Below, piece by piece: positions 1 to 64,000 of a stretch of 64,000 bases of DNA. Within the stretch, counting starts at the first letter, position 1; each line of letters starts with the position of its first letter. The stretch lies in NCBI GenBank assembly GCA_027923505.1, contig BROI01000006.1, positions 744,001-808,000 on the forward strand. The letters are read 5' to 3'. This stretch comes from Mayamaea pseudoterrestris (taxonomy: Eukaryota). Both the position numbers and the translations under genes were made by a program. Under the pieces are notes generated by a model. The model was not told the DNA's origin, ran no database searches, and worked only from the letters and a program-made list of their open reading frames with translations.

Positions 1-645
1 TAAATTGCGCAATTGTTTTCAGCAAAACTAATTTCAATTCAAAATGACTGTATCAGAGCTAAATGTCTCGGACTAATGTATACTGTTTGAAGGTGGAGTG
101 CTAAAGACTTGATGAATGATCGTCGTTTCAGAGTAGATGAAAGCGCACTGAAGATGGATGATCAACGTCTGTCTCTTTTCTTCGATGAAGCAACGGACTC
201 AAGTCGCGAACCAAGCCACTGCACTTATATTCACCGTAATCCTTGTTCCCGCAGTAGGAGGTTCTCTTGTTACCCTCGAGCTAACCTTGATTGATACGAA
301 CGACACTTGCATGGACAATGAGTGGCGCCATGGTTCTTGCATGCTCGTGTGAACGAACCAAGAGAACCGGCTTGCGCGCCGAGGAACCAATCATAGTCAA
401 GTGACGCGTCGAATAGCTACCCTATGATGCGACCAAGCCAGAAGCGGTGCGTCTCTCTTCGACAGCTCAACATCACAATGCTGATGTACAATCAAGAAAG
501 TATCTAATTGTTATGCGTTACTATGTATTATCTTATTTATCCAGGGTCGGTGGCTGTTCACCATCAAATTGCTGTGTAATCCATTTTTCCAGTTCCATGT
601 CAAGTTCCTTCTGCCAAGCTCATGTTAATATACCATGTCATTGCT

Positions 646-2225
646 CTACTGACGACCATCATCTCCGCGTCGGCCCATGCTCAAGCTGCTGTTGGACCGC
701 ATCAGTCCACGTTGCGAATGCTTGGCTCGCGGCAAGTCGTCGCACTCGTAGTCAGGGTCATTGACGTCGTCATCGAGCGCTTCGACGATTGACTTGACGC
801 CTTGCTGGAAATCGGACTCTGGCAATGGCCAATCGTTGCTGCGAGTGCGACTTGGTGGCTTGAGAACAAGTAAATTATTCTGGCTTTGGTTGCGGTTGAG
901 GGATTGGTTGCTTAGTGGGCTGGTGAAGTATAGACAAAGATTTTCAAATGGGTTAGCGAAAATCTCAGCTACTTTTCATGATAACAAACATTCACAATGT
1001 TCCTACTTGCCAGCATAGACTCGTCGTACCTGCTGTGCCCGTCCTCGCTGACGGTCCGACTTGCCCCATTGCCTTGGTGTTCTTTCGTCGGTTCGACCTC
1101 ATCCTTGTTGCTGCTCTTGGCTTCATCATTGCTGTCCTCGCTCTTGAGCAAGGCTCCAATGCCTGCCATGTCGCCGTTGCTTTCCGAAGGCTTGTGCTGC
1201 GAGGCTCCGATTATAAACTGGGCTGGTTTGGGCATGGTTGACAATGATGACGATGAGGAAACCTCGCGTTGCAAGTTTCCATTTCCGCTTTCTTTACCGC
1301 CTCCGTTGCCATTTCCAGCTCCACTTATATCGCTCTCGCTTTCGAATGGATTCACAAACTCTTCATTCGCCCAGTCTCCGCTGACGCTAATGTCTGACAA
1401 TGCCAGCGAATGTGAGCGAGGCAAGCGCTCAGCTGCGTTGGCTTGCGGCGGCGGCAAGGACAATTGTGGCAAACGCATCAACTCTGATGTTGACGCCGAT
1501 GGAAGCAACGGCGGAGTCTCATCGTTTGGCCGAACGATTGCTCCATTGTGCTCCATGCGGACAAGCTTGACGGGAAGCACTGGTTGCGGTTGAAATGACT
1601 GTGCCTCGCTCATTTCCGCGTCCACATTGGCAATTGCTTCGTTTCCCAAATGCTGCCACAAGGTAGACATGAGCTGTGAAGGAGGCAATACCCCCTTGCG
1701 CTTTGCATTTCCAATGTTACTGCGCTTCTTGCCGCCGGTGCGGTGCTGAACGACTGGCGTACGCTGCAGCTCGGCTCTGATTTTGGGAGCGCCTTCGCGC
1801 AAGGCTTGGGCCGTCTTGGCCAAAATCTTGTCCTTGTCTAGTTCAAACCACCATCCACTGCCGGCGCTCGAAGGATCCTTGTGCAGAAACCGACCAGGTG
1901 GATTCTGACTGTAGACCAAGTCAATGACTTCCTTGGCAACCATTGCCTTGTCTTCCTTCGTCTTGGCCATGGTGTAGGCATTCTTGCGGACGCGCACCCA
2001 CTCGCGGAATCGCGTATTGCCTTCGTGGCTATTGATTGATCCGCCTCTTCCGCTCAACACATCCTGCGGCTGCGGCTGGATGCGGGTCTGAGACGCTCCG
2101 CCGAAGGAGCAAGCGTAGACGGTGCTGGCGCCTGGTACAATTGCTTTCGATGTCATGTTGTTGTTATTGCTGCTGCTAGGGTTGCTGCGCTTTCGATTAT
2201 TTGCTGTTGCTCCAGATGGAGGCAT
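646..2225 (-). CDS. DUF6824-domain protein (diatom-expanded family); 2 exons join(1030..2225, 646..919)
   Basis: Motif DVLSGRGG..N.HEGN.RFR..V......Y..A.TK.DK..VA.EVI..V....PPGRFL....W.EL......KTAQALRE typical of DUF6824. Predicted intron 920..1029 (AG|GTACGA ... CTAAC ... CACCAG|) restores an open frame to TAG at 646-648. Confidence 0.8.
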
Positions 2226-3160
2226 AATATTTTATGAGATGAGTGTAAGGATATAATTTCGATCGATCGATTGGCTTTCTTGCTGAATCGACTGCAGTAA
2301 GGTGGTATGCAAGGTTGACTCGAGTCGATGCGCTGTTCCGGCTGATGGCAGGTTTCGCTTCGAATGAGCGAGAGCGCCCGACACGTGCTCGCGAACGAAC
2401 GTTCGAAGTGATTCGCCGCGAACGCCATTTTACTCTCCGGCGTTCGATATGACTCGCACCCTAATACTTTGATGACACGGTTTCGAGGTCATTCGAACCT
2501 CAGAGAGTCACGGAGAAAGAGAACGACCATGTTCGCATCGGCATATTCCTTCAATCGACGCGTGGAGAGCCATGTCAAGGTTCGTCGTTTGTCTTGAAAC
2601 GTCGCCCTTGGTGGCAAAAAGCAGCTGCGCGGCGTCAGCAAGCAAGCAATGCGCTGGTGCTTGTGGGAGCGTAGCTGAATGAATGCGACAAGTTATGGGT
2701 AGACATTGCATGCAGCGTCGCATCGATCCCGGTAGCACATGTTAGCTACTGTAAGCAATTTTAAGCAGGAAGGGTTGCCACATAATCTCCATGAACAGCA
2801 TGGAAACTGCCCGTACAATCTGAAAGTTGATAAGCATGCCATTAGGCTACAATGCTACACTAATGCATAAGGCTCTCAACTATAGTAATTTTTTAATGTT
2901 ATTGTATGTATCATACAAAGCATACAGACTTACCCCGCTGCTGCATACACGTCGTATGATACCGGTCGAATGAGCTACGTACGTAGTCAAGACCGTACCG
3001 GTACTCAAGTTCTTCCTGACTACCGGTAAGACTTGTTTGCGATACTGCTCGCCGAACCAGTTCAACGTTCACACGTTTCCTCTCGATCGACCATGGGAGA
3101 TTCGCCTCTTGTACGATCAAACGAATTTAGGTTAGGCTACTGAAACATCCAGATAGAGCC

Positions 3161-4614
3161 ATGTCATCGGCAAGCGTCCCAGGTAGACTCAATGGATTCT
3201 CGAGGCCATATTCTCCAGCACAAATAGCTGCTTGGACGGCGTTAATCGTCACATCGTTGGAATTTGTCATGATCATTTCGCCCATTCTACCAGTGGCGGC
3301 TTCGGTCATCATTACACTCATGTACATGAGTGTGGTGGGGCTAGTGATCTACTATGGAGGACAGACGCAAATTGTGGATCCCATGGATCCTTATCTAGCA
3401 AAATTCTTGCAGGAGACGAGGCCGCCATCCACTACCAAACTCTATCGCTACTTTAATCCATTACCACCGACGGAACCACAGCAGCCTTCCAACGTTGAGG
3501 AACAAGCAATCGACAATGAAGAGTCACTAAAGCAGTGCTGGCTGTGTGATTTGCAGGTCAAGACCAAGTCAATGCACTGCAAGTTTTGCAACAAGTGCAT
3601 TGATGAATTCGACCACCATTGCATGTGTAAGTGATGCATGCCTATCGTCGAAGTTTGATTCAGAGTGCGATGGTGCCATGAATTTTGCGAATATCTTGTC
3701 TTACCTTTCTATGCAATTGCTAAACAGGGCTAAACACTTGCATTGGCAAACCCAACTACCACTTGTTCTATCGAACAATGCTGGCACTCTTGCTGATGCT
3801 GTGCATGCACTTTGTCATTTCCGTGGCAGTTGTTAGCGCCAGTGCCAATGTCAATGGAGCAACACGCTTGAGAATGCAAGCGTGGGGCAATCCAAACTTG
3901 GCGGGGTCGCCCGTGCCAGGCATTCGAACCATTTTGATATTTTTCATCATTTTCGACGCTGGTTCACTCATTCTGCTGTCGCAACTAGTGTGGTTTCACA
4001 TTGGTTTGCAAAAGAAGGGACTGTCGACCTATGAGTACATTATACATAACATGGATGTTAAGAGGGAACGAGCGCGACGCGACGCTGACATTACCAGTCT
4101 GCGCATCCGACAAGTCAACGAGGCCAAGCGAGATGGTCGCAATCTACATGCCACACGACTTATTCTTGGTGGATTTTGTCGGCAGCGCTTGGGTTGTGCG
4201 GCTTGCGATCCGTTGGAGCTGCCTCTGCAAAGCGAGGTGAATGGAAAGGCTCCGGCGGAGCAGGGGTTTGCATTGGCACTGGGATCTGGTCACGTTGATG
4301 AGGACGATAGTATTGACAATTATGTTTCGGAGGAGGTGGAAATCGATACTGAGCTGCCGGAACATGAAGCAGGAGTGACGTTTATCCAGGTTGGGAATGG
4401 GAATATGAATGTACCAAATAACACTGGCCGAGCAGACGAGCCGCGGGTTGAACAAGACTATGGTGCGGCAGCAACTACGTCAGTTTCTCCCGCGAATGTT
4501 CAGACGGCAAAGCATCTGCCGGAAACTTTCAATGAAAACGACAAGAGTTTTGCATCAACCGTCGAGGACGATGATGCACCCAGCGACGAAGACTCGCTTT
4601 TGAATTTGCCTTGA
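3161..4614 (+). CDS. DHHC-type protein S-acyltransferase (palmitoyltransferase); join(3161..3626, 3728..4614)
   Basis: CWLC...KSMHCKFCNKCIDEFDHHCM, then intron 3627..3727 (GTAAGT...AACAG). Splicing gives the canonical DHHC-M-WLNTCIG-NY. Flanking TM helices and an STYEYI (TTxE-like) motif are present. Confidence 0.93.
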
Positions 4615-5043
4615 GGACCGGTAGTTAGATGTTTGATGGAAGCCAACTGATCTTGATCAGGCGGTAATAAAGTTAGGTTATATACTCGTTCAGTAAATTA
4701 TTATGTACTGCCTTCGCTTGTTACCTTTACTGCGTGCTGTGTGCCGAGTTTTTTGTCATGGCCATGGTTTTGGCAGACGAGTTCGTCACGACTCAACTTT
4801 TTGGGGTTCGCGTCTTTCGATACATACTTCGCTGCGGATGCAGCTGTGTATCACTGGAAGTTTGGTTGCATAGCAAAGCAGCGAGCCATCTATGAGGCTG
4901 ATGTCTAGGACATTGGCTATGTATGTAGCTACCGGTAGTATTAAATGACTTTGTCGTAACGTGTCTCGTTGCGACACGATATCCACTGACATCAACGCGA
5001 TCACGACGAACGCTCCGCACGAGAAACTGCCATTGGTTCGACC

Positions 5044-6336
5044 ATGATGGCTATTGGAGCAGCAAGGTCCAGAGTCGTTCTTGTCATTCACCATTTTCTC
5101 ATCATTATGCTTGCACTCCGATCCTCCGCAGCCACAAGTAGTATATCGTCGTCGATACGAAGCAGACGGCGAGCCTTTGCCTTGACGCAGCAACACTTCT
5201 TTTGGAGCACTGTTCGCGGAGGCAGCGCCGAACCAGATCAAACAAACTTGGATGTATCGGTTGGACGAAAACCTATTCAAGAGACTCTCATATATCCAGT
5301 ATCTGTCTGCTCTGTGAGAGGCTTACGTGACTACATGGAAGATGATTTCTTTGTGGCAAGCGATTTTGCCGCCGTCTTTGATGGTCATGGTGGCGAAGCT
5401 GTCAGCAAGTATCTAAGACAAAACTTGTATGCATCCATGCAAGCGTGTTTGCCTTCTTCAGTCAAAAAGAGCTCTAGCAGCAGTGGAGGAAGTTTGGATC
5501 CAAAGTCGCTGGATGTGCTTGCAGATTCACTGACCACCAATGAATCGACTGCAGCAGCAGCAGCAGCTTCGCCTGTGACTTTAAAAGACTACGAAAAGGC
5601 TCTTGTTCGTGCACTCAACAAAGTTGATCGCCAGGTGCTGCGGATATCTCATTGGTCTTTCCAAGGCTCGACGGCTGTGGCGTGTTGGATATTACCGTTG
5701 GACCTTGTGGATGAGAAGGGCGACAATGAGGAGGAAGATTTGCAATCCGAGGATCCTAGGACGGACGCATCCAGTCAGACTGACAATGACGCAACTACAT
5801 CAACCCAGCAACGATTACCATCGCGTCGCACACATACACTCTTGACGGCAAACATCGGAGACTCTCGGGCCGTCTTGTCTCGCAACAAGACATCCATCAT
5901 TGAACTAACACGAGACCATAAACCAAACGATCCCTTGGAGCAGCAACGGATTGAGCGCGTCGGCGGCACGATTGTCTGGCACGGCAGCATTGACCGACAC
6001 GGCAACCCGGTTCCGGGGACTGGAGTGTGGAGAGTCAATGGTAACCTGGCACTGGCGCGAGCGATTGGTGACCGATCCGAGCGTCCAGCCGTAACGAGCG
6101 AGCCAGAGTTGAGCATTATTCAATTATCCAAGGATGACGATTTTGTCATTATTGCAACGGATGGACTCTGGGATGTCATGTCCAGCTGCGACTGTGTTGC
6201 ATTTGTTCATGCTTTGATTGAAGAGGCTGAGGAAATGGGTCCTGTTGACTATGACGCCATTGCAATCATGCTTGTTGAGGAGGCTCTGCGGAGAGGCAGT
6301 TATGACAATATTACAGTCGTAATGATGTGGCTGTAA
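5044..6336 (+). CDS. PP2C/PPM-family protein phosphatase with N-terminal leader
   Basis: RDYMED, AVFDGHGG, GSTA, ANIGDSRAV, LTRDHKP, LALARAIGD, IIATDGLWDV and RGSYDNITV motifs. Confidence 0.93.
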   Translation: MMAIGAARSRVVLVIHHFLIIMLALRSSAATSSISSSIRSRRRAFALTQQHFFWSTVRGGSAEPDQTNLDVSVGRKPIQETLIYPVSVCSVRGLRDYMEDDFFVASDFAAVFDGHGGEAVSKYLRQNLYASMQACLPSSVKKSSSSSGGSLDPKSLDVLADSLTTNESTAAAAAASPVTLKDYEKALVRALNKVDRQVLRISHWSFQGSTAVACWILPLDLVDEKGDNEEEDLQSEDPRTDASSQTDNDATTSTQQRLPSRRTHTLLTANIGDSRAVLSRNKTSIIELTRDHKPNDPLEQQRIERVGGTIVWHGSIDRHGNPVPGTGVWRVNGNLALARAIGDRSERPAVTSEPELSIIQLSKDDDFVIIATDGLWDVMSSCDCVAFVHALIEEAEEMGPVDYDAIAIMLVEEALRRGSYDNITVVMMWL

Positions 6337-6602
6337 GGTCAGGGAAAGTCACTCGTAGAGGGAGACTCGACCACAATTGCGCCACCGCTGTGATTGTCGT
6401 GTCAGTAAGGACATGGTAGCTGTCAGCCTGACCGCGCTCAATTACTTTCGCTAATAAGTATACGTAACGCAAATAATGACAAATAAAATTAGACCTTGTA
6501 CTATAAGGTGATATACATGAATAGAATGTATGCTATCCTCGCTCAAGCAGACCTGCGCTTCGTCAGCGCCCTTGGAAACACCCTCATCCGCAAACTGTCA
6601 TT

Positions 6603-8025
6603 CTACTGCTTCGCCTTGGCCGTCGTTGTCTTCTTCTTGGGTGACGCAGCAGCCTTCTTGGTCACAGAAGGTTTGGCCTTCTTCGCAACAGTCGCCTTTT
6701 TGGCAGCCGGCTTCTTGGCAGACGCTTTCTTGGCCAAAGCAGGCTTCTTGGCAGCAGATTTCGCGATGACGGTTTTGGCGGCCTTTGGAGCAGTCGCCTT
6801 CTTCGTCGCCGTGGTCGACTTCTTCACAGTCGTCTGCACATAAGAGACATTTTAATTGTATATTATGGTGAGAGACATTTATTGACAGTTTAAATTGCTG
6901 GTGGATGTCGACGTAGACGCACCTTCTTCTCCGCAGCAGCAGGCGCCTGAAGAATAGCAAGGCAAGCGGTCGAGAAGTCAGTTACTCCGTAAACGAACGA
7001 TAGAGCATCAACTATATAAAACATCACTGGTAATTACCTTCTTCTTCGGCGCCGCCTTCTTCAAAGTCTCCGTGGCCTTCTTGGGAGCAGCGGGCTTGGC
7101 CTTCTTCGCGTCCGCGGAAAGCTTGTACGAGTTCTTGTTCGGGACCAGGACGCCGTCCGCAACTCCCTTCTTCAGAGCCGCCTTGAGAATATGTTTCTTG
7201 ATTTCGACCTGTTAGTAAAAGAGGGAAATGGTACTTGGGTGAGAGGAAACCCAAGAAAATTAAACGAAAATGACCTTGAGCACGCGAGTTGAGGTTCGCA
7301 GGACAGCCGCCAAAGGTTGACAAAGGGAGAAACGAAGAATTGGCGGAGAACAGCAAGCATTTTTACGATCTTTCACGTGAGCATCATCCCTTGTACATAT
7401 AGGCGGAGGATAGAAGCAAAGAAGAAGCGCAAGGAGCGCTTGAAACGAGTTTTGTCTCGCCTCACAATTTGACGATGCGGATTCGCGCGTAAAATTCGCT
7501 TGCATCGGAAGCCAGCTGTAGCACGGGACCAAACACTTTTCCGTCAACGATACCTTGTAATATGATACTCAAACTCATTGTTAATTCGATTCATCAAAGA
7601 AACCATGGATTGGACAATGCGATGACGAGATATGAGGCTTCAAAGTCTGCCTGTGGAAAATCTACGCATGCAGTAGGGTGGAAAAGTGCCTCGCCAGCAA
7701 GATGACCCGTTTCGCGGGAGCAAACGAGTTTCACGCCATAAAACTCCGGAGTATAATACTTTGTCAAGTTTTTGATCGAAGGCTTTGAAACAAAATCATC
7801 AAGTGCTCGCGATCAAGAGTTATGCGTCGTCATCTGCAGGGGGTCGACCGATTTTTGCACCAAAAAACACCTGTCGCCGCTCGACGACCCGTCGTGCGAA
7901 CACTCAAGCTCTCGGCAACCCACCTTTTTCTCCATTTCAATGTACTTGCTAATCGCAAAGTTGGAGGATCCAGTGCGATCCTTAAGAGCGAGAATCGCTT
8001 CCTTGACGAGTTGAATGGTGGCCAT
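6603..8025 (-). CDS. Linker histone H1; 4 exons join(7924..8025, 7038..7208, 6923..6946, 6603..6833)
   Basis: Globular H15 start (LVKEAILALKDRTGSSNFAISKYIE), exon 2 (KHILKAALKKGVADGVLVPNKNSYKL) and a K/A/P-rich tail. All three predicted introns are GT-AG and phase 0. The 24-nt exon 3 is inferred from its flanking TTCAG| and |GTGCGT sites. Confidence 0.9.
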
Positions 8026-8249
8026 GGTTGATGATAGAGAGGAGACGAGTCGTTGCGTTGAAATTTGATTGTGCGAGTCGAACGAGTTGTCGTCGCTCCC
8101 GATTCTTCGAGCACGCCGGCCGCGCCTGTTTTCATGATTTCATGACATTTGTACCAGTGTCGTTCAAAAAGTAGACCAAAAGCTATGGGAAATGAATTGC
8201 AGTTTCCTCTTAGTCAAGCCTATACAAGATCATCTACAGTTATTAACGC

Positions 8250-9793
8250 TCACACGTCGGTCAAAGCCGCGACACCTGGTAGCTCCTTGCCTTCCAATAG
8301 CTCCAAGCTAGCGCCGCCTCCAGTAGATATATGCGAGACCTTGTCGCCTAAGCCAGCCTTGTTCACAGCAGCAACCGAGTCGCCACCCCCAATAATTGTA
8401 ATAGCGCCTCGTTGAGAGGTTGCATCAGCTAGCATTTGTGCAATGGAGTTTGTGCCTTCGGCAAAGTTCGAGAGTTCAAAGACTCCCATGGGGCTGTGTG
8501 GACGAAATATGCGTGAGGACAGCGCAAATTGGCAACATCCGTCTATTACAACCAGAGCACTTACCCGTTCCAAATGATTGTGTTTGCTTGCTCAATTTCT
8601 TTTCGGAAAGCTTCGATTGTATCGGGACCAATGTCTAGGCCGAGCCAGTCACCAGAAATGTCAGTCACTTTGGCAATAGCCGTGTTGGCATCGTTGTCGA
8701 ACTTATCGGCCAAGACCACGTCCGTCGGTAGCAACAGTTTGACGCCCTTTGCTTCGGCCTGCTTCATGAGCGCGGCTGCTGTTTCTACCAAGTCTTCCTC
8801 CAACAAGGATGCTCCAACGTCATAACCAAGAGCCTTGTAAAACGTAAAGATCATGCCTCCGCCAATGAGGACAACATCACACTTTTCAAGCAATGATTCA
8901 ATCACCGGAATCTTGGTGGAAACCTTGGCACCCCCGACAATGGCCATCATGGGTCGCTTCGGCTCATCGACGGCACCCTGCAAGTACTGAAGCTCCTTCT
9001 CCATGAGATATCCAGCGGCCGACAGTTTTGTGAGTTGAGCAACTCCAGCGGTCGATGAGTGCGCGCGATGCGATGTGCCAAATGCATCCTAATTTGTTCG
9101 AGAATTAATGCGGACGTTAGAGCTATGAGTAAGAACCAGTGATCGGCAATGCTGCGCTATAACTTACCATGACAAAGTAGTCTGCCAATTTGGCCAACCC
9201 TTGGCTCAATGTGGCATCGTTTTTGGTTTCTCCGGCGTAGAAGCGAGTATTTTCAAGAAGCATGACTTGACCTTCCGTCAGTTTAGATGCAGCTTCCTCC
9301 ACTTCTGGTCCAATGCAATCGTTAACTTTGAGAATGCTTGTTCCAAGGAGCGCTTCGAGTGGTTTGACGATTGGGTTGAGGCGACCATTTTTACCAGTCT
9401 CGATAATTTCGCCCTTGGGTCGTCCAAAGTGCGAGCAGAGAATAGGGTTGGCGCCTTTCTCCAATAGAAACTTGGTTGTTGGAACGACGGCTCGTAGGCG
9501 AGTGTCGTCGGTAACAGTCACGTCGTCCTGCCGGAAGATTATGTCGGCGACGTAAGATGATGCCACCGGGATCAGGTCCAAACAAAACAGCAGCTACACG
9601 TTCTTACCTTAGCCAGAGGTACGTTCAAATCGACTCTGACCAGAACATTCTTCCCTCGCAGGTCAACCTTCTCGGCCAAGCCTTCGACGTTTAGCTTGGC
9701 CAAATCAATGGCCGATGCATGAAAGAGTCGTTGCGAGCATCGACTAGAATCGATGGCGCGCGATAAGAAGCTGCTGGTCGTCCTCAAGAACAT
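8250..9793 (-). CDS. PGK: Phosphoglycerate kinase, probably the mitochondrial isoform; join(9608..9793, 9168..9527, 8565..9088, 8250..8493)
   Basis: [57 protein letters not shown] and [15 protein letters not shown]. Three GT-AG introns restore the frame. R/S-rich N-terminal presequence ([12 protein letters not shown]...RLFHAS). Confidence 0.96.
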
Positions 9794-10053
9794 TTTGCTA
9801 CACAGTGCCAATGCTTTCCAGTTGTCGTTGTTGCGACAGGGCGCAAGAAATGGCCGTGGTGCGAATGGAAGGAACGCAAAATGACAGGCCTTCCGTCATG
9901 GTCGAGGGCGAAGCAAGTGACGCACGCGCGTGACGTGGCAAAGCACAAGCACCGAATGATGGTCATCAGTTTGAGTTGTTGTGACTCACAAGTTCGTCGT
10001 CCATTATTTCTTGGATCGACGACAAGATTTCGACCATGATCATGCGGACCCAG

Positions 10054-10959
10054 ATGAAATCTATACTGCTACTTTTCTCACTATATGTCTCATCGACTAA
10101 TGGATTTGTTACGCCGTCGCCAGAAATGTCGCTTGTGGCCAGACATTCCATGAGAAGCTTCGACGCAACTCCTTCCAACAATCGCCGCAACAGAGCTACT
10201 TCTAAATCCTTGGCGGCAACGCTGAAACCAAATCAAGATGACGAATCGCCATCGGTGGCCATTAATCCGTTGTTTGCAACAGTCTGGTTGGGCCTTGTGG
10301 CGTGGTCTTTCACAGTTGCACCTGGGTCGATTGGATCGCCGCAGGATAATGCCATGATACAAGCCATCATCGCTAATCCAGTTTCGCCTGGTATCAATGA
10401 GCTCTACTACACTTTCTTCAACTGTTTCGCAACGATACCAGTCATTTTGGCTTCCATTGCCCTTCCGCAGGGCCAGCGAAAGGGACTGCCGGCGGCGCCG
10501 TTTCTTATCCTGAGCGCCTTTCTCGGATATTTTGCGGCGGGTCCATATCTTGCGCTCCGCGCCAAGCCACGCACCAGTCTTGATGGCGAAATTGTCGGGG
10601 GTTTTACTCGCAACGTGTTGGAAAACAAAGCATTTAGCTGGTTTATTCTGGCATTCACGCTCTATCTGCCAGTGACGGCGCAAGTGTTTCCGGCCTTTCA
10701 GCAAGATCCTTCGGCTCTTTGGAATGGTTTTGTTGAACTGGTCTCTACGAGTCGATTCGCTGCTGTCAGCATGGTTGACATTACCATTTTGTATTTGAGC
10801 GCTGTCGCATTGACGCCGCAGGATTACCAATTGCGCCGACCAAATGCTAGTGACCAAGAGGCGATGAACGTGGCATTGGCGACTGCCGTCCTGCCGATCC
10901 TAGGCAGCGCCCTGTATTGCGCACTGCGGCCAGCATTGCCAGAGACTGATAATGAGTAG
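10054..10959 (+). CDS. Plastid-targeted multi-pass membrane protein, DUF2834-like
   Basis: Signal peptide ending TNG-FVTP (ASAFAP-like) plus an S/R-rich transit peptide. PF...S.FLG.FA.GPYLALR, SRF..VS.VD and LP.LG.ALY...RP motifs resemble DUF2834 proteins of cyanobacteria and plastids. The start could be at 10036. Confidence 0.7.
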   Translation: MKSILLLFSLYVSSTNGFVTPSPEMSLVARHSMRSFDATPSNNRRNRATSKSLAATLKPNQDDESPSVAINPLFATVWLGLVAWSFTVAPGSIGSPQDNAMIQAIIANPVSPGINELYYTFFNCFATIPVILASIALPQGQRKGLPAAPFLILSAFLGYFAAGPYLALRAKPRTSLDGEIVGGFTRNVLENKAFSWFILAFTLYLPVTAQVFPAFQQDPSALWNGFVELVSTSRFAAVSMVDITILYLSAVALTPQDYQLRRPNASDQEAMNVALATAVLPILGSALYCALRPALPETDNE

Positions 10960-11174
10960 AGATTTAAGCAGTTTTAATTATTATTATACGATCACGCATA
11001 CTGTTCCAAGCTGCGTGTCATGGTCAAGCAAGTGCCAATCTTTCTGCAAGGTGAGCTCAGTAGCTAATTGATAAACGAGAACAAACCGTTCCGACGTTGC
11101 AAGACAATCAGCAAGTAGTTTTTTACAAAGCAGGCTAAATAGTATTCTTTAATCTAGAATGCATCAATCGCTAC

Positions 11175-11423
11175 TTAGTCAACCTTCTTTCGGTAGCTGC
11201 ATCCCTCTGTCAGTCGGGCCTTTCCGCCGGTTGGCTCGCATAAATGAATATTGCAGTTACCGCACATGACAACCGTCTGTGCGTGAGAAAAGACAGTGGT
11301 AATTTGAAAGCAGCCAGGGCATTTAATGTCCATGAAATACGAGTTTGGGGATTGCACCAACCGCTTCAATTTGTGGGTGTGGAGCTCCAACTCTGGACTG
11401 GGGTGGAGTAGATCGTGCGGCAT
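11175..11423 (-). CDS. RPS27: 40S ribosomal protein S27 (eS27)
   Basis: DLLHP...[22 protein letters not shown]...[13 protein letters not shown]...[19 protein letters not shown]. Confidence 0.98.
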
Positions 11424-12020
11424 GATGTTAATATTTTAAAGTCTGATAAAGGGGGAAGGAATAATTAAGCATGAGTATTCGCTTTATTGTTCACAGAATG
11501 ATCATCTAGGAATCGTTTGCAACATAAAGCCTGGTCACGGAGGAGGGACACTGGCGCGGCAGCGCGGAGTGATTGATAAAAATACATTTCGAGCCTCCTT
11601 GCTCTACCGCGCCTGCATCATTTATTTTCGCTGAACTAGCGACAGCTATTAACATGGCCAACCTACAGAGTTGAAAGACAGGGATTACGTACAAGGACAA
11701 AGAACAGACGCGACTGATGTGAATGGAGCGAGGAGCTGAGCCGCGCCGCGCGCGGTGTGAAGCAGTTTAGTAAGGCGGTAAGCTCGAACCCGGTACGACA
11801 TGGAGCTATCTGGCTGTGACGGTAAAAGGAACGAAGCGTTTACTGTTGAATAGCAAACGTATGATGCAAACGCAATTTCTTAAAGACTTTTATACTCTAG
11901 GAGTGATATTAGCAATACGGGATTGAGCGTCGATGACAGCGCTTACGTACGAATGTTAGCGGTTCAAGTACAGTACAGTACTACTGAACGTTCGAGCAGT
12001 GTAAATCGGCAAGTTCATTG

Positions 12021-13983
12021 TTACAATTTATCTAGCGAGCCCAAATCTTTCAAAACTTGGTATGCCCTCTCCTCCACGGTCATGGCTGCATAACGCGCTT
12101 GCCGCGCCGCTTCATCTTCTTCTGCCGCTTCAGCGACCGGAGCTGGAGCTGGCACTTCGTCGACTGGCTCACTCGCCACAGGTTCGGCTTCTTCAACTGG
12201 CGCAGCAGCAGTTTCTTCCGCTACAATGTCAATTGTATCATCGGCAAGTGCCTCAACGTCGACATCTGCTCCTAGTAGTTCCTTCTCTCTCTTCAGCGAG
12301 TCTTCTGCAATTTGCTTCATCAAATTTTCGTCAAACTGCTCCTCGTCCTTGTAGTCAACCTCGAGCTCGGCTCTTTCCGCTAACCACTCCATGACAGCTT
12401 GACGCTGAAGAGTCGTTTCAACCTTGGCACGAATCATCTTTTCATCGCCTATATCTTCCTTTTGTGCGGCAGCATCCTTTCTAATCGATTCTAGCTGCTC
12501 TTCCACTTGATAGGCGGGAATGTTAATGTTTTCTAAACGAGCAATCTCGTCGGTGGCCATGGAAATCTTAAAGTCACGCTCAATGCCTGGTTTGACAATG
12601 TTCTTGTACTTTAAAAAGTTCTCTGGCGTAATTTGACTCTTGAGAACCTCGTCATCAACTCCATTGGCCCTCATGTCTGCCATCATGACTGCGTATTTTT
12701 CGCGCGCTTGGTTGGTGACCAATGTGTCCGGCACGTCAACGTCAAAAACTTCCGCCAATGCTTCTCCCAATGCCTTGTTACGTTCTGGGACAAATTCTTT
12801 GGCGTCTTCAGCGTCGATTGCCTTTCGAAGTTCATCCATGAGTCCATCCGCCGTCAAGCCGGCGCGCACCTGATTGGCAAAATCGTCCGTCACGTCGGGT
12901 ACCATGCGCTTGGAGGCTTCCAACACCTTGACGTCGAAAATGGCAGGTTTGCCGGCCAAAGTTTTATCGCGAAGTTTCTGTACGCAGTTAATGCAGCGGA
13001 TAACAAGTGTCAGTCGTTAGATGGCTTTGCCACTTTGACGACGAAGGCCTCTCTCGACGATCCACAGCATCACAGATAATACTCACTTCCGGAAACGAAA
13101 CCTTGACAGTCACCGTATCTCCCACCTTGGCACCAATCAAACCATCGACAAGTCCCTCCATGTACCGTCCTGGTCCCAAGATGACTTCGACGCGATCACC
13201 GGAGGCGGCATTCGGGAGTGGATCTCCCTTGGTGCCATCCGCCGTGGCCATGTAGCCGTCCATTTGCACGACGCAAGCGTCGCCAAGTTGGAGTGCGTGG
13301 TTAACATCGTCAATGGTTTCCAGAGTCGCGTATCGCTCCTTCAAATCGTTCAAGGCGCGGTCGAGTCGCTCCTGATTGAATGGTTTGCGCGTGTATTTTG
13401 CCTTGAGGCCAACGTAGGGTTTTTCATCATTTGTTTTGCTCGTCGCCCACTTGATGTCGGGCCAAACGTCACACTTGACTTGCAACTCGATCGGTTCACC
13501 AGGTACATAGGTTTCGGCAATTTCCTCCGCCGGTTTGACAAGAGTAGCCTGTCCAATTGGATCAAGCGACTGCTCCTTGAGTGTTGGTTCAACAAGTTGA
13601 GCAATCAAATCTTGAATGGCTTGCACTTTGAGGGCATTTCTGCCTCCCTTTGCCGACATGACTTGCTCCAGCACTTTGGGTGGAATCTTACTGCCCTTGC
13701 GAAAGCCTGGAATGCTGAGTGTTTTGGAAAGTTCGTTGGCCACCTTGTCGTAGGCGGCTTGTGTGGCTTTGCCAGGAACGGCAATGTTAACTTCGACGGC
13801 AGAATTTTCCAACCTCTTGACAACAACAGATGTTTCCGATGATGAAGCCGGGGATGACTGAAGCGGAACATTTAGAAATGCTCGTCGTTGCTGCCTTTGC
13901 GAAAGGTGCAACGGAACGGTGAAGGCGTCCGACCATGGGAGCAGATGGAGTGCGACTAAAGACGTCGCGGAAAGTAGTTTCAT
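12021..13983 (-). CDS. tig: Plastid trigger factor; join(13087..13983, 12021..12977)
   Basis: Signal peptide SDA-FTVP and the ribosome-binding signature IPGFRKG.KIP. FKBP-like domain (LG.GRYMEGL.DGL.G...G.......SFPE|KLRDKTLAGK.A.F.V) across intron 12978..13086 (GTGAGT...TACAG). Confidence 0.92.
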
Positions 13984-14305
13984 GATATGTTTTGCTACTT
14001 CCAGTTAAAGAGATATCTGGGATCCTGAGCACAGTAGAATGCTTGGTGAAGGTATCAATTTCCTTGTTTCTTGGAGAATGAAGTTTGATTTGATGGCAGG
14101 TTCCAGATCTCGTTTTGATGGCTGTCGCTGTCACGGACGCACGCAAATGTCGCAGAGGCTTTCCCAAGAACCGCTGCGACGTGACATTCGTTTCTCATGG
14201 CGCGCGCGACCGCGCCATGGCCATGCAAGTCCAATTCCATTTTCGGTTCGTCCATCTTAATTTTTGATAGCACGACCAAGCAAACAAACACAAGCAACTG
14301 CCATC

Positions 14306-15357
14306 ATGCCATCTTCGTATCAGCAAACTGCGGGACCGAGTAAGGCTACCAAGTTTGTCAACTCGAATCCGCTGGATCCAATGCTGCGACCCTTCAGCAT
14401 CAGCAATGCAAGTAATGTACTTTCGAAGAAAAGGAGAATGATAATGCCATAATCTAACATACTTTAAACGTTATCTTTAATATTAAGGACGACCATGACT
14501 TGCAAGCCTCCGAGTTGGCGGACAAGGTCAACCAGCGACTTGAAAATGATCGAAGGACTGCGCCGCGAAACGTTGCGCCAATGGTGAATTCATCAGCTGC
14601 AGGAGACAATGCGTATCAACAACCCGTTGCTTCAGCAGCAGCAGCAGCAGCAGCAGCAGCATCACTACAGCAAAAGACTCCAAATTTAAAGTGCGAGGCG
14701 CCGCGCCAAGTAAAAACGAAACAGTCAAACCACGAACATGACAGCGACAACAACAGCGACGACGATTCCTGGCTCGACGACGACGACAACCAAGACGACC
14801 CCGTGTTAGAAGCCATTCGCCAACGCCGATTGCGCGAGCTCCAATCGCAGCACGACCAGCGCATCGCAAACATTGCCAAGGGCCACGGCGAGTTGCGCAT
14901 CATTGCGCAGGACGACTTTATACCCGAGTGCACAAGCAGCAGTTCCGAGTACGTGGTGGTGCACTTTTGTCACGACGAGTACCAGCGCTGCCACATTTTG
15001 AACCATCACTTGAAGCTTTTGGCGCCGCTGCACGTGGAGTGCAAGTTTCTGCAACTCAACGCAACCAAGGCGCCATTCTTTGTCACCAAGCTGAACGTGC
15101 GCACGCTGCCAACGTTGATTGTCTTTCGGCATGGTCAGGTGGTGGATCGCATGACTGGTTTCGACAAGATTGTAGCGAGTGACAACAAGGCTGACGTGGA
15201 TGACTGGAAGACGAGTCGTTTGCAGGAATGGTTGGCCTCGACGGGTGCCATTAACTATACTTCGCCAATGAAGGAGCATGACGAAGGCGGCGACCGAGTT
15301 GGTTATCGATCACGGATCTACCGAGGTACTGGTGAAAGTATTGACGATGACTGCTAA
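14306..15357 (+). CDS. Phosducin-like / thioredoxin-domain protein (PhLP3/TXNDC9-like); join(14306..14407, 14488..15357), splice sites uncertain
   Basis: LEAIRQRRLRELQ...GHGELRII.QDDF......VVVHF.H.EY.RC.IL..HL..LA..H.E.KFL.LNA.KAPFFVTKLNVRTLPTL. Short first exon and intron inferred (CTAAC branch site near 14454). Confidence 0.85.
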
Positions 15358-15740
15358 CTGAGTGCTGCGGTTGTTTCCCCAGTGCCAATGAACCTTGTCA
15401 TGCGACGCTGAGACAATGATTCTTTGCCTTCGTAGTATCAACTACGTATGAGACTCTTTAAAATAACTATAGCTTAATGCGATAGCTCAAAGAGATGCTA
15501 ATCATCGCTACTTTAACTGTAAATAGTACTCAAACCATACTTCTACCACAATTTCATTTGCGGCTTCGACGAGCAAACGGAAGCTGAAAATCGCTCCGGT
15601 ACTCGTCCGTCCATCGTTTGGTCTGCGCGAGGCAGCAAGGTTCGCCATGGCGATCTGCGGCATCATCATCAAGCATATACTGTGTATCTTCCTTTCGCTG
15701 ATCTGTTACGCACTTGAATCTAACCAAACGACAATCCGCC

Positions 15741-18700
15741 ATGTCAATCCGCGTCGAACGGCCTTTGTCAAACACTAGCAACGAAGACGATGCACAAAAT
15801 CATCAGCAACAGCAGCAACAGCAGCAAACAATGCAAAGTCAATTAACGCCTCCGCAAATAATTTCGCAAGCATGCCAGCGACTCTTAGATCCATCGCAAG
15901 GTCGCTCGCGGCGCATCGAAACGTGCGAGTCGCTCGCGCAAATGAGCTCGCAGGTTGACGCCTACTTGACCTTTGGGGGTGTTGCGCAGGCGCGCGGCCC
16001 GCCACTGGATTGGAGCTTGTTTCGCAAGGCGTACAGTGTCGTCATGTGGATGCGACCAAACGTATTAGCGGAGGCGAGTACTACTACTAGTGATGGTAGC
16101 AGCAGCAGCAGCAGCAGCAAGCTGGCCTACGATCGAAGCCCATCCATGGAACGATGCTTGTATCGCTTCGCCACGGAACCAAGGAAGGAAAGCAACAGCA
16201 GCAGCAACTTTACGCAGCAATCCAAGTCCAGTGGCGTTGTCGTTCACACGTCTCCCTGGACGCTTGTCAAAAATATTGAATCGAATCAAGGCGAAGACTC
16301 GAATTGTCAATTCGCCGAAACGATTCTCACCGCCATGACGCTGCCGTGCCTGGAAACACTCACCAACTCCAACAGTAACACGCCAAGCTCGCGCCGCGTC
16401 TCCTATCCACTGCGAATGCGCGTCGGACAATGGCACTTGGTGTGCCTTTCGCACGTTTGTCCCTATCTAAAGCGGCCGCAGTGGAGCGTGACGGTAGATG
16501 GAAGTGTGCTGTTTAGCAGTGAACTGGACTATCCGACACTTTCGACGGCCTCCAAGCTGAGTACCAATAGTGAAGCGTCCATGATGCAAAGTCATGTGTA
16601 CTTTCAAAATATATGTGCGGGTGGAATCTTGTGTGAACATGATAATGGTGTGACGACGACGGCGGCGACAAGTTTCAACACGTCAATCAGCAATTTTGAC
16701 GACTCGTTACGCAACGTAAAATCCACCATTAGACCATTTTCACTGGACGTTTCGGGTCTTGGCGTATACCCCGACGCCATTTCGCCCAACGTACTGGCAG
16801 TCGTTGCCGCATCGACGAGAGGCAGCTGCCTGACATCCTTTGGCATGATTCCCTGCATTCCGCCCGTGGCAAACTGGAGCAAGGGATCCAGTGCCAGTGA
16901 AGGCTTGCCAAAGGTGGGCATTCCACTCATGGTGCATGCGACGTGTCTTGACATTCAGAAACTATCGGATCGGTTGGTCTTTGGCGTTTCGGCGAATGAG
17001 AGTTATGTTGTTGGTTGTGACGAAAAGACAGTGAGCTCGTGCGGGAATGAAGGTGGGAACGGAAACGACAATTCACATGGTGACTCGCAGCAGCCACACC
17101 AGCGCATCATTTTGACCATGTCCCCGCAACCTGGATCCATGTCGGACACGCCTCGCGTTGGTCTGGTTCAGCCAGGACAGCCAGTGCGCATGGACAAGGA
17201 TGACTTGCCGTCGCTGTACGTGACTGGCAATTGCACGCTGACTCGATCAATGGATGCCTTTCGACGAGTATTTGGTAACGATGGTGGTGGTGCCAAAAAT
17301 GTGGAGCTTGCCACAACCATGGCTCCCTGGTCCGTCGCGCTGCAGGATCAAGGCTTGATTTCGGCTGTTGTCTTGCCATTCTTCTTGGCGCTCACACCGC
17401 CAGGGAAAATATATGGAGCGCAAGAGAGTCTCTACCTTGATTCCATACGGCAATTGCACGACTTGTATTCGGACAATGGGTTTTACGCGGCGAAACTCAT
17501 TCATTTACTGTGCACCGTCATTGAGACTGGCGGCGCCCGCGTGCAGGAGGAGGTGCTGCAGAGCGGATGCATTCACATTTTGGCGTCGAGCTTGCGTTTA
17601 TCCTTGGTGCGGGCGAATCGCGTCAATTTCTTTTCATCGTTGCCGCAGCAGCGGCCCAAGGACTTGGCGGATGTTGTCAAGCGATTGAAGCGAATTGATG
17701 ATGATGGTGCATTCGAAGTTCGTGGAAGCAACATGATGATTTCTCCGCGGCATGTCCCGGTTTTGATTGTCGAAGCTTGTGAGCGGCTCGTTGACGTTTG
17801 TTGCGGCCCTGCTGCGTCGAGCATTGAATTGTTGTCCCCGGCGGATCGCGTCGTTCGAACGTCGGATTTGGCGCTCACGGCACTGTTCACGTTTGCGCTG
17901 GACTTTGACTTGTGGGGCGTTGACGCCAAGGCAGCGGGAAGGTTGTTCAAGTCCGTCGCCGATCGTTACGGTGACTTTTGCATCACCTACGGCTACATTA
18001 TTCGAAGTCAAGTTTCGGTACAATATATATTGGATGTTATTCGTGTTCAGTATGACCCACAGCCTACATCTTCTGAATCGGAGGAGATTGGCTTGCATCT
18101 TTGCCGGCTTCTCACCGCCATGCTTCTTGCGTCGCTGTCTAATCGACGTTCGGTTACTCAAGCGGAGCATGATGTGTCTGCCTGCATTCGAGCACTCACT
18201 GGGGCTCCACTTGGCAGTCTCATGGCCCATATTATTTTGAATGCTTTGGTGGAAGTCCTTGTCTTTTGCGATGTGCTTCCCTCGGAAGTTGCAATATTCT
18301 TTACTAATCATGGTACCAGCGATGAACATAAAATGCAAGTGGCGGCACGCATGGGTCGCAACGTACTGATGTCGGCGTTCTTGGATGTTGTGGGGCCCAT
18401 TGTTCTTTCTCGAACAGTTTTCGCGGGCGACTTTGTGCAAAAAGTTAAAACGCAAGATGGAGTATCTTCTGATGGCTCGTCTGGCTCGCTCTGTTGGCAA
18501 AGTCATTGGCGGGTATCCCTTTTACTATACTCATGGATTGCTTCAATTGCTGGCTCCGAGGGATTCGAAGCTGCTATTTCGACAGGACAACTTCTTCTTG
18601 CGTCTGGTTACGCAGGCTCGTTGACGGGGGCAATGGATGATGTAGAGAATGATCTGGTCTCTGCATTATTTCTTCCGTCGCCAGCGGTTGCTCAGATCAT

Positions 18701-21700
18701 TGGCTTTGCTCTGCGGAGTAATTGGAGTTATCAAGAGATGCTAGCTGATCGCTGCCGCATCATGGTTCCGTTATTACCTGGGATGGTCACCTCCTTACTC
18801 CCTCGGATTTTGTTCGGGGATGCCGATGTTGCCGATCGCGCGCTGCAGATTTTGTCAAACCTGCTGATATCCGTTGGAGCTGCCCTTCAGCGAGTCTATG
18901 GAGGAATAAATATTTGCGCTGGCTCGTCGGCCGATTCTAGGGAAAAGACATCGGAGGTTGTCAAGTCTATGAAAATTTTGGCGCCGCACCTCTTTATCGT
19001 GGCTTTGCTTCTGGAAAACTTGGCGACTGTTAAGTTAAGCGATGATACCGAACGATGGGAGGGGATCATACTGCCGAATTTTTGCGATGGTGGCGATTGC
19101 GCGGACTGGAGCACTGATGGTAACAATTCGCTCTCATCATTCGAGAATGTGCTAAACAGACTCCCTGCTGAAGAAACAGGACGGATTGACGGGTCGACAG
19201 TATCGACTCTTCGTTTAATTGCTGATAGCGTTCTGATGACTTGTGCAGCACTTGTAAATGTGTCTTTTAGCTATGGCGGAGCCGGTGCAGCTGATTCATT
19301 GTGGGACGTGATTATGGAACACATCGACGATTTCATCATCCATTGCTCAGTTGGTGATCTGGATACTGGTGGTGTCTTTAAAGCTGAGACTAAATCGACA
19401 GCAATAAAGGGACTATGTCGACTTGTCACATACATTTTAAAACGTTCTTTGAAGCGTGAAGGTCAATGGGACATGTGGAGCTATGAACAGGCGTCAGCTG
19501 TGTCGACGTTATGCGGTAAGGTCGACGAGACCGGGTTGCTTCGCCAGGCTATGGGCACGTCTTTAGGTGGTAAGTCGTCTTTTAGCGACGACCAGGTTTC
19601 CTTAACGTTTGCCTTTCTTGACGTCTTAGCCTATGGGCGTGACATGACTGGGTGGTGTCAATTGGAGACCCTTCCAACGATAATGAATTCAAGCGGAACC
19701 GGACTTGCTCATCATCCTTCGACTGCATCCAAGCTGATGCTTCCTGTGCTTCAGACTTGTATTCGCACCTTGTTAATGAGTTTGGACATAATTGATCCTA
19801 AACACACTGTTGCTCTGTCAAACGCGAGGAACTCAGTTGAACCACGGGACGAGTATGTCACTGTGCACGAGAAAGTTACACTGGTGCATGACATTGCAGC
19901 AGAGGAGTTGGACTTGACCTTGACAGCTGCAATCGTCGGCTTAGCGTTCCCTGCAGCTTGCGACATTGCGCTCTGCGCCCTCGCAGCTCTCCAGAGGGCG
20001 CGTTCTGTCCAGGATAGCTCGAACGTGGGTGGCTCCGTGCTCGATCGTTTATACATGAAAGTCGTCGATGAGCTACGGGTGCGATTTGAATGTGAAGGAC
20101 AACTTAAAGAAAAAGCGCTTTTTGATTGCCATGACGAGCATCATGATGATATATTGCATAGGTATGCAAGGGACGATTCGGAGGCAGTTGAGAGATTGAT
20201 CTTGGGGAATGCTTACGAAGGCGAGAGAGGGATTGAACAACAGCTTATACGCCCGGATGTATTGCATGCCGCGCTAGATGAGTTCAGTCGACTTGGCAAT
20301 GATAGTTTAGACGTCAAAAAGGACAATTCGGCGCTTCGTGCTTGTGTCATCGCATGGGCGGCGAAAAGTCGAGCTAGGGAGATAGATCCGCTAACTAATC
20401 TTTTCGAATCAAAGCTGCATGCTGGCGACATTCGCATTGATAATGTTCCGGATACTATGGCAACGAGGCCATTTGCGACGACTGTGCCTCCGGTTGCGTC
20501 CGACACAGCAGCCGATGCTGTAAGTAATTTCTTTGAATGTGCAGCGACAGAAAAGTTTCGATTGGGCGAGATTTCAAACCGCTTCCTGCCGGATCAGCGC
20601 TACAATCGACTGTCATATACTCAGCGGTATTGTTGGGCAAGGCATATGGAGCTCTCGTATACAGTGGATGATCAACTTTGGGAAAGGAGCGTTCCGGACG
20701 GTAACCGAGACGTAAGATCCCGCATTCCCACAGTTCCATGTTGCCCGGAATTCCGGCGGTTCGTCCCTAGTTTTCTGGATCATTATGCAGATACGAAGAG
20801 CGAGCCAATCGACGAGACAAAAGCCACACTCGAGGATAAGCGAACTTCGCTTCTAGCTGATATGGACGCTTTTACAAAAAATCTTCTAGAAACTGGCACT
20901 CTCGCAATTGTGGATATTACTAAGAATGAAATTCCCGACGAGGAAGACGAACTCGAGCTTTCAGTACAAGCGGCTCACGCGCCGGCGCTTGATTTTGATG
21001 ACGAAGATGCCGAATATCTTCCACGCAGTGACTCCATGAACTCAGAAGAAGTTGGGGAATTGGCACCACCGCCGGATGACAAAACGATCATGGACACGGA
21101 ACCATATTTGGGAAGTACCGGCTCAGCCAAGACTCTTTCACTCATCAGCAACAGTGCTTTTTCTACGCCCCCTGACAATTCATCATCGAGCCTACACCTA
21201 ATGCCTTCTAACGCCGGCGGCATTGAACATCACATGGGTGATTGTTTGCATGTCCGAGCGGAAGGTAGTCGAGTCTGTAGTTTATTGCTGACGAGCTCGC
21301 ATCTCATCCTGGAGTATGAGGCTGATCATGATGGATTCTACGAGGGAGAGTTCTTGGCTGCCAAAGAAGATGCACAGAGAGAGCAGACTCTCAGAGATGC
21401 TGGGGAGTTTCATGACAACGATCCGGAGTGGCTATATCAGCATCGGGTCGAATTAAAACGAAGGGAAGCTGCACGTTTGCGGCCGCAATCGATTCGATGG
21501 AATTTGTCAGAAGTTTCTCACATATATCTGAGACGATATCGCTTACGCGATTCGTCCCTAGAAATATTTTTCATGTAAGTTTATGCGCATACTACTTGCT
21601 TCGTGACCGTTACTCATATAATGCCCATGCATCAACAGACCGTCCGGCGGGGCTTCATTCGGTGGGACGGGTGCATTCAGCGCCTCCTTATCACTATTTT

Positions 21701-24346
21701 TAGATTTCGGATCGGGACGCGATGGACTCACCCGTCGCGACGACATGGCATTCTCGATCATGCAGCGTTCTCCTCCGCAGGCAGTTAAACAGTGGCCGGA
21801 TCGGAGCGCGATATTCCTTCACGACCAGCTTAACCGACTCACGCTTGGTTGGGCAGAAAGGCGAATAACAAACTTTGATTATCTGCTGCATCTGAACATG
21901 CTTGCGGGGCGAAGCTACAATGACATCTGCCAGTACCCAGTGTTTCCATGGGTGTTATCCAATTATACGTCAGAGACGGTTCCCGATTTGAATGACGTAA
22001 AAAACTATCGCGACCTGTCGAAGCCGATTGGAGCAATAAACGAACAACGTCTAGCGGAGTTTCAAGAGCGATTTGAGTCATTTGTTGATCCCAGTATACC
22101 ACCCTTCATGTACGGAAGCCATTATTCAACAAGTGCCGGTGTCGTCTTGCATTTTCTCGTGCGATTGGTAAATGAATTTGTTTTATTTGAGTGCATTTGA
22201 ATCGTGGCCTTTTTCTGAACCACCTCTGTTACAATTTCAGCACCCTTTCGCAGGGCTTCATCGCCAGCTACAAAGCGGGCACTTCGATTGCGCCGATCGC
22301 CTTTTCAGCTCAGTACCGCGGACTTGGAGTATGTGTACCGGCACCTCAGCTGCGGAGGTAAAAGAACTCACTCCCGAGTGGTACTGCAATCCAGCTTTTC
22401 TGCGAAACGTGAATCAATTCAAGCTAGGCACTTCACAAGACGGCGATGTCTTGGGCGACGTAGCGCTGCCCCCTTGGGCAAACGGCAGTGCAGACAAGTT
22501 TGTTGAAGTCATGAGAGCGGCGCTAGAGAGCGATATTTGCTCTGAAATGCTTCCATCATGGATTGATCTCATATTCGGTCGTAAGCAGCAAGGATCTGAA
22601 GCAATCAAAGCAAACAATGTCTTCTTCTACCTAACTTATTACGGCTCTGTGGACGTTGCCAGCATTGAAGATGAAAGTCTTCGTCAGGCGACAGAGCTTC
22701 AGATCCAGCATTTCGGCCAGACGCCGAGGCAGTTGTTCCGACGTTATCACATCCCCCGCTTCCCGGTGAATCTTCAACATCTATCATTCTACCAATGCAT
22801 CAGTGCCTACAGCCCCATGTCCGGCTCGTCGCGCAACGACTCTATGGCCGCTGAGCTGACAGAAAGTAACAACGCATCGCTCGTGAAGGGTCGGAAACCA
22901 TTTTTAGGTTCGCCAATCTCATACTGGGTACATTTGGATGCGCCTCCACCTGGGCCACATGGTGCGCTGATGAATGTTCGGTTTGCCGGCATCGATCGGT
23001 GCCTCGCCATTGACGACAAGGGAATATTCCACACATTTCGCTGGGCGTGGCGCGCTGACGAGTTAATTGACACTGCTGATAACGAGAATGGTTGTTTCAT
23101 TGCGCAACGGGAGCTCCCACGATTTCGAACAATTCCGCGTCTGATGCATGCCTCGCCGCAAGGGCGTACTGTCGCAGCTGCCATATCCAAAACTTTGTTT
23201 GCAGGCCGTTCCGTCCTACTTGTTCTTTCGGACGGCGACGGAAAGGGTGGACTTGGCATGCAGCTGGTCGATCCGTCCAAGGGGAGCATTCGCGGGGAAG
23301 TGTTAATCCCTGCTGCTCACTCATGCGAAATCACATGCATTGTTACAGATCCGATTGGTACTGCGGCAGGCCATGGAGGTGTTGGCGGAGAGCTGGCACT
23401 CGTTGGCAGTGCCGACGGTTGCGCGAGTCTATGGCGTTTCATGTCCAGTCACTATCTTCCACTCCGGCCGCGCGCTCGCCTGGCGGGTCATCAGGGAGCC
23501 AAGATTTCTGCTGTTGCGTTAAACTCGACGACTCATCTAGCCGCCACGGTATCGGCTGAGCGACTTTGTTTGCATTCGATTGGCAATGGTAATCTAATTC
23601 GTAGTTTTGGTCCTCCAGTTGATACAGTCAGCATGGCGGAGGACAGTGCCTTGTCAGTGGTAACTCGGTTTGCCGACACGCCTGCTTTGGCGATTTCAAG
23701 TCAAGGCTTTCTCGTGACTGTTTGCGAAAGCATTATCGAGTACACTACGTTGACGCGCACTGTAACAACCCTGAACATGTTTTCGATCGAAGGCGAGTTT
23801 TTGGGGTCGCGACCGATGGAACGATGGCGAGGCAAGCCTCATCGTATGATGGCAACACCCGATGGAACTGCCGTTTTGGTTTGCTCGGGGCGAGGTGTCA
23901 CGGTACACCGCCTTTCTTGCTGCCAGCCATTGGAAGTTATTGACGAATGGAGCGTTACCGAGTCGGACGACTTGACCAGCTCCGATAACGTTGAACATTG
24001 TTTCGATCTTGATTTAGGTCCAAGTTTGAATCGACCCGTGGCAGCGGCTGCCGCATGCTCCAATGGCGCATTACGACTCCACGCACTGCCTGGAATTTCG
24101 CAATGGAGCGAGCGGCACAAGAAGAGCAGTTTGGGTAGCACGGTGGGAAATGCCTTTGTCAAACCGGCACAAACAATGAACCGAGCGTTGAAGGAAGGTT
24201 TTAATTTCGGATCACGAATCGCTGGTATGGGTCGCGAAATAGGAAAGGATGTCGCAAAGGAAGTATCGACGGAAGTCAAGACGGCTGGAGTCGGCGGTTT
24301 TCTCGGCAATCTCATGAAGCGTCGCAACAATGCGCCAGGTTCATAA
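15741..24346 (+). CDS. BEACH-domain protein (neurobeachin/LYST/WDFY-like) with ConA-like N-terminal region, PH-BEACH and WD40 repeats; join(15741..21574, 21639..22167, 22241..24346)
   Basis: [14 protein letters not shown] (PH), then BEACH motifs W....[69 protein letters not shown] and FGQTP.QLF, then WD40-like repeats. GT-AG introns 21575..21638 and 22168..22240 join the three ORFs in frame. Confidence 0.93.
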
Positions 24347-25336
24347 TAATTACAATGACGTATAGTTAACATTACATGTTTAGCATGATAGTAGGTTTTA
24401 TCAATAGTTGCTATGCACACTCGAGCATTTTGCGGAAATGACGCTGCTTTTCGCCAATAGTTGTCGTGTTCAACCAACCATCTATAAACGCACGACGTGT
24501 ATTGACGCCAAACTCGCGTCTTGTATAAGATTTGGTGCAATTGCTTCGTCGTTCAACGTATTCTGTAAGCTTTGTCTCGCGTCGTATACCATTGAACGTC
24601 AATCGACTCGGAACATTGCTGACGGTTGATCCGGAGGCACCTTCATTCTGCATCCTTTGTCTGTTTTCGTCGCAGACCTGCCCGACGTAGTATAATGATA
24701 CCAGTACTGGCATGGATACATCGAATTGCAAGTATTGATTGTCTCGTTGCTGCGCGTGTTTGTCGCTCATTGTTTCGTCGACAAGCTCACGACGTTGGCA
24801 TGGCAGTGCCATTGGCGGCTGCTTCTCCTTTTATTCAAGCAACCAGCGCAGCCGCACGATTTATTCGACATTTGCAGCTGCACTAGCTTCTTGTCTAGTA
24901 AATTGTCGCCGACGAGTTGGTCTTCTATAGTAGTCGATGATTTGCGACTTGTCGTCGAGTCGTCGGCAATGAACGGACGACTGAAGTAACGCTTTTGCTT
25001 CACTGCAGTCGTTCAAGCTTCACAATATCATTATAGATCGTTGTCAGCGAATTTTGGAGCAAGCCGTGTTGTCCTGCTTGCAAGGTTAAACACACGGTTA
25101 AACCAGGACTCCGTTTGCAGCAGTTTCGTCGTCTCGCCTCCTCGTCTTTTCGTCATGCGATTTGCCGTACACGAGCCTCCTTCCATAGGTCTGTCGAGAT
25201 ATCGAAAAGATCCTCCCAGTAGTACGGTTGAGATCTTGTACTTGAACTAAAACTCGACCATTCGTCTCAGCGTACCTGCGCTTGCTGGAAGGAAGGTTCA
25301 TGATTATTTCACGATGATGATGTGCCTTCGTCCATG

Positions 25337-25606
25337 CGCCCACTGCTCGTTCATGCTTCGAGCCACATTCCTTTTCGGAAGTCCTGCCCAGCTCCGTGCC
25401 AACTGCTTTGACACATATTTGATTGGCCATAATACGTCACGACATGACGTGTCACCGTCGAGGCGGCGCGATCCACGCCCACGGCGCGTTCATGCTTCGA
25501 GCCATTCCCACCGTACGTCCAGCCCAGCTCCGTGCCCACTGATGTGACGCACATCCGATTGGCTAGAATACGTCATGCCTTGACGTGTCACCGTCGAGGC
25601 GGCGCG
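25337..25606. repeat. Imperfect tandem duplication, 2 copies with ~139-bp period
   Basis: Shared blocks cgttcatgcttcgagcca, gcccagctccgtgcc, gattggc.a.aatacgtca and tgacgtgtcaccgtcgaggcggcgcg occur at ~25337-25470 and ~25476-25606. Confidence 0.85.
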
Positions 25607-25817
25607 CGAATGTCCTCGCGGTGCCTGCACGCGTCAAGCTTGGCACGTAGAACCATCGGACATTGTTTCTCACCGCTCCCTTTGCGTCATACCAGCGCCT
25701 ATTATACGCTTGTACATTGAAAGTCCTCGTCAACCAATAGGAAAACTAAAGATAGCTATGACGGAAGGCACGCCATGAGAGAAGATTATATATGTATTGA
25801 TGCCGCTTTGTGGTAAT

Positions 25818-25890
25818 GGGGTATTAGCTCAGTGGTATGAGCGCCCGCTTTGCATGCGGGAGGTCCGCGGTTCGATCCCGTGATACTCCA
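25818..25890 (+). tRNA. trnA-UGC: tRNA-Ala (anticodon UGC)
   Basis: Acceptor stem GGGGTAT/ATACTCC with the G3:U70 Ala identity pair, D arm GCTC-AGTGGTAT-GAGC, anticodon arm CCCGC-TT-TGC-AT-GCGGG, T arm CGCGG-TTCGATC-CCGTG, discriminator A and a downstream T-run. Confidence 0.97.
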
Positions 25891-26044
25891 TTTCGTTTTG
25901 CCATTGCCGTTTATACTTGTTACGATTGTCCCAGCCTAGCATACATTTTTTGCCGCGTTCAAACATGCTTCTGCTGCTGGCGAATGCACTGTCAATTTGT
26001 CGCGCAGCAAGTAATGGCTCTCTTAAAAACCATGACGACTTCAG

Positions 26045-26076
26045 CAAATCGCAAATCGCAAATCACAAATCACAAA
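26045..26076. repeat. Short heptamer tandem repeat (CAAATCR) x~4.5
   Basis: caaatcg caaatcg caaatca caaatca caaa read directly. Confidence 0.7.
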
Positions 26077-26375
26077 CCCATTAACACGTTCACATCCTCC
26101 GTGGAGCTACACTGCTGCATTTATGTAATTGTTTGCTGTTCTATCTGTATAATGCACATTATGTGAGATTAACAGAGCTTTATTAAAGGTAATTAGTGAG
26201 ACAGCGTACAACACCACAAGTCTTTTTGTGAAGGAACTGGGAAGAGGGTTCCTCCAAAATAGAAGAGAGTGTTTTGTCACAAAAGCATTCAGTAAAAAGT
26301 GATACTTTATCCCAACATGTAATAGGGTTGTAAATCATGTGATGATATCCTCTTGGTATTTCGTCGATTGGCGTC

Positions 26376-29300
26376 TTAAATGCCACCTTGAGTGCAGCAT
26401 GAGCATTGCATCTTGCCAAGGTCAACCTCAAATGTTGCGAGATTGCCTGCAAACATGAGATCGCACATGGCATCAACATCGCCGCTCATGTCATTGTTGA
26501 AAAGTGTAACTTGGCGCAGTTTGGATGTTTTACCTGCAAAATCAGTGGCAAATTCTGATGCTGGAAATGTGCCAGTCAGCTGATTGTTGTGTAAAAGCAG
26601 CTCTTCAATCTTGGGCGCATTAATGTCAGCCGGAACTGTGCCTGTCAGTCGATTGCCATCCAAATGTAATCGTTGCCAGTCAAGCTTGCCAAAGTCACTG
26701 GGTATGGATCCAGAGATATCATTGTTCTCCAAGAAAAGTGTGCGGAGATTGGGCTCAGTTAAAGGAACATTATTGGGAATTGTGCCTGTGAAAAAGTTGT
26801 ATGCCATATCGAGGTAGACCATATCTTCGAACTGCCACATGAAGTCAGGAATCGTGCCTTTAAACAGGTTAAAGGATAGCGAAAAAGTGTCAAGCTCCGA
26901 TAATTTCACAAAGTCTGATGGTATTGTACCTGACAATAAATTGTCGGAGAGTGTGATCTCCCAAAGTGTGGACAGCATTGAGATTTCAGGTGGGAGAGTG
27001 CCTCTCATCTGTTGACCATAGTTTCGTATTATCTGGTACTCTTCAAAGCGGCCACATGGGTCGACTCCAATCATAGTGTACCAATCGCATTCATGGAGGT
27101 CGGAGACCCATAAATCTCCCTCCAACCAATTGTCACCATTGAATTCGCAGTACATTAAGGCCATTGCAAAGCGCTGTCGAATTCGCTCGACCTGGAACTC
27201 CATTATATCTTTTCCGGTTCGAAGCCATTCCCTTGCCCAATTCTGACAGGTACCGGGAATATTAATCAGATCCCTTGTTTGTGGAGGCAAAGCAGGATCA
27301 ATAGCACCCATGATGTAACCACATTCAGCACTTTGTACACAAGGCAGAGAAGGTGGGATTGGGAGGTTTGGAAGAGTGTGAGGGGTGTTTGATATCGGAG
27401 CAGCCGGATTAAAGCCTAGCATCGGTGGTGTGCCCCCAGCCGGCGGAGGCACTGCAATGCTTGATGCGCCCATGTAAGTTACGGCAGCCACCAGCGGCAA
27501 GCTAAGCCAAATTGGCAAAACAATCCCTTTTGGAGCTTCCTTTTCTTCTTCTTCTGGCTCGTTGTATATGTCTTCCGGAATTGACATTGGCCTAGGCCCA
27601 GCTCCGGTGTCATCTTCTTCGTCGGGGTTTGATGCCCAAGGGGCGGATGGATTCTCCACGTCAGGACTACCCACCGGGTAGATTGGCTTGCTGCTTGTGA
27701 AATCAAAGTCATCATAAGTTTCTGGGGATGTCTTTGGCATTGATCCTGCCGGAGGCTTGGGCTTAGTGCTTGTGAATTCAAAGTCATTGTAAGTCTCAGG
27801 CCGATCTTGATGTTCAGCCCTTGGTTCTGAACGGCCTGAGGCTGGTTTATTGCTACTGAACTCAAAAATATCATGCGTCTCCGGCGCCTTCTTGGGTGGT
27901 GGTGGGCCACGCCTCCAGTCCCATCCAGGATAGTCCTCATCGTCAACAACCGGTTTTGTATTAGGTTTTGGTTTTTCACTCACGTATTCAAAACTAGCGT
28001 GCTGCGGTCGACTGCGGTTCCAGTCCCATTCCGGAGACTTATCTGAGGTATTATCATCATGCCGAGGCCTTGGTGGCAGCCCTTCTTGGGGGCCCGTTGG
28101 ACCAAATCCTACCGGTGCAAGTTCTTCATCTGCAGGGACGGCTCGCTGCCTGTTCCAGTCCATGTCAGGTTCATCGTCAAAAACGTCATTCTTCCCAGGT
28201 CTTGAAGGGGTAGTACCCTGTGGGCCGAACGGCCCACTGAACGGAGAAGGCTCTCCAGTTCCAGGTGTTGGCCTATTACGATTCCAGTCCCATGCGGGCA
28301 ATCCATCCGTCTCGTCACCACCAGGGATATGCCTTGGAAGTCCTTCATTTGGGCTTAGTATACCTTGGGTGTCAGGTGGCACTTCGTTACCTGGAATGGG
28401 TCTATTGCGGTTCCAGTCCCAAGCAGGGGAGGCTTCAGGAACTTCAGTTGCCTTTTTTGGATGGTAGTTGGAAGCCTGAGGCACTAGCTGCCCCTGTGGT
28501 TTTGGGCCCAAAGCATCAGGAATATCTGCACCCTTGTTTCTAAGCCAGTCCAAAACTTTTTCAACGTCTTCGGGTCTAGAATCGTCTGGAGGAAAAGCGC
28601 TCGCTGATGAAGAACCAATAATTGGAGGTTTGATAGCGCCAGGAACCTCTTCTTCAACAGAAGGCGCATTAGGATTCCTCATCCATTCAAGAGCTTCTTC
28701 CATTGCCTTCTTCTTATTGGCTGGTGACAGTTGACGCGGCAGTGGAACACCAGCAATGTTCGCTAGAGCCTCCAGTGCCGGTTCGTCGATCTCGTCAGGA
28801 TTTGGTTCGTGGCCTCTTAACCAGTCAAGAGCATTATCAACTGCAGCCTTCTTCTCGTCAGCATTCAAACTACCTCTTGGGGGAGGCACCCCCGCCAAAT
28901 TCAACAAATTATTAAGTGTTGGCTCATCAATTTCATGCGCTGGACCTTTGCGCCTCAGCCAGTCCAAAGAGTCATCTAGCACATTTGTTTTGTCTTCTGG
29001 CGTCAGCTGGCGAGGCAGTGGAACGCCAGCAAGATTGGCAAATGCTTGAACTGTGTCTTCATCCACATCATCTACTTGTGGATTATTGTTTCGAAGCCAA
29101 TCCATTACTGCGTCAAGAGCTTCTTTTAGTTCTGTGGGTGGGATATGGCTGGGAAGAGGCAATCCCGGGACATTGACAATGTCTGCTGGTTGATGAATGT
29201 GACCACTCAAAATAGGTGTCTGAGATCGACGCGCCCAATCAAGTTCTGGTTCAGCCAGCGGTTTCTTGGGAAGATTAACGCCGGCAGTTTTAACGAGGGC

Positions 29301-32300
29301 TTGGAGCGAAGGCTCATCTAACTCTTCAATAGACTTTGGTGTTGGAGGATGCTTGCGTAGCCAGTCAACTGAATCGCTCAAAACTTGTTTCTTTTGGTCA
29401 TCGTCAATTGGGCATTTTGGTAATGAAATCCCTGCCATGTTTGCAAAGGCCCTTAATGAGGGTTCGTCGACATCATTGGGTATGGGATTGTTCTTTCGCA
29501 ACCAATTCACAGCATCATCCACAGCCTCCTTCCTACTGGTCGGTGTTCGTGGCAACGGAATACCAGCCAAATTAGCAAGTGACAGCAATGTAGTTTCATC
29601 AACATTATCCACCAAAGGGTGGTTGGTTCTTATCCAGTTCATTGCATCCTCCACTATCAGTGGTTTTTCACAGCTGAGAATTTCACGTGGTGTTGGAGTA
29701 CCAGCAAGATTCATGAGTGCACTCATTGTTGGTTCTGTTACTTCAACAGCACTGGGAGAAAGGCTCCGAATCCAGTTCACAGTATCTTCAAAGGGCTTCT
29801 GAAACTCTGGTGAAAGATGACTCCTTGGGAGCGGAACACCAGCAAGATTGGCCAGCGCCCGAAGAGTTGGCTCATCTACATCATCTAAATTGGGAGTATT
29901 GCCTCTAAGCCAGTTCATTGCGTCATCAACAGAAGATTGTTGCCCTGATGGGGGTGTTGTCCTGGGCGTTGGAATTCCGGCAAGGTTCATCAGTGCACTC
30001 ATTGTTGGTTCGGTTAATTCACCTGCATTGGGTGGATGGCTTCGAATCCAATCCACAGTGTCATCAAGGGGCTTCTGAAACTCTGGCAAAAGGCGACTCC
30101 TTGGAAGAGCGACACCAGCAATGTTGGCCAGTGCTCGAAGGGTTGGCTCATCCACATCACCTAATGTCGGAGTATTTTCCCTAATCCATTTCAATGCATC
30201 ATGTAGCAAAGGTCCTTGCTCTGATGAGGGAACTGTCCTAGGGGTTGGAATTCTGGCAAGATTAGCCAATGCATCCAGGGTTGGTTTGTCTATGTCATTT
30301 TCAGACGGAGGATTGTTTCTGAGCCATTCCAACGTGTCATTGAGAGGCTTCTGGTGCTCAAATGATAACTGTTTGCAAGGCAATGGAACACCAGCTAGAT
30401 TGGCAAGTGCGCGGAGGGTTGGCTCATCCACATTTTCTGGTTTGGGATTGTTTGACCTTATCCAGTTAATTGCTGTATCTAAAACATGAGACTTTTGTGT
30501 CAGAGATACATCACGTGGAGATGGAATTCCAGCTAAGTTAGCAAGAGCATCCAAAGTAGGCTTGTCTAACTCATTCACCAATGGAGGATGGCTGCGAAGC
30601 CAATCTACACAATCATTCAGAGCATTCTGCTGCTCATGAGAAAGTGGACAGTGGGGAATTGGGACACCCGCTAAATTAGCGAGCGCACGTAGAGTAGGCT
30701 CATCAATATCTTTTGGATCTGGCTTGTTGCTTCTAATCCAGTTCCAGGCTTTATCCACCACTTGGGGTTGCTCAGATGTGGGAATGGATCGAGGTGTAGG
30801 AACTCCTGCTAGGTTGGCTAATGCCTCTATGGTTGGCTCATCAAGCTCACCAGGCTTAAAGCTTTGATTTCGGAGCCATTCGGTGGTGTCACTCAAAATT
30901 CCAGCCTGGTCTGGAGTCAAAGTAGATCTTGGGAGTGGCACACCTGCTAGATTTGCAAGAGCTCGAAGTGTAGGCTGATCAATCTCCTGTGGTTTTGGAT
31001 TGTTGCTCCGCAGCCAATTAATGACTTTCTCTATAAGCATTGGCTGCTGGGACTTGGGAATTTCTCGTGGTGTTGGAATCCCAGCAAGATTTGCCAAAGC
31101 GTCCAATGTGGGTTCATCAATATCTGCTGCAGTAGGGGCACTACTGCGCAGCCACTCTGTTGTTTCATTCAAGATGTTGATCTGTTCTGGGGTCAGGGGA
31201 CTACGTGGAAGTGGAACACCTGCCAAGTTAGCAAGTGCTTGTAGTGTTGGCACATCAACCTTTGCTGGATCAGGTTGGTTATCCCGAAGCCATGTCATAG
31301 CTTGGTCCAATATACCAGGTTTTTGTGACATGGGAACAGTTTTTGGTATTGGAATTCCTGCTAAATTGGCCAATGCTTTCAAAGTAGGTTCATTAATCTG
31401 ATCTGCTGCAGGATTGTGGCCACGGAGCCATTCTATGGTAGTTTCAAGGACTGCAATTTGCTCCTCTGACATTGGACTGCATGGCAAGGGAACTCCTGCA
31501 AGATTGGCAAGTGCACGGAGGGTTGGCTCATCCACATTTTCTGGTTTGGGATTGTTTGACTGTATCCAGTTCAAAGCAGTATCTATAACTTGTGGCTTTT
31601 CAGATTTAGGTATATGGCGTTGTGATGGAATTCCAGCTAGGTTGGCTAGTGCATCAAGGGTTGGCTGGTCATGGAGTTTTTCCAAGGGCTTGTGATTGCG
31701 CAACCATTCTGTTGCACTGTTCAGCACAGCCTCCTGCGCTGGTGTAAGTGGCATCCGTGGAAGTGGTATGCCAGCCAAATTGGCAAGTGCTCGAAGGGTT
31801 GGCTCATCTACTTCCTTGGGGTCTGGGTGGTGGTTGCGTACCCAATTCATTGCATCATCAACAATCTTTCCAACCTTGGATTCTGGAATCTGCCGGGGTG
31901 TTGGCACTCCAGCAAGGTTTGCCAAAGCTTCCAAAGCAGGACCACCAAGTTCATGTGCCTTAGGTTTGTTATTTCGCAGCCACTCAGTAGTGGCATCCAA
32001 AGTGCTAATCTGCTCTGGTGTCAGTTGGCTTTGCGGTAGTGGTACTCCAGCAAGATTGGCCAAAGCACAAAGTGTTGGCTCATCCACATTTTCTGGTACA
32101 GGATTGTTGCTTCTCACCCAATTCATAGCATCATCTACGACCTTGGTCTTCTGTGACTTGTGAATTGCACGAGGTGTTGGAATTCCTGCTAGATTAGCCA
32201 GTGCTTCCACAGCAAGCTCATCAAGCTCATCTTCAGCAGGCTTGTGGCTACGTAGCCACTCAGTTGCTACAGCAAGCACATTCTCCTGCTCTGGTGAAAG

Positions 32301-35300
32301 CCGGCTCCTTGGCAATGGTATACCTGCCAGATTTGCCATAGCACGAAGTGCAGGCTCATCAACATCATCAGGATCTGGTTTATTCTGTCGGATCCAGTTC
32401 ATAAAATCCTCCAACAATTGTGGCTGCTCAGACTTTGGTACATGACGGGCAGAGGGAATACCTGCTAAGTTTGTCAGAGCCTCTAATACTGGCTCATCCA
32501 GGTATTGTTCAGTGGGCTGGTGATTGCGCAGCCATGTGATGGCCTCATCCAACACGTCTAGCTCTTCCTGTGACATGACTTTACGAGGTACTGGTATCCC
32601 TGCTAAGTTGGCCAGTGCTTGGAGTGATGGTGTATCAATATTCTTTGGTTTGGGGTCATTGTGACGAATCCAGTTCATGGCCTCATCAAGTATTTTTGCC
32701 TTCTGCGACGTCGGAATGTGCCGCCTCGTTGGCAATTCTGCAAGGTTGGCAAGTGCTTCTGCTGTTGGTTCATCAATCTCATTGTCCTTGGGCACATGTG
32801 TACGGAGCCATTCAATGGCATCATCAAGAACTAGTTGTTGTTCATGTGTAAGCATTTGGCGTGGTAGTGGGACGCCTGCAAGATTGGCTAGAGCTTGTAG
32901 ATTTGGCCCATCAGCTAAATTGGGGTTTGGCTCATTCTGTCGAAGCCAATTTACAGCACTGTCAACAACATTAGGCCAATCAGGTAAGGGGATATGTCGG
33001 GGGGAGGGCACACCTGCCAAATTGGCAATAGCATCCAAAGTAGGCTTGTCTAACTCATTCACCAATGGAGGATGGCTGCGAAGCCAATCTACACAATCAT
33101 TCAGAGCATTCTGCTGCTCATGAGAAAGTGGACAGTGGGGAATTGGGACACCCGCTAAATTAGCAAGCGCACGTAGAGTAGGCTCATCAATATCTTTTGG
33201 ATCTGGCTTGTTGCTTCTAATCCAGTTCCAGGCTTTATCCACCACTTGGGGTTGCTCAGATGTGGGAATGGATCGAGGTGTAGGAACTCCTGCTAGGTTG
33301 GCTAATGCCTCTATGGTTGGCTCATCAAGCTCACCAGGCTTAAAGCTTTGATTTCGGAGCCATTCGGTGGTGTCACTCAAAATTCCAGCCTGGTCTGGAG
33401 TCAAAGTAGATCTTGGGAGTGGCACACCTGCTAGATTTGCAAGAGCTCGAAGTGTAGGCTGATCAATCTCCTGTGGTTTTGGATTGTTGCTCCGCAGCCA
33501 ATTAATGACTTTCTCTATAAGCATTGGCTGCTGGGACTTGGGGATTTCTCGTGGTGTTGGAATCCCAGCAAGATTTGCCAAAGCGTCCAATGTGGGTTCA
33601 TCAATATCTGCTGCAGTAGGGGCACTACTGCGCAGCCACTCTGTTGTTTCATTCAAGATGTTGATCTGTTCTGGGGTCAGGGGACTACGTGGAAGTGGAA
33701 CACCTGCCAAGTTAGCAAGTGCTTGTAGTGTTGGCACATCAACCTTTGCTGGATCAGGTTGGTTATCCCGAAGCCATGTCATAGCTTGGTCCAATATACC
33801 AGGTTTTTGTGACATGGGAACAGTTTTTGGTATTGGAATTCCTGCTAAATTGGCCAATGCTTTCAAAGTAGGTTCATTAATCTGATCTGCTGCAGGATTG
33901 TGGCCACGGAGCCATTCTATGGTAGTTTCAAGGACTGCAATTTGCTCCTCTGACATTGGACTGCATGGCAAGGGAACTCCTGCAAGATTGGCAAGTGCAC
34001 GGAGGGTTGGCTCATCCACATTTTCTGGTTTGGGATTGTTTGACCGTATCCAGTTCAAAGCAGCATCTATAACTTGTGGCTTTTCAGATTTAGGTATATG
34101 GCGTTGTGATGGAATTCCAGCTAGGTTGGCTAGTGCATCAAGGGTTGGCTGGTCATGGAGTTTTTCCAAGGGCTTGTGATTGCGCAACCATTCTGTTGCA
34201 CTGTTCAGCACAGCCTCCTGCGCTGGTGTAAGTGGCATCCGTGGAAGTGGTATGCCAGCCAAATTGGCAAGTGCTCGAAGGGTTGGCTCATCTACTTCCT
34301 TGGGGTCTGGGTGGTGGTTGCGTACCCAATTCATTGCATCATCAACAATCTTTCCAACCTTGGATCCTGGAATCTGCCGGGGTGTTGGCACTCCAGCAAG
34401 GTTTGCCAAAGCTTCCAAAGCAGGATCACCAAGTTCATGTGCCTTAGGTTTGTTATTTCGCAGCCACTCAGTAGTGGCATCCAAAGTGCTAATCTGCTCT
34501 GGTGTCAGTTGGCTTTGCGGTAGTGGTACTCCAGCAAGATTGGCCAAAGCACAAAGTGTTGGCTCATCCACATTTTCTGGTACAGGATTGTTGCTTCTCA
34601 CCCAATTCATAGCATCATCTACGACCTTGGTCTTCTGTGACTTGTGAATTGCACGAGGTGTTGGAATTCCTGCTAGATTAGCCAGTGCTTCCACAGCAAG
34701 CTCATCAAGCTCATCTTCAGCAGGCTTGTGGCTACGTAGCCACTCAGTTGCTACAGCAAGCACATTCTCCTGCTCTGGTGAAAGCCGGCTCCTTGGTAAT
34801 GGTATACCTGCCAGATTTGCCATAGCACGAAGTGCAGGCTCATCAACATCATCAGGATCTGGTTTATTCTGTCGGATCCAGTTCATAAAATCCTCCAACA
34901 ATTGTGGCTGCTCAGACTTTGGTACATGACGGGCAGAGGGAATACCTGCTAAGTTTGTCAGAGCCTCTAATACTGGCTCTTCCAGGTATTGCTCAGTGGG
35001 CTGGTGATTGCGCAGCCATGTGATGGCCTCATCCAACACGTCTAGCTCTTCTTGTGACATGACTTTACGAGGTACTGGTAACCCTGCTAGGTTTGCAAGT
35101 ATTTTGAGAGTAGGATCATCCAATTTCTCTGGTTTTGGGTCATTGTGACGAATCCAATTAATTGCGTTGTCCAGCATCTTTGGCTTCTCATTTTCATGGA
35201 AGTATCTGGGGGTGGGTATACCTGCAAGATTTGCTAATGCCTCAGCTGTTGACTGGTCCAAATTATTACCAGTGGGTTGATGCGTACGAAGCCAGTTTGT

Positions 35301-38300
35301 GGCTTGCTGCAGAGCACCAATTTTTTGGTCCATTGGCAGCAATTGTGATGGCATTGGGACCCCTGCAAGGTTGCACAGGGCAAATCCAGTAGGCTCATCA
35401 CATGTAGGTATAACTTCAGAATTACGTAGCCAGTCCAAAGCTTTATTGAGTGCAGTCTCCTTGACTTCAGGTGAATGATCAGCTAATGGTTGGCTAGCAA
35501 GCTTGGCTAGAGTCTTTGTTGTAGGCTCATCAATGCCATCATAATCAATCTTTTTGCTGCGAATCCAGTCAACACAGTCACTAATAGCCTTCGTCTTCTC
35601 TTTCTGTGTGAGAGGCTGACGTGGCAATGGAATACCTGCAAGACTTGCGAGAGCTTCCAGAGTTGGTGCATTGACTCTACCAGGATCCGGGTTATTATTC
35701 CGAATCCATTGCAGTGAATTATAGAATGCCTTTTCCTTTTCTGGCAATGTCTGCATCTTGGGCATTGGTATTCCGGCAAGGTTGCACAAAGCATTTAATA
35801 TTGGTTCATTCACATCATCCAATTCCAAATTATTCTGACGAATCCAATTAACTGCATTTTTTAGCACCACTTCAGAGTTTGTTGTTGTTTTATGAGACAG
35901 TGGGATCCCAGTTATATTGCGGAGTGCATTCAGGGCCAAATCATCAACAGCATCTTGGCTAGGAGTATTGTTTCGCAACCAGTTGAAACAATCATCAAGT
36001 GCTGCTTGCTGATTCACATCGAGTTGTCTTCGAGGCAACGGTACACCAGCTAGATTTGCCAATGCTTGGAGGCTGGGTATATCAACATTAGTTGGGCTGG
36101 GATCATTGCTACGCAACCAAGTCAAACAATCCTCCACAAGCTCCTTCTGGTCAATGGGTGAAAGCTGATCTTGTGGCAATGGAATTCCAGCCAAATTAGC
36201 CAAAGCCTGTAGGGTTGGCTTATCCATGTCAGCCCCTCTTGGCTCATTGTGGCGGATCCATTTGACAATGTCATTCAAGGCCATATGTTGGTCTGGTGCA
36301 ATACTGGTGCATGGCATAGGGACACCTGCAAGGTTAGCAAGAGCTTGAAGTGATGGCTCGTCTATGACTCCAGGCATGGGGTCATTACTGCGGAGCCAGT
36401 CAAGTGCATTTCCTAAAACTTTGGGTTTGTCCTTTGGTTTAATCCGTTCCTTTGGCACTGGAATACCAGACAAAGTGGCAAGTGCCTCAAGCATTGGCTC
36501 AGTCACATCACCAGGAGCAATTTCATGGGTTCGAATCCATTCAAGAGTGTCATCCAAAGCACCCTTTTGTAAAGCTGTCAGTGGCTTTCGAGGTATAGGC
36601 ACTCCAGCCAAGGTTGCAAGTGAATGCAGGGTGGTTTCATCAACACTTGCCGGGTTTGGATCATTGTTGCGGAGCCAACTCAAGGCATGCTCAAGAATCT
36701 TAGGCTTGCTTTTTGGTGTTATGTGCTCCCGTGGCATGGGAATACCAGCCAAAGTAGCAAGTGCATCCACCACTCCTTCATCCAAGTCACTTGGCTTTAT
36801 TTCACTATTACGCACCCAGTCAACCATATCCTGCAAAGCCTCTGATTGCTCTGATGACAATTGATGACTAGGCATTGGTATGCCAGCAAGTGTAGCAAGG
36901 GACAACAAGGTTGTTTCATCAACATCTTGAGGTTTCAAATTATTCTTGCGCAGCCATGTCAATGACTCATCCAAAATCTGAGGCTTGTCTTTTGCAGGGA
37001 TCCTCCTTGCTGGCACAGGAACCCCCGCAATGCTGGCTAGTGCTCGAAGCACAGGCTCACCCACATCCTCAGGCTTGATGTTGGTGTTGCGGATCCAGTT
37101 CAATGCCTTGTCCAAGGATTCCCGCTGCGCAGATGTCAAAGATTCTTTGGGAACAGGTACACCTGCAAGATTTGACAGTGCTTGGAGTGTTGGAGTATCC
37201 ACCAATTCTGGGTTGGGGGAGTTATTACGCAGCCACTTTAAGGCATTCTCCACAATAGTTGTCTTGTCTTTGGGTAATGTCTTGGCCACTGGTAAAGGAA
37301 TGCCAGCCACATTTGCTAGCGCCAGCAATGCAGGCTGGTCAAGGTCTGCAGGATGGGGCCTGTTGTTACGAAGCCAGTCAACAGACTTATCAAGTGCATC
37401 CATCTGGTCCTTGGCAAGTCTACCTTTTGGTAATGGGAGACCAGCAAGTGTGGCCAGTGATTGCAGAGTTGGTGCATCCACCGCTATAGGATTAGGGTCA
37501 TTGTTTCGCAGCCACTCAACAGCGTTGGCAATGATCTTTGGTTTGTCCTTTGATTGAACCTTGATTGGTAGAGGTATGCCAGCTAAATTTGCCATCGCCT
37601 GCATTGTTGCTTCATCAATATCATCTGGTACAAGGTTATTGTTACGGATCCAGTTCAATGACTTACTTAAAACTTCCTGCTTTGCAGAGGTGAAATTGAC
37701 TGGCATTGGCAAGCCAGCCAGCTCCGCAAGTGGGTGCAATGATCCTTCATCAATGCCTTCAAGCTCAGGATCTTGATTTCGTAACCAGTTTATAGCATTT
37801 TCAGCAACAATATCATTGTCCATTGCATTAATGCTATGAGTCATGGGTATCCCAGATAAGTTGGCCAGTGCTTGCATTGTTGGCTTGTCCAACTCATCTG
37901 GGTGTACTCCCGTGTTGCGAAGCCATTCTACGGTATCATTGAGTGCCTCTTCTTGTTTTGGAGAGATAAGTCTTCTAGGACATGGGAGACCTGCAAGATT
38001 AGCCAGTGAGTGCAAAGTAAACTCCTCTATAGCCTCAAGCTTTGGATCATTGCTACGCAACCAAGTCAAACAATCCTCCACAAGCTCTTTTTGGTCAATG
38101 GGTGAAAGCTGATCTTGTGGCAATGGAATTCCAGCCAAATTAGCCAAAGCCTGTAGGGTTGGCTTATCCATGTCTGCCCCTCTTGGCTCATTGTGGCGGA
38201 TCCATTTGACAATGTCATTCAAGGCCATCTGTTGGTCTGGTGCAATACTGGTGCATGGCATAGGGACACCTGCAAGGTTAGCAAGAGCTTGAAGTGATGG

Positions 38301-41300
38301 CTCGTCTATGACTCCAGGCATGGGGACGTTACTGCGGAGCCAGTCAAGTGCATTTCCTAAAACTTTGGGTTTGTCCTTTGGTTTAATCCGTTCCTTTGGC
38401 ACTGGAATACCAGACAAAGTGGCAAGTGCCTCAAGCATTGGCTCAGTCACATCACCAGGAGCAATTTCATGGGTTCGAATCCATTCAAGAGTGTCATCCA
38501 AAGCACCCTTTTGTAAAGCTGTCAGTGGCTTTTGAGGTATAGGCACTCCAGCCAAGGTTGCAAGTGACTGCAGGGTGGTCTCATCAACAGTTGCCGGGTT
38601 TGGATCATTGTTGCGGAGCCAACTCAAGGCATGCCCAAGAATCTTGGGCTTGCTTTTTGGTGTTATGTGCTCCCGTGGCATGGGAATACCAGCCAAAGTA
38701 GCAAGTGCATCTAACTCTGCTTCATCCAAGTCACTTGGCTTTATTTCATTATTACGCACCCAGTCAACCATATCCTGCAAAGCCTCTGATTGCTCTAATG
38801 ACAATTGATGACTAGGCATTGGTATGCCAGCAAGTGTAGCAAGGGACAACAAGGTTGTTTCATCAACGTCATGAGGTTTCAAGTTATTCTTGCGCAGCCA
38901 AGTCAATGACTCATCCAAAATCTGAGGCTTGTCCTTTGCAAGAATCTTCCTTGCTGGCACAGGAACCCCCACAATGCTGGCTAGTGCTCGAAGCACAGGC
39001 TTACCCACATCCTCAGGCTTGATATTGGTGTTGCGGATCCAGTTCACTGCCTTGTCCAAGGACTCCCGCTGCGCAGATGTCAAAGATTCTTTGGGAACAG
39101 GTACACCTGCAAGATTTGACAGTGCTTGGAGTGTTGGAGTATCCACCAATTCTGGGTTGGGGGAGTTGTTACGCAGCCAGTTTAAGGCATTCTCCACAAT
39201 AGTTGTCTTGTCTTTGGGTAATGTCTTGGCCACTGGTAAAGGAATTCCAGCCACATTTGCTAGCGCCAGCAATGCAGGCTGGTCAAGGTCTGCAGGATGG
39301 GGCTTGTTGTTACGAAGCCAATCAACAGACTTATCAAGTGCATCCATCTGGTCCTTGGCAAGGCTACCTTTTGGTATTGGGAGACCAGCAAGTGTGGCCA
39401 GTGATTGCAGCGTTGGTGCATCCAGCGCTATAGGATTAGGGTCATTGTGTCGCAGCCACTCAACAGCGTTGGCAATGATCTTTTGTTTGTCCTTTGATTG
39501 AACCTTGATTGGTAGAGGTATGCCAGCTAAATTTGCCATCGCCTGCATTGTTGCTTCATCAATATCATCTGGTACAAGGTCATTGTTACGGATCCAGTTC
39601 AATGACTTACTTAAGACCTCCTGCTTTGCAGGGGTGAAATTGCTTGTTGGCATTGGCAAGCCAGCCAGTGAGGCTAGACGTTTGACATCCTGAAAATCTA
39701 CAATTTTTGATTGTGGACCCTGATGTTGATCCATTGTTTGTGTCTTGGGTGAAATATCCACACTTGCAGACCTGTCCTTATTTTCTGGGAAAGGAATACC
39801 AGCAAGGTTGGCCAGTGGAGCAATCAGTGGTAGGTCCACAATCCTAGGATGAGGGTCATTGTTTCGAAGCCACTCCAAAGATTGATTAACAGTAGATGCC
39901 TTATCAGGATAAGCTGAGCAAGTTGGTATTGGAATGCCAGCAAGGCTTGCAAGAGTATCCAAGGAACCTGGATCAACTGATTCAGATAAGATGGTATTTG
40001 TCCGTAGCCAAGTTAAGCTGTCTTCAAAAGCTTTTTTCTCACATGGGGACAACTTTTTATGTGGCACAGCTATTCCTGCAAGGGTGGCAAGAGGTAAAAG
40101 GACGGCCTCATCAACATCATCTGGATCAGGACTGTTACTTCTAAGCCAATCAAAGGCACTTTCCAGAAATTTGGATTTCTCCTTTAACCTAACCTGTTCC
40201 TTAGGCACTGGAATACCAGACAAAGTGGCAAGTGCCTCAAGCATTGGCTCAGTCACATCACCAGGAGCAATTTCATGGGTTCGAATCCATTCAAGAGTGT
40301 CATCCAAAGCACCCTTTTGTAAAGCTGTCAGTGGCTTTTGAGGTATAGGCACTCCAGCCAAGGTTGCAAGTGACTGCAGGGTGGTCTCGTCAACAGTTGC
40401 CGGGTTTGGATCATTGTTGCGGAGCCAACTCAAGGCATGCTCAAGAATCTTGGGCTTGCTTTTTGGTGTTATGTGCTCCCGTGGCATGGGAATACCAGCC
40501 AAAGTAGCAAGTGCATCTAACACTGCTTCATCCAAGTCACTCGGCTTTATTTCACTATTACGCACCCAGTCAACTATATCCTGCAAAGCCTCTGATTGCT
40601 CTGATGACAATTGATGACTAGGCATTGGTATGCCAGCAAGTGTAGCAAGGGACAACAAGGTTGTTTCATCAACATCTTGAGGTTTCAAATTATTCTTGCG
40701 CAGCCATGTCAATGACTCATCCAAAATCTGGGGCTTGTCCTTTGCAGAGATCCTCCTTGCTGGCACAGGAACCCCCGCAATGCTGGCTAGTGCTCGAAGC
40801 ACAGGCTCACCCACATCCTCAGGCTTGATGTTGGTGTTGCGGATCCAGTTCAATGCCTTGTCCAAGGATTCCCGCTGCGCAGATGTCAAAGATTCTTTGG
40901 GAACAGGTACACCTGCAAGATTTGACAGTGCTTGGAGTGTTGGAGTATCCACCAATTCTGGGTTGGGGGAGTTGTTACGCAGCCAGTTTAAGGCATTCTC
41001 CACAATAGTTGTCTTGTCTTTCGGTAATGTCTTGGCCACTGGTAAAGGAATGCCAGCCACATTTGCTAGCGCCAGCAATGCAGGCTGGTCAAGGTCTGCA
41101 GGATGGGGCTTGTTGTTACGCAGCCAGTCAACAGACTTATCCAGTGCATCCATCTGGTCCTTGGCAAGTCTACCTTTTTTTATTGGGAGACCAGCAAGTG
41201 TGGCCAGTGATTGCAGCATTGGTGCATCCACCGCTATAGGATCAGGGTCATTGTTTCGCAGCCACTTGATTGAAGCCTCTAGCACACCAGATTTCTGATG

Positions 41301-44300
41301 AGGCATAATGTCTCCACAAGGTAAAGCTAGGCCTGATAATGAAGCCAAGGCCTTCAGCGCTTCATTGTTGACTTTATCTGGGTGCGGATCATGGTTTCTC
41401 AACCACTCTAACGTTTCTTCAAGAGATAGCTTCTGTTCAAAGTTTAGATTGCCATTGGGGATGGTTTGGCCTGCACAGTTGGCAATGGCACGTAGGACAG
41501 GAAGATTCATTTGGTTTGTCTGCGGCTCGTTGTTCCTGAGCCATTCAAGTGCACTTTCCAATACTTTAGATCTGACTTCAGGTGGCAATCGTTTCATAGG
41601 TAATGAAAGACCTGCAACGTTGGCAAGTGCATGTAAAGCATCATCACTGACGTTGATAGGTTTAATACTACTACTCCTTATCCACTCAACGGCATCCTCC
41701 AGTGCGGTACGCTCATCTGGCGAAAGCTTTCTCTGCGGTACTGGGACCCCAGCCAGATTTGCGAGTGTTCTCAGCGTCGCCTCGTTCAAGTCTGCTGGGC
41801 TGGGGTCATTGTTCCGCAGCCAAGTTAAGGCTTGATCCAAAATTATTGGTTTATTCACATCGCGTGCAGCTCGATCCTCCGGCAAAGCAAGACCAGCCAA
41901 GCCTGCCAGTGCCACAAGGGATGGCTCATCGACGTCGCTTGTCGTGATACTGCTGTTTCGGTACCATTCTAATGTATCATCAAAAGCTTTCTCTTGTTCT
42001 GGTGTCAGTTTCTGATGAGGCAATGGCGTGCCTGCAAGGTTGAGCAGAGAGTGAAATGTTGGAAAATCCAAAGCATCAAAGTTGGGGTCGTGACTTCGAA
42101 TCCAATCAAGACAGTCATCCAAAACCAAAGGACCACATTCGTCTCTTGCAATCACCCTGGGAACAAAAAGGCCCGCTAAGTTTGCAAATGCCCCCAAAGT
42201 TTCGTCATCGACATCATCTGGCTGCACATTGTTCGTTCTTAGCCACTTTAACAGGTCAGGAAACATCTTTCTCTGGGCATCGGTGAGTTCCGCCTGTGGC
42301 AGCGGAATCCCGGCTAGATTAGCAAGTGAATTGAGCGTATCAAGGTCAACATCATCATGGTCTATTGTGTTGTTTCGCAACCAGTTTAATGAGTCTTCGA
42401 TAATTGTTGTTCCACCACCACCGGGGGAGCTGTATTTCAGCATTGGCATTCCAGCCAGCGTTGCGAGAGACTGAATTGTAGGAAGATCCATCTCAGCAAA
42501 ATTTGGCTCGTTGTTTCGCAACCAAGTAAGGGCATCATCGAGTGCCCTCTTCTGCTCTAGTGAGAGTGATGCCTTCGGAAGCTCAATGCCCGCTAGCTTC
42601 GCCAGAGTTTTCAGAGAAGAAGCATCGACATGGGCAGCATCTGGTGAGTTGTTGCGCAGCCATTCTAGTGCATCGCGAAGGACTTGAGGTCGTTCAGACT
42701 TCGGAATTCTGCCAGTTGGGATGGGGATGCCTGCTACATTGGCAAGTGCTTCTACAAAGGCTTCATCTACATAGGAAATGCTGTCGCCATTGCTTCGAAG
42801 CCAGTTAAGCATGTCTGCAACCGCTTCCTGCTCTTTCGCTGATGAATGAGTCGGCATCGAAACACCTGCGAGATTGGCAATCTTCTGCAATACTGGTATC
42901 TCTACGTTTCCAAGAACTGGTTCGTTGCTGCGTAACCAATTTATAGCATCCTCGCCAATAGCTTTTGGAGATTTTGCAGACCCTCGAGGCAAAGACAAAC
43001 CAGCAACGCTTACCAAAGCACTGACAAAAGCAGGATCTTTTAAATTTTTCGGCGTTGGCTCATTATTGCGTAGCCACTTCCAAGTCTGATCAAGCAGCTC
43101 ATTCCTCTTGCCAGCTGGCAATGTCCCTCTCGGTAATTTTAAGTGGACGACATTCGATAAAGTTTTCAATGTGGTCGCGTCCAAGGTACCAGCTTCTGGC
43201 GGCTTATTGTTCCGAATCCATTCAAGAGCTTCTTGCGCTGCCATATTGGAAGTAGAAACGTAATTGTGGGGCATTGGCATGCCAGCAATATTAGCAATAG
43301 ACTGTATGGCGTCATCACTTAAATCATCCTTGGGGGCATCATTATGACGTAGCCATTCGACAGCTTCTTCAATGACCTGCTGTTTTTTCTCTGCGGAAAC
43401 ACGAGTGTATGGTAGGGGAATGCCTGCTAAATTGCAGAGTTCTATGAGTGTGTCATCGTCTATATCTGTAGCCGATGGCTCATTATTCCGCAGCCACTGC
43501 AGCGATTCTTCCGTCAAAACTTTAGGGGCCTTATCATAGCCTTCGGGGACCGAAGCTTCCGATATATTGACAAGCGACTGTATGATCTCAGGTGCATCCA
43601 GATCTCTCGGCAAAGGATTGTTTTGGCGAACCCACTTCACCGTTTCTTTTAGCAAGTCTTTCTTCGCCTCGGCGGGCAGCAAACCGCAAGGAACGGCAAT
43701 TCCCGCCATTTTTGCTAGAGGGCGGAGAGTCCCTTCATCAACATCTTCAACGCGTGGCATATTATTTCGTAACCAGTCGATTGCCACCTCTTTAGTTCTG
43801 GTGGGCGATGCGGTTACTGGCGTACCCAATGGCAAAGTCATGCCAGCCAGATTGACCAAGGACTCAATAACAGGGTCACTGAGCTGATCAGCATATATGT
43901 CATTGTTTCGTAGCCAGTCGACCGTGTCGCCGAGTAGCCTCTTCCTTTCGTCCGGCAAGAGCTGGCGCGATGGCAAGGTGAGCCCAGCAAAAGTCGCAAG
44001 AACCTCCAGAGCAGGTTCATCCACTTCATCAGCACTCGGTCGATTGCTTCGCAACCAGTTGAGGGCGTCATCAGCAGCATTTTTTGCTGTTTTAGGGAAA
44101 CCACGCGGTGTATCACCGTGCGTGACTTTAGACAATGCTTCAACTATGCAAGGGTCCGACAAGGATCTCGCAGCAATGTCGTTGTCACGAAGCCAATCCC
44201 AGCACTTGTCCAGAATAGTTTTCTTAATATGGGGAGGGATTGTTCCTCTTGGAGCATGCACAGATGCGACATTCGCTAAAACGCGAAGATCAGAATCATG

Positions 44301-47300
44301 AAAGTTTTCAATCTTCGGCGGTGAATTGTTGCGAATCCATTCGACGGCATCTTCAACCGTCTTATTTGGCGGCGGTGAATATCCACTAGGCATAGGTATT
44401 CCTGCAACATTTGCTAGCGACTGGAGCAATGCATCACTGATAATAGCAGGCGCTGGATCATTTCTTCGCAGCCATAGAATGCACTCTTCGACAATTGCCG
44501 TTTTTTCTGATAAAGTAAGGTTGCTAGGAGCCATAGGCACACCAGCTAAGTTCGCTAAACATGTAAGCTCACCTACGTCAAGAGTAGATGCGTTTGGAGT
44601 GTTCTGTCGCAACCAGCTAACAGCTTTATCGATGGCTTCTCGCTTGGCCAGTGAGGAAAGAGGAAGAGGCAGATCGACTTGGGCAACATTTGCCAAAGCA
44701 CAGAGTGTCGGTCCATCGATGTCAACTTCCTCTAGGTCACTGTTACGCAACCAGTTTATGACATGATCGAAAATGCACATTTTTTGCCTCGTTGTCATAT
44801 TTCCTTGGGGTGCTGACACATTTGCTAAAGTAGACAGTGCGCTGAGTGAAGGCGTATCGAAATCGCTAGCTTTTACGTCAGCATTTCGGGTCCAATGTAG
44901 TATATCAAGTGTGACTCTCTCGCGATCCGTGGGTGAAAGGCTACCAGGGGGCAGCGGGAATCCTGCAAGATTTGTCAAAGCTGTTGCCACAGGATCAGTG
45001 ATGTTCTCATCTGAAAGACCATTACAGCGCAGCCAAGAAACAACATCATCTAATGCTTTTGCTTTCTTTGCTGTATCAATCTTTCCGTAAGGTATCGATA
45101 TGCCTGAAATGCTTGCCAAAATCCGGATGCTTGCATCATCAATATTTTTATGCGATGGTGTGTTAATCCGAAGCCAATTCAACGCCTCTTGTGCAATTTT
45201 TGTCGTCGGTGTCAAGGCAAAACGGCTATGTGGCATTACAATGCCGACTATTTGAGCCAGAGCATACACGTCTGGGTCGTCAATGATGCTCGACACTAAG
45301 CCATTTTTTCGAATCCAGTTGACGGCGTCGTCCAGTGCCTGGTTTTTCATTTTGGGTGTAAGCTTGCCTAAGGGAAGCGGCATTCCGGCAACATTACACA
45401 GTGTCCGCACGTCACTTTCTGCCAATTCGTCTGTCACCAGCGTATTATTACGCAGCCAGAGGACCGCATCATCTGTAACTTGACGCTTGGTGTCAGAGGG
45501 TAACAATCCTGTGACAGGAATCCCACCCAGATTGGCCAAAGCTTTTAGGCCTTCGTCGCTCAATATATCTGTTGAAGGTGTACTACTGCGCAGCCAATCT
45601 ATTGTCTGGTCAAGAATCTCTTTCTTCTTTTTCTGATTCATTTTGCGTCGGGGAAACGAGATTCCAGCTACATTTGCCAAACAAACTAGACTCGGCTCAT
45701 CAAAATCACCCATATTCACGTCATTGTTACGAATCCAATCGAGAGCAGCGTCGGCAGCTTGTTTCTTTGCTAGCGCTGACTTGGACAAGGGTACCTCTAC
45801 ACCAGCAATGTTACAAAGTGCGGAAAGAATGGGATCTGCTAAGTCAGCAACACACGGTTTACATTGCCGTGTCCACAAAACGAATTGTTCAATTAATTCT
45901 TTTTGTTTCCCAGGTGTGTGTGGGCCATTAGGAAGTGACAACCCTGCTAAAATGCTCAGCTGCATGAGTATATCCGCATCCATTTCTATAGGTAGTGGAC
46001 TGTTGTTTCGAAGCCAATTCAGAGCATCCTCGGCGGTAGCTTCCAGGGCGGGGCGAGATAAGAGTCCCCGACGAGGGTAGGCAACACTTGCATTCACAAG
46101 AGCGTGAATAACAGGATCTTCAAGATCGTGTGCTTTAAGCCGATTGTTGCGGAGCCAGTTCATTGACTTCTCAAGAATATCCCTCCTTGCTGCTGGACCT
46201 AACTTTCCTGATACCATCGAAATACCGGCAAGATTTGCAAGATGAATTATGGAAGCATCATCAAGATCGTCTGGATTGGTGCCCTTCACGCGTAGCCAGT
46301 CCCACGATTCCTCGCATAATTTCTCCTTCGCTGCAAGCGACAGCTCTACGCCGGGCAGTGAAATGTTTGCAAGATTTGCCAAGGACTCAAGCATTAGCTC
46401 ATCAATATCTTGAGTCTTCGGATCATTGTTCCGCAACCACGCGTAACTTGCATCAAGGACACTGCTTTTCTTCTCGGGAGAGAGCTTGCTTGGAACTGAA
46501 ATACCAGCGAGATTGGCCAGCATTGTAAGCATATTATCATCAACACTGTCGAGTGGTAAAGTATTGTTCCGCAGCCAGTTTACCGCCTCGGAGATGACTT
46601 GTCTCTTCGCGGCATTACACAGAGGCATTCCAGGCATCGGAATCCCAGCGATATTCGCTAAAGCTAGTGTCTCCGGATCGTCGAGATTTTCTGGTGAAAA
46701 GAAATTGTTTCTCAGCCAAACTATTGCACAGTCCAACCGCTCCTGTTGTTCCTTTAAACCTAGTTTGCCTGTGGGGACGTAGATGCCACATATATTTGAC
46801 AATTGCCGAATTGTTTCCTCGTCAGTATCCACAGCACGGGGGCTGTTGTTGCGTAACCAGTCCATGCTGGTTTTGATTATTCGCTTTTTGGTCGATAAAG
46901 AGATTTTGCACGCCGGAATAGGTAGGCTAGTGACACTTAACAAGGCTGACAGGGTGTGATCATCGACAGCGTCTCTTGGTGTGTCGTTTTTACGGAGCCA
47001 ATTTATCGCTTCATCGAGGGCCGCACTTTTATCCTTCGGGGTCAACCGGCAGCCTGCAGGTACCGAGACACCGGCCAATGACGCCAAATCCCTCACAGAA
47101 TCATCCTCAACTTTATCGGTGCAAGGTACTCCATGGTTCCTGATCCAGAGTAGAGCCCTTTCTGACAAGTCCAATTTTACTGACGCTGGCAGCGCAAAGG
47201 TAGGCACGGCAACGCCGGTGACGTTCACTAATGCCATTAGCGTCGGATCATCTAACTTTTCATGTGGTAGATTGTTGATACGCAGCCAGCGAATAGAATC

Positions 47301-50300
47301 TTTTAGTAACTTACTCTTTTCTTGCGGTTCTAATCGACCCTGAGAAACTGGTACACCAGCAAGTTTCGCTAACTTCCTAACAGAATGGTCATCAATACTA
47401 GCCACGGCTAATGAATCTCTGTTCCGAATCCAATCAAGTGCGTCAACGGCAAGCTTGCCTTTTATCGAGAGTGGCAATGACGCAACAGGAGCAGTGATCT
47501 GAGTAACGTTTAAAAGAGCATCCAGTGTAGAATCATCGCAAGCAGCTTTCGGTGGATCGTTGCTGCGCAGCCAATTCCATGCCATCTCTATAGCTCTCGT
47601 CTTGTCTTGAGGCTTAATCGTGCTGGCTAGCGAAACACCAGCTACGTTGCAGAGGTGACGAAGATTATCGTCGTCAATGTCTGTCGGAATGTCATCTGTG
47701 TTTCGAATCCAGGCTAAAGCATCATCCATTAGTTTTTGTTTAGACGAGTGTGGTGCAGTAAGAAGGTGCATTGAAAGTCCAACCAGATTGGCAAGAGCGT
47801 ATACCTCAGGCTCGCTCAAATCCGTAGGGAGAGCTTTGTTGTTTCGCAACCACACCAAAGACTCATTCAAAGATTGCCTCTTTTCCTCAACAGTTATCAC
47901 GCCCTTCATTGGAGTCAAGTTAGCAAGGTGCGATAACGCAATAATGTCATCATCGGTCATACAATTGGCTCGTAAGTCGTTGTTGTTTCGAATCCAATCC
48001 ATAGCTGCATCCACCAGGCTCTTCTTGGTCGCGGGTGTAAGACAGCCTTGGGGCATCGTAATTCCGGTAAGATTCGCGAGAGCCAGTATCATTGATTCAC
48101 TGAAACACGCCACAGTAGGTGTATTTTGACGCAACCACGACACGACGTCATCAATCCTCTTAAGTTTGGCGTCAGGCAGGAGATTTCCTATTGGAACTGG
48201 CATTCCCGCTAAGGTTGCGAGTGCTCGGATTGCGTCGTCGTCGACAACGGCCGTATCAGAAGGCTCGTAATTCCGAAGCCAACAAGTTGCGCTTTCAATA
48301 ACTCTCTTTTTAGCAGCAGACGGTAACGGGGGATAGAGAATCGGCGAAGAACCGAGATTTGCCAGAGCATGAAGAGTGGAATCCGATAGGTCTTCGTATG
48401 GTGGCAAGTTGTTCTTCCGCAACCAACTTACTGCTCGGTTCAAAACTTCTTTTTTCGATTCTGGCGTCAAAGCTCCAATTTGGCATGAGATACCTGCTAA
48501 GTTCACAATCTCCTGGGTACTCATATCATCAATGTCGTCAAAATTTGGATTGTTTCCATTACGAAGCCATTGAAGTGCTCCCAGGGCAATTTTCTCCGTT
48601 GCAGCCTTGGAAAGCATAGATTTTAAACTTCTGCTAGTTAAATTCGCTAAAACCCTCGCTGTTGCGTCGTCAAGGGTTGCTGATGATGGAACGTTCCTAC
48701 GCAGCCAGTTGATAGAGTCATCAATAATCTGCTGTTTTTGTCTCACTTCAAGTTCACCGCGAGGAACCGAAATTCCTGCAAGTGATGCCAAAGCACGCAT
48801 GCTCCGGTCATCCAAATCACGTGACTCTAGCGCTTTTTGATTGCGAATCCAACTGAGAACGTCCTGGATCACCTTGTTCTTGGCGGTTAAATTCATAAAT
48901 GTCGCATTTACTGGAATGCCTGAAATATTGGCAAGCGCTCCAATCTCTGTCGTGGTCAAATCTCCAGCTTTTAGGCAATTATTTCTCAGCCAGCTAACAG
49001 AAGCATTTAAAAGAGTTTGCTTCTCTGTTGGGCTGAGTCTCCGTTGTGGCATTGAGACCCCGGCAAGGTCAGCCAGTCCTTTCAAGCTCGGCTCATTAAC
49101 GTCTCCAATTTGTACATTATTGTTGCGAAGCCATTTAATCGCATCGTCGGCGATCTGTAGCTTGCTCGCGCGAGGAATATGGCCAACAGGCATTTTTATG
49201 CCTGCCAAATAAGCTAAGGCTTCGACTGCCGAATCGTCAAGATCCTCTCCGCGCAGTTTCGCGCTACGCAGCCAATCGAGACTTGCATTTACCACAGCCT
49301 GGGAACTCATTTCTGATGTTGGGTCAACCTGAGGTATTTCGGTTGCTGACAATGGCAGTCTGACGAGAGCCGCAATAATGTCATCGTTCAAATCGGCTTC
49401 AGCAGGAGTATTCTTTCGCAGCCAGGATACAACTTCTTCCATAACCTCCGCCTTCTCATCCAGAGAAAGTGTTCCCACGGGAGCCTGAACTCCTGTAAGT
49501 TCAACGAAAGCATCAAGCATTTCGTCGTCCACGACACCAAAAGACAGAGCATTTTTGTTCCTCAACCAAGACAACGTGTTTATCAGAACCGCTCGCCTGT
49601 CATCTGCAGAGATTCGGGGTTGTGGCATACCGATACCGGCAAATTTTGTCAATGACTCTAAAGTGTGAACGTCGATTTCTCCCAAGTTCTCAGTCTCGAT
49701 GGTATTCCTGCGAAGCCATGTAAGGGCCTCGTCAAATGCTGCTTGTTGCGCATCCTTTGATATAATGCCTTTAGGGAGCTCAATGCCTGCAAGATCGGCT
49801 AAAGCGTAAAACGTATCGTCATCGACATCACCGTACCTAGCTTTGTTATTGCGAAGCCAGTCCGCTGCAGACTGGAAAGCCTTTTCCTTGCCCCCTAAAG
49901 TAGCAGGGCCACGGATAGGGACGTCCATACCCGCCAGTTCTGCGAGCTTTAAAAGGACATCATCATTGACGTCATCGAAGTGTACCTCGTGCTGGCGCAA
50001 CCACAAGAGAGCATCGTCCATCACTTTCGCTTTGTCATCTTTCCGAATCTCACCTCGCACTACAGGTAGACCGGCAAGGTTCCTGAACGCATTTATAGTT
50101 TCATCGTCCAAATCATCCAAATTCGGCCTGTTTTCTCGCAGCCAATTCAGTGCACTCTCGACTTGACTATTAGCAAGCCCCATTTCAGAATTGTCGGCGA
50201 AATCTAGAACGTCGTCAACACTCCCACCACCACGAAGCTTCCTTAAAGCGATGGCCATGGCTTTGGCTCTTCGCTGCTCGTCTGTCAAAGGAGCTGACGC

Positions 50301-53300
50301 TACTCCGCTGTATCTACTCAAAGACGGATCATCATTGCTCACGCCTGCATAGTCTTTACTACGAAGTCTTTGAAGTGCCTTCTCCATGTCCCCGTCTAAC
50401 TTTGTGTGACCTTTAAAATCGGCAATGGGTGCTTGGAACGATACCATTGAGGCATCATCGACATGCGGGAGAGTGCCTGATGAGCGCATCCAAGCCAAAG
50501 CGTCTGACATTGCTTTGGCTCTCTTCTGTTCGCTACTAAGCTGGTCAGTTGGCGCGACGGACACGTCATCCACTCCAATTGCAGCGCCACCCTGAAGCCA
50601 CTTCACTGCATTTGCAACATCATTCGGCATCTTATCAAGCTTAGTCCCCCCAGCTGACTTGAATGAAGCAAGCGAAGCATCATCTGCAGATGATTTTATC
50701 CAATTTAGCGCATCAGCCATTGTTTTTGCGCGCTTCTGTTCCTCAGTCAGCGGCCGAACGGCCACGCTGCGATTGGAGGCTACCGAAGCATCATCGAGTT
50801 CCCCTGTCTTCTGAATGTCTGTTCCTCTGAGCCAATTCAGAGCTTGTGCCATGTCACTACGGGGAGTAGGATCATCGATCGAACGGAAAGAAAGAACTGA
50901 TGCATCGTCGACAGGTCCTGAATCGCCAGGAACATTATTTCCTTTCAACCAATTCAACGCATCTGACATATCACGAGATCGCCTCTGCTCATCATTGAGC
51001 TCAGGGTCGGCACGAGTTCCTCTGCTAGCGAATGAATCGTCGTCAAATCCAGGCATCTTGGGAACCCCCCCACGTAGCCAGTCCAAAGCATCTGCCGTAC
51101 CACCAGCACCTCGCCCAACTTTACTACCTCCAATGGACTTAAACGATGACGCAATGGAGATGTTGTCGGTATCGTTCGCATCAGCATTACCAGGGTTTCG
51201 CATCCACGCAAGAGCGTCAGCCATTTCCTTCGCCCTTAACTCTTCCGTAGACGGGCGCGCAAAGTCCCCGGCAATTTGCGATCGGCCGATTGACGAAAGG
51301 TCGTCCAGATCATCGAACCCTTTCAAGTTAGATTCGCGTCTTATCCAATCCAAACCCGAGACCATGTCAGCTTGGCGCAATGCACCTGGTGCTCCAAGAC
51401 CTAATGACTTGAAAGACGCGACGGATGGATCATCAAGCACCAGAGCAGCATCATTTGATCGCAACCAGCTTAAAGCGTTCTGCATTTCAGAAGCACGTAA
51501 TTCTTCTTCCGTCTTGGGAAGTATACCGGCTGCTTTAGCTCTTTTGAATGATGTTCCCACAGAGACGTCATCGAGTCCACGGTCAATATCTATCTCTCGG
51601 TGTCTGATGAAGTTCAACGCGTTTTCCATCGTGCCTATAATGTCGGCTTGATCCTTGTCCCTAGCACCTGGTACAATTGCCTCGATTTTCTGCATCGTCA
51701 TTACTGACATCTCGTCTAGATCAGGATCGTCATAGTTGAGATCGTTGTTACGGAGCCATCCAAGAGCATCCTCCATCTCCTTGACTCGCTTTTCCTCTTC
51801 AGTCAAGGTATCGTTAAATGTAAGTGCACGAGGAATCTGCAGGACCCCACGCTTTGAGTCAGCGACCGAATACTCGTCGATCGCTCGAGAATCCTTCCCT
51901 CGAAGCCAATTTAACGCATTAGTAATCTCATTGGCTTCGTCGATAGCCCCTTGAGGAACCTTTCCTTCATGTACGACATGGTCAAGCCATTTGAAAGCCG
52001 ACTTAAGCTTGCGATCGAGCGTGTCAGCTTCATCAGGAACGACAAGTCCGTTCCGAACAGCAAAAATGCGACCTACATCCGTCCACCACTTTAAAAGGGG
52101 CTTCAGCTCGGCAAATTTTGCATACAAATTATCCAGTTCAGAAGGAATGGGGTCCTCCTGCTTCGGCACTCTCGTCCACCAAGTAGCAGTCGCCTTCACC
52201 TTTTCGAGCTTGCCCTTGTCCGACTTCGGGAGCATAACTTTCGGCTGTGGTGGCCCCTGGAACCAGCTCATGATGTCTTTCATGTTCGCATCAAGTTCAG
52301 AGACCATTTCATCATTAGCATTCGGTCCACGCGTCCATGCCAACACATCAATCTCTTTTTCCGATCCTTTCCAGCTATTGACGATTTGGGCCAAATCCAA
52401 AAGAAGGTCAAGCTTGGATCTATCAACGCTGGAGAGCTTATCTGGATTGCATACGAACTGAGCATTTCGCCACCACTGCAATGCTTCAGACAACTCCTTA
52501 CACATGCTCTTCGTTTCTTTTGCTGACTGTGGGCGACGTCCGGGAGCCCAAAGAGAGAACAACCGATCAAGTAATTCGGCGCGAGCTGGATCATCAACAT
52601 CCAAACCCTTACTGCGATTACGACCCCATAACAGCAGCTCCTCCATGGTTATGACAGCTTCCTTCGCTTGCTTGGGGTCGAGTGCTCGGAAATTGCTCCA
52701 AAACTGAGCAAGATCTTTAGCTTTTTGCATCATTTCCTCTTCGGTAATCGCTTCTGCACTGACATCCTTGCCATTCTTGCTGAACCATCTTAATTGTGCT
52801 TCCAAGGCTCTAGCTTGTTCGAGTGACTCAGCTCGATTAATGTCCGCGAGACAGAAGTTTAAATTACCGGCAGCTCTCAGTTCAGTAGGATCCGCCATCC
52901 AGGCAAGCGCATCACTGACATTCTGAGCATAAAACATAAACTCTCCAGCTTGCTTCCGAGCTTTCTCGACGTCAAATGATCTCCCATCTCGTTCATACCA
53001 AGAGAACGCATCCAACATCTCATGTGCGTATATTTTTGCGTCACCCGCGCTGATATCACCGTACTGCTTCGTTCGGCGCCATTCCAATAGCGACTCCAGC
53101 ACATTCTTCATGGCCGTTTCCGTTTTAGGATCCTTGAGCTTAGGCATGTCGACCAACCTTACATGACTCCCCATTCTGTCCCAATCGCTGAGCGCATCAG
53201 CCACAGTTTTAATCGAGGTTGGGTTCCGCATGAATGCCATCAGATCGTTATCACTTGCCGTGCAAAACTGCGAAAAAATATGCTTGAGTTTATCCACTAC

Positions 53301-55085
53301 AAACTCATCCATGGGTTGAAACTTGTCAAAATCTTTAATCTCTTCCCACCGAATAAGTGCCTGTCCAAGTTCCTTTGCGTCAACAATGGCGGACGCCTTA
53401 CTCAATTTCGGTGCTGAGCCTTTACACTGCCACTCAATCATTGCTTGCTTAAGTTTCATGAACTTTGCCTGATCTTCGTCGTTAAAGTCATCCGGATTAA
53501 ATTTTCCAGCGCCATTCTTCAGCCACCATCTGAGGCACTTTTCCAGCTCTTTCCCGGCAACATCATCGGTCCCGAAATTCCAATCAGTCATAACGGCCTG
53601 GAGCTTTTTAAATCGATCCAAATCATCAGGACTGGCTAACGTTTCATCGAAATTCGCACCATGCTGACGCCACCAACCGATCAACCCTTCCAATTCCTCC
53701 ATGACCGCTTCAGACTGCTGCGGTGTCATGATTCCTTTGACGTTGATAGCGAGGGTTTTTATGCGACGAAACGCTTCGAGCTCGAACATGTCCATGTCAG
53801 CTTCATCGGTCGTCAAATTACGCTGCCAAAAGCTGCAGGCGTCACGAATCTCCTTCATAACAAATTCAAATCCGTCAGAAGTTACTGGTATGTCCTTGAT
53901 CTGCCAGTCTACAAACATTTGCTTGGCCTTGCGAAACATCGTAGCATCTTCAAAACTTGCACTATCCGCATCGAACATCATTCCCACGCAGTTCTTTTTC
54001 CACCAATCCGCAATCTCATATAGTTCGAGTCTCAAGCTTTCCGGATTTGTGTTATTCAAGCTAATCAAGACTAGTCCATGCTTGAATTTCTTAAACGGGT
54101 CGGTACTAATGATATTGTCCGCCGATATGCTGCGGTCACCATCCTTCGAAGTGTATCGAAAGGCGTTGAGCTGCGCCTCCAATTCCTTAGCAAGTTTCTC
54201 AGCTTTCTTGGGATCCTGGCCCGGTTCAAATTTGTATTGGATCGGCAGACTATGGGTCTGAAACCAATCAAACAAATTATTCACCTTCTTCATCTTGAGG
54301 ATGTTCGTTTCAAGAGCTGCAACATCTTCCTCGTAGGTGTGGTAATTTTCCTTCCACCACTTCAGGCTCGCGAGCATCATTTCCACAAGTTTGTCAGTGC
54401 TGTCAGACTTGTGCTTGCACCTCTGGAAAAACTTGCGAAGCTTGCCAGCTCGCTTCGCGTCGTCGTTGGATTTGTAAATGCGTCCAGAATCTGACCACCA
54501 CTGGACAATCTTCTGGAGTTCTTCGGCCGACTGCTCGAGCCCAGCCGCGTTCGAATGATTGTACTTTTGCAAAGTCGACGTCCACCAGTAAAGTGCCGAT
54601 TGCATCTTTCTAGTCCGTTCCATGGCTTCCTTGCTGCGCTCCGTCAAACCCGAGCCAAGCGCTTCGTATGTCAACTTGCGGTCTCTCAACGTACTCATAA
54701 TGTCAAACTTTTTAATGTCGACTGGCAAGAACTCGTCGTCATTGTTTAAGTCAATCAGATCCGGATCGTCGTCGTCCTCAAACTTGACAGTGGCGACAGC
54801 ACTCATATCATCCGCCTGGACCGTCGCTACACCCTTCTTGATCCAATCCAATGCCGACGCCATTTGACCCGCCAGTTGCAAAGCATCATCGGCGTTTTGC
54901 TCCGCCGCGAGTACTGACTTCATCGTCTTGGCCTTTGGAGGCCCAGTCGGTTTGCCTAGCGGTTTGGGCTTGGGTTTCTTCTTCTTCTTTCCGGCAACGG
55001 AGGCTCGACTCTCCAAGTCGTCGTGCGCCATCAAAGACTCCTCCTCATTGCTAGTCGTACCTCCGCCAAATCCAAAGAATGACAT
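26376..55085 (-). CDS. Giant (9,569 aa) single-pass membrane protein: ~46-aa tandem-repeat array, Pro-rich linker, TM helix and C-terminal diatom-type LRR (L-domain-like) ectodomain
   Basis: Uninterrupted 28.7-kb ORF with no signal peptide. One hydrophobic stretch IVLPIWLSLPLVAAVTYMGA (~27450-27530). LRR cap (AREWL...RIRQRFAMALMY...W....W....HECDWY...GV..C), plant-type LRRs (L..L.LS.N.L.GTIP) and a terminal CSCC. Confidence 0.9.
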   Translation of the reverse strand: MSFFGFGGGTTSNEEESLMAHDDLESRASVAGKKKKKPKPKPLGKPTGPPKAKTMKSVLAAEQNADDALQLAGQMASALDWIKKGVATVQADDMSAVATVKFEDDDDPDLIDLNNDDEFLPVDIKKFDIMSTLRDRKLTYEALGSGLTERSKEAMERTRKMQSALYWWTSTLQKYNHSNAAGLEQSAEELQKIVQWWSDSGRIYKSNDDAKRAGKLRKFFQRCKHKSDSTDKLVEMMLASLKWWKENYHTYEEDVAALETNILKMKKVNNLFDWFQTHSLPIQYKFEPGQDPKKAEKLAKELEAQLNAFRYTSKDGDRSISADNIISTDPFKKFKHGLVLISLNNTNPESLRLELYEIADWWKKNCVGMMFDADSASFEDATMFRKAKQMFVDWQIKDIPVTSDGFEFVMKEIRDACSFWQRNLTTDEADMDMFELEAFRRIKTLAINVKGIMTPQQSEAVMEELEGLIGWWRQHGANFDETLASPDDLDRFKKLQAVMTDWNFGTDDVAGKELEKCLRWWLKNGAGKFNPDDFNDEDQAKFMKLKQAMIEWQCKGSAPKLSKASAIVDAKELGQALIRWEEIKDFDKFQPMDEFVVDKLKHIFSQFCTASDNDLMAFMRNPTSIKTVADALSDWDRMGSHVRLVDMPKLKDPKTETAMKNVLESLLEWRRTKQYGDISAGDAKIYAHEMLDAFSWYERDGRSFDVEKARKQAGEFMFYAQNVSDALAWMADPTELRAAGNLNFCLADINRAESLEQARALEAQLRWFSKNGKDVSAEAITEEEMMQKAKDLAQFWSNFRALDPKQAKEAVITMEELLLWGRNRSKGLDVDDPARAELLDRLFSLWAPGRRPQSAKETKSMCKELSEALQWWRNAQFVCNPDKLSSVDRSKLDLLLDLAQIVNSWKGSEKEIDVLAWTRGPNANDEMVSELDANMKDIMSWFQGPPQPKVMLPKSDKGKLEKVKATATWWTRVPKQEDPIPSELDNLYAKFAELKPLLKWWTDVGRIFAVRNGLVVPDEADTLDRKLKSAFKWLDHVVHEGKVPQGAIDEANEITNALNWLRGKDSRAIDEYSVADSKRGVLQIPRALTFNDTLTEEEKRVKEMEDALGWLRNNDLNYDDPDLDEMSVMTMQKIEAIVPGARDKDQADIIGTMENALNFIRHREIDIDRGLDDVSVGTSFKRAKAAGILPKTEEELRASEMQNALSWLRSNDAALVLDDPSVASFKSLGLGAPGALRQADMVSGLDWIRRESNLKGFDDLDDLSSIGRSQIAGDFARPSTEELRAKEMADALAWMRNPGNADANDTDNISIASSFKSIGGSKVGRGAGGTADALDWLRGGVPKMPGFDDDSFASRGTRADPELNDEQRRSRDMSDALNWLKGNNVPGDSGPVDDASVLSFRSIDDPTPRSDMAQALNWLRGTDIQKTGELDDASVASNRSVAVRPLTEEQKRAKTMADALNWIKSSADDASLASFKSAGGTKLDKMPNDVANAVKWLQGGAAIGVDDVSVAPTDQLSSEQKRAKAMSDALAWMRSSGTLPHVDDASMVSFQAPIADFKGHTKLDGDMEKALQRLRSKDYAGVSNDDPSLSRYSGVASAPLTDEQRRAKAMAIALRKLRGGGSVDDVLDFADNSEMGLANSQVESALNWLRENRPNLDDLDDETINAFRNLAGLPVVRGEIRKDDKAKVMDDALLWLRQHEVHFDDVNDDVLLKLAELAGMDVPIRGPATLGGKEKAFQSAADWLRNNKARYGDVDDDTFYALADLAGIELPKGIISKDAQQAAFDEALTWLRRNTIETENLGEIDVHTLESLTKFAGIGMPQPRISADDRRAVLINTLSWLRNKNALSFGVVDDEMLDAFVELTGVQAPVGTLSLDEKAEVMEEVVSWLRKNTPAEADLNDDIIAALVRLPLSATEIPQVDPTSEMSSQAVVNASLDWLRSAKLRGEDLDDSAVEALAYLAGIKMPVGHIPRASKLQIADDAIKWLRNNNVQIGDVNEPSLKGLADLAGVSMPQRRLSPTEKQTLLNASVSWLRNNCLKAGDLTTTEIGALANISGIPVNATFMNLTAKNKVIQDVLSWIRNQKALESRDLDDRSMRALASLAGISVPRGELEVRQKQQIIDDSINWLRRNVPSSATLDDATARVLANLTSRSLKSMLSKAATEKIALGALQWLRNGNNPNFDDIDDMSTQEIVNLAGISCQIGALTPESKKEVLNRAVSWLRKNNLPPYEDLSDSTLHALANLGSSPILYPPLPSAAKKRVIESATCWLRNYEPSDTAVVDDDAIRALATLAGMPVPIGNLLPDAKLKRIDDVVSWLRQNTPTVACFSESMILALANLTGITMPQGCLTPATKKSLVDAAMDWIRNNNDLRANCMTDDDIIALSHLANLTPMKGVITVEEKRQSLNESLVWLRNNKALPTDLSEPEVYALANLVGLSMHLLTAPHSSKQKLMDDALAWIRNTDDIPTDIDDDNLRHLCNVAGVSLASTIKPQDKTRAIEMAWNWLRSNDPPKAACDDSTLDALLNVTQITAPVASLPLSIKGKLAVDALDWIRNRDSLAVASIDDHSVRKLAKLAGVPVSQGRLEPQEKSKLLKDSIRWLRINNLPHEKLDDPTLMALVNVTGVAVPTFALPASVKLDLSERALLWIRNHGVPCTDKVEDDSVRDLASLAGVSVPAGCRLTPKDKSAALDEAINWLRKNDTPRDAVDDHTLSALLSVTSLPIPACKISLSTKKRIIKTSMDWLRNNSPRAVDTDEETIRQLSNICGIYVPTGKLGLKEQQERLDCAIVWLRNNFFSPENLDDPETLALANIAGIPMPGMPLCNAAKRQVISEAVNWLRNNTLPLDSVDDNMLTMLANLAGISVPSKLSPEKKSSVLDASYAWLRNNDPKTQDIDELMLESLANLANISLPGVELSLAAKEKLCEESWDWLRVKGTNPDDLDDASIIHLANLAGISMVSGKLGPAARRDILEKSMNWLRNNRLKAHDLEDPVIHALVNASVAYPRRGLLSRPALEATAEDALNWLRNNSPLPIEMDADILMQLSILAGLSLPNGPHTPGKQKELIEQFVLWTRQCKPCVADLADPILSALCNIAGVEVPLSKSALAKKQAADAALDWIRNNDVNMGDFDEPSLVCLANVAGISFPRRKMNQKKKKEILDQTIDWLRSSTPSTDILSDEGLKALANLGGIPVTGLLPSDTKRQVTDDAVLWLRNNTLVTDELAESDVRTLCNVAGMPLPLGKLTPKMKNQALDDAVNWIRKNGLVSSIIDDPDVYALAQIVGIVMPHSRFALTPTTKIAQEALNWLRINTPSHKNIDDASIRILASISGISIPYGKIDTAKKAKALDDVVSWLRCNGLSDENITDPVATALTNLAGFPLPPGSLSPTDRERVTLDILHWTRNADVKASDFDTPSLSALSTLANVSAPQGNMTTRQKMCIFDHVINWLRNSDLEEVDIDGPTLCALANVAQVDLPLPLSSLAKREAIDKAVSWLRQNTPNASTLDVGELTCLANLAGVPMAPSNLTLSEKTAIVEECILWLRRNDPAPAIISDALLQSLANVAGIPMPSGYSPPPNKTVEDAVEWIRNNSPPKIENFHDSDLRVLANVASVHAPRGTIPPHIKKTILDKCWDWLRDNDIAARSLSDPCIVEALSKVTHGDTPRGFPKTAKNAADDALNWLRSNRPSADEVDEPALEVLATFAGLTLPSRQLLPDERKRLLGDTVDWLRNNDIYADQLSDPVIESLVNLAGMTLPLGTPVTASPTRTKEVAIDWLRNNMPRVEDVDEGTLRPLAKMAGIAVPCGLLPAEAKKDLLKETVKWVRQNNPLPRDLDAPEIIQSLVNISEASVPEGYDKAPKVLTEESLQWLRNNEPSATDIDDDTLIELCNLAGIPLPYTRVSAEKKQQVIEEAVEWLRHNDAPKDDLSDDAIQSIANIAGMPMPHNYVSTSNMAAQEALEWIRNNKPPEAGTLDATTLKTLSNVVHLKLPRGTLPAGKRNELLDQTWKWLRNNEPTPKNLKDPAFVSALVSVAGLSLPRGSAKSPKAIGEDAINWLRSNEPVLGNVEIPVLQKIANLAGVSMPTHSSAKEQEAVADMLNWLRSNGDSISYVDEAFVEALANVAGIPIPTGRIPKSERPQVLRDALEWLRNNSPDAAHVDASSLKTLAKLAGIELPKASLSLEQKRALDDALTWLRNNEPNFAEMDLPTIQSLATLAGMPMLKYSSPGGGGTTIIEDSLNWLRNNTIDHDDVDLDTLNSLANLAGIPLPQAELTDAQRKMFPDLLKWLRTNNVQPDDVDDETLGAFANLAGLFVPRVIARDECGPLVLDDCLDWIRSHDPNFDALDFPTFHSLLNLAGTPLPHQKLTPEQEKAFDDTLEWYRNSSITTSDVDEPSLVALAGLAGLALPEDRAARDVNKPIILDQALTWLRNNDPSPADLNEATLRTLANLAGVPVPQRKLSPDERTALEDAVEWIRSSSIKPINVSDDALHALANVAGLSLPMKRLPPEVRSKVLESALEWLRNNEPQTNQMNLPVLRAIANCAGQTIPNGNLNFEQKLSLEETLEWLRNHDPHPDKVNNEALKALASLSGLALPCGDIMPHQKSGVLEASIKWLRNNDPDPIAVDAPMLQSLATLAGLPIKKGRLAKDQMDALDKSVDWLRNNKPHPADLDQPALLALANVAGIPLPVAKTLPKDKTTIVENALNWLRNNSPNPELVDTPTLQALSNLAGVPVPKESLTSAQRESLDKALNWIRNTNIKPEDVGEPVLRALASIAGVPVPARRISAKDKPQILDESLTWLRKNNLKPQDVDETTLLSLATLAGIPMPSHQLSSEQSEALQDIVDWVRNSEIKPSDLDEAVLDALATLAGIPMPREHITPKSKPKILEHALSWLRNNDPNPATVDETTLQSLATLAGVPIPQKPLTALQKGALDDTLEWIRTHEIAPGDVTEPMLEALATLSGIPVPKEQVRLKEKSKFLESAFDWLRSNSPDPDDVDEAVLLPLATLAGIAVPHKKLSPCEKKAFEDSLTWLRTNTILSESVDPGSLDTLASLAGIPIPTCSAYPDKASTVNQSLEWLRNNDPHPRIVDLPLIAPLANLAGIPFPENKDRSASVDISPKTQTMDQHQGPQSKIVDFQDVKRLASLAGLPMPTSNFTPAKQEVLSKSLNWIRNNDLVPDDIDEATMQAMANLAGIPLPIKVQSKDKQKIIANAVEWLRHNDPNPIALDAPTLQSLATLAGLPIPKGSLAKDQMDALDKSVDWLRNNKPHPADLDQPALLALANVAGIPLPVAKTLPKDKTTIVENALNWLRNNSPNPELVDTPTLQALSNLAGVPVPKESLTSAQRESLDKAVNWIRNTNIKPEDVGKPVLRALASIVGVPVPARKILAKDKPQILDESLTWLRKNNLKPHDVDETTLLSLATLAGIPMPSHQLSLEQSEALQDMVDWVRNNEIKPSDLDEAELDALATLAGIPMPREHITPKSKPKILGHALSWLRNNDPNPATVDETTLQSLATLAGVPIPQKPLTALQKGALDDTLEWIRTHEIAPGDVTEPMLEALATLSGIPVPKERIKPKDKPKVLGNALDWLRSNVPMPGVIDEPSLQALANLAGVPMPCTSIAPDQQMALNDIVKWIRHNEPRGADMDKPTLQALANLAGIPLPQDQLSPIDQKELVEDCLTWLRSNDPKLEAIEEFTLHSLANLAGLPCPRRLISPKQEEALNDTVEWLRNTGVHPDELDKPTMQALANLSGIPMTHSINAMDNDIVAENAINWLRNQDPELEGIDEGSLHPLAELAGLPMPVNFTSAKQEVLSKSLNWIRNNNLVPDDIDEATMQAMANLAGIPLPIKVQSKDKPKIIANAVEWLRNNDPNPIAVDAPTLQSLATLAGLPLPKGRLAKDQMDALDKSVDWLRNNRPHPADLDQPALLALANVAGIPLPVAKTLPKDKTTIVENALKWLRNNSPNPELVDTPTLQALSNLAGVPVPKESLTSAQRESLDKALNWIRNTNIKPEDVGEPVLRALASIAGVPVPARRIPAKDKPQILDESLTWLRKNNLKPQDVDETTLLSLATLAGIPMPSHQLSSEQSEALQDMVDWVRNSEIKPSDLDEGVVDALATLAGIPMPREHITPKSKPKILEHALSWLRNNDPNPASVDETTLHSLATLAGVPIPRKPLTALQKGALDDTLEWIRTHEIAPGDVTEPMLEALATLSGIPVPKERIKPKDKPKVLGNALDWLRSNDPMPGVIDEPSLQALANLAGVPMPCTSIAPDQHMALNDIVKWIRHNEPRGADMDKPTLQALANLAGIPLPQDQLSPIDQKELVEDCLTWLRSNDPSPTNVDIPSLQALANLAGVPLPRRQLDVNQQAALDDCFNWLRNNTPSQDAVDDLALNALRNITGIPLSHKTTTNSEVVLKNAVNWIRQNNLELDDVNEPILNALCNLAGIPMPKMQTLPEKEKAFYNSLQWIRNNNPDPGRVNAPTLEALASLAGIPLPRQPLTQKEKTKAISDCVDWIRSKKIDYDGIDEPTTKTLAKLASQPLADHSPEVKETALNKALDWLRNSEVIPTCDEPTGFALCNLAGVPMPSQLLPMDQKIGALQQATNWLRTHQPTGNNLDQSTAEALANLAGIPTPRYFHENEKPKMLDNAINWIRHNDPKPEKLDDPTLKILANLAGLPVPRKVMSQEELDVLDEAITWLRNHQPTEQYLEEPVLEALTNLAGIPSARHVPKSEQPQLLEDFMNWIRQNKPDPDDVDEPALRAMANLAGIPLPRSRLSPEQENVLAVATEWLRSHKPAEDELDELAVEALANLAGIPTPRAIHKSQKTKVVDDAMNWVRSNNPVPENVDEPTLCALANLAGVPLPQSQLTPEQISTLDATTEWLRNNKPKAHELGDPALEALANLAGVPTPRQIPGSKVGKIVDDAMNWVRNHHPDPKEVDEPTLRALANLAGIPLPRMPLTPAQEAVLNSATEWLRNHKPLEKLHDQPTLDALANLAGIPSQRHIPKSEKPQVIDAALNWIRSNNPKPENVDEPTLRALANLAGVPLPCSPMSEEQIAVLETTIEWLRGHNPAADQINEPTLKALANLAGIPIPKTVPMSQKPGILDQAMTWLRDNQPDPAKVDVPTLQALANLAGVPLPRSPLTPEQINILNETTEWLRSSAPTAADIDEPTLDALANLAGIPTPREIPKSQQPMLIEKVINWLRSNNPKPQEIDQPTLRALANLAGVPLPRSTLTPDQAGILSDTTEWLRNQSFKPGELDEPTIEALANLAGVPTPRSIPTSEQPQVVDKAWNWIRSNKPDPKDIDEPTLRALANLAGVPIPHCPLSHEQQNALNDCVDWLRSHPPLVNELDKPTLDAIANLAGVPSPRHIPLPDWPNVVDSAVNWLRQNEPNPNLADGPNLQALANLAGVPLPRQMLTHEQQLVLDDAIEWLRTHVPKDNEIDEPTAEALANLAELPTRRHIPTSQKAKILDEAMNWIRHNDPKPKNIDTPSLQALANLAGIPVPRKVMSQEELDVLDEAITWLRNHQPTEQYLDEPVLEALTNLAGIPSARHVPKSEQPQLLEDFMNWIRQNKPDPDDVDEPALRAMANLAGIPLPRSRLSPEQENVLAVATEWLRSHKPAEDELDELAVEALANLAGIPTPRAIHKSQKTKVVDDAMNWVRSNNPVPENVDEPTLCALANLAGVPLPQSQLTPEQISTLDATTEWLRNNKPKAHELGGPALEALANLAGVPTPRQIPESKVGKIVDDAMNWVRNHHPDPKEVDEPTLRALANLAGIPLPRMPLTPAQEAVLNSATEWLRNHKPLEKLHDQPTLDALANLAGIPSQRHIPKSEKPQVIDTALNWIQSNNPKPENVDEPTLRALANLAGVPLPCSPMSEEQIAVLETTIEWLRGHNPAADQINEPTLKALANLAGIPIPKTVPMSQKPGILDQAMTWLRDNQPDPAKVDVPTLQALANLAGVPLPRSPLTPEQINILNETTEWLRSSAPTAADIDEPTLDALANLAGIPTPREIPKSQQPMLIEKVINWLRSNNPKPQEIDQPTLRALANLAGVPLPRSTLTPDQAGILSDTTEWLRNQSFKPGELDEPTIEALANLAGVPTPRSIPTSEQPQVVDKAWNWIRSNKPDPKDIDEPTLRALANLAGVPIPHCPLSHEQQNALNDCVDWLRSHPPLVNELDKPTLDALANLAGIPSPRDVSLTQKSHVLDTAINWIRSNNPKPENVDEPTLRALANLAGVPLPCKQLSFEHQKPLNDTLEWLRNNPPSENDIDKPTLDALANLARIPTPRTVPSSEQGPLLHDALKWIRENTPTLGDVDEPTLRALANIAGVALPRSRLLPEFQKPLDDTVDWIRSHPPNAGELTEPTMSALMNLAGIPTPRTTPPSGQQSSVDDAMNWLRGNTPNLDDVDEPTLRALANLAGVPLPRSHLSPEFQKPFEDTVNWIRSLSPSAVEVTEPTMSALMNLAGTPTPREILSCEKPLIVEDAMNWIRTNHPLVDNVDETTLLSLANLAGIPLPRTPTSRKEAVDDAVNWLRKNNPIPNDVDEPSLRAFANMAGISLPKCPIDDDQKKQVLSDSVDWLRKHPPTPKSIEELDEPSLQALVKTAGVNLPKKPLAEPELDWARRSQTPILSGHIHQPADIVNVPGLPLPSHIPPTELKEALDAVMDWLRNNNPQVDDVDEDTVQAFANLAGVPLPRQLTPEDKTNVLDDSLDWLRRKGPAHEIDEPTLNNLLNLAGVPPPRGSLNADEKKAAVDNALDWLRGHEPNPDEIDEPALEALANIAGVPLPRQLSPANKKKAMEEALEWMRNPNAPSVEEEVPGAIKPPIIGSSSASAFPPDDSRPEDVEKVLDWLRNKGADIPDALGPKPQGQLVPQASNYHPKKATEVPEASPAWDWNRNRPIPGNEVPPDTQGILSPNEGLPRHIPGGDETDGLPAWDWNRNRPTPGTGEPSPFSGPFGPQGTTPSRPGKNDVFDDEPDMDWNRQRAVPADEELAPVGFGPTGPQEGLPPRPRHDDNTSDKSPEWDWNRSRPQHASFEYVSEKPKPNTKPVVDDEDYPGWDWRRGPPPPKKAPETHDIFEFSSNKPASGRSEPRAEHQDRPETYNDFEFTSTKPKPPAGSMPKTSPETYDDFDFTSSKPIYPVGSPDVENPSAPWASNPDEEDDTGAGPRPMSIPEDIYNEPEEEEKEAPKGIVLPIWLSLPLVAAVTYMGASSIAVPPPAGGTPPMLGFNPAAPISNTPHTLPNLPIPPSLPCVQSAECGYIMGAIDPALPPQTRDLINIPGTCQNWAREWLRTGKDIMEFQVERIRQRFAMALMYCEFNGDNWLEGDLWVSDLHECDWYTMIGVDPCGRFEEYQIIRNYGQQMRGTLPPEISMLSTLWEITLSDNLLSGTIPSDFVKLSELDTFSLSFNLFKGTIPDFMWQFEDMVYLDMAYNFFTGTIPNNVPLTEPNLRTLFLENNDISGSIPSDFGKLDWQRLHLDGNRLTGTVPADINAPKIEELLLHNNQLTGTFPASEFATDFAGKTSKLRQVTLFNNDMSGDVDAMCDLMFAGNLATFEVDLGKMQCSCCTQGGI
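30546..35080 (-). repeat. Near-identical internal duplication, period 2,484 bp (~2.05 kb matched: 30546-32596 vs 33030-35080)
   Basis: For example gcatccaaagtaggcttgtc at 30547 and 33031, and ttacgaggtactggta at 32581 and 35065. Antisense ORFs also repeat at 31000 and 33484. Confidence 0.93.
36100..41266 (-). repeat. Near-identical internal duplications with periods 1,944 bp (36100-37720 vs 38044-39667) and 1,806 bp (38398-39460 vs 40204-41266); a ~1.06-kb core is present three times
   Basis: gatcattgctacgcaacc at 36101 and 38045, actggaataccagac at 38401 and 40207, cgcagccact at 39451 and 41257. Confidence 0.92.
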
Positions 55086-55844
55086 GGTCGTTTGCGGCTA
55101 CTGATGCTGGTCGAGTAAAACTAGTGTGCTGATTGCTGTTTTTTTTTTGTTTTTTTTGTAAATTGCTACCAAAAGGACCCTTTCGTAATCGACGAAAAAC
55201 TGACGAAACAGTCGGTGTGTACAGGCTTCCTTTTTGTGTACTCGAAGCCTTCCCAAACTGTGGCAGCAAGCAGTCGATGAGACAACGTAAGGAAGGAGCG
55301 ATGCAACATCTCTCATCGAGACTTGCCACTTGGCCGCAAAAATCCTCTTTCACGTACCTTCTTGCAAACAATCAAAAGCCGTGCTACAGTAATGAAATAC
55401 ATCGTGTGAGTACCCTACAAAGTCTCTTATTCAAAGCGCCATATCACGACTGCGATGATGTAGCACATCACTTCTCCATGTCACTCTCGCGAGGGTTGGC
55501 GTTTCCACGCACCTTAACTCCGAACGGTATCGCTGCCGATGCTACGAATCACTATATGTACGATAAAAAGATGCTAAATTCTACACTCGAAAGCTCTTCC
55601 AAACTTCCAAACGATGCTACACCTCTACGTCTCTTTCTGATTTCTTCAGGTTGGCAGGCATCATCACGTCCCAAGATCAAGATTCCAGCCGGCGTTGAAG
55701 AAGCCATCAAAATGACTGTCTGTGTGACTCCGGCTAGTGACCGACGGAACGAAATGACCGAACTTATTCGTCACGATGACGTTTTTTATGTGATCTTTCG
55801 AGCGAGGCGGCCACGCCGGATCTGCTCTCACAAATTCGTTTTTT

Positions 55845-56014
55845 GCCGTCAACATGGCTCAACATGGCCGTCAACATGGCTCAACATTGCCGTCAACATG
55901 GCTCAACATTGCCGTCAACATGGCTCAACATTGCCGTCAACCTGGCTCAACATCTCAACATGGCTCAACATCTCAACATGGCCATCAAGATGGCTCAACA
56001 TGGCCGTCAACATG
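55845..56014. repeat. Minisatellite, 22-bp unit GCCGTCAACATGGCTCAACAT(G/T) x~5 plus degenerate units (TCAACAT core ~14 times)
   Basis: Read directly from 55845-56014. Confidence 0.92.
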
Positions 56015-56500
56015 ACACCAACGGGTCGTCGCCATCAAGCGTGACGGGGAACGACAATTATTTGGCTGCGTCTTTATATGCGGTGTTCTGTAAGAGTCTA
56101 TGCATGAAAAAGCACACGATACCGAATGAGAACTAGGAGACCGAGAGCGTTGGTGCTGGGCATTCCTCTACTCTTTCTGAGCCTGGTTGGATTTGTGGAC
56201 TGACAGTGAATCGTTGCGCTATGAAAGTTCACAAAGTCCCTTGCACTGCGTCACAAAATATTACAGGTTACAGCGATCTTTCTTGTGTAAGTCGCCGGCA
56301 TTTACAGTTGGTGTTCAGCTTTTGCCGGTGGCGCAGGTGGCTCGTTGTGGCCACAATATGTTGCATATCGCAGCGGTTCACAATGGAAGCCTAATGACGT
56401 CGTCGACCCAATGAGATCGGCACAATCCAAGCGAAAAAGGGTCCGCGGCCATTCGCCACCATGGCGCATTGATCCGATCGTTTGAAACAAATTTTTAACC

Positions 56501-59500
56501 ATGAGCAACTCTTTACGTTTCGCTGTGACCGGAGTAGGCCGATGCAGTGGGAGGCTGACTATCGGTGAGCTGCAGGGCCGCCGAACGCTTGCGTCATCGA
56601 CTTTTGAACATCCTAAGCTAGGACGTGACGACGAAGGTACTGCCTCCATTAAAGTCAATCAGGAGGACGTTACAGCAAGTCATCGAAACGAAACAAACGC
56701 TTCTCTATTGCAATCAACATCTCCATTATTACCGCCACTAAATGGACTCGAACAGCAAATCCATGTCAGCAGTCGCAAGCATTCCACACGCCAAGGCTCT
56801 TCCTGGAAGAACATGAGCTACCAATGCATACAGCAGCATGACTCGAGTAGCATTCCCGATCACGTCGTCATGGAATGCTTGCAGTTTTGGACGCGTCAAA
56901 GACCCATTCAAAAGACAAGTACCAGCATGACATGGAAACTGCTGGACGTGCTGCTCGCGAAACGGAAACAAAGTGGCGACATAAAATTCTCTCCGCAATA
57001 TTTAGCAATCGTGACTTCTGTACTGGATCATTGGCGTTTAGCTCTTCAAGATGGAGTCGCTGTATCAATGACTGTCAAGGACGCGCTTGGTAAGCTAAAG
57101 GAATGGGAAAAGGTCAATCAACCACCCCTACACGAGTCAACCACAACTGACGAGGATGCAACGATCCAAAAAGCCTACAGCATTTTATTAAAGGCACTCT
57201 CTGTTACGAACGAAGACATTGACTTGGTGGACGAAATATTGCAGTCCATGCCTGCTGATCCGTCGACTGTTACCATGAATGGCGCACTTACCGTTTACGC
57301 CAAGCGCAAAAGTAGTCAAGCGTGCGAACGATCCAAGGATTTGCTGCGATCCATGGTTGCGCCAAACGTTATTTCCTATGCTTGTCTTTTGGAGGCATTG
57401 CACAACAAGGGCAATGCAGTGCAAGAGGCAGAGGAAATCTTGGAAGAAATGAAAGGACGAGGCATTGCTCCCAACAGTATCTGCTACTTGCATTATTTGC
57501 GCATTTTGACGTCATCGAATCAGCTTGCGCGCGCCCTCGAAACACTTGAAAAGCTGGTTACCGACTACAAAACGACATGGAACACTGATGCTGAAAGTAA
57601 TCATTTGCGATCAGCTCAAGTCGTTGTGCCGACGAGGCACTTGTTTTCCGCCATCATGTCAGCCTACGCGCGCAAGGGAGATTTCAACCGCGTCAAACAG
57701 TTGCTGCAGGAACTGCAGTCTCTTTATGCAACGTCACCTCGACAGCAAGACAAGGACTTGCTCATGCCTACGGCAGCAACGATGAATAGCGTGTTGGAGG
57801 CCTACGGCAACAAGCGAACGCTCGATGGCGCACTGGAGGCTGTGGCTATCTTGGAACGATTGGAAGATTGGGGCGCGCAGCAACATGATACGGCTTGCTT
57901 GCCGGACGAAACATCGTTCAACACGGTGCTTGACGCTTGGGCGGAAGTGGCGAGATTTTACCCAGATGCTGTTCGTCAAGCCGAAGCTTTGCTGGATCGA
58001 ATGATGAACCATGCCTGTGCCAAGCCTGATGCGTATTCCTTCACCACGATCATGAAAGCTTGGAGTCGATCTGACCGGTCTGACAGCCCGGAACGCTGTC
58101 AAGCGTATCTCGATGCCTTGTGGGGATTATATGATCAGGAACGCAGATTCAATGTGAAACCAAACGACGTGACATATGCTACCTGCATTTATGCATGGTC
58201 TCGCGTAGCTGGCAAGCGTAACGAAGCGCCTCACAAAGCTGAAGCTTTATTTCGGGACATGAAACAGAGGCATGAAAATGGTGACAGAACTTTGAAACCT
58301 TCGGAGTCTATCTATGTATCGCTCATGACCAATTGGAACCGCAGCATTACTTCGCAAACAAAGCAACTAGCGCTGGCGCGATCCAAATTTTATTTCGACC
58401 AGATGCGAGCTCAGTATCTTGCCGGAGACGAGTCCATGAGGCCAACAGCGAACATATACAATGCTTTACTGGAAGGAATGAAGCAAGCGGGCGATGGAAA
58501 GGGCGCTGATCGCGTCTTTGCCCGCATGATGGACGATTACCACCGATGCGGCAACGTTCGCGCCAGGCCAAACACGTACTCCTTTCAATCGATCATGACG
58601 GCATGGGCCAGATCTAAATCTCCGGATGCGCCTTTAAGAGCTGAAGCATTGCTAACACAAATGGAAGATTTGCACGAACGGCTTGGTTGGGATTGTAAGC
58701 CGACATCTGTGGCATTTGCTTCAGTACTTAATTGTTGGGCCACGTCGGGCCGAGAAGAAGCGCCCCTCCGAGCTACAGCAATCCTGCGGCATATGGAAAA
58801 GATGCATGCCGCTGGCCGAAAGGACATAAAACCAAACACATACGCCTATGCTACAGTATTGGATTCATGGGCGAGATCACGTCTGGAAGATGCCCCCGAG
58901 CGAGCCCAAGCATTGTTCGAGGAGCTTCAGCAACGGTATCGGGATGGAGAGGCATCTTGTCGACCGAGTTCTGCTGCTTATCTAGCGCTACTGTCGACAT
59001 GGGGACGAAGTTCGCGCCGGGACGGAGCATTGAAAGCCTTGGCAATTTTGAATGAAATGGAAGATCGGCACCACACGGACGGCAGCACCGAACGTGCTGA
59101 TTGCATTCATTTTTCAGCTGTGATTAATGCATTTGCTGAACGAGCTGATGAGATGAATGCCAGAGCGCTTTTGACGCGAATTACTAGTTCAGTGCATATT
59201 AGACCACATGCTGCTTGCTACAATGGATTGATCAAGGCCATCACACGATCCGAATGCAGTGACGCAGGCGAGAGAGCTGAGACAGTGCTTCGAGACATGC
59301 AAGCTGGAAAGATTATTCGACCAGATGTCGTAACCTACACAAGCTGTATCACGGCTTGGGGTTACAGCAAAAATAGCGACTCAGTTGACCGGGCCCAGTG
59401 TTTGTTACATGAATGCATAGCACAATCGGGAAGCAAAAGTGCAGCTCCCAATGCTTCGACTTTCTTGGCGTTTTTGCGGGTGCTGTCGAAAAGCGACCTA

Positions 59501-59611
59501 CCAGATAAGGCCAAACGAGCTCGCTGGGCGAGAGAGCAAATGAAAGCTCTTGGGATCCGACCGACTAGCTCAATTTGCCTTGAGTTTGACAAGTGTTTCG
59601 AATCGAGATAA
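56501..59611 (+). CDS. Pentatricopeptide-repeat (PPR) protein, probably organellar (mitochondrial-type leader)
   Basis: Many P[ND]..S[FY]..V[LM].AW.RS....AP..A..[LI]L..M repeats typical of diatom P-type PPR proteins. R-rich N-terminus (GRRTLASS). Confidence 0.9.
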   Translation: MSNSLRFAVTGVGRCSGRLTIGELQGRRTLASSTFEHPKLGRDDEGTASIKVNQEDVTASHRNETNASLLQSTSPLLPPLNGLEQQIHVSSRKHSTRQGSSWKNMSYQCIQQHDSSSIPDHVVMECLQFWTRQRPIQKTSTSMTWKLLDVLLAKRKQSGDIKFSPQYLAIVTSVLDHWRLALQDGVAVSMTVKDALGKLKEWEKVNQPPLHESTTTDEDATIQKAYSILLKALSVTNEDIDLVDEILQSMPADPSTVTMNGALTVYAKRKSSQACERSKDLLRSMVAPNVISYACLLEALHNKGNAVQEAEEILEEMKGRGIAPNSICYLHYLRILTSSNQLARALETLEKLVTDYKTTWNTDAESNHLRSAQVVVPTRHLFSAIMSAYARKGDFNRVKQLLQELQSLYATSPRQQDKDLLMPTAATMNSVLEAYGNKRTLDGALEAVAILERLEDWGAQQHDTACLPDETSFNTVLDAWAEVARFYPDAVRQAEALLDRMMNHACAKPDAYSFTTIMKAWSRSDRSDSPERCQAYLDALWGLYDQERRFNVKPNDVTYATCIYAWSRVAGKRNEAPHKAEALFRDMKQRHENGDRTLKPSESIYVSLMTNWNRSITSQTKQLALARSKFYFDQMRAQYLAGDESMRPTANIYNALLEGMKQAGDGKGADRVFARMMDDYHRCGNVRARPNTYSFQSIMTAWARSKSPDAPLRAEALLTQMEDLHERLGWDCKPTSVAFASVLNCWATSGREEAPLRATAILRHMEKMHAAGRKDIKPNTYAYATVLDSWARSRLEDAPERAQALFEELQQRYRDGEASCRPSSAAYLALLSTWGRSSRRDGALKALAILNEMEDRHHTDGSTERADCIHFSAVINAFAERADEMNARALLTRITSSVHIRPHAACYNGLIKAITRSECSDAGERAETVLRDMQAGKIIRPDVVTYTSCITAWGYSKNSDSVDRAQCLLHECIAQSGSKSAAPNASTFLAFLRVLSKSDLPDKAKRARWAREQMKALGIRPTSSICLEFDKCFESR

Positions 59612-59961
59612 GAGCGCAAAAAAAGCTTAGATCCTCTGGAGGTCTTGGAATTCAGGAACTAAACATAGCTACCTGTAGCTCGTAACTACTAATTGAATTT
59701 CTTGGGGAGCGTGATCAGCCGGCGAGGTGAGTGAATGCATGTGACTGATTCTTGGATTGGTCGTGATTCGCACCGGCTCTGAAACTGAGCGATCGATATT
59801 TGTTCATTTCCGCGTAGTTTTTCTTCATGGCTAACGCTCACGAGTATATTCTTCCCGGTCGCAACGCATCGCAGAATTTTCTTTCGTACCTCCCGCTTAA
59901 CCAAACTCTGGAGCAAAAACGGACGCTGCTTCCTCACAATCGTGTTCAATGTCCACGCTGT

Positions 59962-60583
59962 GATGATGCACCAGCCTCAAACAATCGACGGCTTTATTGC
60001 TAATAGAACAATGAGCTCCTCCTATCAACTCGATCCTTTCGCATCGTCAGTGAATCCTAGTTTAGCAAGCAAAAAGGCAATCCGTAGGAGTTTTCGGTCT
60101 CGCGCCGCTTTCTGGAACCCTTTTCGACAAGTTTGGAAAGAATCGAACACGGAGAGCAGCAGTAGTCATGACTCTCTACAGGGTACACCATCAAACTCTG
60201 TCGTACTGCCGATAACTCAGTCTGCCAAGTTGCTGGAAAGTCAAGGCATGATTCGAGCAATTTCGTCTGAAACGCTCTTGACGACAATGGAGTGCGTGGA
60301 CATGTCGGTCGCCTTTACGGAACTGCGGTCCAATCTTCGGTCAATGCAAGAGGATACATCAGAAGATTCGTTCGTTTCTGAATCAGTGGACGATGAATAC
60401 GAAGATGACTCAGAAGAAGAGATTGTTTCGCTAGTAATGATTGATGTTGATCTCAGTACTTGCAATTTGGATGAGCTGAGCGACGTGAGCGACGTATCCG
60501 CTGAAACTAGCGACGATTACAGCATGGGATCGTGGTTGGAGTCACCTACCGACTTGGTTTCGCGACCTATTGGTGAGATATGA
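59962..60583 (+). CDS. Hypothetical protein with acidic, Ser-rich C-terminus (start uncertain, 59962 or 60011)
   Basis: ~200-codon ORF with biased, protein-like composition followed by an AT-rich 3' region. No recognisable domain. Confidence 0.45.
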
Positions 60584-60803
60584 GACTCTTTTTACTAAGC
60601 CGCTGTGATACCTAAACTTCGCAGAGGCATTTTTCATCATTATAATAAATAGCTATATAACGAACCAACATATGAATTCCTCACCATCCGTTGCTATCAT
60701 TACAATCGACTTTGCGAACTGCCACGAAAACACATCCCAAGAGTAAAGCAAAGAGTAAAGCACGTTAATATCTTGTACTCCCACATACATTACTTAACCG
60801 ATA

Positions 60804-61815
60804 CGAGGTCCAGATAGCGATAAATTCACACGCGATAGCCCGTGTTAATTTGACGACCACCCACCAAAACGACCACTAACACCTTAGAAGCATAGTTACA
60901 ACGTAACAAAGACTTACAAGCTATACTATGATGATTACAATGATAATACAATGCTAGATGATAGTTTTAACTGCTAAAAATGAGCTTTTTGTTCGTCGCG
61001 AGCGACCGTGTAAATGCACCTGCATCCCTTCACTCAAACGAGGATTCCAGTCCATTACACTCCCTAAATGGAGTACAGCTCCCCGCGTAACAGACCCTTG
61101 TAGTCTGCTGTCATAGAGCCATCAATATATAGCATCTGGGCCTCCATTTCGTTGGTAGTTGAACATGTTCCGGCTCGACATGAATGCAGCCGCAAAGCTT
61201 GCTGCTGCCGAATCCTCGACCCACCGTCGAAAAACAACTGAAGCGCCTTGCAATATCAATCTGCCTTCAGCCAAGCTATTACTCCGTCATTACAGTCTGT
61301 TTAATTTACGCGCTGGTGCAAAGCCGACAGCTTCAAGGCGTCGAAGCAGGACGCAGCAAGGGAATGCGTCAACGTCATTCGTTGCAGCGCCGCCTTGGAC
61401 TAGATTAGTCTCGCAAACTCTGGATCCTAGAAAAGCAATGAGACGGTCCTTTGCGCGGATGATTTGTATATTGCTGCATGCCCTTTATTATAACAGCGTC
61501 AACCTCGCAAGGAAGACGCCGACGCAGCCGTTCAAGACTGGCTTGCTTGCTTTCGTCGCTTTATCAAGGCGGGAACTTCCTCGTCTGCGGGATCTGCGCA
61601 TTGGGAATTTATGTCATAGATTTATTTTTGATAGAGACTGCGATTCATGTATAGTAGTGGAGGCATTGTACAAGAATACTACAAGAGCGACGGCAATGAT
61701 GCGCCATGGTCGACGGAAAAATGACGTGCGCGCGTGAAATTTATCGCGTGGTCCACCGCGAGAACGCTAATTAACACGGGCTATCGCGTGTGAATTTATC
61801 GCTATCTGGACCTCG
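60804..61815. mobile_element. Non-autonomous Tc1/mariner-like DNA transposon (MITE-like, ~1.0 kb) with 47-bp perfect TIRs and TA target-site duplication
   Basis: TA|CGAGGTCCAGATAGCGATAAATTCACACGCGATAGCCCGTGTTAATT (60802-60850) is the exact reverse complement of 61769-61817. TA flanks both ends. Removing the element plus one TA restores MAF1 ...GGFSL-SVK-stop. No transposase ORF inside. Confidence 0.88.
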
Positions 61816-62563
61816 TAAGGAGAAGCCACCCGCCTGCGCTGCCGACGGATCCAGATCAAAATTGGCATCCTCTGACTCCAAGTCAGCTGACAACTGACGC
61901 GATCCAGAAACAACTTGAGGTTCATCGTCAACCGCGCCTTCTCCTTCATCATCGTCGTCTTCACTCTGAGGCAAATGCGCCTGCATGCTTTCGCTGCATG
62001 TGAACAAGACAATTCGCTTCAACGCCTTGTTCACGAACAAGTAATGGAAGCTCCACAGCCAGAGTTCTTCGCTTGCCATGTCCGCATTGTTCCACGAGTA
62101 TATTTCACACTCCTTTAGTTGCATATGCTCATCCAGTGCGTTCCAAAGATCCACAATGAGCAGCGCTTGCGAATCCTCCAATCCGCCCTCCCGAGCACCT
62201 CCCGGAATCGCTACACTTGTCGCGCTACAAGTGACATCAGACTCATTCGTGCTGCAAAGTATCGGACTCAACTGCGAGTAAACGGCTTGCATAACATCCT
62301 GCAGAGAGACGGATTGAAAGTCGTTTGGCTGGACATTTGAAAAGTCGTAGTCCGGAAAGCTCATGTTCAATGTCAATATGAGATCCGTCATCAACCGACG
62401 AGTCGACAAATCCCTCAAGTCTCCGAGTGAGGTAATCTGCTGCGGTAGCTCATATTGACGCGTTGCTAGAGGCAAATCAAACGACGAACTCCGTGGGTGC
62501 TTGGCGCGGCTTGTAAGCTTGCCTAAATCTTGACAGATTCCAACGGACTGACTCCGACCTCGT

Positions 62564-62594
<31 letters not shown>

Positions 62595-62856
62595 TGAGTC
62601 GCTGCAAGTCTTCTTCTCCAGCATTATCAAATATTTTACCTACGCTGCTCGCTGCAAGTAACTGCTTCCAGTCACTCTCAAACGTTTCCTGCTGCTCCAC
62701 ATATTGATGCTTCAAGTCCGCCGCGTACTTTTTATCATTGCCCGCTCGCTTCATTGTAAAAGCTTCGATGCGTCCCTGAATATGGCGCTGTCCCGTTCGG
62801 AATTCTTGCAGCCGCGCCGTTAACTCTGTCAAGGCGTCAACTTGGAGGTACTTCAT
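61771..62856 (-). CDS. MAF1: Repressor of RNA polymerase III transcription MAF1 (last 14 codons and stop supplied by the transposon TIR)
   Basis: MKYL...I.GRIEAFTMKRAGNDKK (box A), LGDL....TRRLMTDLILTLN.SFPDYDFS (box B), LW.ALD....LKECEIYS...LWSFHYLFVNK.LKRIVLF (box C) and an acidic tail. PolyQ at ~62566-62593. Confidence 0.95.
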
Positions 62857-63462
62857 GCTGCTCTGCTGCTGCAAAACTCCGAATCTTGTTATTGCCGGCA
62901 AATTAATTCCCTTCTTTGACGACCTGTTTTGACTCGTACTCTATCCGATCAATCATTCCTCTGCAAGTGCGGTATACAGCAACTGATTTAGTATTTGCTA
63001 TCCGCGTGTAAAGGTTTGTAAATGGATACAGCCTCGTTGCCCTTCTCCAAGACGGAATCGCGTCATGGCAGATTCGGGACGATCACGGAAGATGCAGTCG
63101 TGTTGCGACATTAAAACGCGGCATCTCTAAGTACTTCTCGCTTCCACAGTGCCAATGGTATCTTACATATATGCCTCGAAAACACTATAAAGATGAAGAG
63201 TACTCGCGGTTTCGCGGGCGCATCGGCGACGCTGCGTTTCGCCAACAAGCGACTTTGTAGCATTTTGAAACCACCTTGACGGATAATTTCTTCTGTGAAG
63301 CGGATCCAGACGCACTATATCAAGCAGCAACACGCAATTGACTTCGACTCTCGACTATCTTCCCTTGCAGAGTCCTAGTGAACCAGCTCGCTGCTACAGT
63401 ATCAACCCAACGTCACCGCACCTCCTGAGAACGAACAGCGACCCACCACATAAAGCTCAACC

Positions 63463-64000
63463 ATGCCGACCTTTGGAGACTTGACAGTCATCCCCTCGAC
63501 ACTTGAGGTCGACTACGACAAGAATCTTACTGAGCTTTACCAAGCCATTACCGATCAAAAGTGGGACCGCGCCGCCCAGATTGCTAAGAAGTATCCTGTC
63601 CAAGCGGCCACATGGGTGGTACGCCACTACGAGGATGACGACGAAATCATGTGGCGTTTCCTTCCCATTCACAGCGCCTGCGCTCGCCAACCACCAGCTT
63701 ACGTGATTCAAGCTCTACTCAAGGCCTATCCTGACGGAGCCAAGTGTGTCGACGACCAAGGCATGTATCCGCTACACTACGCCTGCGGCAACCAAGCCTC
63801 GCGCGACGTGATTCGCATGTTGCTCGTCAACTTTCCCGAGGCTGCCAAGCTGCCGGATCCCCGTGGGATGTTGCCGATTCACTACTTGGCATGCTGGGGA
63901 CCGTCCAGTGTCAGTGTCGTTGATATGCTGCTCGTGGCCCATCGCGACGTTGCCTCGTGTCGCGATGAGGAGGGAAACACGCCACTGGATTTGGCGAGGG
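63463..64000 (+). CDS. Ankyrin-repeat protein (diatom-type), runs off the window end
   Basis: Own translation: MPTFGDL...DYDKNLTELYQAI..QKW......YP.QA.TWV.R......WRFLPIHSACARQPP..VI.ALL.AYP.GA...DDQGMYPLHYAC...GMLPIHYLA...DEEGNTPLDLA. No stop before 64000. Confidence 0.88.
   Translation, partial: MPTFGDLTVIPSTLEVDYDKNLTELYQAITDQKWDRAAQIAKKYPVQAATWVVRHYEDDDEIMWRFLPIHSACARQPPAYVIQALLKAYPDGAKCVDDQGMYPLHYACGNQASRDVIRMLLVNFPEAAKLPDPRGMLPIHYLACWGPSSVSVVDMLLVAHRDVASCRDEEGNTPLDLAR

Follow-up and report, generated by a model that had tools for sequence, protein, structure and literature searches.

A one-megadalton diatom protein joining a long array of two-helix units to a membrane helix and an LRR domain: a candidate length-tunable tether

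What kind of protein is specified by a single reading frame of 28.7 kb, and to what use might a diatom put it? The frame lies in the window, by which we mean the whole 64,000-nucleotide stretch of Mayamaea pseudoterrestris DNA analysed here. An earlier note, made from the letters of the sequence, had described it as one intronless gene for a membrane protein in which about 150 copies of a novel repeat precede a leucine-rich repeat (LRR) domain. The claim of a single frame stands: it begins with ATG, has its sole stop at the end, encodes 9,569 aa and lies in a window without any N. An in-frame stop is found five codons 5' of the ATG. The computed mass is 1,052.7 kDa (~1,053 kDa) and the pI is 4.9. 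Table 1 lists the parts of the gene and its surroundings.

Table 1. Features of the giant gene and its upstream region, in positions of the window
Feature	Positions	Strand	Remarks
Complete CDS, 9,569 codons plus stop	26376..55085	-	stop at 26376-26378
Head, aa 1-1050	51936..55085	-	helices anchored on 38 Trp, WW..N/G type
Transition zone, aa 1051-1640	50166..51935	-	about 10 degenerate units; HMM matches the W-helix part only
Canonical array, aa 1641-8806	28668..50165	-	152-155 units of 46/47 aa
Post-array segment, aa 8807-9187	27525..28667	-	Pro 17.9%; kept in orthologous tails
Predicted membrane helix, aa 9188-9212, IVLPIWLSLPLVAAVTYMGASSIAV	27450..27524	-	hydropathy maximum 1.84
Predicted extracytosolic domain, aa 9213-9569	26379..27449	-	Pfam LRR_1/LRR_8/LRR_4; invariant Cys
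18-unit segmental duplication, copy 1, 2.17 kb	33025..35188	-	98.2% identical to 30541-32704
18-unit segmental duplication, copy 2	30541..32704	-	
Zone with three related 13/14-unit blocks of 1.1-1.6 kb	36100..41266	-	95.4-96.9% identical
5'-UTR intron 1, 129 nt, GTGCGT..CTGTAG	55384..55512	-	X3 contig joins 55383 to 55513
5'-UTR intron 2, 100 nt, GTACGT..CCACAG	55258..55357	-	X3 and X5 contigs join 55257 to 55358
Mini-exon, 26 nt, between the two 5'-UTR introns	55358-55383		
22-nt tandem repeat, 8 copies, 90% matches	55843..56014		upstream spacer before the divergent PPR gene

The description of the gene as intronless holds for the coding sequence as far as it was compared and fails for the gene as a whole. 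Contigs of sequencing runs were compared with the 5' part, covering the CDS between 41300 and 55085, and no joint was found inside the CDS in that range. Two contigs from DNA-like runs of two different studies, X1 (14,201 nt) and X2 (10,513 nt), are colinear with the 5' 13 kb, and every indel listed for them is located upstream of the ATG. The 5' UTR, in contrast, contains two introns. Contigs of X3 and X5 cross the second of these and that of X3 also crosses the first, at joints that are canonical GT..AG, lie on the strand of the gene and are absent from X1 and X2. Because of these joints, the gene looks transcribed. Array fragments of its relatives stem from transcriptome-derived sources, as their MMETSP names indicate. 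Run X3 shows a 2-nt and a 1-nt deletion within the CDS (45145, 49756; depth 7), which are absent from X1 and X2. Both X3 and X5 have zero cover in the bin 55718-56251, part of the upstream intergenic spacer. The contrast once drawn with neighbouring genes, said to be mostly intron-split, applies to those for a BEACH protein, trigger factor and PP2C, which occur in pieces, but not to those for a PPR protein, Maf1 and others, which are single open reading frames.

Between residues 1060 and 8847 there are 165 units anchored on a tryptophan, spaced most often by 46 (82 times) or 47 residues (49 times), and otherwise by 48 (11 times) or 45 (6 times). A hidden Markov model of the unit, applied at i-E<1e-3, finds 155 units in residues 1641-8800 and one in the degenerate zone, with none in the head and none in a shuffled copy of the protein; 152 units cover at least 31 of the 46 model positions. 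The original estimate, about 150 units of about 46 aa, was therefore close, and the two motifs then proposed (LD.A.NWLRNN and DEPTL.ALANLAG.P.P) agree with the consensus. Tryptophan is present in all 149 units used for that consensus and arginine in 148 of the 149, Asn-Asn is frequent, and conservation centres on L, A, L, A, L, A, G, P, P, L, W, L, R and N together with D-E-P, positions that are mostly hydrophobic-core and helix-capping residues. In each unit a turn precedes a helix of 11 aa (EPTLxALANLAG), from which a Pro-rich loop (IPLPRxxLxP) leads to a second helix of 16-17 aa (..LDDALNWLRNN). Alternation of two unit types, A and B, forms a 92-aa super-repeat that persists over the whole array. 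The array is uniformly acidic, with a mean charge of -1.7 per unit and a net charge of -260. Degenerate units of the transition zone retain the W-x-R helix (..EEQKRAKEMADALNWLR..), while acidic or Ser-rich linkers (DDASVASF) replace the second half.

Blocks of units have been duplicated within the array (Table 1). Identity between units at a lag of 18 reaches 0.83. Synonymous as well as non-synonymous substitutions separate the duplicated blocks, and dN/dS between internal duplicates is 0.40-0.45 (0.44 for the 18-unit copies, 0.40-0.45 for the 13/14-unit blocks), values that we take as a sign of selection.

The unit has no Pfam family and no sequence match in the PDB; none of ankyrin, TPR, HEAT, PPR or spectrin matched in Pfam, in keeping with the earlier failure to recognize the repeat as any of these. 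By sequence, then, it is new. Its predicted fold may be more familiar. AlphaFold modeled three units with a mean pLDDT of 91.0, no residue below 70 and a pTM of 0.60, and six units with a pTM of 0.45. DSSP assigned to each unit of the three-unit model a three-residue turn, a helix of about 11 aa, an extended loop of about 10 aa and a helix of 16-17 aa, which bears out the two-helix nature supposed before. The top structural matches in both models are LEM domains, those of emerin and LAP2 (Z 5.6, 5.1 and 4.0 in one model; 4.8, 4.8 and 4.7 in the other), and the LEM domain of emerin aligns over 42 of 42 residues at an rmsd of 1.9 Å with Z 5.6 in one model and with Z 4.8 in the other. The LEM superposition nevertheless attains Z of only 4.7-5.6, with rmsd of 1.9-2.9 Å over 42-51 residues, and Z below 8 may reflect a common arrangement. 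For the two models, respectively, other fold matches were the LAP2 LEM domain (Z 4.0 and 4.7), Rho-N (4.5 and 3.8) and the SAP domain of SLX4 (3.2 and 3.5); the C-terminal domain of CDNF is also among the nearest folds. Foldseek against the PDB returned nothing at E<=0.001 for either the six-unit or the three-unit model, and the ESM Atlas gave no usable match for six units or for the head.

In the models the unit fold may thus resemble the LEM or helix-extended-loop-helix type, at modest Z. The likeness to LEM, HeH and SAP domains consists in the order of elements within each unit: turn, short helix, extended loop, longer helix. There is no detectable sequence relation; LEM, SAP and HeH are absent from the complete Pfam lists (E<=1) of three segments of the array, from the 25 most frequent of 83 Pfam families found over 59 six-unit segments, and from the 11 sequences at E<=10 in a PDB profile search with the unit. 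The units here are acidic. LEM domains usually come in one or two copies per protein, as against about 155 in tandem here.

Several other assignments were considered and dropped. UBA_7 appears in 37 of the 59 segments, yet only the last helix matches (profile positions 30-45 of 48), and no UBA domain occurs in the structural match lists. Pfam rows such as DUF2388, FANCD2OS and DUF2552 are summed scraps over the repeat, in which no single stretch passes. An armadillo or HEAT solenoid also has helical units of about 42-47 aa, and the short helix here (..EPTLRALANLAG.P) is similar to one found in designed armadillo proteins, ..ARALANIASGP. The PDB profile search matched such designed proteins at a summed E of 0.007 with no single significant stretch, Foldseek gave TM-scores of about 0.2 against importin, TOG and designed repeat proteins, and no Arm or HEAT family was among the Pfam hits shown; this assignment was set aside as less likely, although a fold may be present without appearing in a list of fold matches. 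Centrin-binding giants of the Sfi1 type, known from ciliates and yeast, share long tandem helices in which a basic residue comes after a conserved Trp. Sfi1 repeats recur every 23-36 aa along a single uninterrupted basic helix and carry the motif [FL]xxW[KR], whereas here the period is 46/47 aa, the acidic units have W-[LIV]-R as their motif and Pro-rich loops separate the helices. A centrin-binding helix does not fit this period, this charge or this folded state (the Trp helix belongs to a two-helix module, modeled at pLDDT 91).

The C-terminal part of the protein is of a known kind. Only one strong hydrophobic segment exists, the predicted membrane helix, where the Kyte-Doolittle average peaks at 1.84. 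Weaker windows (1.53-1.66) fall inside array units (aa 2614-2618, 4669, 5271 and 5919), and all orthologous tails examined are hydrophobic at the same place as aa 9188-9212. Sequence and hydropathy reveal no hydrophobic stretch at the N-terminus, which begins MSFFGFGGG.. as does that of one relative (P0004). Beyond the helix, a Pro-rich stalk leads to an N-cap with Cys, LRRs of the plant type (xLxGxIP) and a Cys cap that finishes in C.CC; the last residues of the protein are CSCCTQGGI. Residues 8800-9569 pass the Pfam cut-offs for LRR_1 (54.4 bits against 20.6; E 1.5e-15), LRR_8 (30.1 against 27; E 4.2e-07) and LRR_4 (28.2 against 27; E 2.2e-06), and xLxGx(I/V/F)P motifs are present. The one membrane helix, the LRR domain and the missing signal peptide noticed at first sight all survive this analysis, the helix as a prediction.

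This layout, with a non-hydrophobic N-terminus, a predicted membrane helix and Cys-capped LRRs, fits diatom type-II LRR proteins of the plant-specific type. Such proteins with short N-termini do exist, as had been asserted: the short paralogues P0240 (420 aa, labelled 'type:complete') and P0233, which surfaced in the tail search, have a short N-terminus, a membrane helix, the same LRR type and a C.CC end. According to passages of a preprint (10.1101/2024.04.15.589526), homologues of the diatom protein MRM2 share the layout, including xLxGxIP repeats, Cys caps, the C.CC end and an N-in orientation, but have intracellular N-termini of about 50 aa, in contrast to thousands of residues in the present orthogroup. 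The 15 residues ahead of the helix include 6 E but 2 K and so have a net acidic character, contrary to the positive-inside rule; the case for the topology is therefore made by homology, by the Cys caps and by an N-terminal part too large to be translocated. The post-array segment contains five (W/M)DW(N/R)R motifs and three F(E/D)F(S/T)S.KP motifs, and includes a conserved acidic juxtamembrane block (..APWAS.PDEEDD.G.GPRPM.IPEDIY.EP..PKG). Linear motifs of the W-acidic kinesin-light-chain, AP-2 or LIR type were considered as candidates for the WDWNR and FEF segment and dropped.

The gene is a member of a diatom-wide conserved orthogroup. Its head belongs to no Pfam family and has no canonical unit; it is 38.5% identical to that of P0155 and 29.5% to that of P0004, and 31 of its 38 Trp are conserved in all three proteins. 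Tail identity is 56-90% in the top 25 hits, and the ectodomains of these hits stand apart at that level from the general diatom LRR family, at about 27-47%. Across 16 tails, 118 of 330 ectodomain positions are invariant, as are 10 of 10 Cys. A metagenome scan with the tail supplied the environmental orthologues, which have open frames of at least 3,750 aa; the same scan with the head gave 60 pattern matches and no relative. Locus L009 encodes the entire architecture with 43 canonical units, compared with 152 here, and partial relatives have at least 44 (L004), at least 28 (L005) and at least 13 (L002). In L004 and L009 the frame is open as far as the 5' limit of the locus DNA, and in L005 and L002 as far as that of the contig. 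No colinear unit-to-unit orthology links L009 to this protein, the best identities (0.38-0.57) being scattered; units that are non-colinear and interchangeable are easier to explain as a generic structural module than as 155 sites each specialised for binding. One gene model, P0008, has 1,448 aa with three canonical units and just the last ~120 aa of the head, so that a member of the family may work with almost no array, unless the model is truncated.

A search of 1.84 billion sequences with the unit profile matched 395 cluster representatives at E<=0.001, 208 of them at <=1e-10 and 60 at <=1e-30; at least one of the 395, a bacterial repeat protein (P0087), is apparently spurious. Units of 43-45 aa from P0019 and P0021 match the unit profile with an hhalign probability of 96.6% (E 5.4e-10, 39 columns). 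On such sequence comparisons we propose a diatom W-x-R repeat superfamily, which would comprise units of 43-47 aa closing in an amphipathic helix (..AL.W(L/I)R..). The exact protein is absent from a collection of 15 billion proteins; no head-sharing relative of 5,262-16,746 aa was found among 2,921 candidates, and a search for shorter ones gave one match among the best 8,000 candidates, with P0004 passed over. A full-text search of the literature found no paper describing the protein or the repeat, and passages of PMC5485032 and PMC11573180 contain nothing on either.

We give a little less than an even chance to the reading that this is a type-II single-pass membrane protein that works in the cytosol as a very long tether or spacer of tunable length. 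Orthologues retain head and tail while the array varies from 43 to 152 units, which suggests a tether of adjustable length. The hydrophobic helix would serve as a signal anchor, and the LRR domain would therefore face the outside or an organelle lumen, where it may bind a conserved ligand. About 9,190 N-terminal residues would remain cytosolic. At about 2.5-3 nm for each of 155 units, their modules might make up a chain some 0.4 µm long, a rough estimate in view of the pTM values of the three- and six-unit models. The head would engage a partner far off in the cytosol, for example the cytoskeleton or an organelle, although neither Pfam nor the ESM Atlas revealed a recognisable cytoskeleton- or organelle-binding domain in it. 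In-register unequal recombination could then grow or shrink the array in steps of 2, 13-14 or 18 units and so set the reach.

Nesprins offer the closest working model, in which the protein would be a molecular link from the membrane to distant cytosolic structures. They share with it a megadalton, mostly helical cytosolic array, a single C-terminal membrane helix and the N-in orientation. Nesprins are built of three-helix spectrin repeats of about 106 aa, with actin-binding CH-domain heads and a luminal KASH peptide of about 30 aa; in the present protein the units have two helices and 46 aa, the head belongs to no known family and the LRR ectodomain comprises 357 aa. Pfam found neither spectrin nor CH families. 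Membership of the nesprin/KASH family is rejected on the lack of spectrin repeats and on the 357 residues of LRR domain after the membrane helix, which end CSCCTQGGI, where KASH proteins have a short luminal peptide.

Part of the same evidence could be read as a multivalent docking platform, with each LEM-like module, or each A/B pair, binding one copy of a small partner, either a protein or a (poly)cation, so that a cortical assembly is nucleated beneath the membrane and positioned or triggered by the LRR domain. The nearest folds (LEM, SAP, the SAP domain of SLX4, the C-terminal domain of CDNF) are small binding modules, the nearly invariant Arg of W-x-R is capable of lying at the surface and could form a repeated site together with the frequent Asn-Asn, and both the acidity and the A/B alternation extend along the entire array. 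We nevertheless hold this to be unlikely, since the conserved positions are mostly core or capping residues, orthologues differ more than three-fold in their number of units and these are not colinear, and the structural matches fall below the caution level of Z 8. Far less probable still is that the protein is of the LEM/HeH kind and sits in the nuclear envelope or ER, its modules binding chromatin or a lamina-like partner and its LRR domain in the perinuclear or ER lumen. Two independent models do place the LEM domains of emerin and LAP2 first, and emerin and LAP2-beta are themselves N-in membrane proteins with a C-terminal anchor. Against this stand the lack of any LEM, SAP or HeH match in the full Pfam lists or in the PDB profile search and a copy number of about 155 for a domain normally found once; DNA-binding HeH and SAP domains are basic, so the acidic units argue against DNA binding, and a nucleoplasmic domain of 1 MDa would be hard to square with passage to the inner nuclear membrane.

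It is likewise very improbable that we are dealing with an artefact or a decaying gene, that is, a mis-joined assembly, an inflated copy number, or runaway neutral expansion in a gene that does not function at full length. Blocks of 1.1-2.2 kb at 95-98% identity are hard to assemble, those of 30541-41266 lie beyond the 5' 13 kb checked against contigs, run X3 shows two small deletions in the CDS, and neither the exact protein in the 15-billion-protein collection nor a head-sharing relative longer than 5,262 aa has been found. Even so, 28.7 kb are open without an N, the duplicated blocks have diverged through synonymous and non-synonymous substitutions at a dN/dS of 0.40-0.45, contigs of 10-14 kb from two runs and two studies are colinear with the 5' part, independent environmental contigs show the same architecture in frames of 3,750 aa or more, and spliced-looking contigs exist. 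We keep the tether as our preferred reading. The protein could further represent an unrecognised class of eukaryotic cell architecture, a diatom-specific 'inside-out' LRR receptor coupled to a chain of LEM-like modules roughly half a micron long, which would be a ruler or mechanical link from the surface (or the lumen of an organelle such as the silica deposition vesicle, SDV) to a remote structure in the cytosol, with a reach that each species sets by gaining or losing blocks of units; this larger claim we regard as rather doubtful. Links to gliding, to the silica deposition vesicle or to size sensing are speculation.

Diatoms place frustule, raphe, plastids and nucleus with micrometre precision, and to our knowledge very few membrane-to-cytoplasm linkers are known in them. 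The orthogroup provides a concrete, conserved and experimentally tractable candidate for such a linker, in which both ends are strongly constrained, the middle forms a natural length series and the module folds confidently in silico. Its unit adds to the helical repeat types an undescribed superfamily of about 400 cluster representatives, mostly unnamed fragments. Gene catalogues evidently fragment genes of this sort, the full protein being missing from the 15-billion collection while dozens of its pieces occur there. Should the tether or ruler interpretation be right, an altered number of units should shift a measurable cellular distance, and the family would offer a rare direct test of a molecular ruler outside muscle.

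The giant gene is a single ATG-initiated ORF, 26376..55085 on the minus strand, encoding 9,569 residues with a computed mass of 1,052.7 kDa and a pI of 4.94. A six-frame scan bears out the earlier note's claim of one long reading frame: the translation has its sole stop at the end, and no N occurs anywhere in the window. Five codons before the ATG there is an in-frame stop. P0004, a relative found by sequence search, opens with the same N-terminus, MSFFGFGGG...ALMAHD, so the start codon is sound. The 3' end is convergent with a BEACH-domain gene. The split of this gene and of a trigger-factor-like gene into two ORFs each is presumably caused by short introns. On the other side, the PPR gene is divergently oriented. 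GC skew (plus strand, 26000-56000) runs along the giant gene from about +0.1 at 30-34 kb to about -0.2 at 52-54 kb, which mirrors the differing amino-acid composition of array and head. Coordinates are collected in the table.

Features of the giant gene, its protein and their surroundings (aa, residues of the giant protein; other positions, window coordinates)
Feature	Position	Strand	Description
Trigger-factor-like gene	12021-12959, 12988-13983	-	Two ORFs: Trigger_N + FKBP_C, then Trigger_C
BEACH-domain gene	15714-21578, 22172-24346	+	PH_BEACH ends first ORF; Beach domain in second
5'-UTR intron	55258-55357	-	GTACGT..CCACAG, 100 nt
5'-UTR intron	55384-55512	-	GTGCGT..CTGTAG, 129 nt
22-nt tandem repeat	55843-56014		8 copies, 90% matches; spacer between giant gene and PPR gene; periods 10 and 44 score too
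PPR gene	56501-59611		
Head	aa 1-1050		38 Trp in motifs such as ..ALxWWxxN/G..
Transition zone	aa 1051-1640		About 10 degenerate units keeping the Trp helix alone (..EEQKRAKEMADALNWLR..), then acidic/Ser-rich linkers
Canonical array	aa 1641-8806		
Post-array segment (WDWNR zone)	aa 8807-9187 (27525-28667)	-	Pro/Gly-rich, 17.9% Pro; five (W/M)DW(N/R)R and three F(E/D)F(S/T)S.KP motifs
Predicted membrane helix	aa 9188-9212		Strongest hydrophobic stretch, Kyte-Doolittle 1.84
Ectodomain	aa 9213-9569		Pro-rich stalk, Cys-containing cap, LRRs, ending CSCCTQGGI
LRR N-cap region	aa 9276-9365 (26991-27260)		..GTCQNWAREWLRTGKDIMEF..RIRQRF.MAL.YCEFNGDNW..HECDWY..GVDPC..; own E-W-L-R motif inside

The 5' 10 kb of the giant gene are present in five sequencing runs, none recorded as RNA. 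Contigs of four of them (X1, X2, X3 and X5) were compared with the window over 41300-57300, which covers the 5' part of the CDS down to just short of the near-identical blocks. A 14,201-nt contig from X1 and a 10,513-nt contig from X2, from two studies, run colinear with the window and differ from it in 23 and 19 letters, the listed indels all falling upstream of the ATG; X1 or X2 may be the sample behind the window itself. Contigs of X3 and X5 carry a joint 55257>55358, and X3 a further joint 55383>55513, both absent from the X1 and X2 contigs. At each joint the shorter flank measures 26 letters, which is precisely the mini-exon separating the introns and falls under the 31-letter bridging rule. 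We take X3 and X5 to be transcript-like assemblies, and the giant gene would therefore have two 5'-UTR introns and no CDS intron between 41300 and 55085. The description of the gene as intronless thus stands for that part of the coding sequence and fails in the 5' UTR, where both introns are canonical GT..AG.

Units anchored on W-[LIVMTY]-[RQK] number 165 (aa 1060-8847) and are spaced by 46 (82 times), 47 (49), 48 (11) or 45 (6) residues. A unit HMM counts 155 copies in the array at i-E<1e-3, 152 of them covering at least 31 of its 46 positions, and none in shuffled sequence, in line with the roughly 150 units of about 46 residues in the earlier note. The consensus is D(D/E)VDEPTLxALANLAG(I/V)PLPRxx(L/I)xPx(E/D)(K/Q)xx(V/A/I)L(D/E)DALNWLRNNxPxP, the Trp being kept by all 149 units and the Arg by 148; net charge averages -1.7 per unit and totals -260 over the array. 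The head matches no Pfam family and contains no canonical unit by the HMM. One membrane helix followed by a C-terminal LRR domain, as that reading had it, is also recovered: weaker hydrophobic windows (1.53-1.66) all fall within array units, and Pfam identifies LRR_1 (1.5e-15), LRR_8 (4.2e-07) and LRR_4 (2.2e-06) in the ectodomain.

For the repeat, Pfam yields nothing but summed sub-threshold scraps; UBA_7, through its last helix, recurs most often, in 37 of 59 six-unit segments. Searching PDB sequences with a profile gave 11 rows at E<=10, led by a designed armadillo protein (E 0.007), and in no row was a single stretch significant by itself. AlphaFold models of six units (59 alignment rows, mean pLDDT 69.1, pTM 0.45) and of three units cut between units (117 rows, mean pLDDT 91.0 with no residue below 70, pTM 0.60) agree on a 3-residue turn, a helix of about 11 residues, an extended loop of about 10 and a helix of 16-17 in each unit. 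Foldseek found no match to either model at E<=0.001, and TM-scores against solenoid proteins were about 0.2. An exhaustive VIA search ranked LEM domains top for both models: emerin 7ndy_G (Z 5.6 for six units and 4.8 for three, both with rmsd 1.9 A over 42/42 residues), emerin 2odc_I (5.1 and 4.8) and LAP2 (4.0 and 4.7), where Z below 8 may mean a common arrangement alone. The Rho N-terminal domain, SAP domains including that of SLX4, and the CDNF C-terminal domain come next, and these, like the LEM matches, are all helix-extended-loop-helix modules. As modeled, the unit is LEM/HeH-like in fold and unrelated in sequence; because of the low Z we stop short of assigning it to the LEM domains. 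The two-helix repeat first proposed keeps its two helices and matches no Pfam family; its modeled fold resembles known ones at modest Z.

A double-unit profile searched against 1.84 billion representatives matched 395 at E<=0.001, 208 at <=1e-10 and 60 at <=1e-30, mostly short fragments with a median of 137 aa in the retrieved set; P0087, a long bacterial repeat protein, looks like a false positive. All named sources among the repeat matches are diatoms, among them Pseudo-nitzschia pungens (P0129, MMETSP taxon id 37318) and, for P0102, 'jgi/Psemu1', which we take to be Pseudo-nitzschia multiseries. Several fragments come from a source labeled 'merc', presumably assembled from ocean metatranscriptomes. 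A second W-x-R repeat class of 43-45 aa occurs in P0019, P0021, P0102 and P0129 (Pseudo-nitzschia and others), with ..RTPEQR.KDLDD.L.WIRN.. alternating with ..SPEDRA.EIE.AL.W.RN.. (variant ..SPEDRA.E.E.AL.W.RN..); P0129 closes with similar PE..W.R....PG.P motifs. The giant-protein unit and those of P0019 and P0021 align at hhalign probability 96.6% (E 5.4e-10, 39 columns); they are homologous and therefore define a wider W-x-R repeat superfamily. P0001 (2,270 aa, 87-kb contig) joins 22 canonical units to a coiled-coil-like Lys-rich N-terminus and a differing C-terminus (..P.W....LRK..), with no TM and no LRR, so other architectures use the repeat too, as a movable module.

Both ends of the giant protein are conserved. 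Head identity is 38.5% with the relative P0155 (aa 1-1080) and 29.5% with P0004, and 31 of the 38 Trp are shared by all three. A 420-aa tail query matched 860 proteins at E<=0.001; the best 25 of these have 56-90% identity over 65-100% of the query, compared with about 27-47% for general LRR paralogues. Among ten tail matches read, seven are orthologous tails with WDWNR and/or F.F..KP motifs, a juxtamembrane block, a hydrophobic helix and a C.CC end; P0179, P0233 (from Amphora) and P0240 are paralogues without those motifs or the block. In the alignment of 16 tails, invariant positions number 129 of 470 overall and 118 of the 330 ectodomain ones; all ten Cys are invariant too, and nowhere in the whole protein is conservation across these tails higher than in the LRR N-cap region.

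The tail is encoded at 12 environmental loci, in several of which the frame is open to the 5' end of the available DNA or contig: at least 3,756 aa with at least 44 canonical units at L004 (open to the end of the 10-kb flank), at least 2,987 aa with at least 28 units at L005 (reaching the contig end), and at least 1,639 aa with at least 13 at L002. L009 (at least 3,753 aa) includes head-like sequence, degenerate zone, whole array, WDWNR zone and tail; its array is complete, so its 43 units are comparable with the 152 of the giant protein. None of them has a colinear counterpart there, best identities being 0.38-0.57 and scattered. The possibly truncated gene model P0008 (1,448 aa) holds three canonical units and the end of the head alone. 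The WDWNR zone likewise varies greatly in length, measuring about 380 aa here, about 470 at L009, about 1,270 at L004 and at least 900, without a canonical unit, at L006; the motif resembles what a W-L-R-N-N-x-P helix end might decay into, and the zone could serve as an array of linear motifs.

Throughout the array, units separated by an even lag are more alike than those at an odd lag (identity 0.53 vs 0.41 over aa 6400-8200, 0.33 vs 0.28 over aa 1640-3000), so the true period is a two-unit A/B pair. Divergence is greatest among the N-terminal units and uniformity among those near the C-terminus. The DNA carries in-register segmental duplications of 2.17 kb (98.2% identity, 18 units) and 1.6 kb (96.9%), and three blocks of about 1.1 kb (95.4-96.3%).

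Hydropathy detects no hydrophobic stretch at the N-terminus, which upholds the claim that a signal peptide is lacking, and translocation of the 9,187-residue N-terminal part would be implausible. The domain after the membrane helix has its ten invariant Cys in cap positions. Short paralogues run from a short N-terminus through a TM to the LRR, a layout also given for MRM2 homologues in a preprint (10.1101/2024.04.15.589526). Two features count against N-in/C-out: the net acidic charge of the 15 residues preceding the helix, and an ectodomain lacking any N-x-S/T sequon. N-in/C-out is nevertheless the likely topology predicted from sequence.

We favor a structural chain, in which overall length would count for more than any one unit's identity. 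The reasons are that conservation within the unit falls on core and capping residues, that units are interchangeable across species, that conserved ends flank a middle differing more than threefold, and that the array changes by whole-unit blocks. Such a tether or spacer would link the membrane-embedded LRR binding domain to whatever the head binds and, at about 2.5-3 nm per unit as inferred from the length of the long helix, could reach about 0.4 um. We hold this reading at somewhat short of an even chance. A multivalent docking platform is a distinctly less likely alternative for the protein. The LEM-like fold brings to mind a chromatin tether of LEM type at the nuclear envelope; the acidic units and the size of the protein speak against it and make it very unlikely. 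An artefact or a decaying gene has an equally slight chance. The X3 contig does have CDS deletions of 2 nt at 45145 and 1 nt at 49756, at a depth of about 7 and absent from the deeper X1 and X2 contigs; these are probably assembly errors, but could be allelic frameshifts. Copies of the duplicated blocks differ with a dN/dS of 0.40-0.45, which marks divergence under moderate purifying selection and sets them apart from identical assembly echoes. The rest of the probability lies with functions outside these readings.

A literature search found no description of the giant protein or its repeat, the exact protein is absent from a collection of 15 billion proteins, and such relatives as have names go by 'hypothetical protein'. 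Both this type of ectodomain and the giant repeat tether as an idea are already known; the repeat family, the head, and their combination with this ectodomain appear undescribed. Quite tentatively, and with the balance of our judgment still against it, the giant protein may represent a new class of cell-architecture linker.

Follow-up and report, generated by a model that had tools for sequence, protein, structure and literature searches.

A bounded CpG-depleted domain in the coding repeats of a giant Mayamaea pseudoterrestris gene and its probable origin in CG methylation

A giant gene of the diatom Mayamaea pseudoterrestris was found to be strongly depleted of CpG towards its 3′-end. The gene lies in a 64,000 bp stretch of contig BROI01000006.1 (744,001 bp–808,000 bp), referred to here as the window, in which all positions are counted. 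CpG decay under methylation is a textbook principle, and long-lasting symmetric CG methylation of this intragenic repeat domain, followed by deamination of 5-methylcytosine, is on balance the best reading of the pattern. Judging from the sequence, 5-methylcytosine very probably produced the footprint; that the repeats were the trigger and that the methylation persists today are each slightly favoured.

Extent and borders of the CpG depletion

The giant ORF (26376 bp–55085 bp, reverse strand) is a single-exon gene of 28.7 kb with 9,569 uninterrupted codons; there was no stop codon anywhere within this frame. It encodes an array of approximately 160 repeat units of 46–47 amino acids each (from ~50144 bp down to 27917 bp, reverse strand) that carry the signature W-x-R ... 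ANLAG-P. No credible Pfam family was found for the repeat unit. The C-terminal part that follows the array is non-repeat and contains leucine-rich repeats, as Pfam LRR_1, LRR_8 and LRR_4 were matched in the final 1207 amino acids. DNA-level self-similarity within the gene was restricted to 29.7–41.3 kb (blastn self-hits, E<=1e-10), such that the 5′ half of the array is repetitive at the protein level only and the other half at the DNA level too. Amino acid identity to a core unit was 37–61% for core units vs 26–30% for 5′ units, which suggests that the core units are a somewhat more homogeneous subfamily. A BEACH gene of ~8.6 kb, with a CpG observed/expected ratio (o/e) that is not depleted, adjoins the giant gene. 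The M. pseudoterrestris genome is small (~30 Mb).

Analysis of the window per kb revealed a CpG o/e of 0.25–0.38 between 30001 bp and 41000 bp, of 0.55–0.65 between 26001 bp and 30000 bp and of 0.56–0.72 between 41001 bp and 43000 bp. The 5′ part of the giant ORF (43001 bp–55000 bp) had an o/e of about 1.0 (0.88–1.14), and all kb windows outside the giant gene fell between 0.82 and 1.46, with flanks of about 1.1. The first-pass annotation had placed the CpG-poor core between 30200 bp and 41300 bp; a core is present there, but the depletion is wider and runs from ~26100 bp to ~43.5 kb. The two counts given with that annotation were exact: there are two CpG between 36781 bp and 37020 bp (o/e 0.17), both in the CGN arginine codon of the W-x-R motif, and 23 between 51121 bp and 51360 bp (o/e 1.49).

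The severe core spans 29700 bp–41700 bp, where synonymous NCG and C before G (C|G) were each reduced ~11-fold. A scan in 300-bp windows, which covered 24000 bp–31499 bp and 40500 bp–44999 bp, gave an o/e of 0.19–0.41 over 29700 bp–31499 bp and 40500 bp–41399 bp and of 0.54 in 41400 bp–41699 bp. On the 3′ side is a shoulder (26100 bp–29699 bp; o/e 0.40–0.80) that comprises the array tail and the non-repeat C-terminal domain, together with the 276 nucleotides directly downstream of the stop codon, which are depleted as well although untranslated. Synonymous CpG dropped 1.8–4.4-fold in this shoulder, and 132 CpG were observed between 26376 bp and 30200 bp vs 223±12 expected. It ends in a sharp step at ~26100 bp (1.19 vs 0.46 in adjacent 300-bp windows), beyond which the o/e rises to 1.2–1.3. 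A candidate poly(A) signal, AATAAA (26179 bp–26184 bp, reverse strand), lies 192 nucleotides past the stop codon and ~80 nucleotides before CpG density recovers; it is weak as a signal because its 31 matches in the window are the number expected by chance. On the 5′ side a second shoulder (41701 bp–43500 bp; o/e 0.58–0.89) showed a 1.5–1.7-fold drop at synonymous sites (70 CpG observed vs 101±8 expected) and faded to normal by ~43.5 kb. The remaining 5′ 40% of the ORF (43501 bp–55085 bp, reverse strand) has normal CpG, includes the older half of the array and served as an internal control.

The severe core coincides with the sole DNA-level repetitive part of the gene. The depletion is nevertheless regional and does not follow individual copies, as units without a partner of >62% identity (at 40148, 40010, 38063–37787, 36119–35294 and 41405–41684 bp) were equally CpG-poor. 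The proposal that the repeat core was treated as repetitive DNA agrees with this coincidence, but repeat targeting alone is insufficient as an explanation for the milder depletion that continues through the non-repetitive 3′ 3.6 kb. There may also be some circularity in linking repeats to depletion because CpG loss cuts synonymous diversity and can thereby raise DNA similarity.

Composition of the core

The core contained 185 CpG, compared to 604±19 expected from its own amino acids with the codon usage of the 5′ part, 720±20 when the codon usage was taken from nine other ORFs instead, and 347±10 after shuffling of its own synonymous codons (300 simulations per control). The 5′ part itself had 686 CpG vs 711 expected. 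The deficit therefore persists after correction for codon and amino acid composition, a comparison on which the first-pass claim could have failed. Codon classes were further analysed in 400-codon bins. The NCG share of TCN, CCN, ACN and GCN codons was 2–5% in the eight bins of codons 4800–8000 and 16–44% in the ten bins of codons 0–4000; C before G among Y-ending codons was 3–6% and 30–45% in the same two regions, whereas C before a non-G base was unchanged across the giant ORF. Fourfold sites unable to form CpG were also the same in the core and the 5′ part. Overall, about nine in ten of the synonymously removable CpG are gone from the core.

The products of CpG transition were correspondingly enriched. 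At the third base of NCN codons, G decreased from 0.257 in the control to 0.037 in the core (a loss of 0.22) and A, its transition product, increased from 0.294 to 0.475 (a gain of 0.18), with a gain of 0.07 for C and a drop of 0.03 for T. Before G, C decreased from 0.226 to 0.022 and T rose from 0.405 to 0.554. The loss was strand symmetric, as the NCG/NCA ratio was down 11.3-fold and the C|G to T|G ratio 11.8-fold. Dinucleotide ratios in the core vs the control were 1.77 vs 1.30 for CA, 1.29 vs 1.01 for TG and 0.56 vs 0.56 for TA; dinucleotides beyond CpG and its products TpG and CpA were unchanged, and the G+C content equalled that of the 5′ part. Simple composition models gave no clean split between mutation and selection: for NCN codons the transition model (chi-square 33) and the proportional model (chi-square 54) were both rejected, and in the C|G class the proportional model (p=0.12) fitted slightly better than the transition model (p=0.036).

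Many of the CpG that remain lie in arginine codons. CGN codons hold 124 of the 195 core CpG, whereas in the array's 5′ half they hold 84 of 364, and arginine has not moved to AGR, CGN making up 124 of 160 codons (78%) in the core and 84 of 120 (70%) in the control. This agrees with the earlier suggestion that selection retains CpG where arginine is needed. Among the core amino acids, Gln and His were increased and non-motif Arg was decreased.

Duplicate copies and alternative explanations

The core contains two sets of segmental duplicates on the reverse strand, with overall identities of 93–98% and lengths of 2.0 kb (A) and 1.1–1.6 kb (B). A1 (30546 bp–32590 bp) and A2 (33030 bp–35074 bp), the youngest pair, had 10 differences in 2045 nucleotides (nine transitions and one transversion; dS about 0.010, omega 0.31). 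B1 (36100 bp–37721 bp) was 96.9% identical to B2 (38044 bp–39668 bp), with a dS of 0.053 and an omega of 0.40; the shorter B3 (40062 bp–41266 bp) was 93.5–95.9% identical to B2 and B1 (dS 0.062–0.075). Contigs from three runs link 33000 bp to a second copy that begins at 30541 bp. Contigs from four other runs matched at ~99.8% (e.g. 8 differences in 4385 nucleotides and 5 in 4270), which rules out an assembly artefact as the source of the depletion. The target did not have the features of a transposable element (TE) or silenced gene that is silent or decaying: the frame is open, omega between duplicate copies was 0.31–0.49, indicating purifying selection, and contigs from runs that skip the neighbouring GT..AG introns, and are hence derived from spliced RNA, span 26172 bp–32605 bp.

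Among the paralogue differences, CpG transitions were found at 6 of 128 CpG sites vs 29 of 1629 other G/C sites (OR 2.7, p=0.037). Where a transition is synonymous the counts were 3 of 18 CpG vs 16 of 437 other sites, and where it is non-synonymous 3 of 102 vs 10 of 1122, giving a stratified Mantel-Haenszel OR of 4.1 (p=0.005; exact one-sided p=0.008) from only six events. The CpG enrichment that had been proposed is thus present and ~4-fold, but small, and all five differences originally named do oppose CpG to TpG or CpA. Of these, only 31561 is readable as a loss, since the change destroys an otherwise conserved W-x-R arginine; 36589 would be a gain if the majority state is taken as ancestral, or else two independent losses, and 40389 and 40542 sit on the unrooted branch to B3. 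The two polarisable branches held one loss transition, one loss transversion and two apparent gains (loss-vs-gain rate ratio 6.5, p=0.06).

These differences bear on whether the footprint is only historic, left by a long past methylation since lost from the locus or the lineage, with CpG not yet recovered. Most CpG losses are common to all A and B copies and are therefore older than the duplications, apparent gains were not fewer than losses, and the sequence by itself gives no date for the process. CpG transitions are, however, still enriched in differences that arose after duplication (dS 0.01–0.05) and the borders remain sharp, which makes a purely historic footprint unlikely.

A homology-triggered process resembling RIP or MIP, in which duplicates are recognised by pairing and a DNMT4/RID-type enzyme, here with a CpG preference, then mutates or methylates them, would likewise single out duplicated DNA; in RIP/MIP, C-to-T change is tied to a relative of cytosine methyltransferases. 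The part of PMC9998398 cited here groups diatom DNMT4 with fungal RID and reports it from 31 of 60 diatom species, with no function known. The location of the severe core in DNA-level repeats and the predominance of transitions between A1 and A2 would suit such a process. Its hallmark of dense C-to-T/G-to-A changes with nonsense codons in both copies was, however, absent from A1 and A2, where so few differences have accumulated, and from the 28.7 kb frame. Outside CpG there was no C-to-T excess (22 G/C-to-A/T vs 17 A/T-to-G/C transitions), CpA was in excess rather than depleted, and the partnerless units and non-repeat 3′-end were affected as well. With its strict CpG context, the pattern is very unlikely to have arisen in this way.

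Selection against CpG in the mRNA or DNA of this part of the gene, for instance to escape silencing or a sensor acting on RNA, without any increase in mutation rate, has a comparably low probability. A proportional redistribution of C before G to A, G and T was not rejected, as selection would allow. Arginine was not shifted to the CpG-free AGR codons, though, and NCN losses went mainly to the transition product A (0.18 of 0.22); the untranslated 276 nucleotides were depleted too, the first 11.6 kb of the same mRNA has normal CpG, and differences between young paralogues are more frequent at CpG sites, the opposite of constraint. An origin in a CpG-poor founder unit or foreign insert that was later amplified is scarcely credible, for although the core units are the more homogeneous subfamily, their older pairs are near saturation at synonymous sites (fourfold-site identity 0.35 vs 0.295 expected by chance from composition), composition outside CpG equals that of the 5′ part, and blocks A, B and the intervening unique units are all depleted.

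Under the preferred reading of CG methylation and deamination, a domain of ~15.6 kb (~26.1–41.7 kb), the 3′ 54% of the gene, would have carried symmetric CG methylation over a long period in the cell lineage. As its 5-methylcytosines deaminated spontaneously, CpG would have turned into TpG/CpA at ~11 times the rate of the 5′ part, taken to be unmethylated. Synonymous changes would have stayed and those destroying arginine (CGN to TGN or CAN) would have been purged by purifying selection, leaving mostly arginine CpG. The domain would be most marked, and would probably have been nucleated, at those coding repeats that remain similar as DNA, including the segmental duplicates. Towards the 5′ side methylation would taper over ~2 kb, and in the other direction it would continue, roughly halved, as far as the 3′-end of the gene.

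Comparison with known methylation systems

A CpG o/e deficit has been used as a signature of heritable methylation in honeybee gene bodies (PMC2975444) and in a cnidarian survey (PMC8857923), and TE-driven CpG loss is described in vertebrates (PMC7431005, PMC12582260); these and the papers below are cited for parts of their text. As in those systems, the signal here comes from sequence composition, with CpG lost, TpG/CpA gained and CGN arginine kept by coding constraint. It differs in that a single gene carries one sharply bounded domain, while the other genes in the window have a CpG o/e of 1 or more, rather than low CpG marking a class of genes across the genome.

Among diatoms, CG methylation of Phaeodactylum tricornutum lies on repeats and TEs and needs DNMT5a (PMC9998398). 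In Pseudo-nitzschia multistriata ~70% of repeat CpGs are methylated vs 1–1.5% in genes (PMC13398520), and Cyclotella cryptica has methylated blocks of up to 30 kb and gene-body methylation that increases toward the 3′-end (PMC5124317). The domain resembles such islands in its CG-only context, repetitive DNA and sharp-edged binary blocks of 10–30 kb, and nucleation at repeats would fit the general targeting of repeats by CG methylation in diatoms. It is unlike them in that the target consists of coding repeats within a gene that is intact, under selection and covered by RNA-derived contigs, and is neither a transposon nor a silent gene, and in that methylation is deduced from composition. Few genes are methylated in diatom methylomes (in P. 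tricornutum, 51 of 9416), and most of these have low or no expression, according to the cited part of PMC9998398; the intact, RNA-covered state of the giant gene would accordingly count against methylation here. The word methylation occurs nowhere in the genome paper of the species.

Gene-body methylation of the plant and animal type shares with this locus a position inside an expressed gene with a spared 5′-end. The footprint here runs to the 3′-end and past the stop codon, and it is not of that type, given that a CpG o/e of ~1 or more is kept by the nine remaining long ORFs and by all flanks in the window; the part of a review on gene-body methylation cited here states that diatoms lack such a pattern. 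The first-pass interpretation thus holds for the fit to 5-methylcytosine deamination, the retention of arginine and the coincidence with repeats, and not for confinement to the repeats or the gene-body label.

More specifically, though doubtfully, the locus could be a long-lived CG-methylation island in an intact, transcribed and selected gene, set off by the similarity of the gene's own coding repeats, with protein-only repeats escaping and the island extending with transcription to the gene end. If methylation is indeed the cause, a CG methylation block with edges at ~26.1 and ~41.7 kb would be expected in an otherwise unmethylated gene neighbourhood, and its borders would have been stable long enough for mutational equilibrium (an 11-fold CpG loss). 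Repeat-directed diatom methylation would then target the coding repeats of a gene that survives it and would be compatible with transcription, whereas accounts of methylation in diatoms have it as repressive and almost limited to transposons. It would also shape the codon choice, and perhaps the amino acid content, of a giant protein. An array with a DNA-repetitive half and a protein-only half offers a natural test of which feature the targeting system responds to, and the locus would be a natural titration of the DNA similarity that the targeting machinery needs.

The giant gene and the extent of its CpG deficit

The giant gene (26376-55085, minus strand) was a single unbroken reading frame of 9,569 codons. 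Its putative protein consisted largely of ~160 units of 46-47 aa, each anchored by W-x-R, in an array running from ~50144 down to 27917. The units, of W-x-R / ANLAG-P type, formed a two-unit super-period of 92 aa (276 nt), and leucine-rich repeats were present in the C-terminal 500 aa. No credible Pfam family was found for the 46-47 aa unit, none of 1098 candidates of comparable length (5262-16746 aa) matched residues 1-1300 at E ≤ 0.001, and a metagenome search with a single 725-aa block returned 45 pattern matches, none of which was confirmed. An alignment of 20 units contained no conserved run of 7-10 columns. The neighbouring genes in the window, encoding PP2C, trigger-factor-like, BEACH, PPR and Maf1 proteins, were ordinary. 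Over 79% of its length, the PP2C ORF showed 100% identity to an NCBI protein from Mayamaea pseudoterrestris, a pennate diatom living in fresh water.

Analysis of the CpG observed/expected (o/e) ratio per kb revealed values of 0.25-0.38 between 30 and 41 kb, 0.55-0.65 between 26 and 30 kb and 0.56-0.72 between 41 and 43 kb, compared to 0.88-1.14 in the 5′ 12 kb of the giant ORF and 0.82-1.46 in the rest of the window. The first-pass annotation had described a CpG-depleted core between 30200 and 41300; this was confirmed, and the depletion was stronger than had been stated, but the domain extended further, running past the repeats to the 3′-end of the gene. Its hand counts of 2 and 23 CpG in two stretches of the ORF were exact, and both CpGs of the poorer stretch were found, as it had stated, inside Arg codons of the W-x-R motif. 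At a resolution of 300 bp, o/e dropped abruptly from 1.19 to 0.46 on entering the 3′ edge of the deficit at ~26100, 276 nt past the stop codon; on the 5′ side it was 0.29 at 41.1 kb and had recovered to 0.88 by 41.7 kb, and partial depletion persisted to ~43.5 kb. The severely depleted part (~29.7-41.7 kb) is referred to here as the core, and the 5′ part of the ORF (43501-55085) served as an internal control.

The intergenic region between two convergent genes (24300-26100) was unusually CpG-rich (o/e 1.19-1.77) and carried several small indels in some contigs; a short run of GATTTG(T/C) heptamers (~26045-26085) closed it exactly at the CpG step. The plus-strand G-C skew was +0.03 to +0.11 in the core (30001-40000) and -0.13 to -0.20 in the 5′ part of the giant ORF (50001-56000).

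The region of the giant gene between 26 and 32.6 kb matched contigs of four public runs at ~99.8%, and contigs in three runs continued into the second copy of block A, a segmental duplicate within the core. The sequence and the duplication are thus not artefacts of one assembly. Two GT..AG introns of the neighbouring BEACH gene (21575-21638 and 22167-22239, plus strand) were skipped by contigs of two runs; these contigs therefore derive from spliced RNA, and a 1954-aa PH-BEACH ORF and a 724-aa BEACH ORF constitute one gene. One spliced-RNA-derived run covered 26172-30441, 30546-31545 and 31532-32605 of the giant gene. An RNA-like contig stopped at 26172, which, coming from a single study, is no evidence of a transcript end; contig depth and contig ends were excluded as evidence on copy number, expression level and transcript ends. 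Two DNA runs each had one contig in which 29581 was joined to 32613 and 3031 nt were skipped; the junction was anchored by only 24 nt on its shorter side, and either an allele with a reduced repeat array or a mis-join caused by the repeats may account for it. Between 13100 and 16100, divergence from contigs of other runs was 2-6%, compared to 0.2-0.5% elsewhere in the window; the substitutions here were clustered and 235 nt were replaced at 15335-15571, which suggests a block from a divergent haplotype or strain.

Loss of CpG at synonymous positions

The deficit was still present after correction for amino-acid and codon composition, a check that the first-pass annotation had proposed. The core contained 185 CpGs, whereas 604±19 were expected from its own amino acids with the codon usage of the 5′ part, 720±20 with that of nine other ORFs and 347±10 when its own synonymous codons were shuffled; the 5′ part itself had 686 against 711 expected. 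The deficit is not due to composition. The loss was located at synonymous positions. NCG made up 2-5% of TCN, CCN, ACN and GCN (NCN) codons in the core and 16-44% in the 5′ part, and C made up 3-6% and 30-45%, respectively, of pyrimidine-ending codons before G, whereas C in the third position before other bases was the same in both. From the 5′ part to the core, the third base of NCN codons changed from 0.257 to 0.037 for G and from 0.294 to 0.475 for A, and the third base before G changed from 0.226 to 0.022 for C and from 0.405 to 0.554 for T. Fourfold sites without a possible CpG were equal in the two parts, and among the sixteen dinucleotides only CG, CA and TG differed as expected; TA was 0.56 in both and 0.52-0.62 everywhere scanned, so that TpA was not lost along with CpG. 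Simple composition models did not consistently favour mutation or selection: for NCN codons both the transition model (chi-square 33) and the proportional model (chi-square 54) were rejected, and for C before G the proportional model had the slightly better fit (p=0.12 against 0.036). The two strand-specific classes of synonymous CpG dropped 11.3-fold and 11.8-fold, which indicates that the process was strand-symmetric.

Of the 195 CpGs in the core, 124 belonged to CGN Arg codons, whereas the array's 5′ half had 84 such CpGs out of 364; CGN made up 124/160 and 84/120 of the Arg codons, respectively, so that there was no shift to AGR. This supported the earlier suggestion that selection keeps CpG mainly where Arg is needed. 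Retention of CGN is expected under mutational CpG loss with Arg kept and is not expected if CpG itself is selected against. The core was richer in Gln (4.3% compared to 2.4%) and His (1.9% compared to 1.1%) and poorer in non-motif Arg, which fits CGN-to-CAN decay without being specific to it. At position 31561 the motif Arg of the first copy of block A was Gln, a change of the CGN-to-CAN type in progress.

Duplicated blocks and recent substitutions

The two copies of block A (30546-32590 and 33030-35074) showed 10 differences in 2045 nt, and the three copies of block B (36100-37721, 38044-39668 and 40062-41266) were 93-97% identical. Both blocks were recent duplicates (dS 0.010-0.075, omega 0.31-0.49). 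Core units without a partner above 62% identity were as depleted as the rest of the core, and old pairs of core units were near saturation, with a fourfold-site identity of 0.35 against 0.295 by chance; the deficit is therefore a long-maintained regional property rather than one inherited from a founder unit poor in CpG. Within the giant gene, DNA-level self-similarity (blastn, E ≤ 1e-10) was confined to 29.7-41.3 kb, the span of the severe core, whereas the 5′ half of the array was repetitive at the protein level only and had normal CpG. This coincidence could be partly circular, because CpG loss narrows synonymous choice. Inverted repeats of at least 40 nt, a potential source of hairpin RNA, were absent from 24-56 kb.

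Between the young copies, transitions were found at 6 of 128 CpG sites and 29 of 1629 other G/C sites (OR 2.7, p=0.037). The figures were 3/18 and 16/437 for sites where a transition is synonymous, and 3/102 and 10/1122 where it is non-synonymous. The OR combined over these strata was 4.1 (p=0.005; exact one-sided p=0.008), and the enrichment that the first-pass annotation had proposed to look for was thus found, from 6 CpG transitions; the five differences between copies that it had named were all as described. Rates of CpG loss and gain per dinucleotide were 6.5-fold apart (p=0.06). By majority rule, 36589 would be a gain in the first copy of block B or else two parallel losses; polarising block B differences in this way was dropped, as the copies form nearly a star tree with an unrooted branch to the third.

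A proposed methylated domain and its alternatives

When CG is methylated symmetrically and its 5-methylcytosine deaminates, transitions come to be in excess at CpG only and equally on both strands; we know of no other process with such a signature at roughly 11-fold. Methylation, as the first-pass annotation proposed, is the most likely interpretation of the sequence, and its deamination would have produced the roughly 11-fold transition excess at CpG in the core. The best reading, which we consider probable, is a long-lived methylated domain that would have been seeded at the coding repeats with DNA-level similarity and would reach the 3′-end of the gene. The proposed 'gene-body methylation' is accordingly amended to a locus-specific island of repeat type, distinct from that of plants and animals.

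A purely historic footprint, in which the domain was once methylated and has since lost methylation, is the strongest of the alternatives, though an unlikely one. A RIP/MIP-like process acting on duplicated DNA is improbable, as the young copies hardly differ from each other, the giant reading frame is open and there is no bias outside CpG. Selection against CpG as such is slightly less credible still: CGN codons are retained, the untranslated tail past the stop codon is also depleted and CpG sites change faster than others. Composition inherited from a CpG-poor founder unit or a foreign source is very improbable given near-saturated fourfold sites in old core units and a background composition identical to that of the 5′ part.

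Diatom methylation is described as CG-specific, aimed at repeats and transposons and arranged in sharply bounded blocks (PMC9998398, PMC13398520, PMC5124317). In P. tricornutum it requires DNMT5a, and DNMT5-dependent regions there contain only 51 of the 9416 genes (PMC9998398); in C. cryptica it increases towards gene 3′-ends (PMC5124317); a recent review portrays diatoms as being without transcription-linked gene-body methylation (PMC12344493). The M. pseudoterrestris genome paper, in which native DNA was prepared with a ligation kit and 30.6 Mb were assembled from nanopore data with Illumina polishing, nowhere mentions methylation (PMC9724779), and the listings and abstracts returned by full-text literature searches held no report of a CpG-depletion footprint in a diatom. 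Unlike the usual target of diatom methylation, the target here would be a gene that is intact and matched by RNA-derived contigs. The locus adds a clean case to a known class of footprint, in a setting that is unusual for it.
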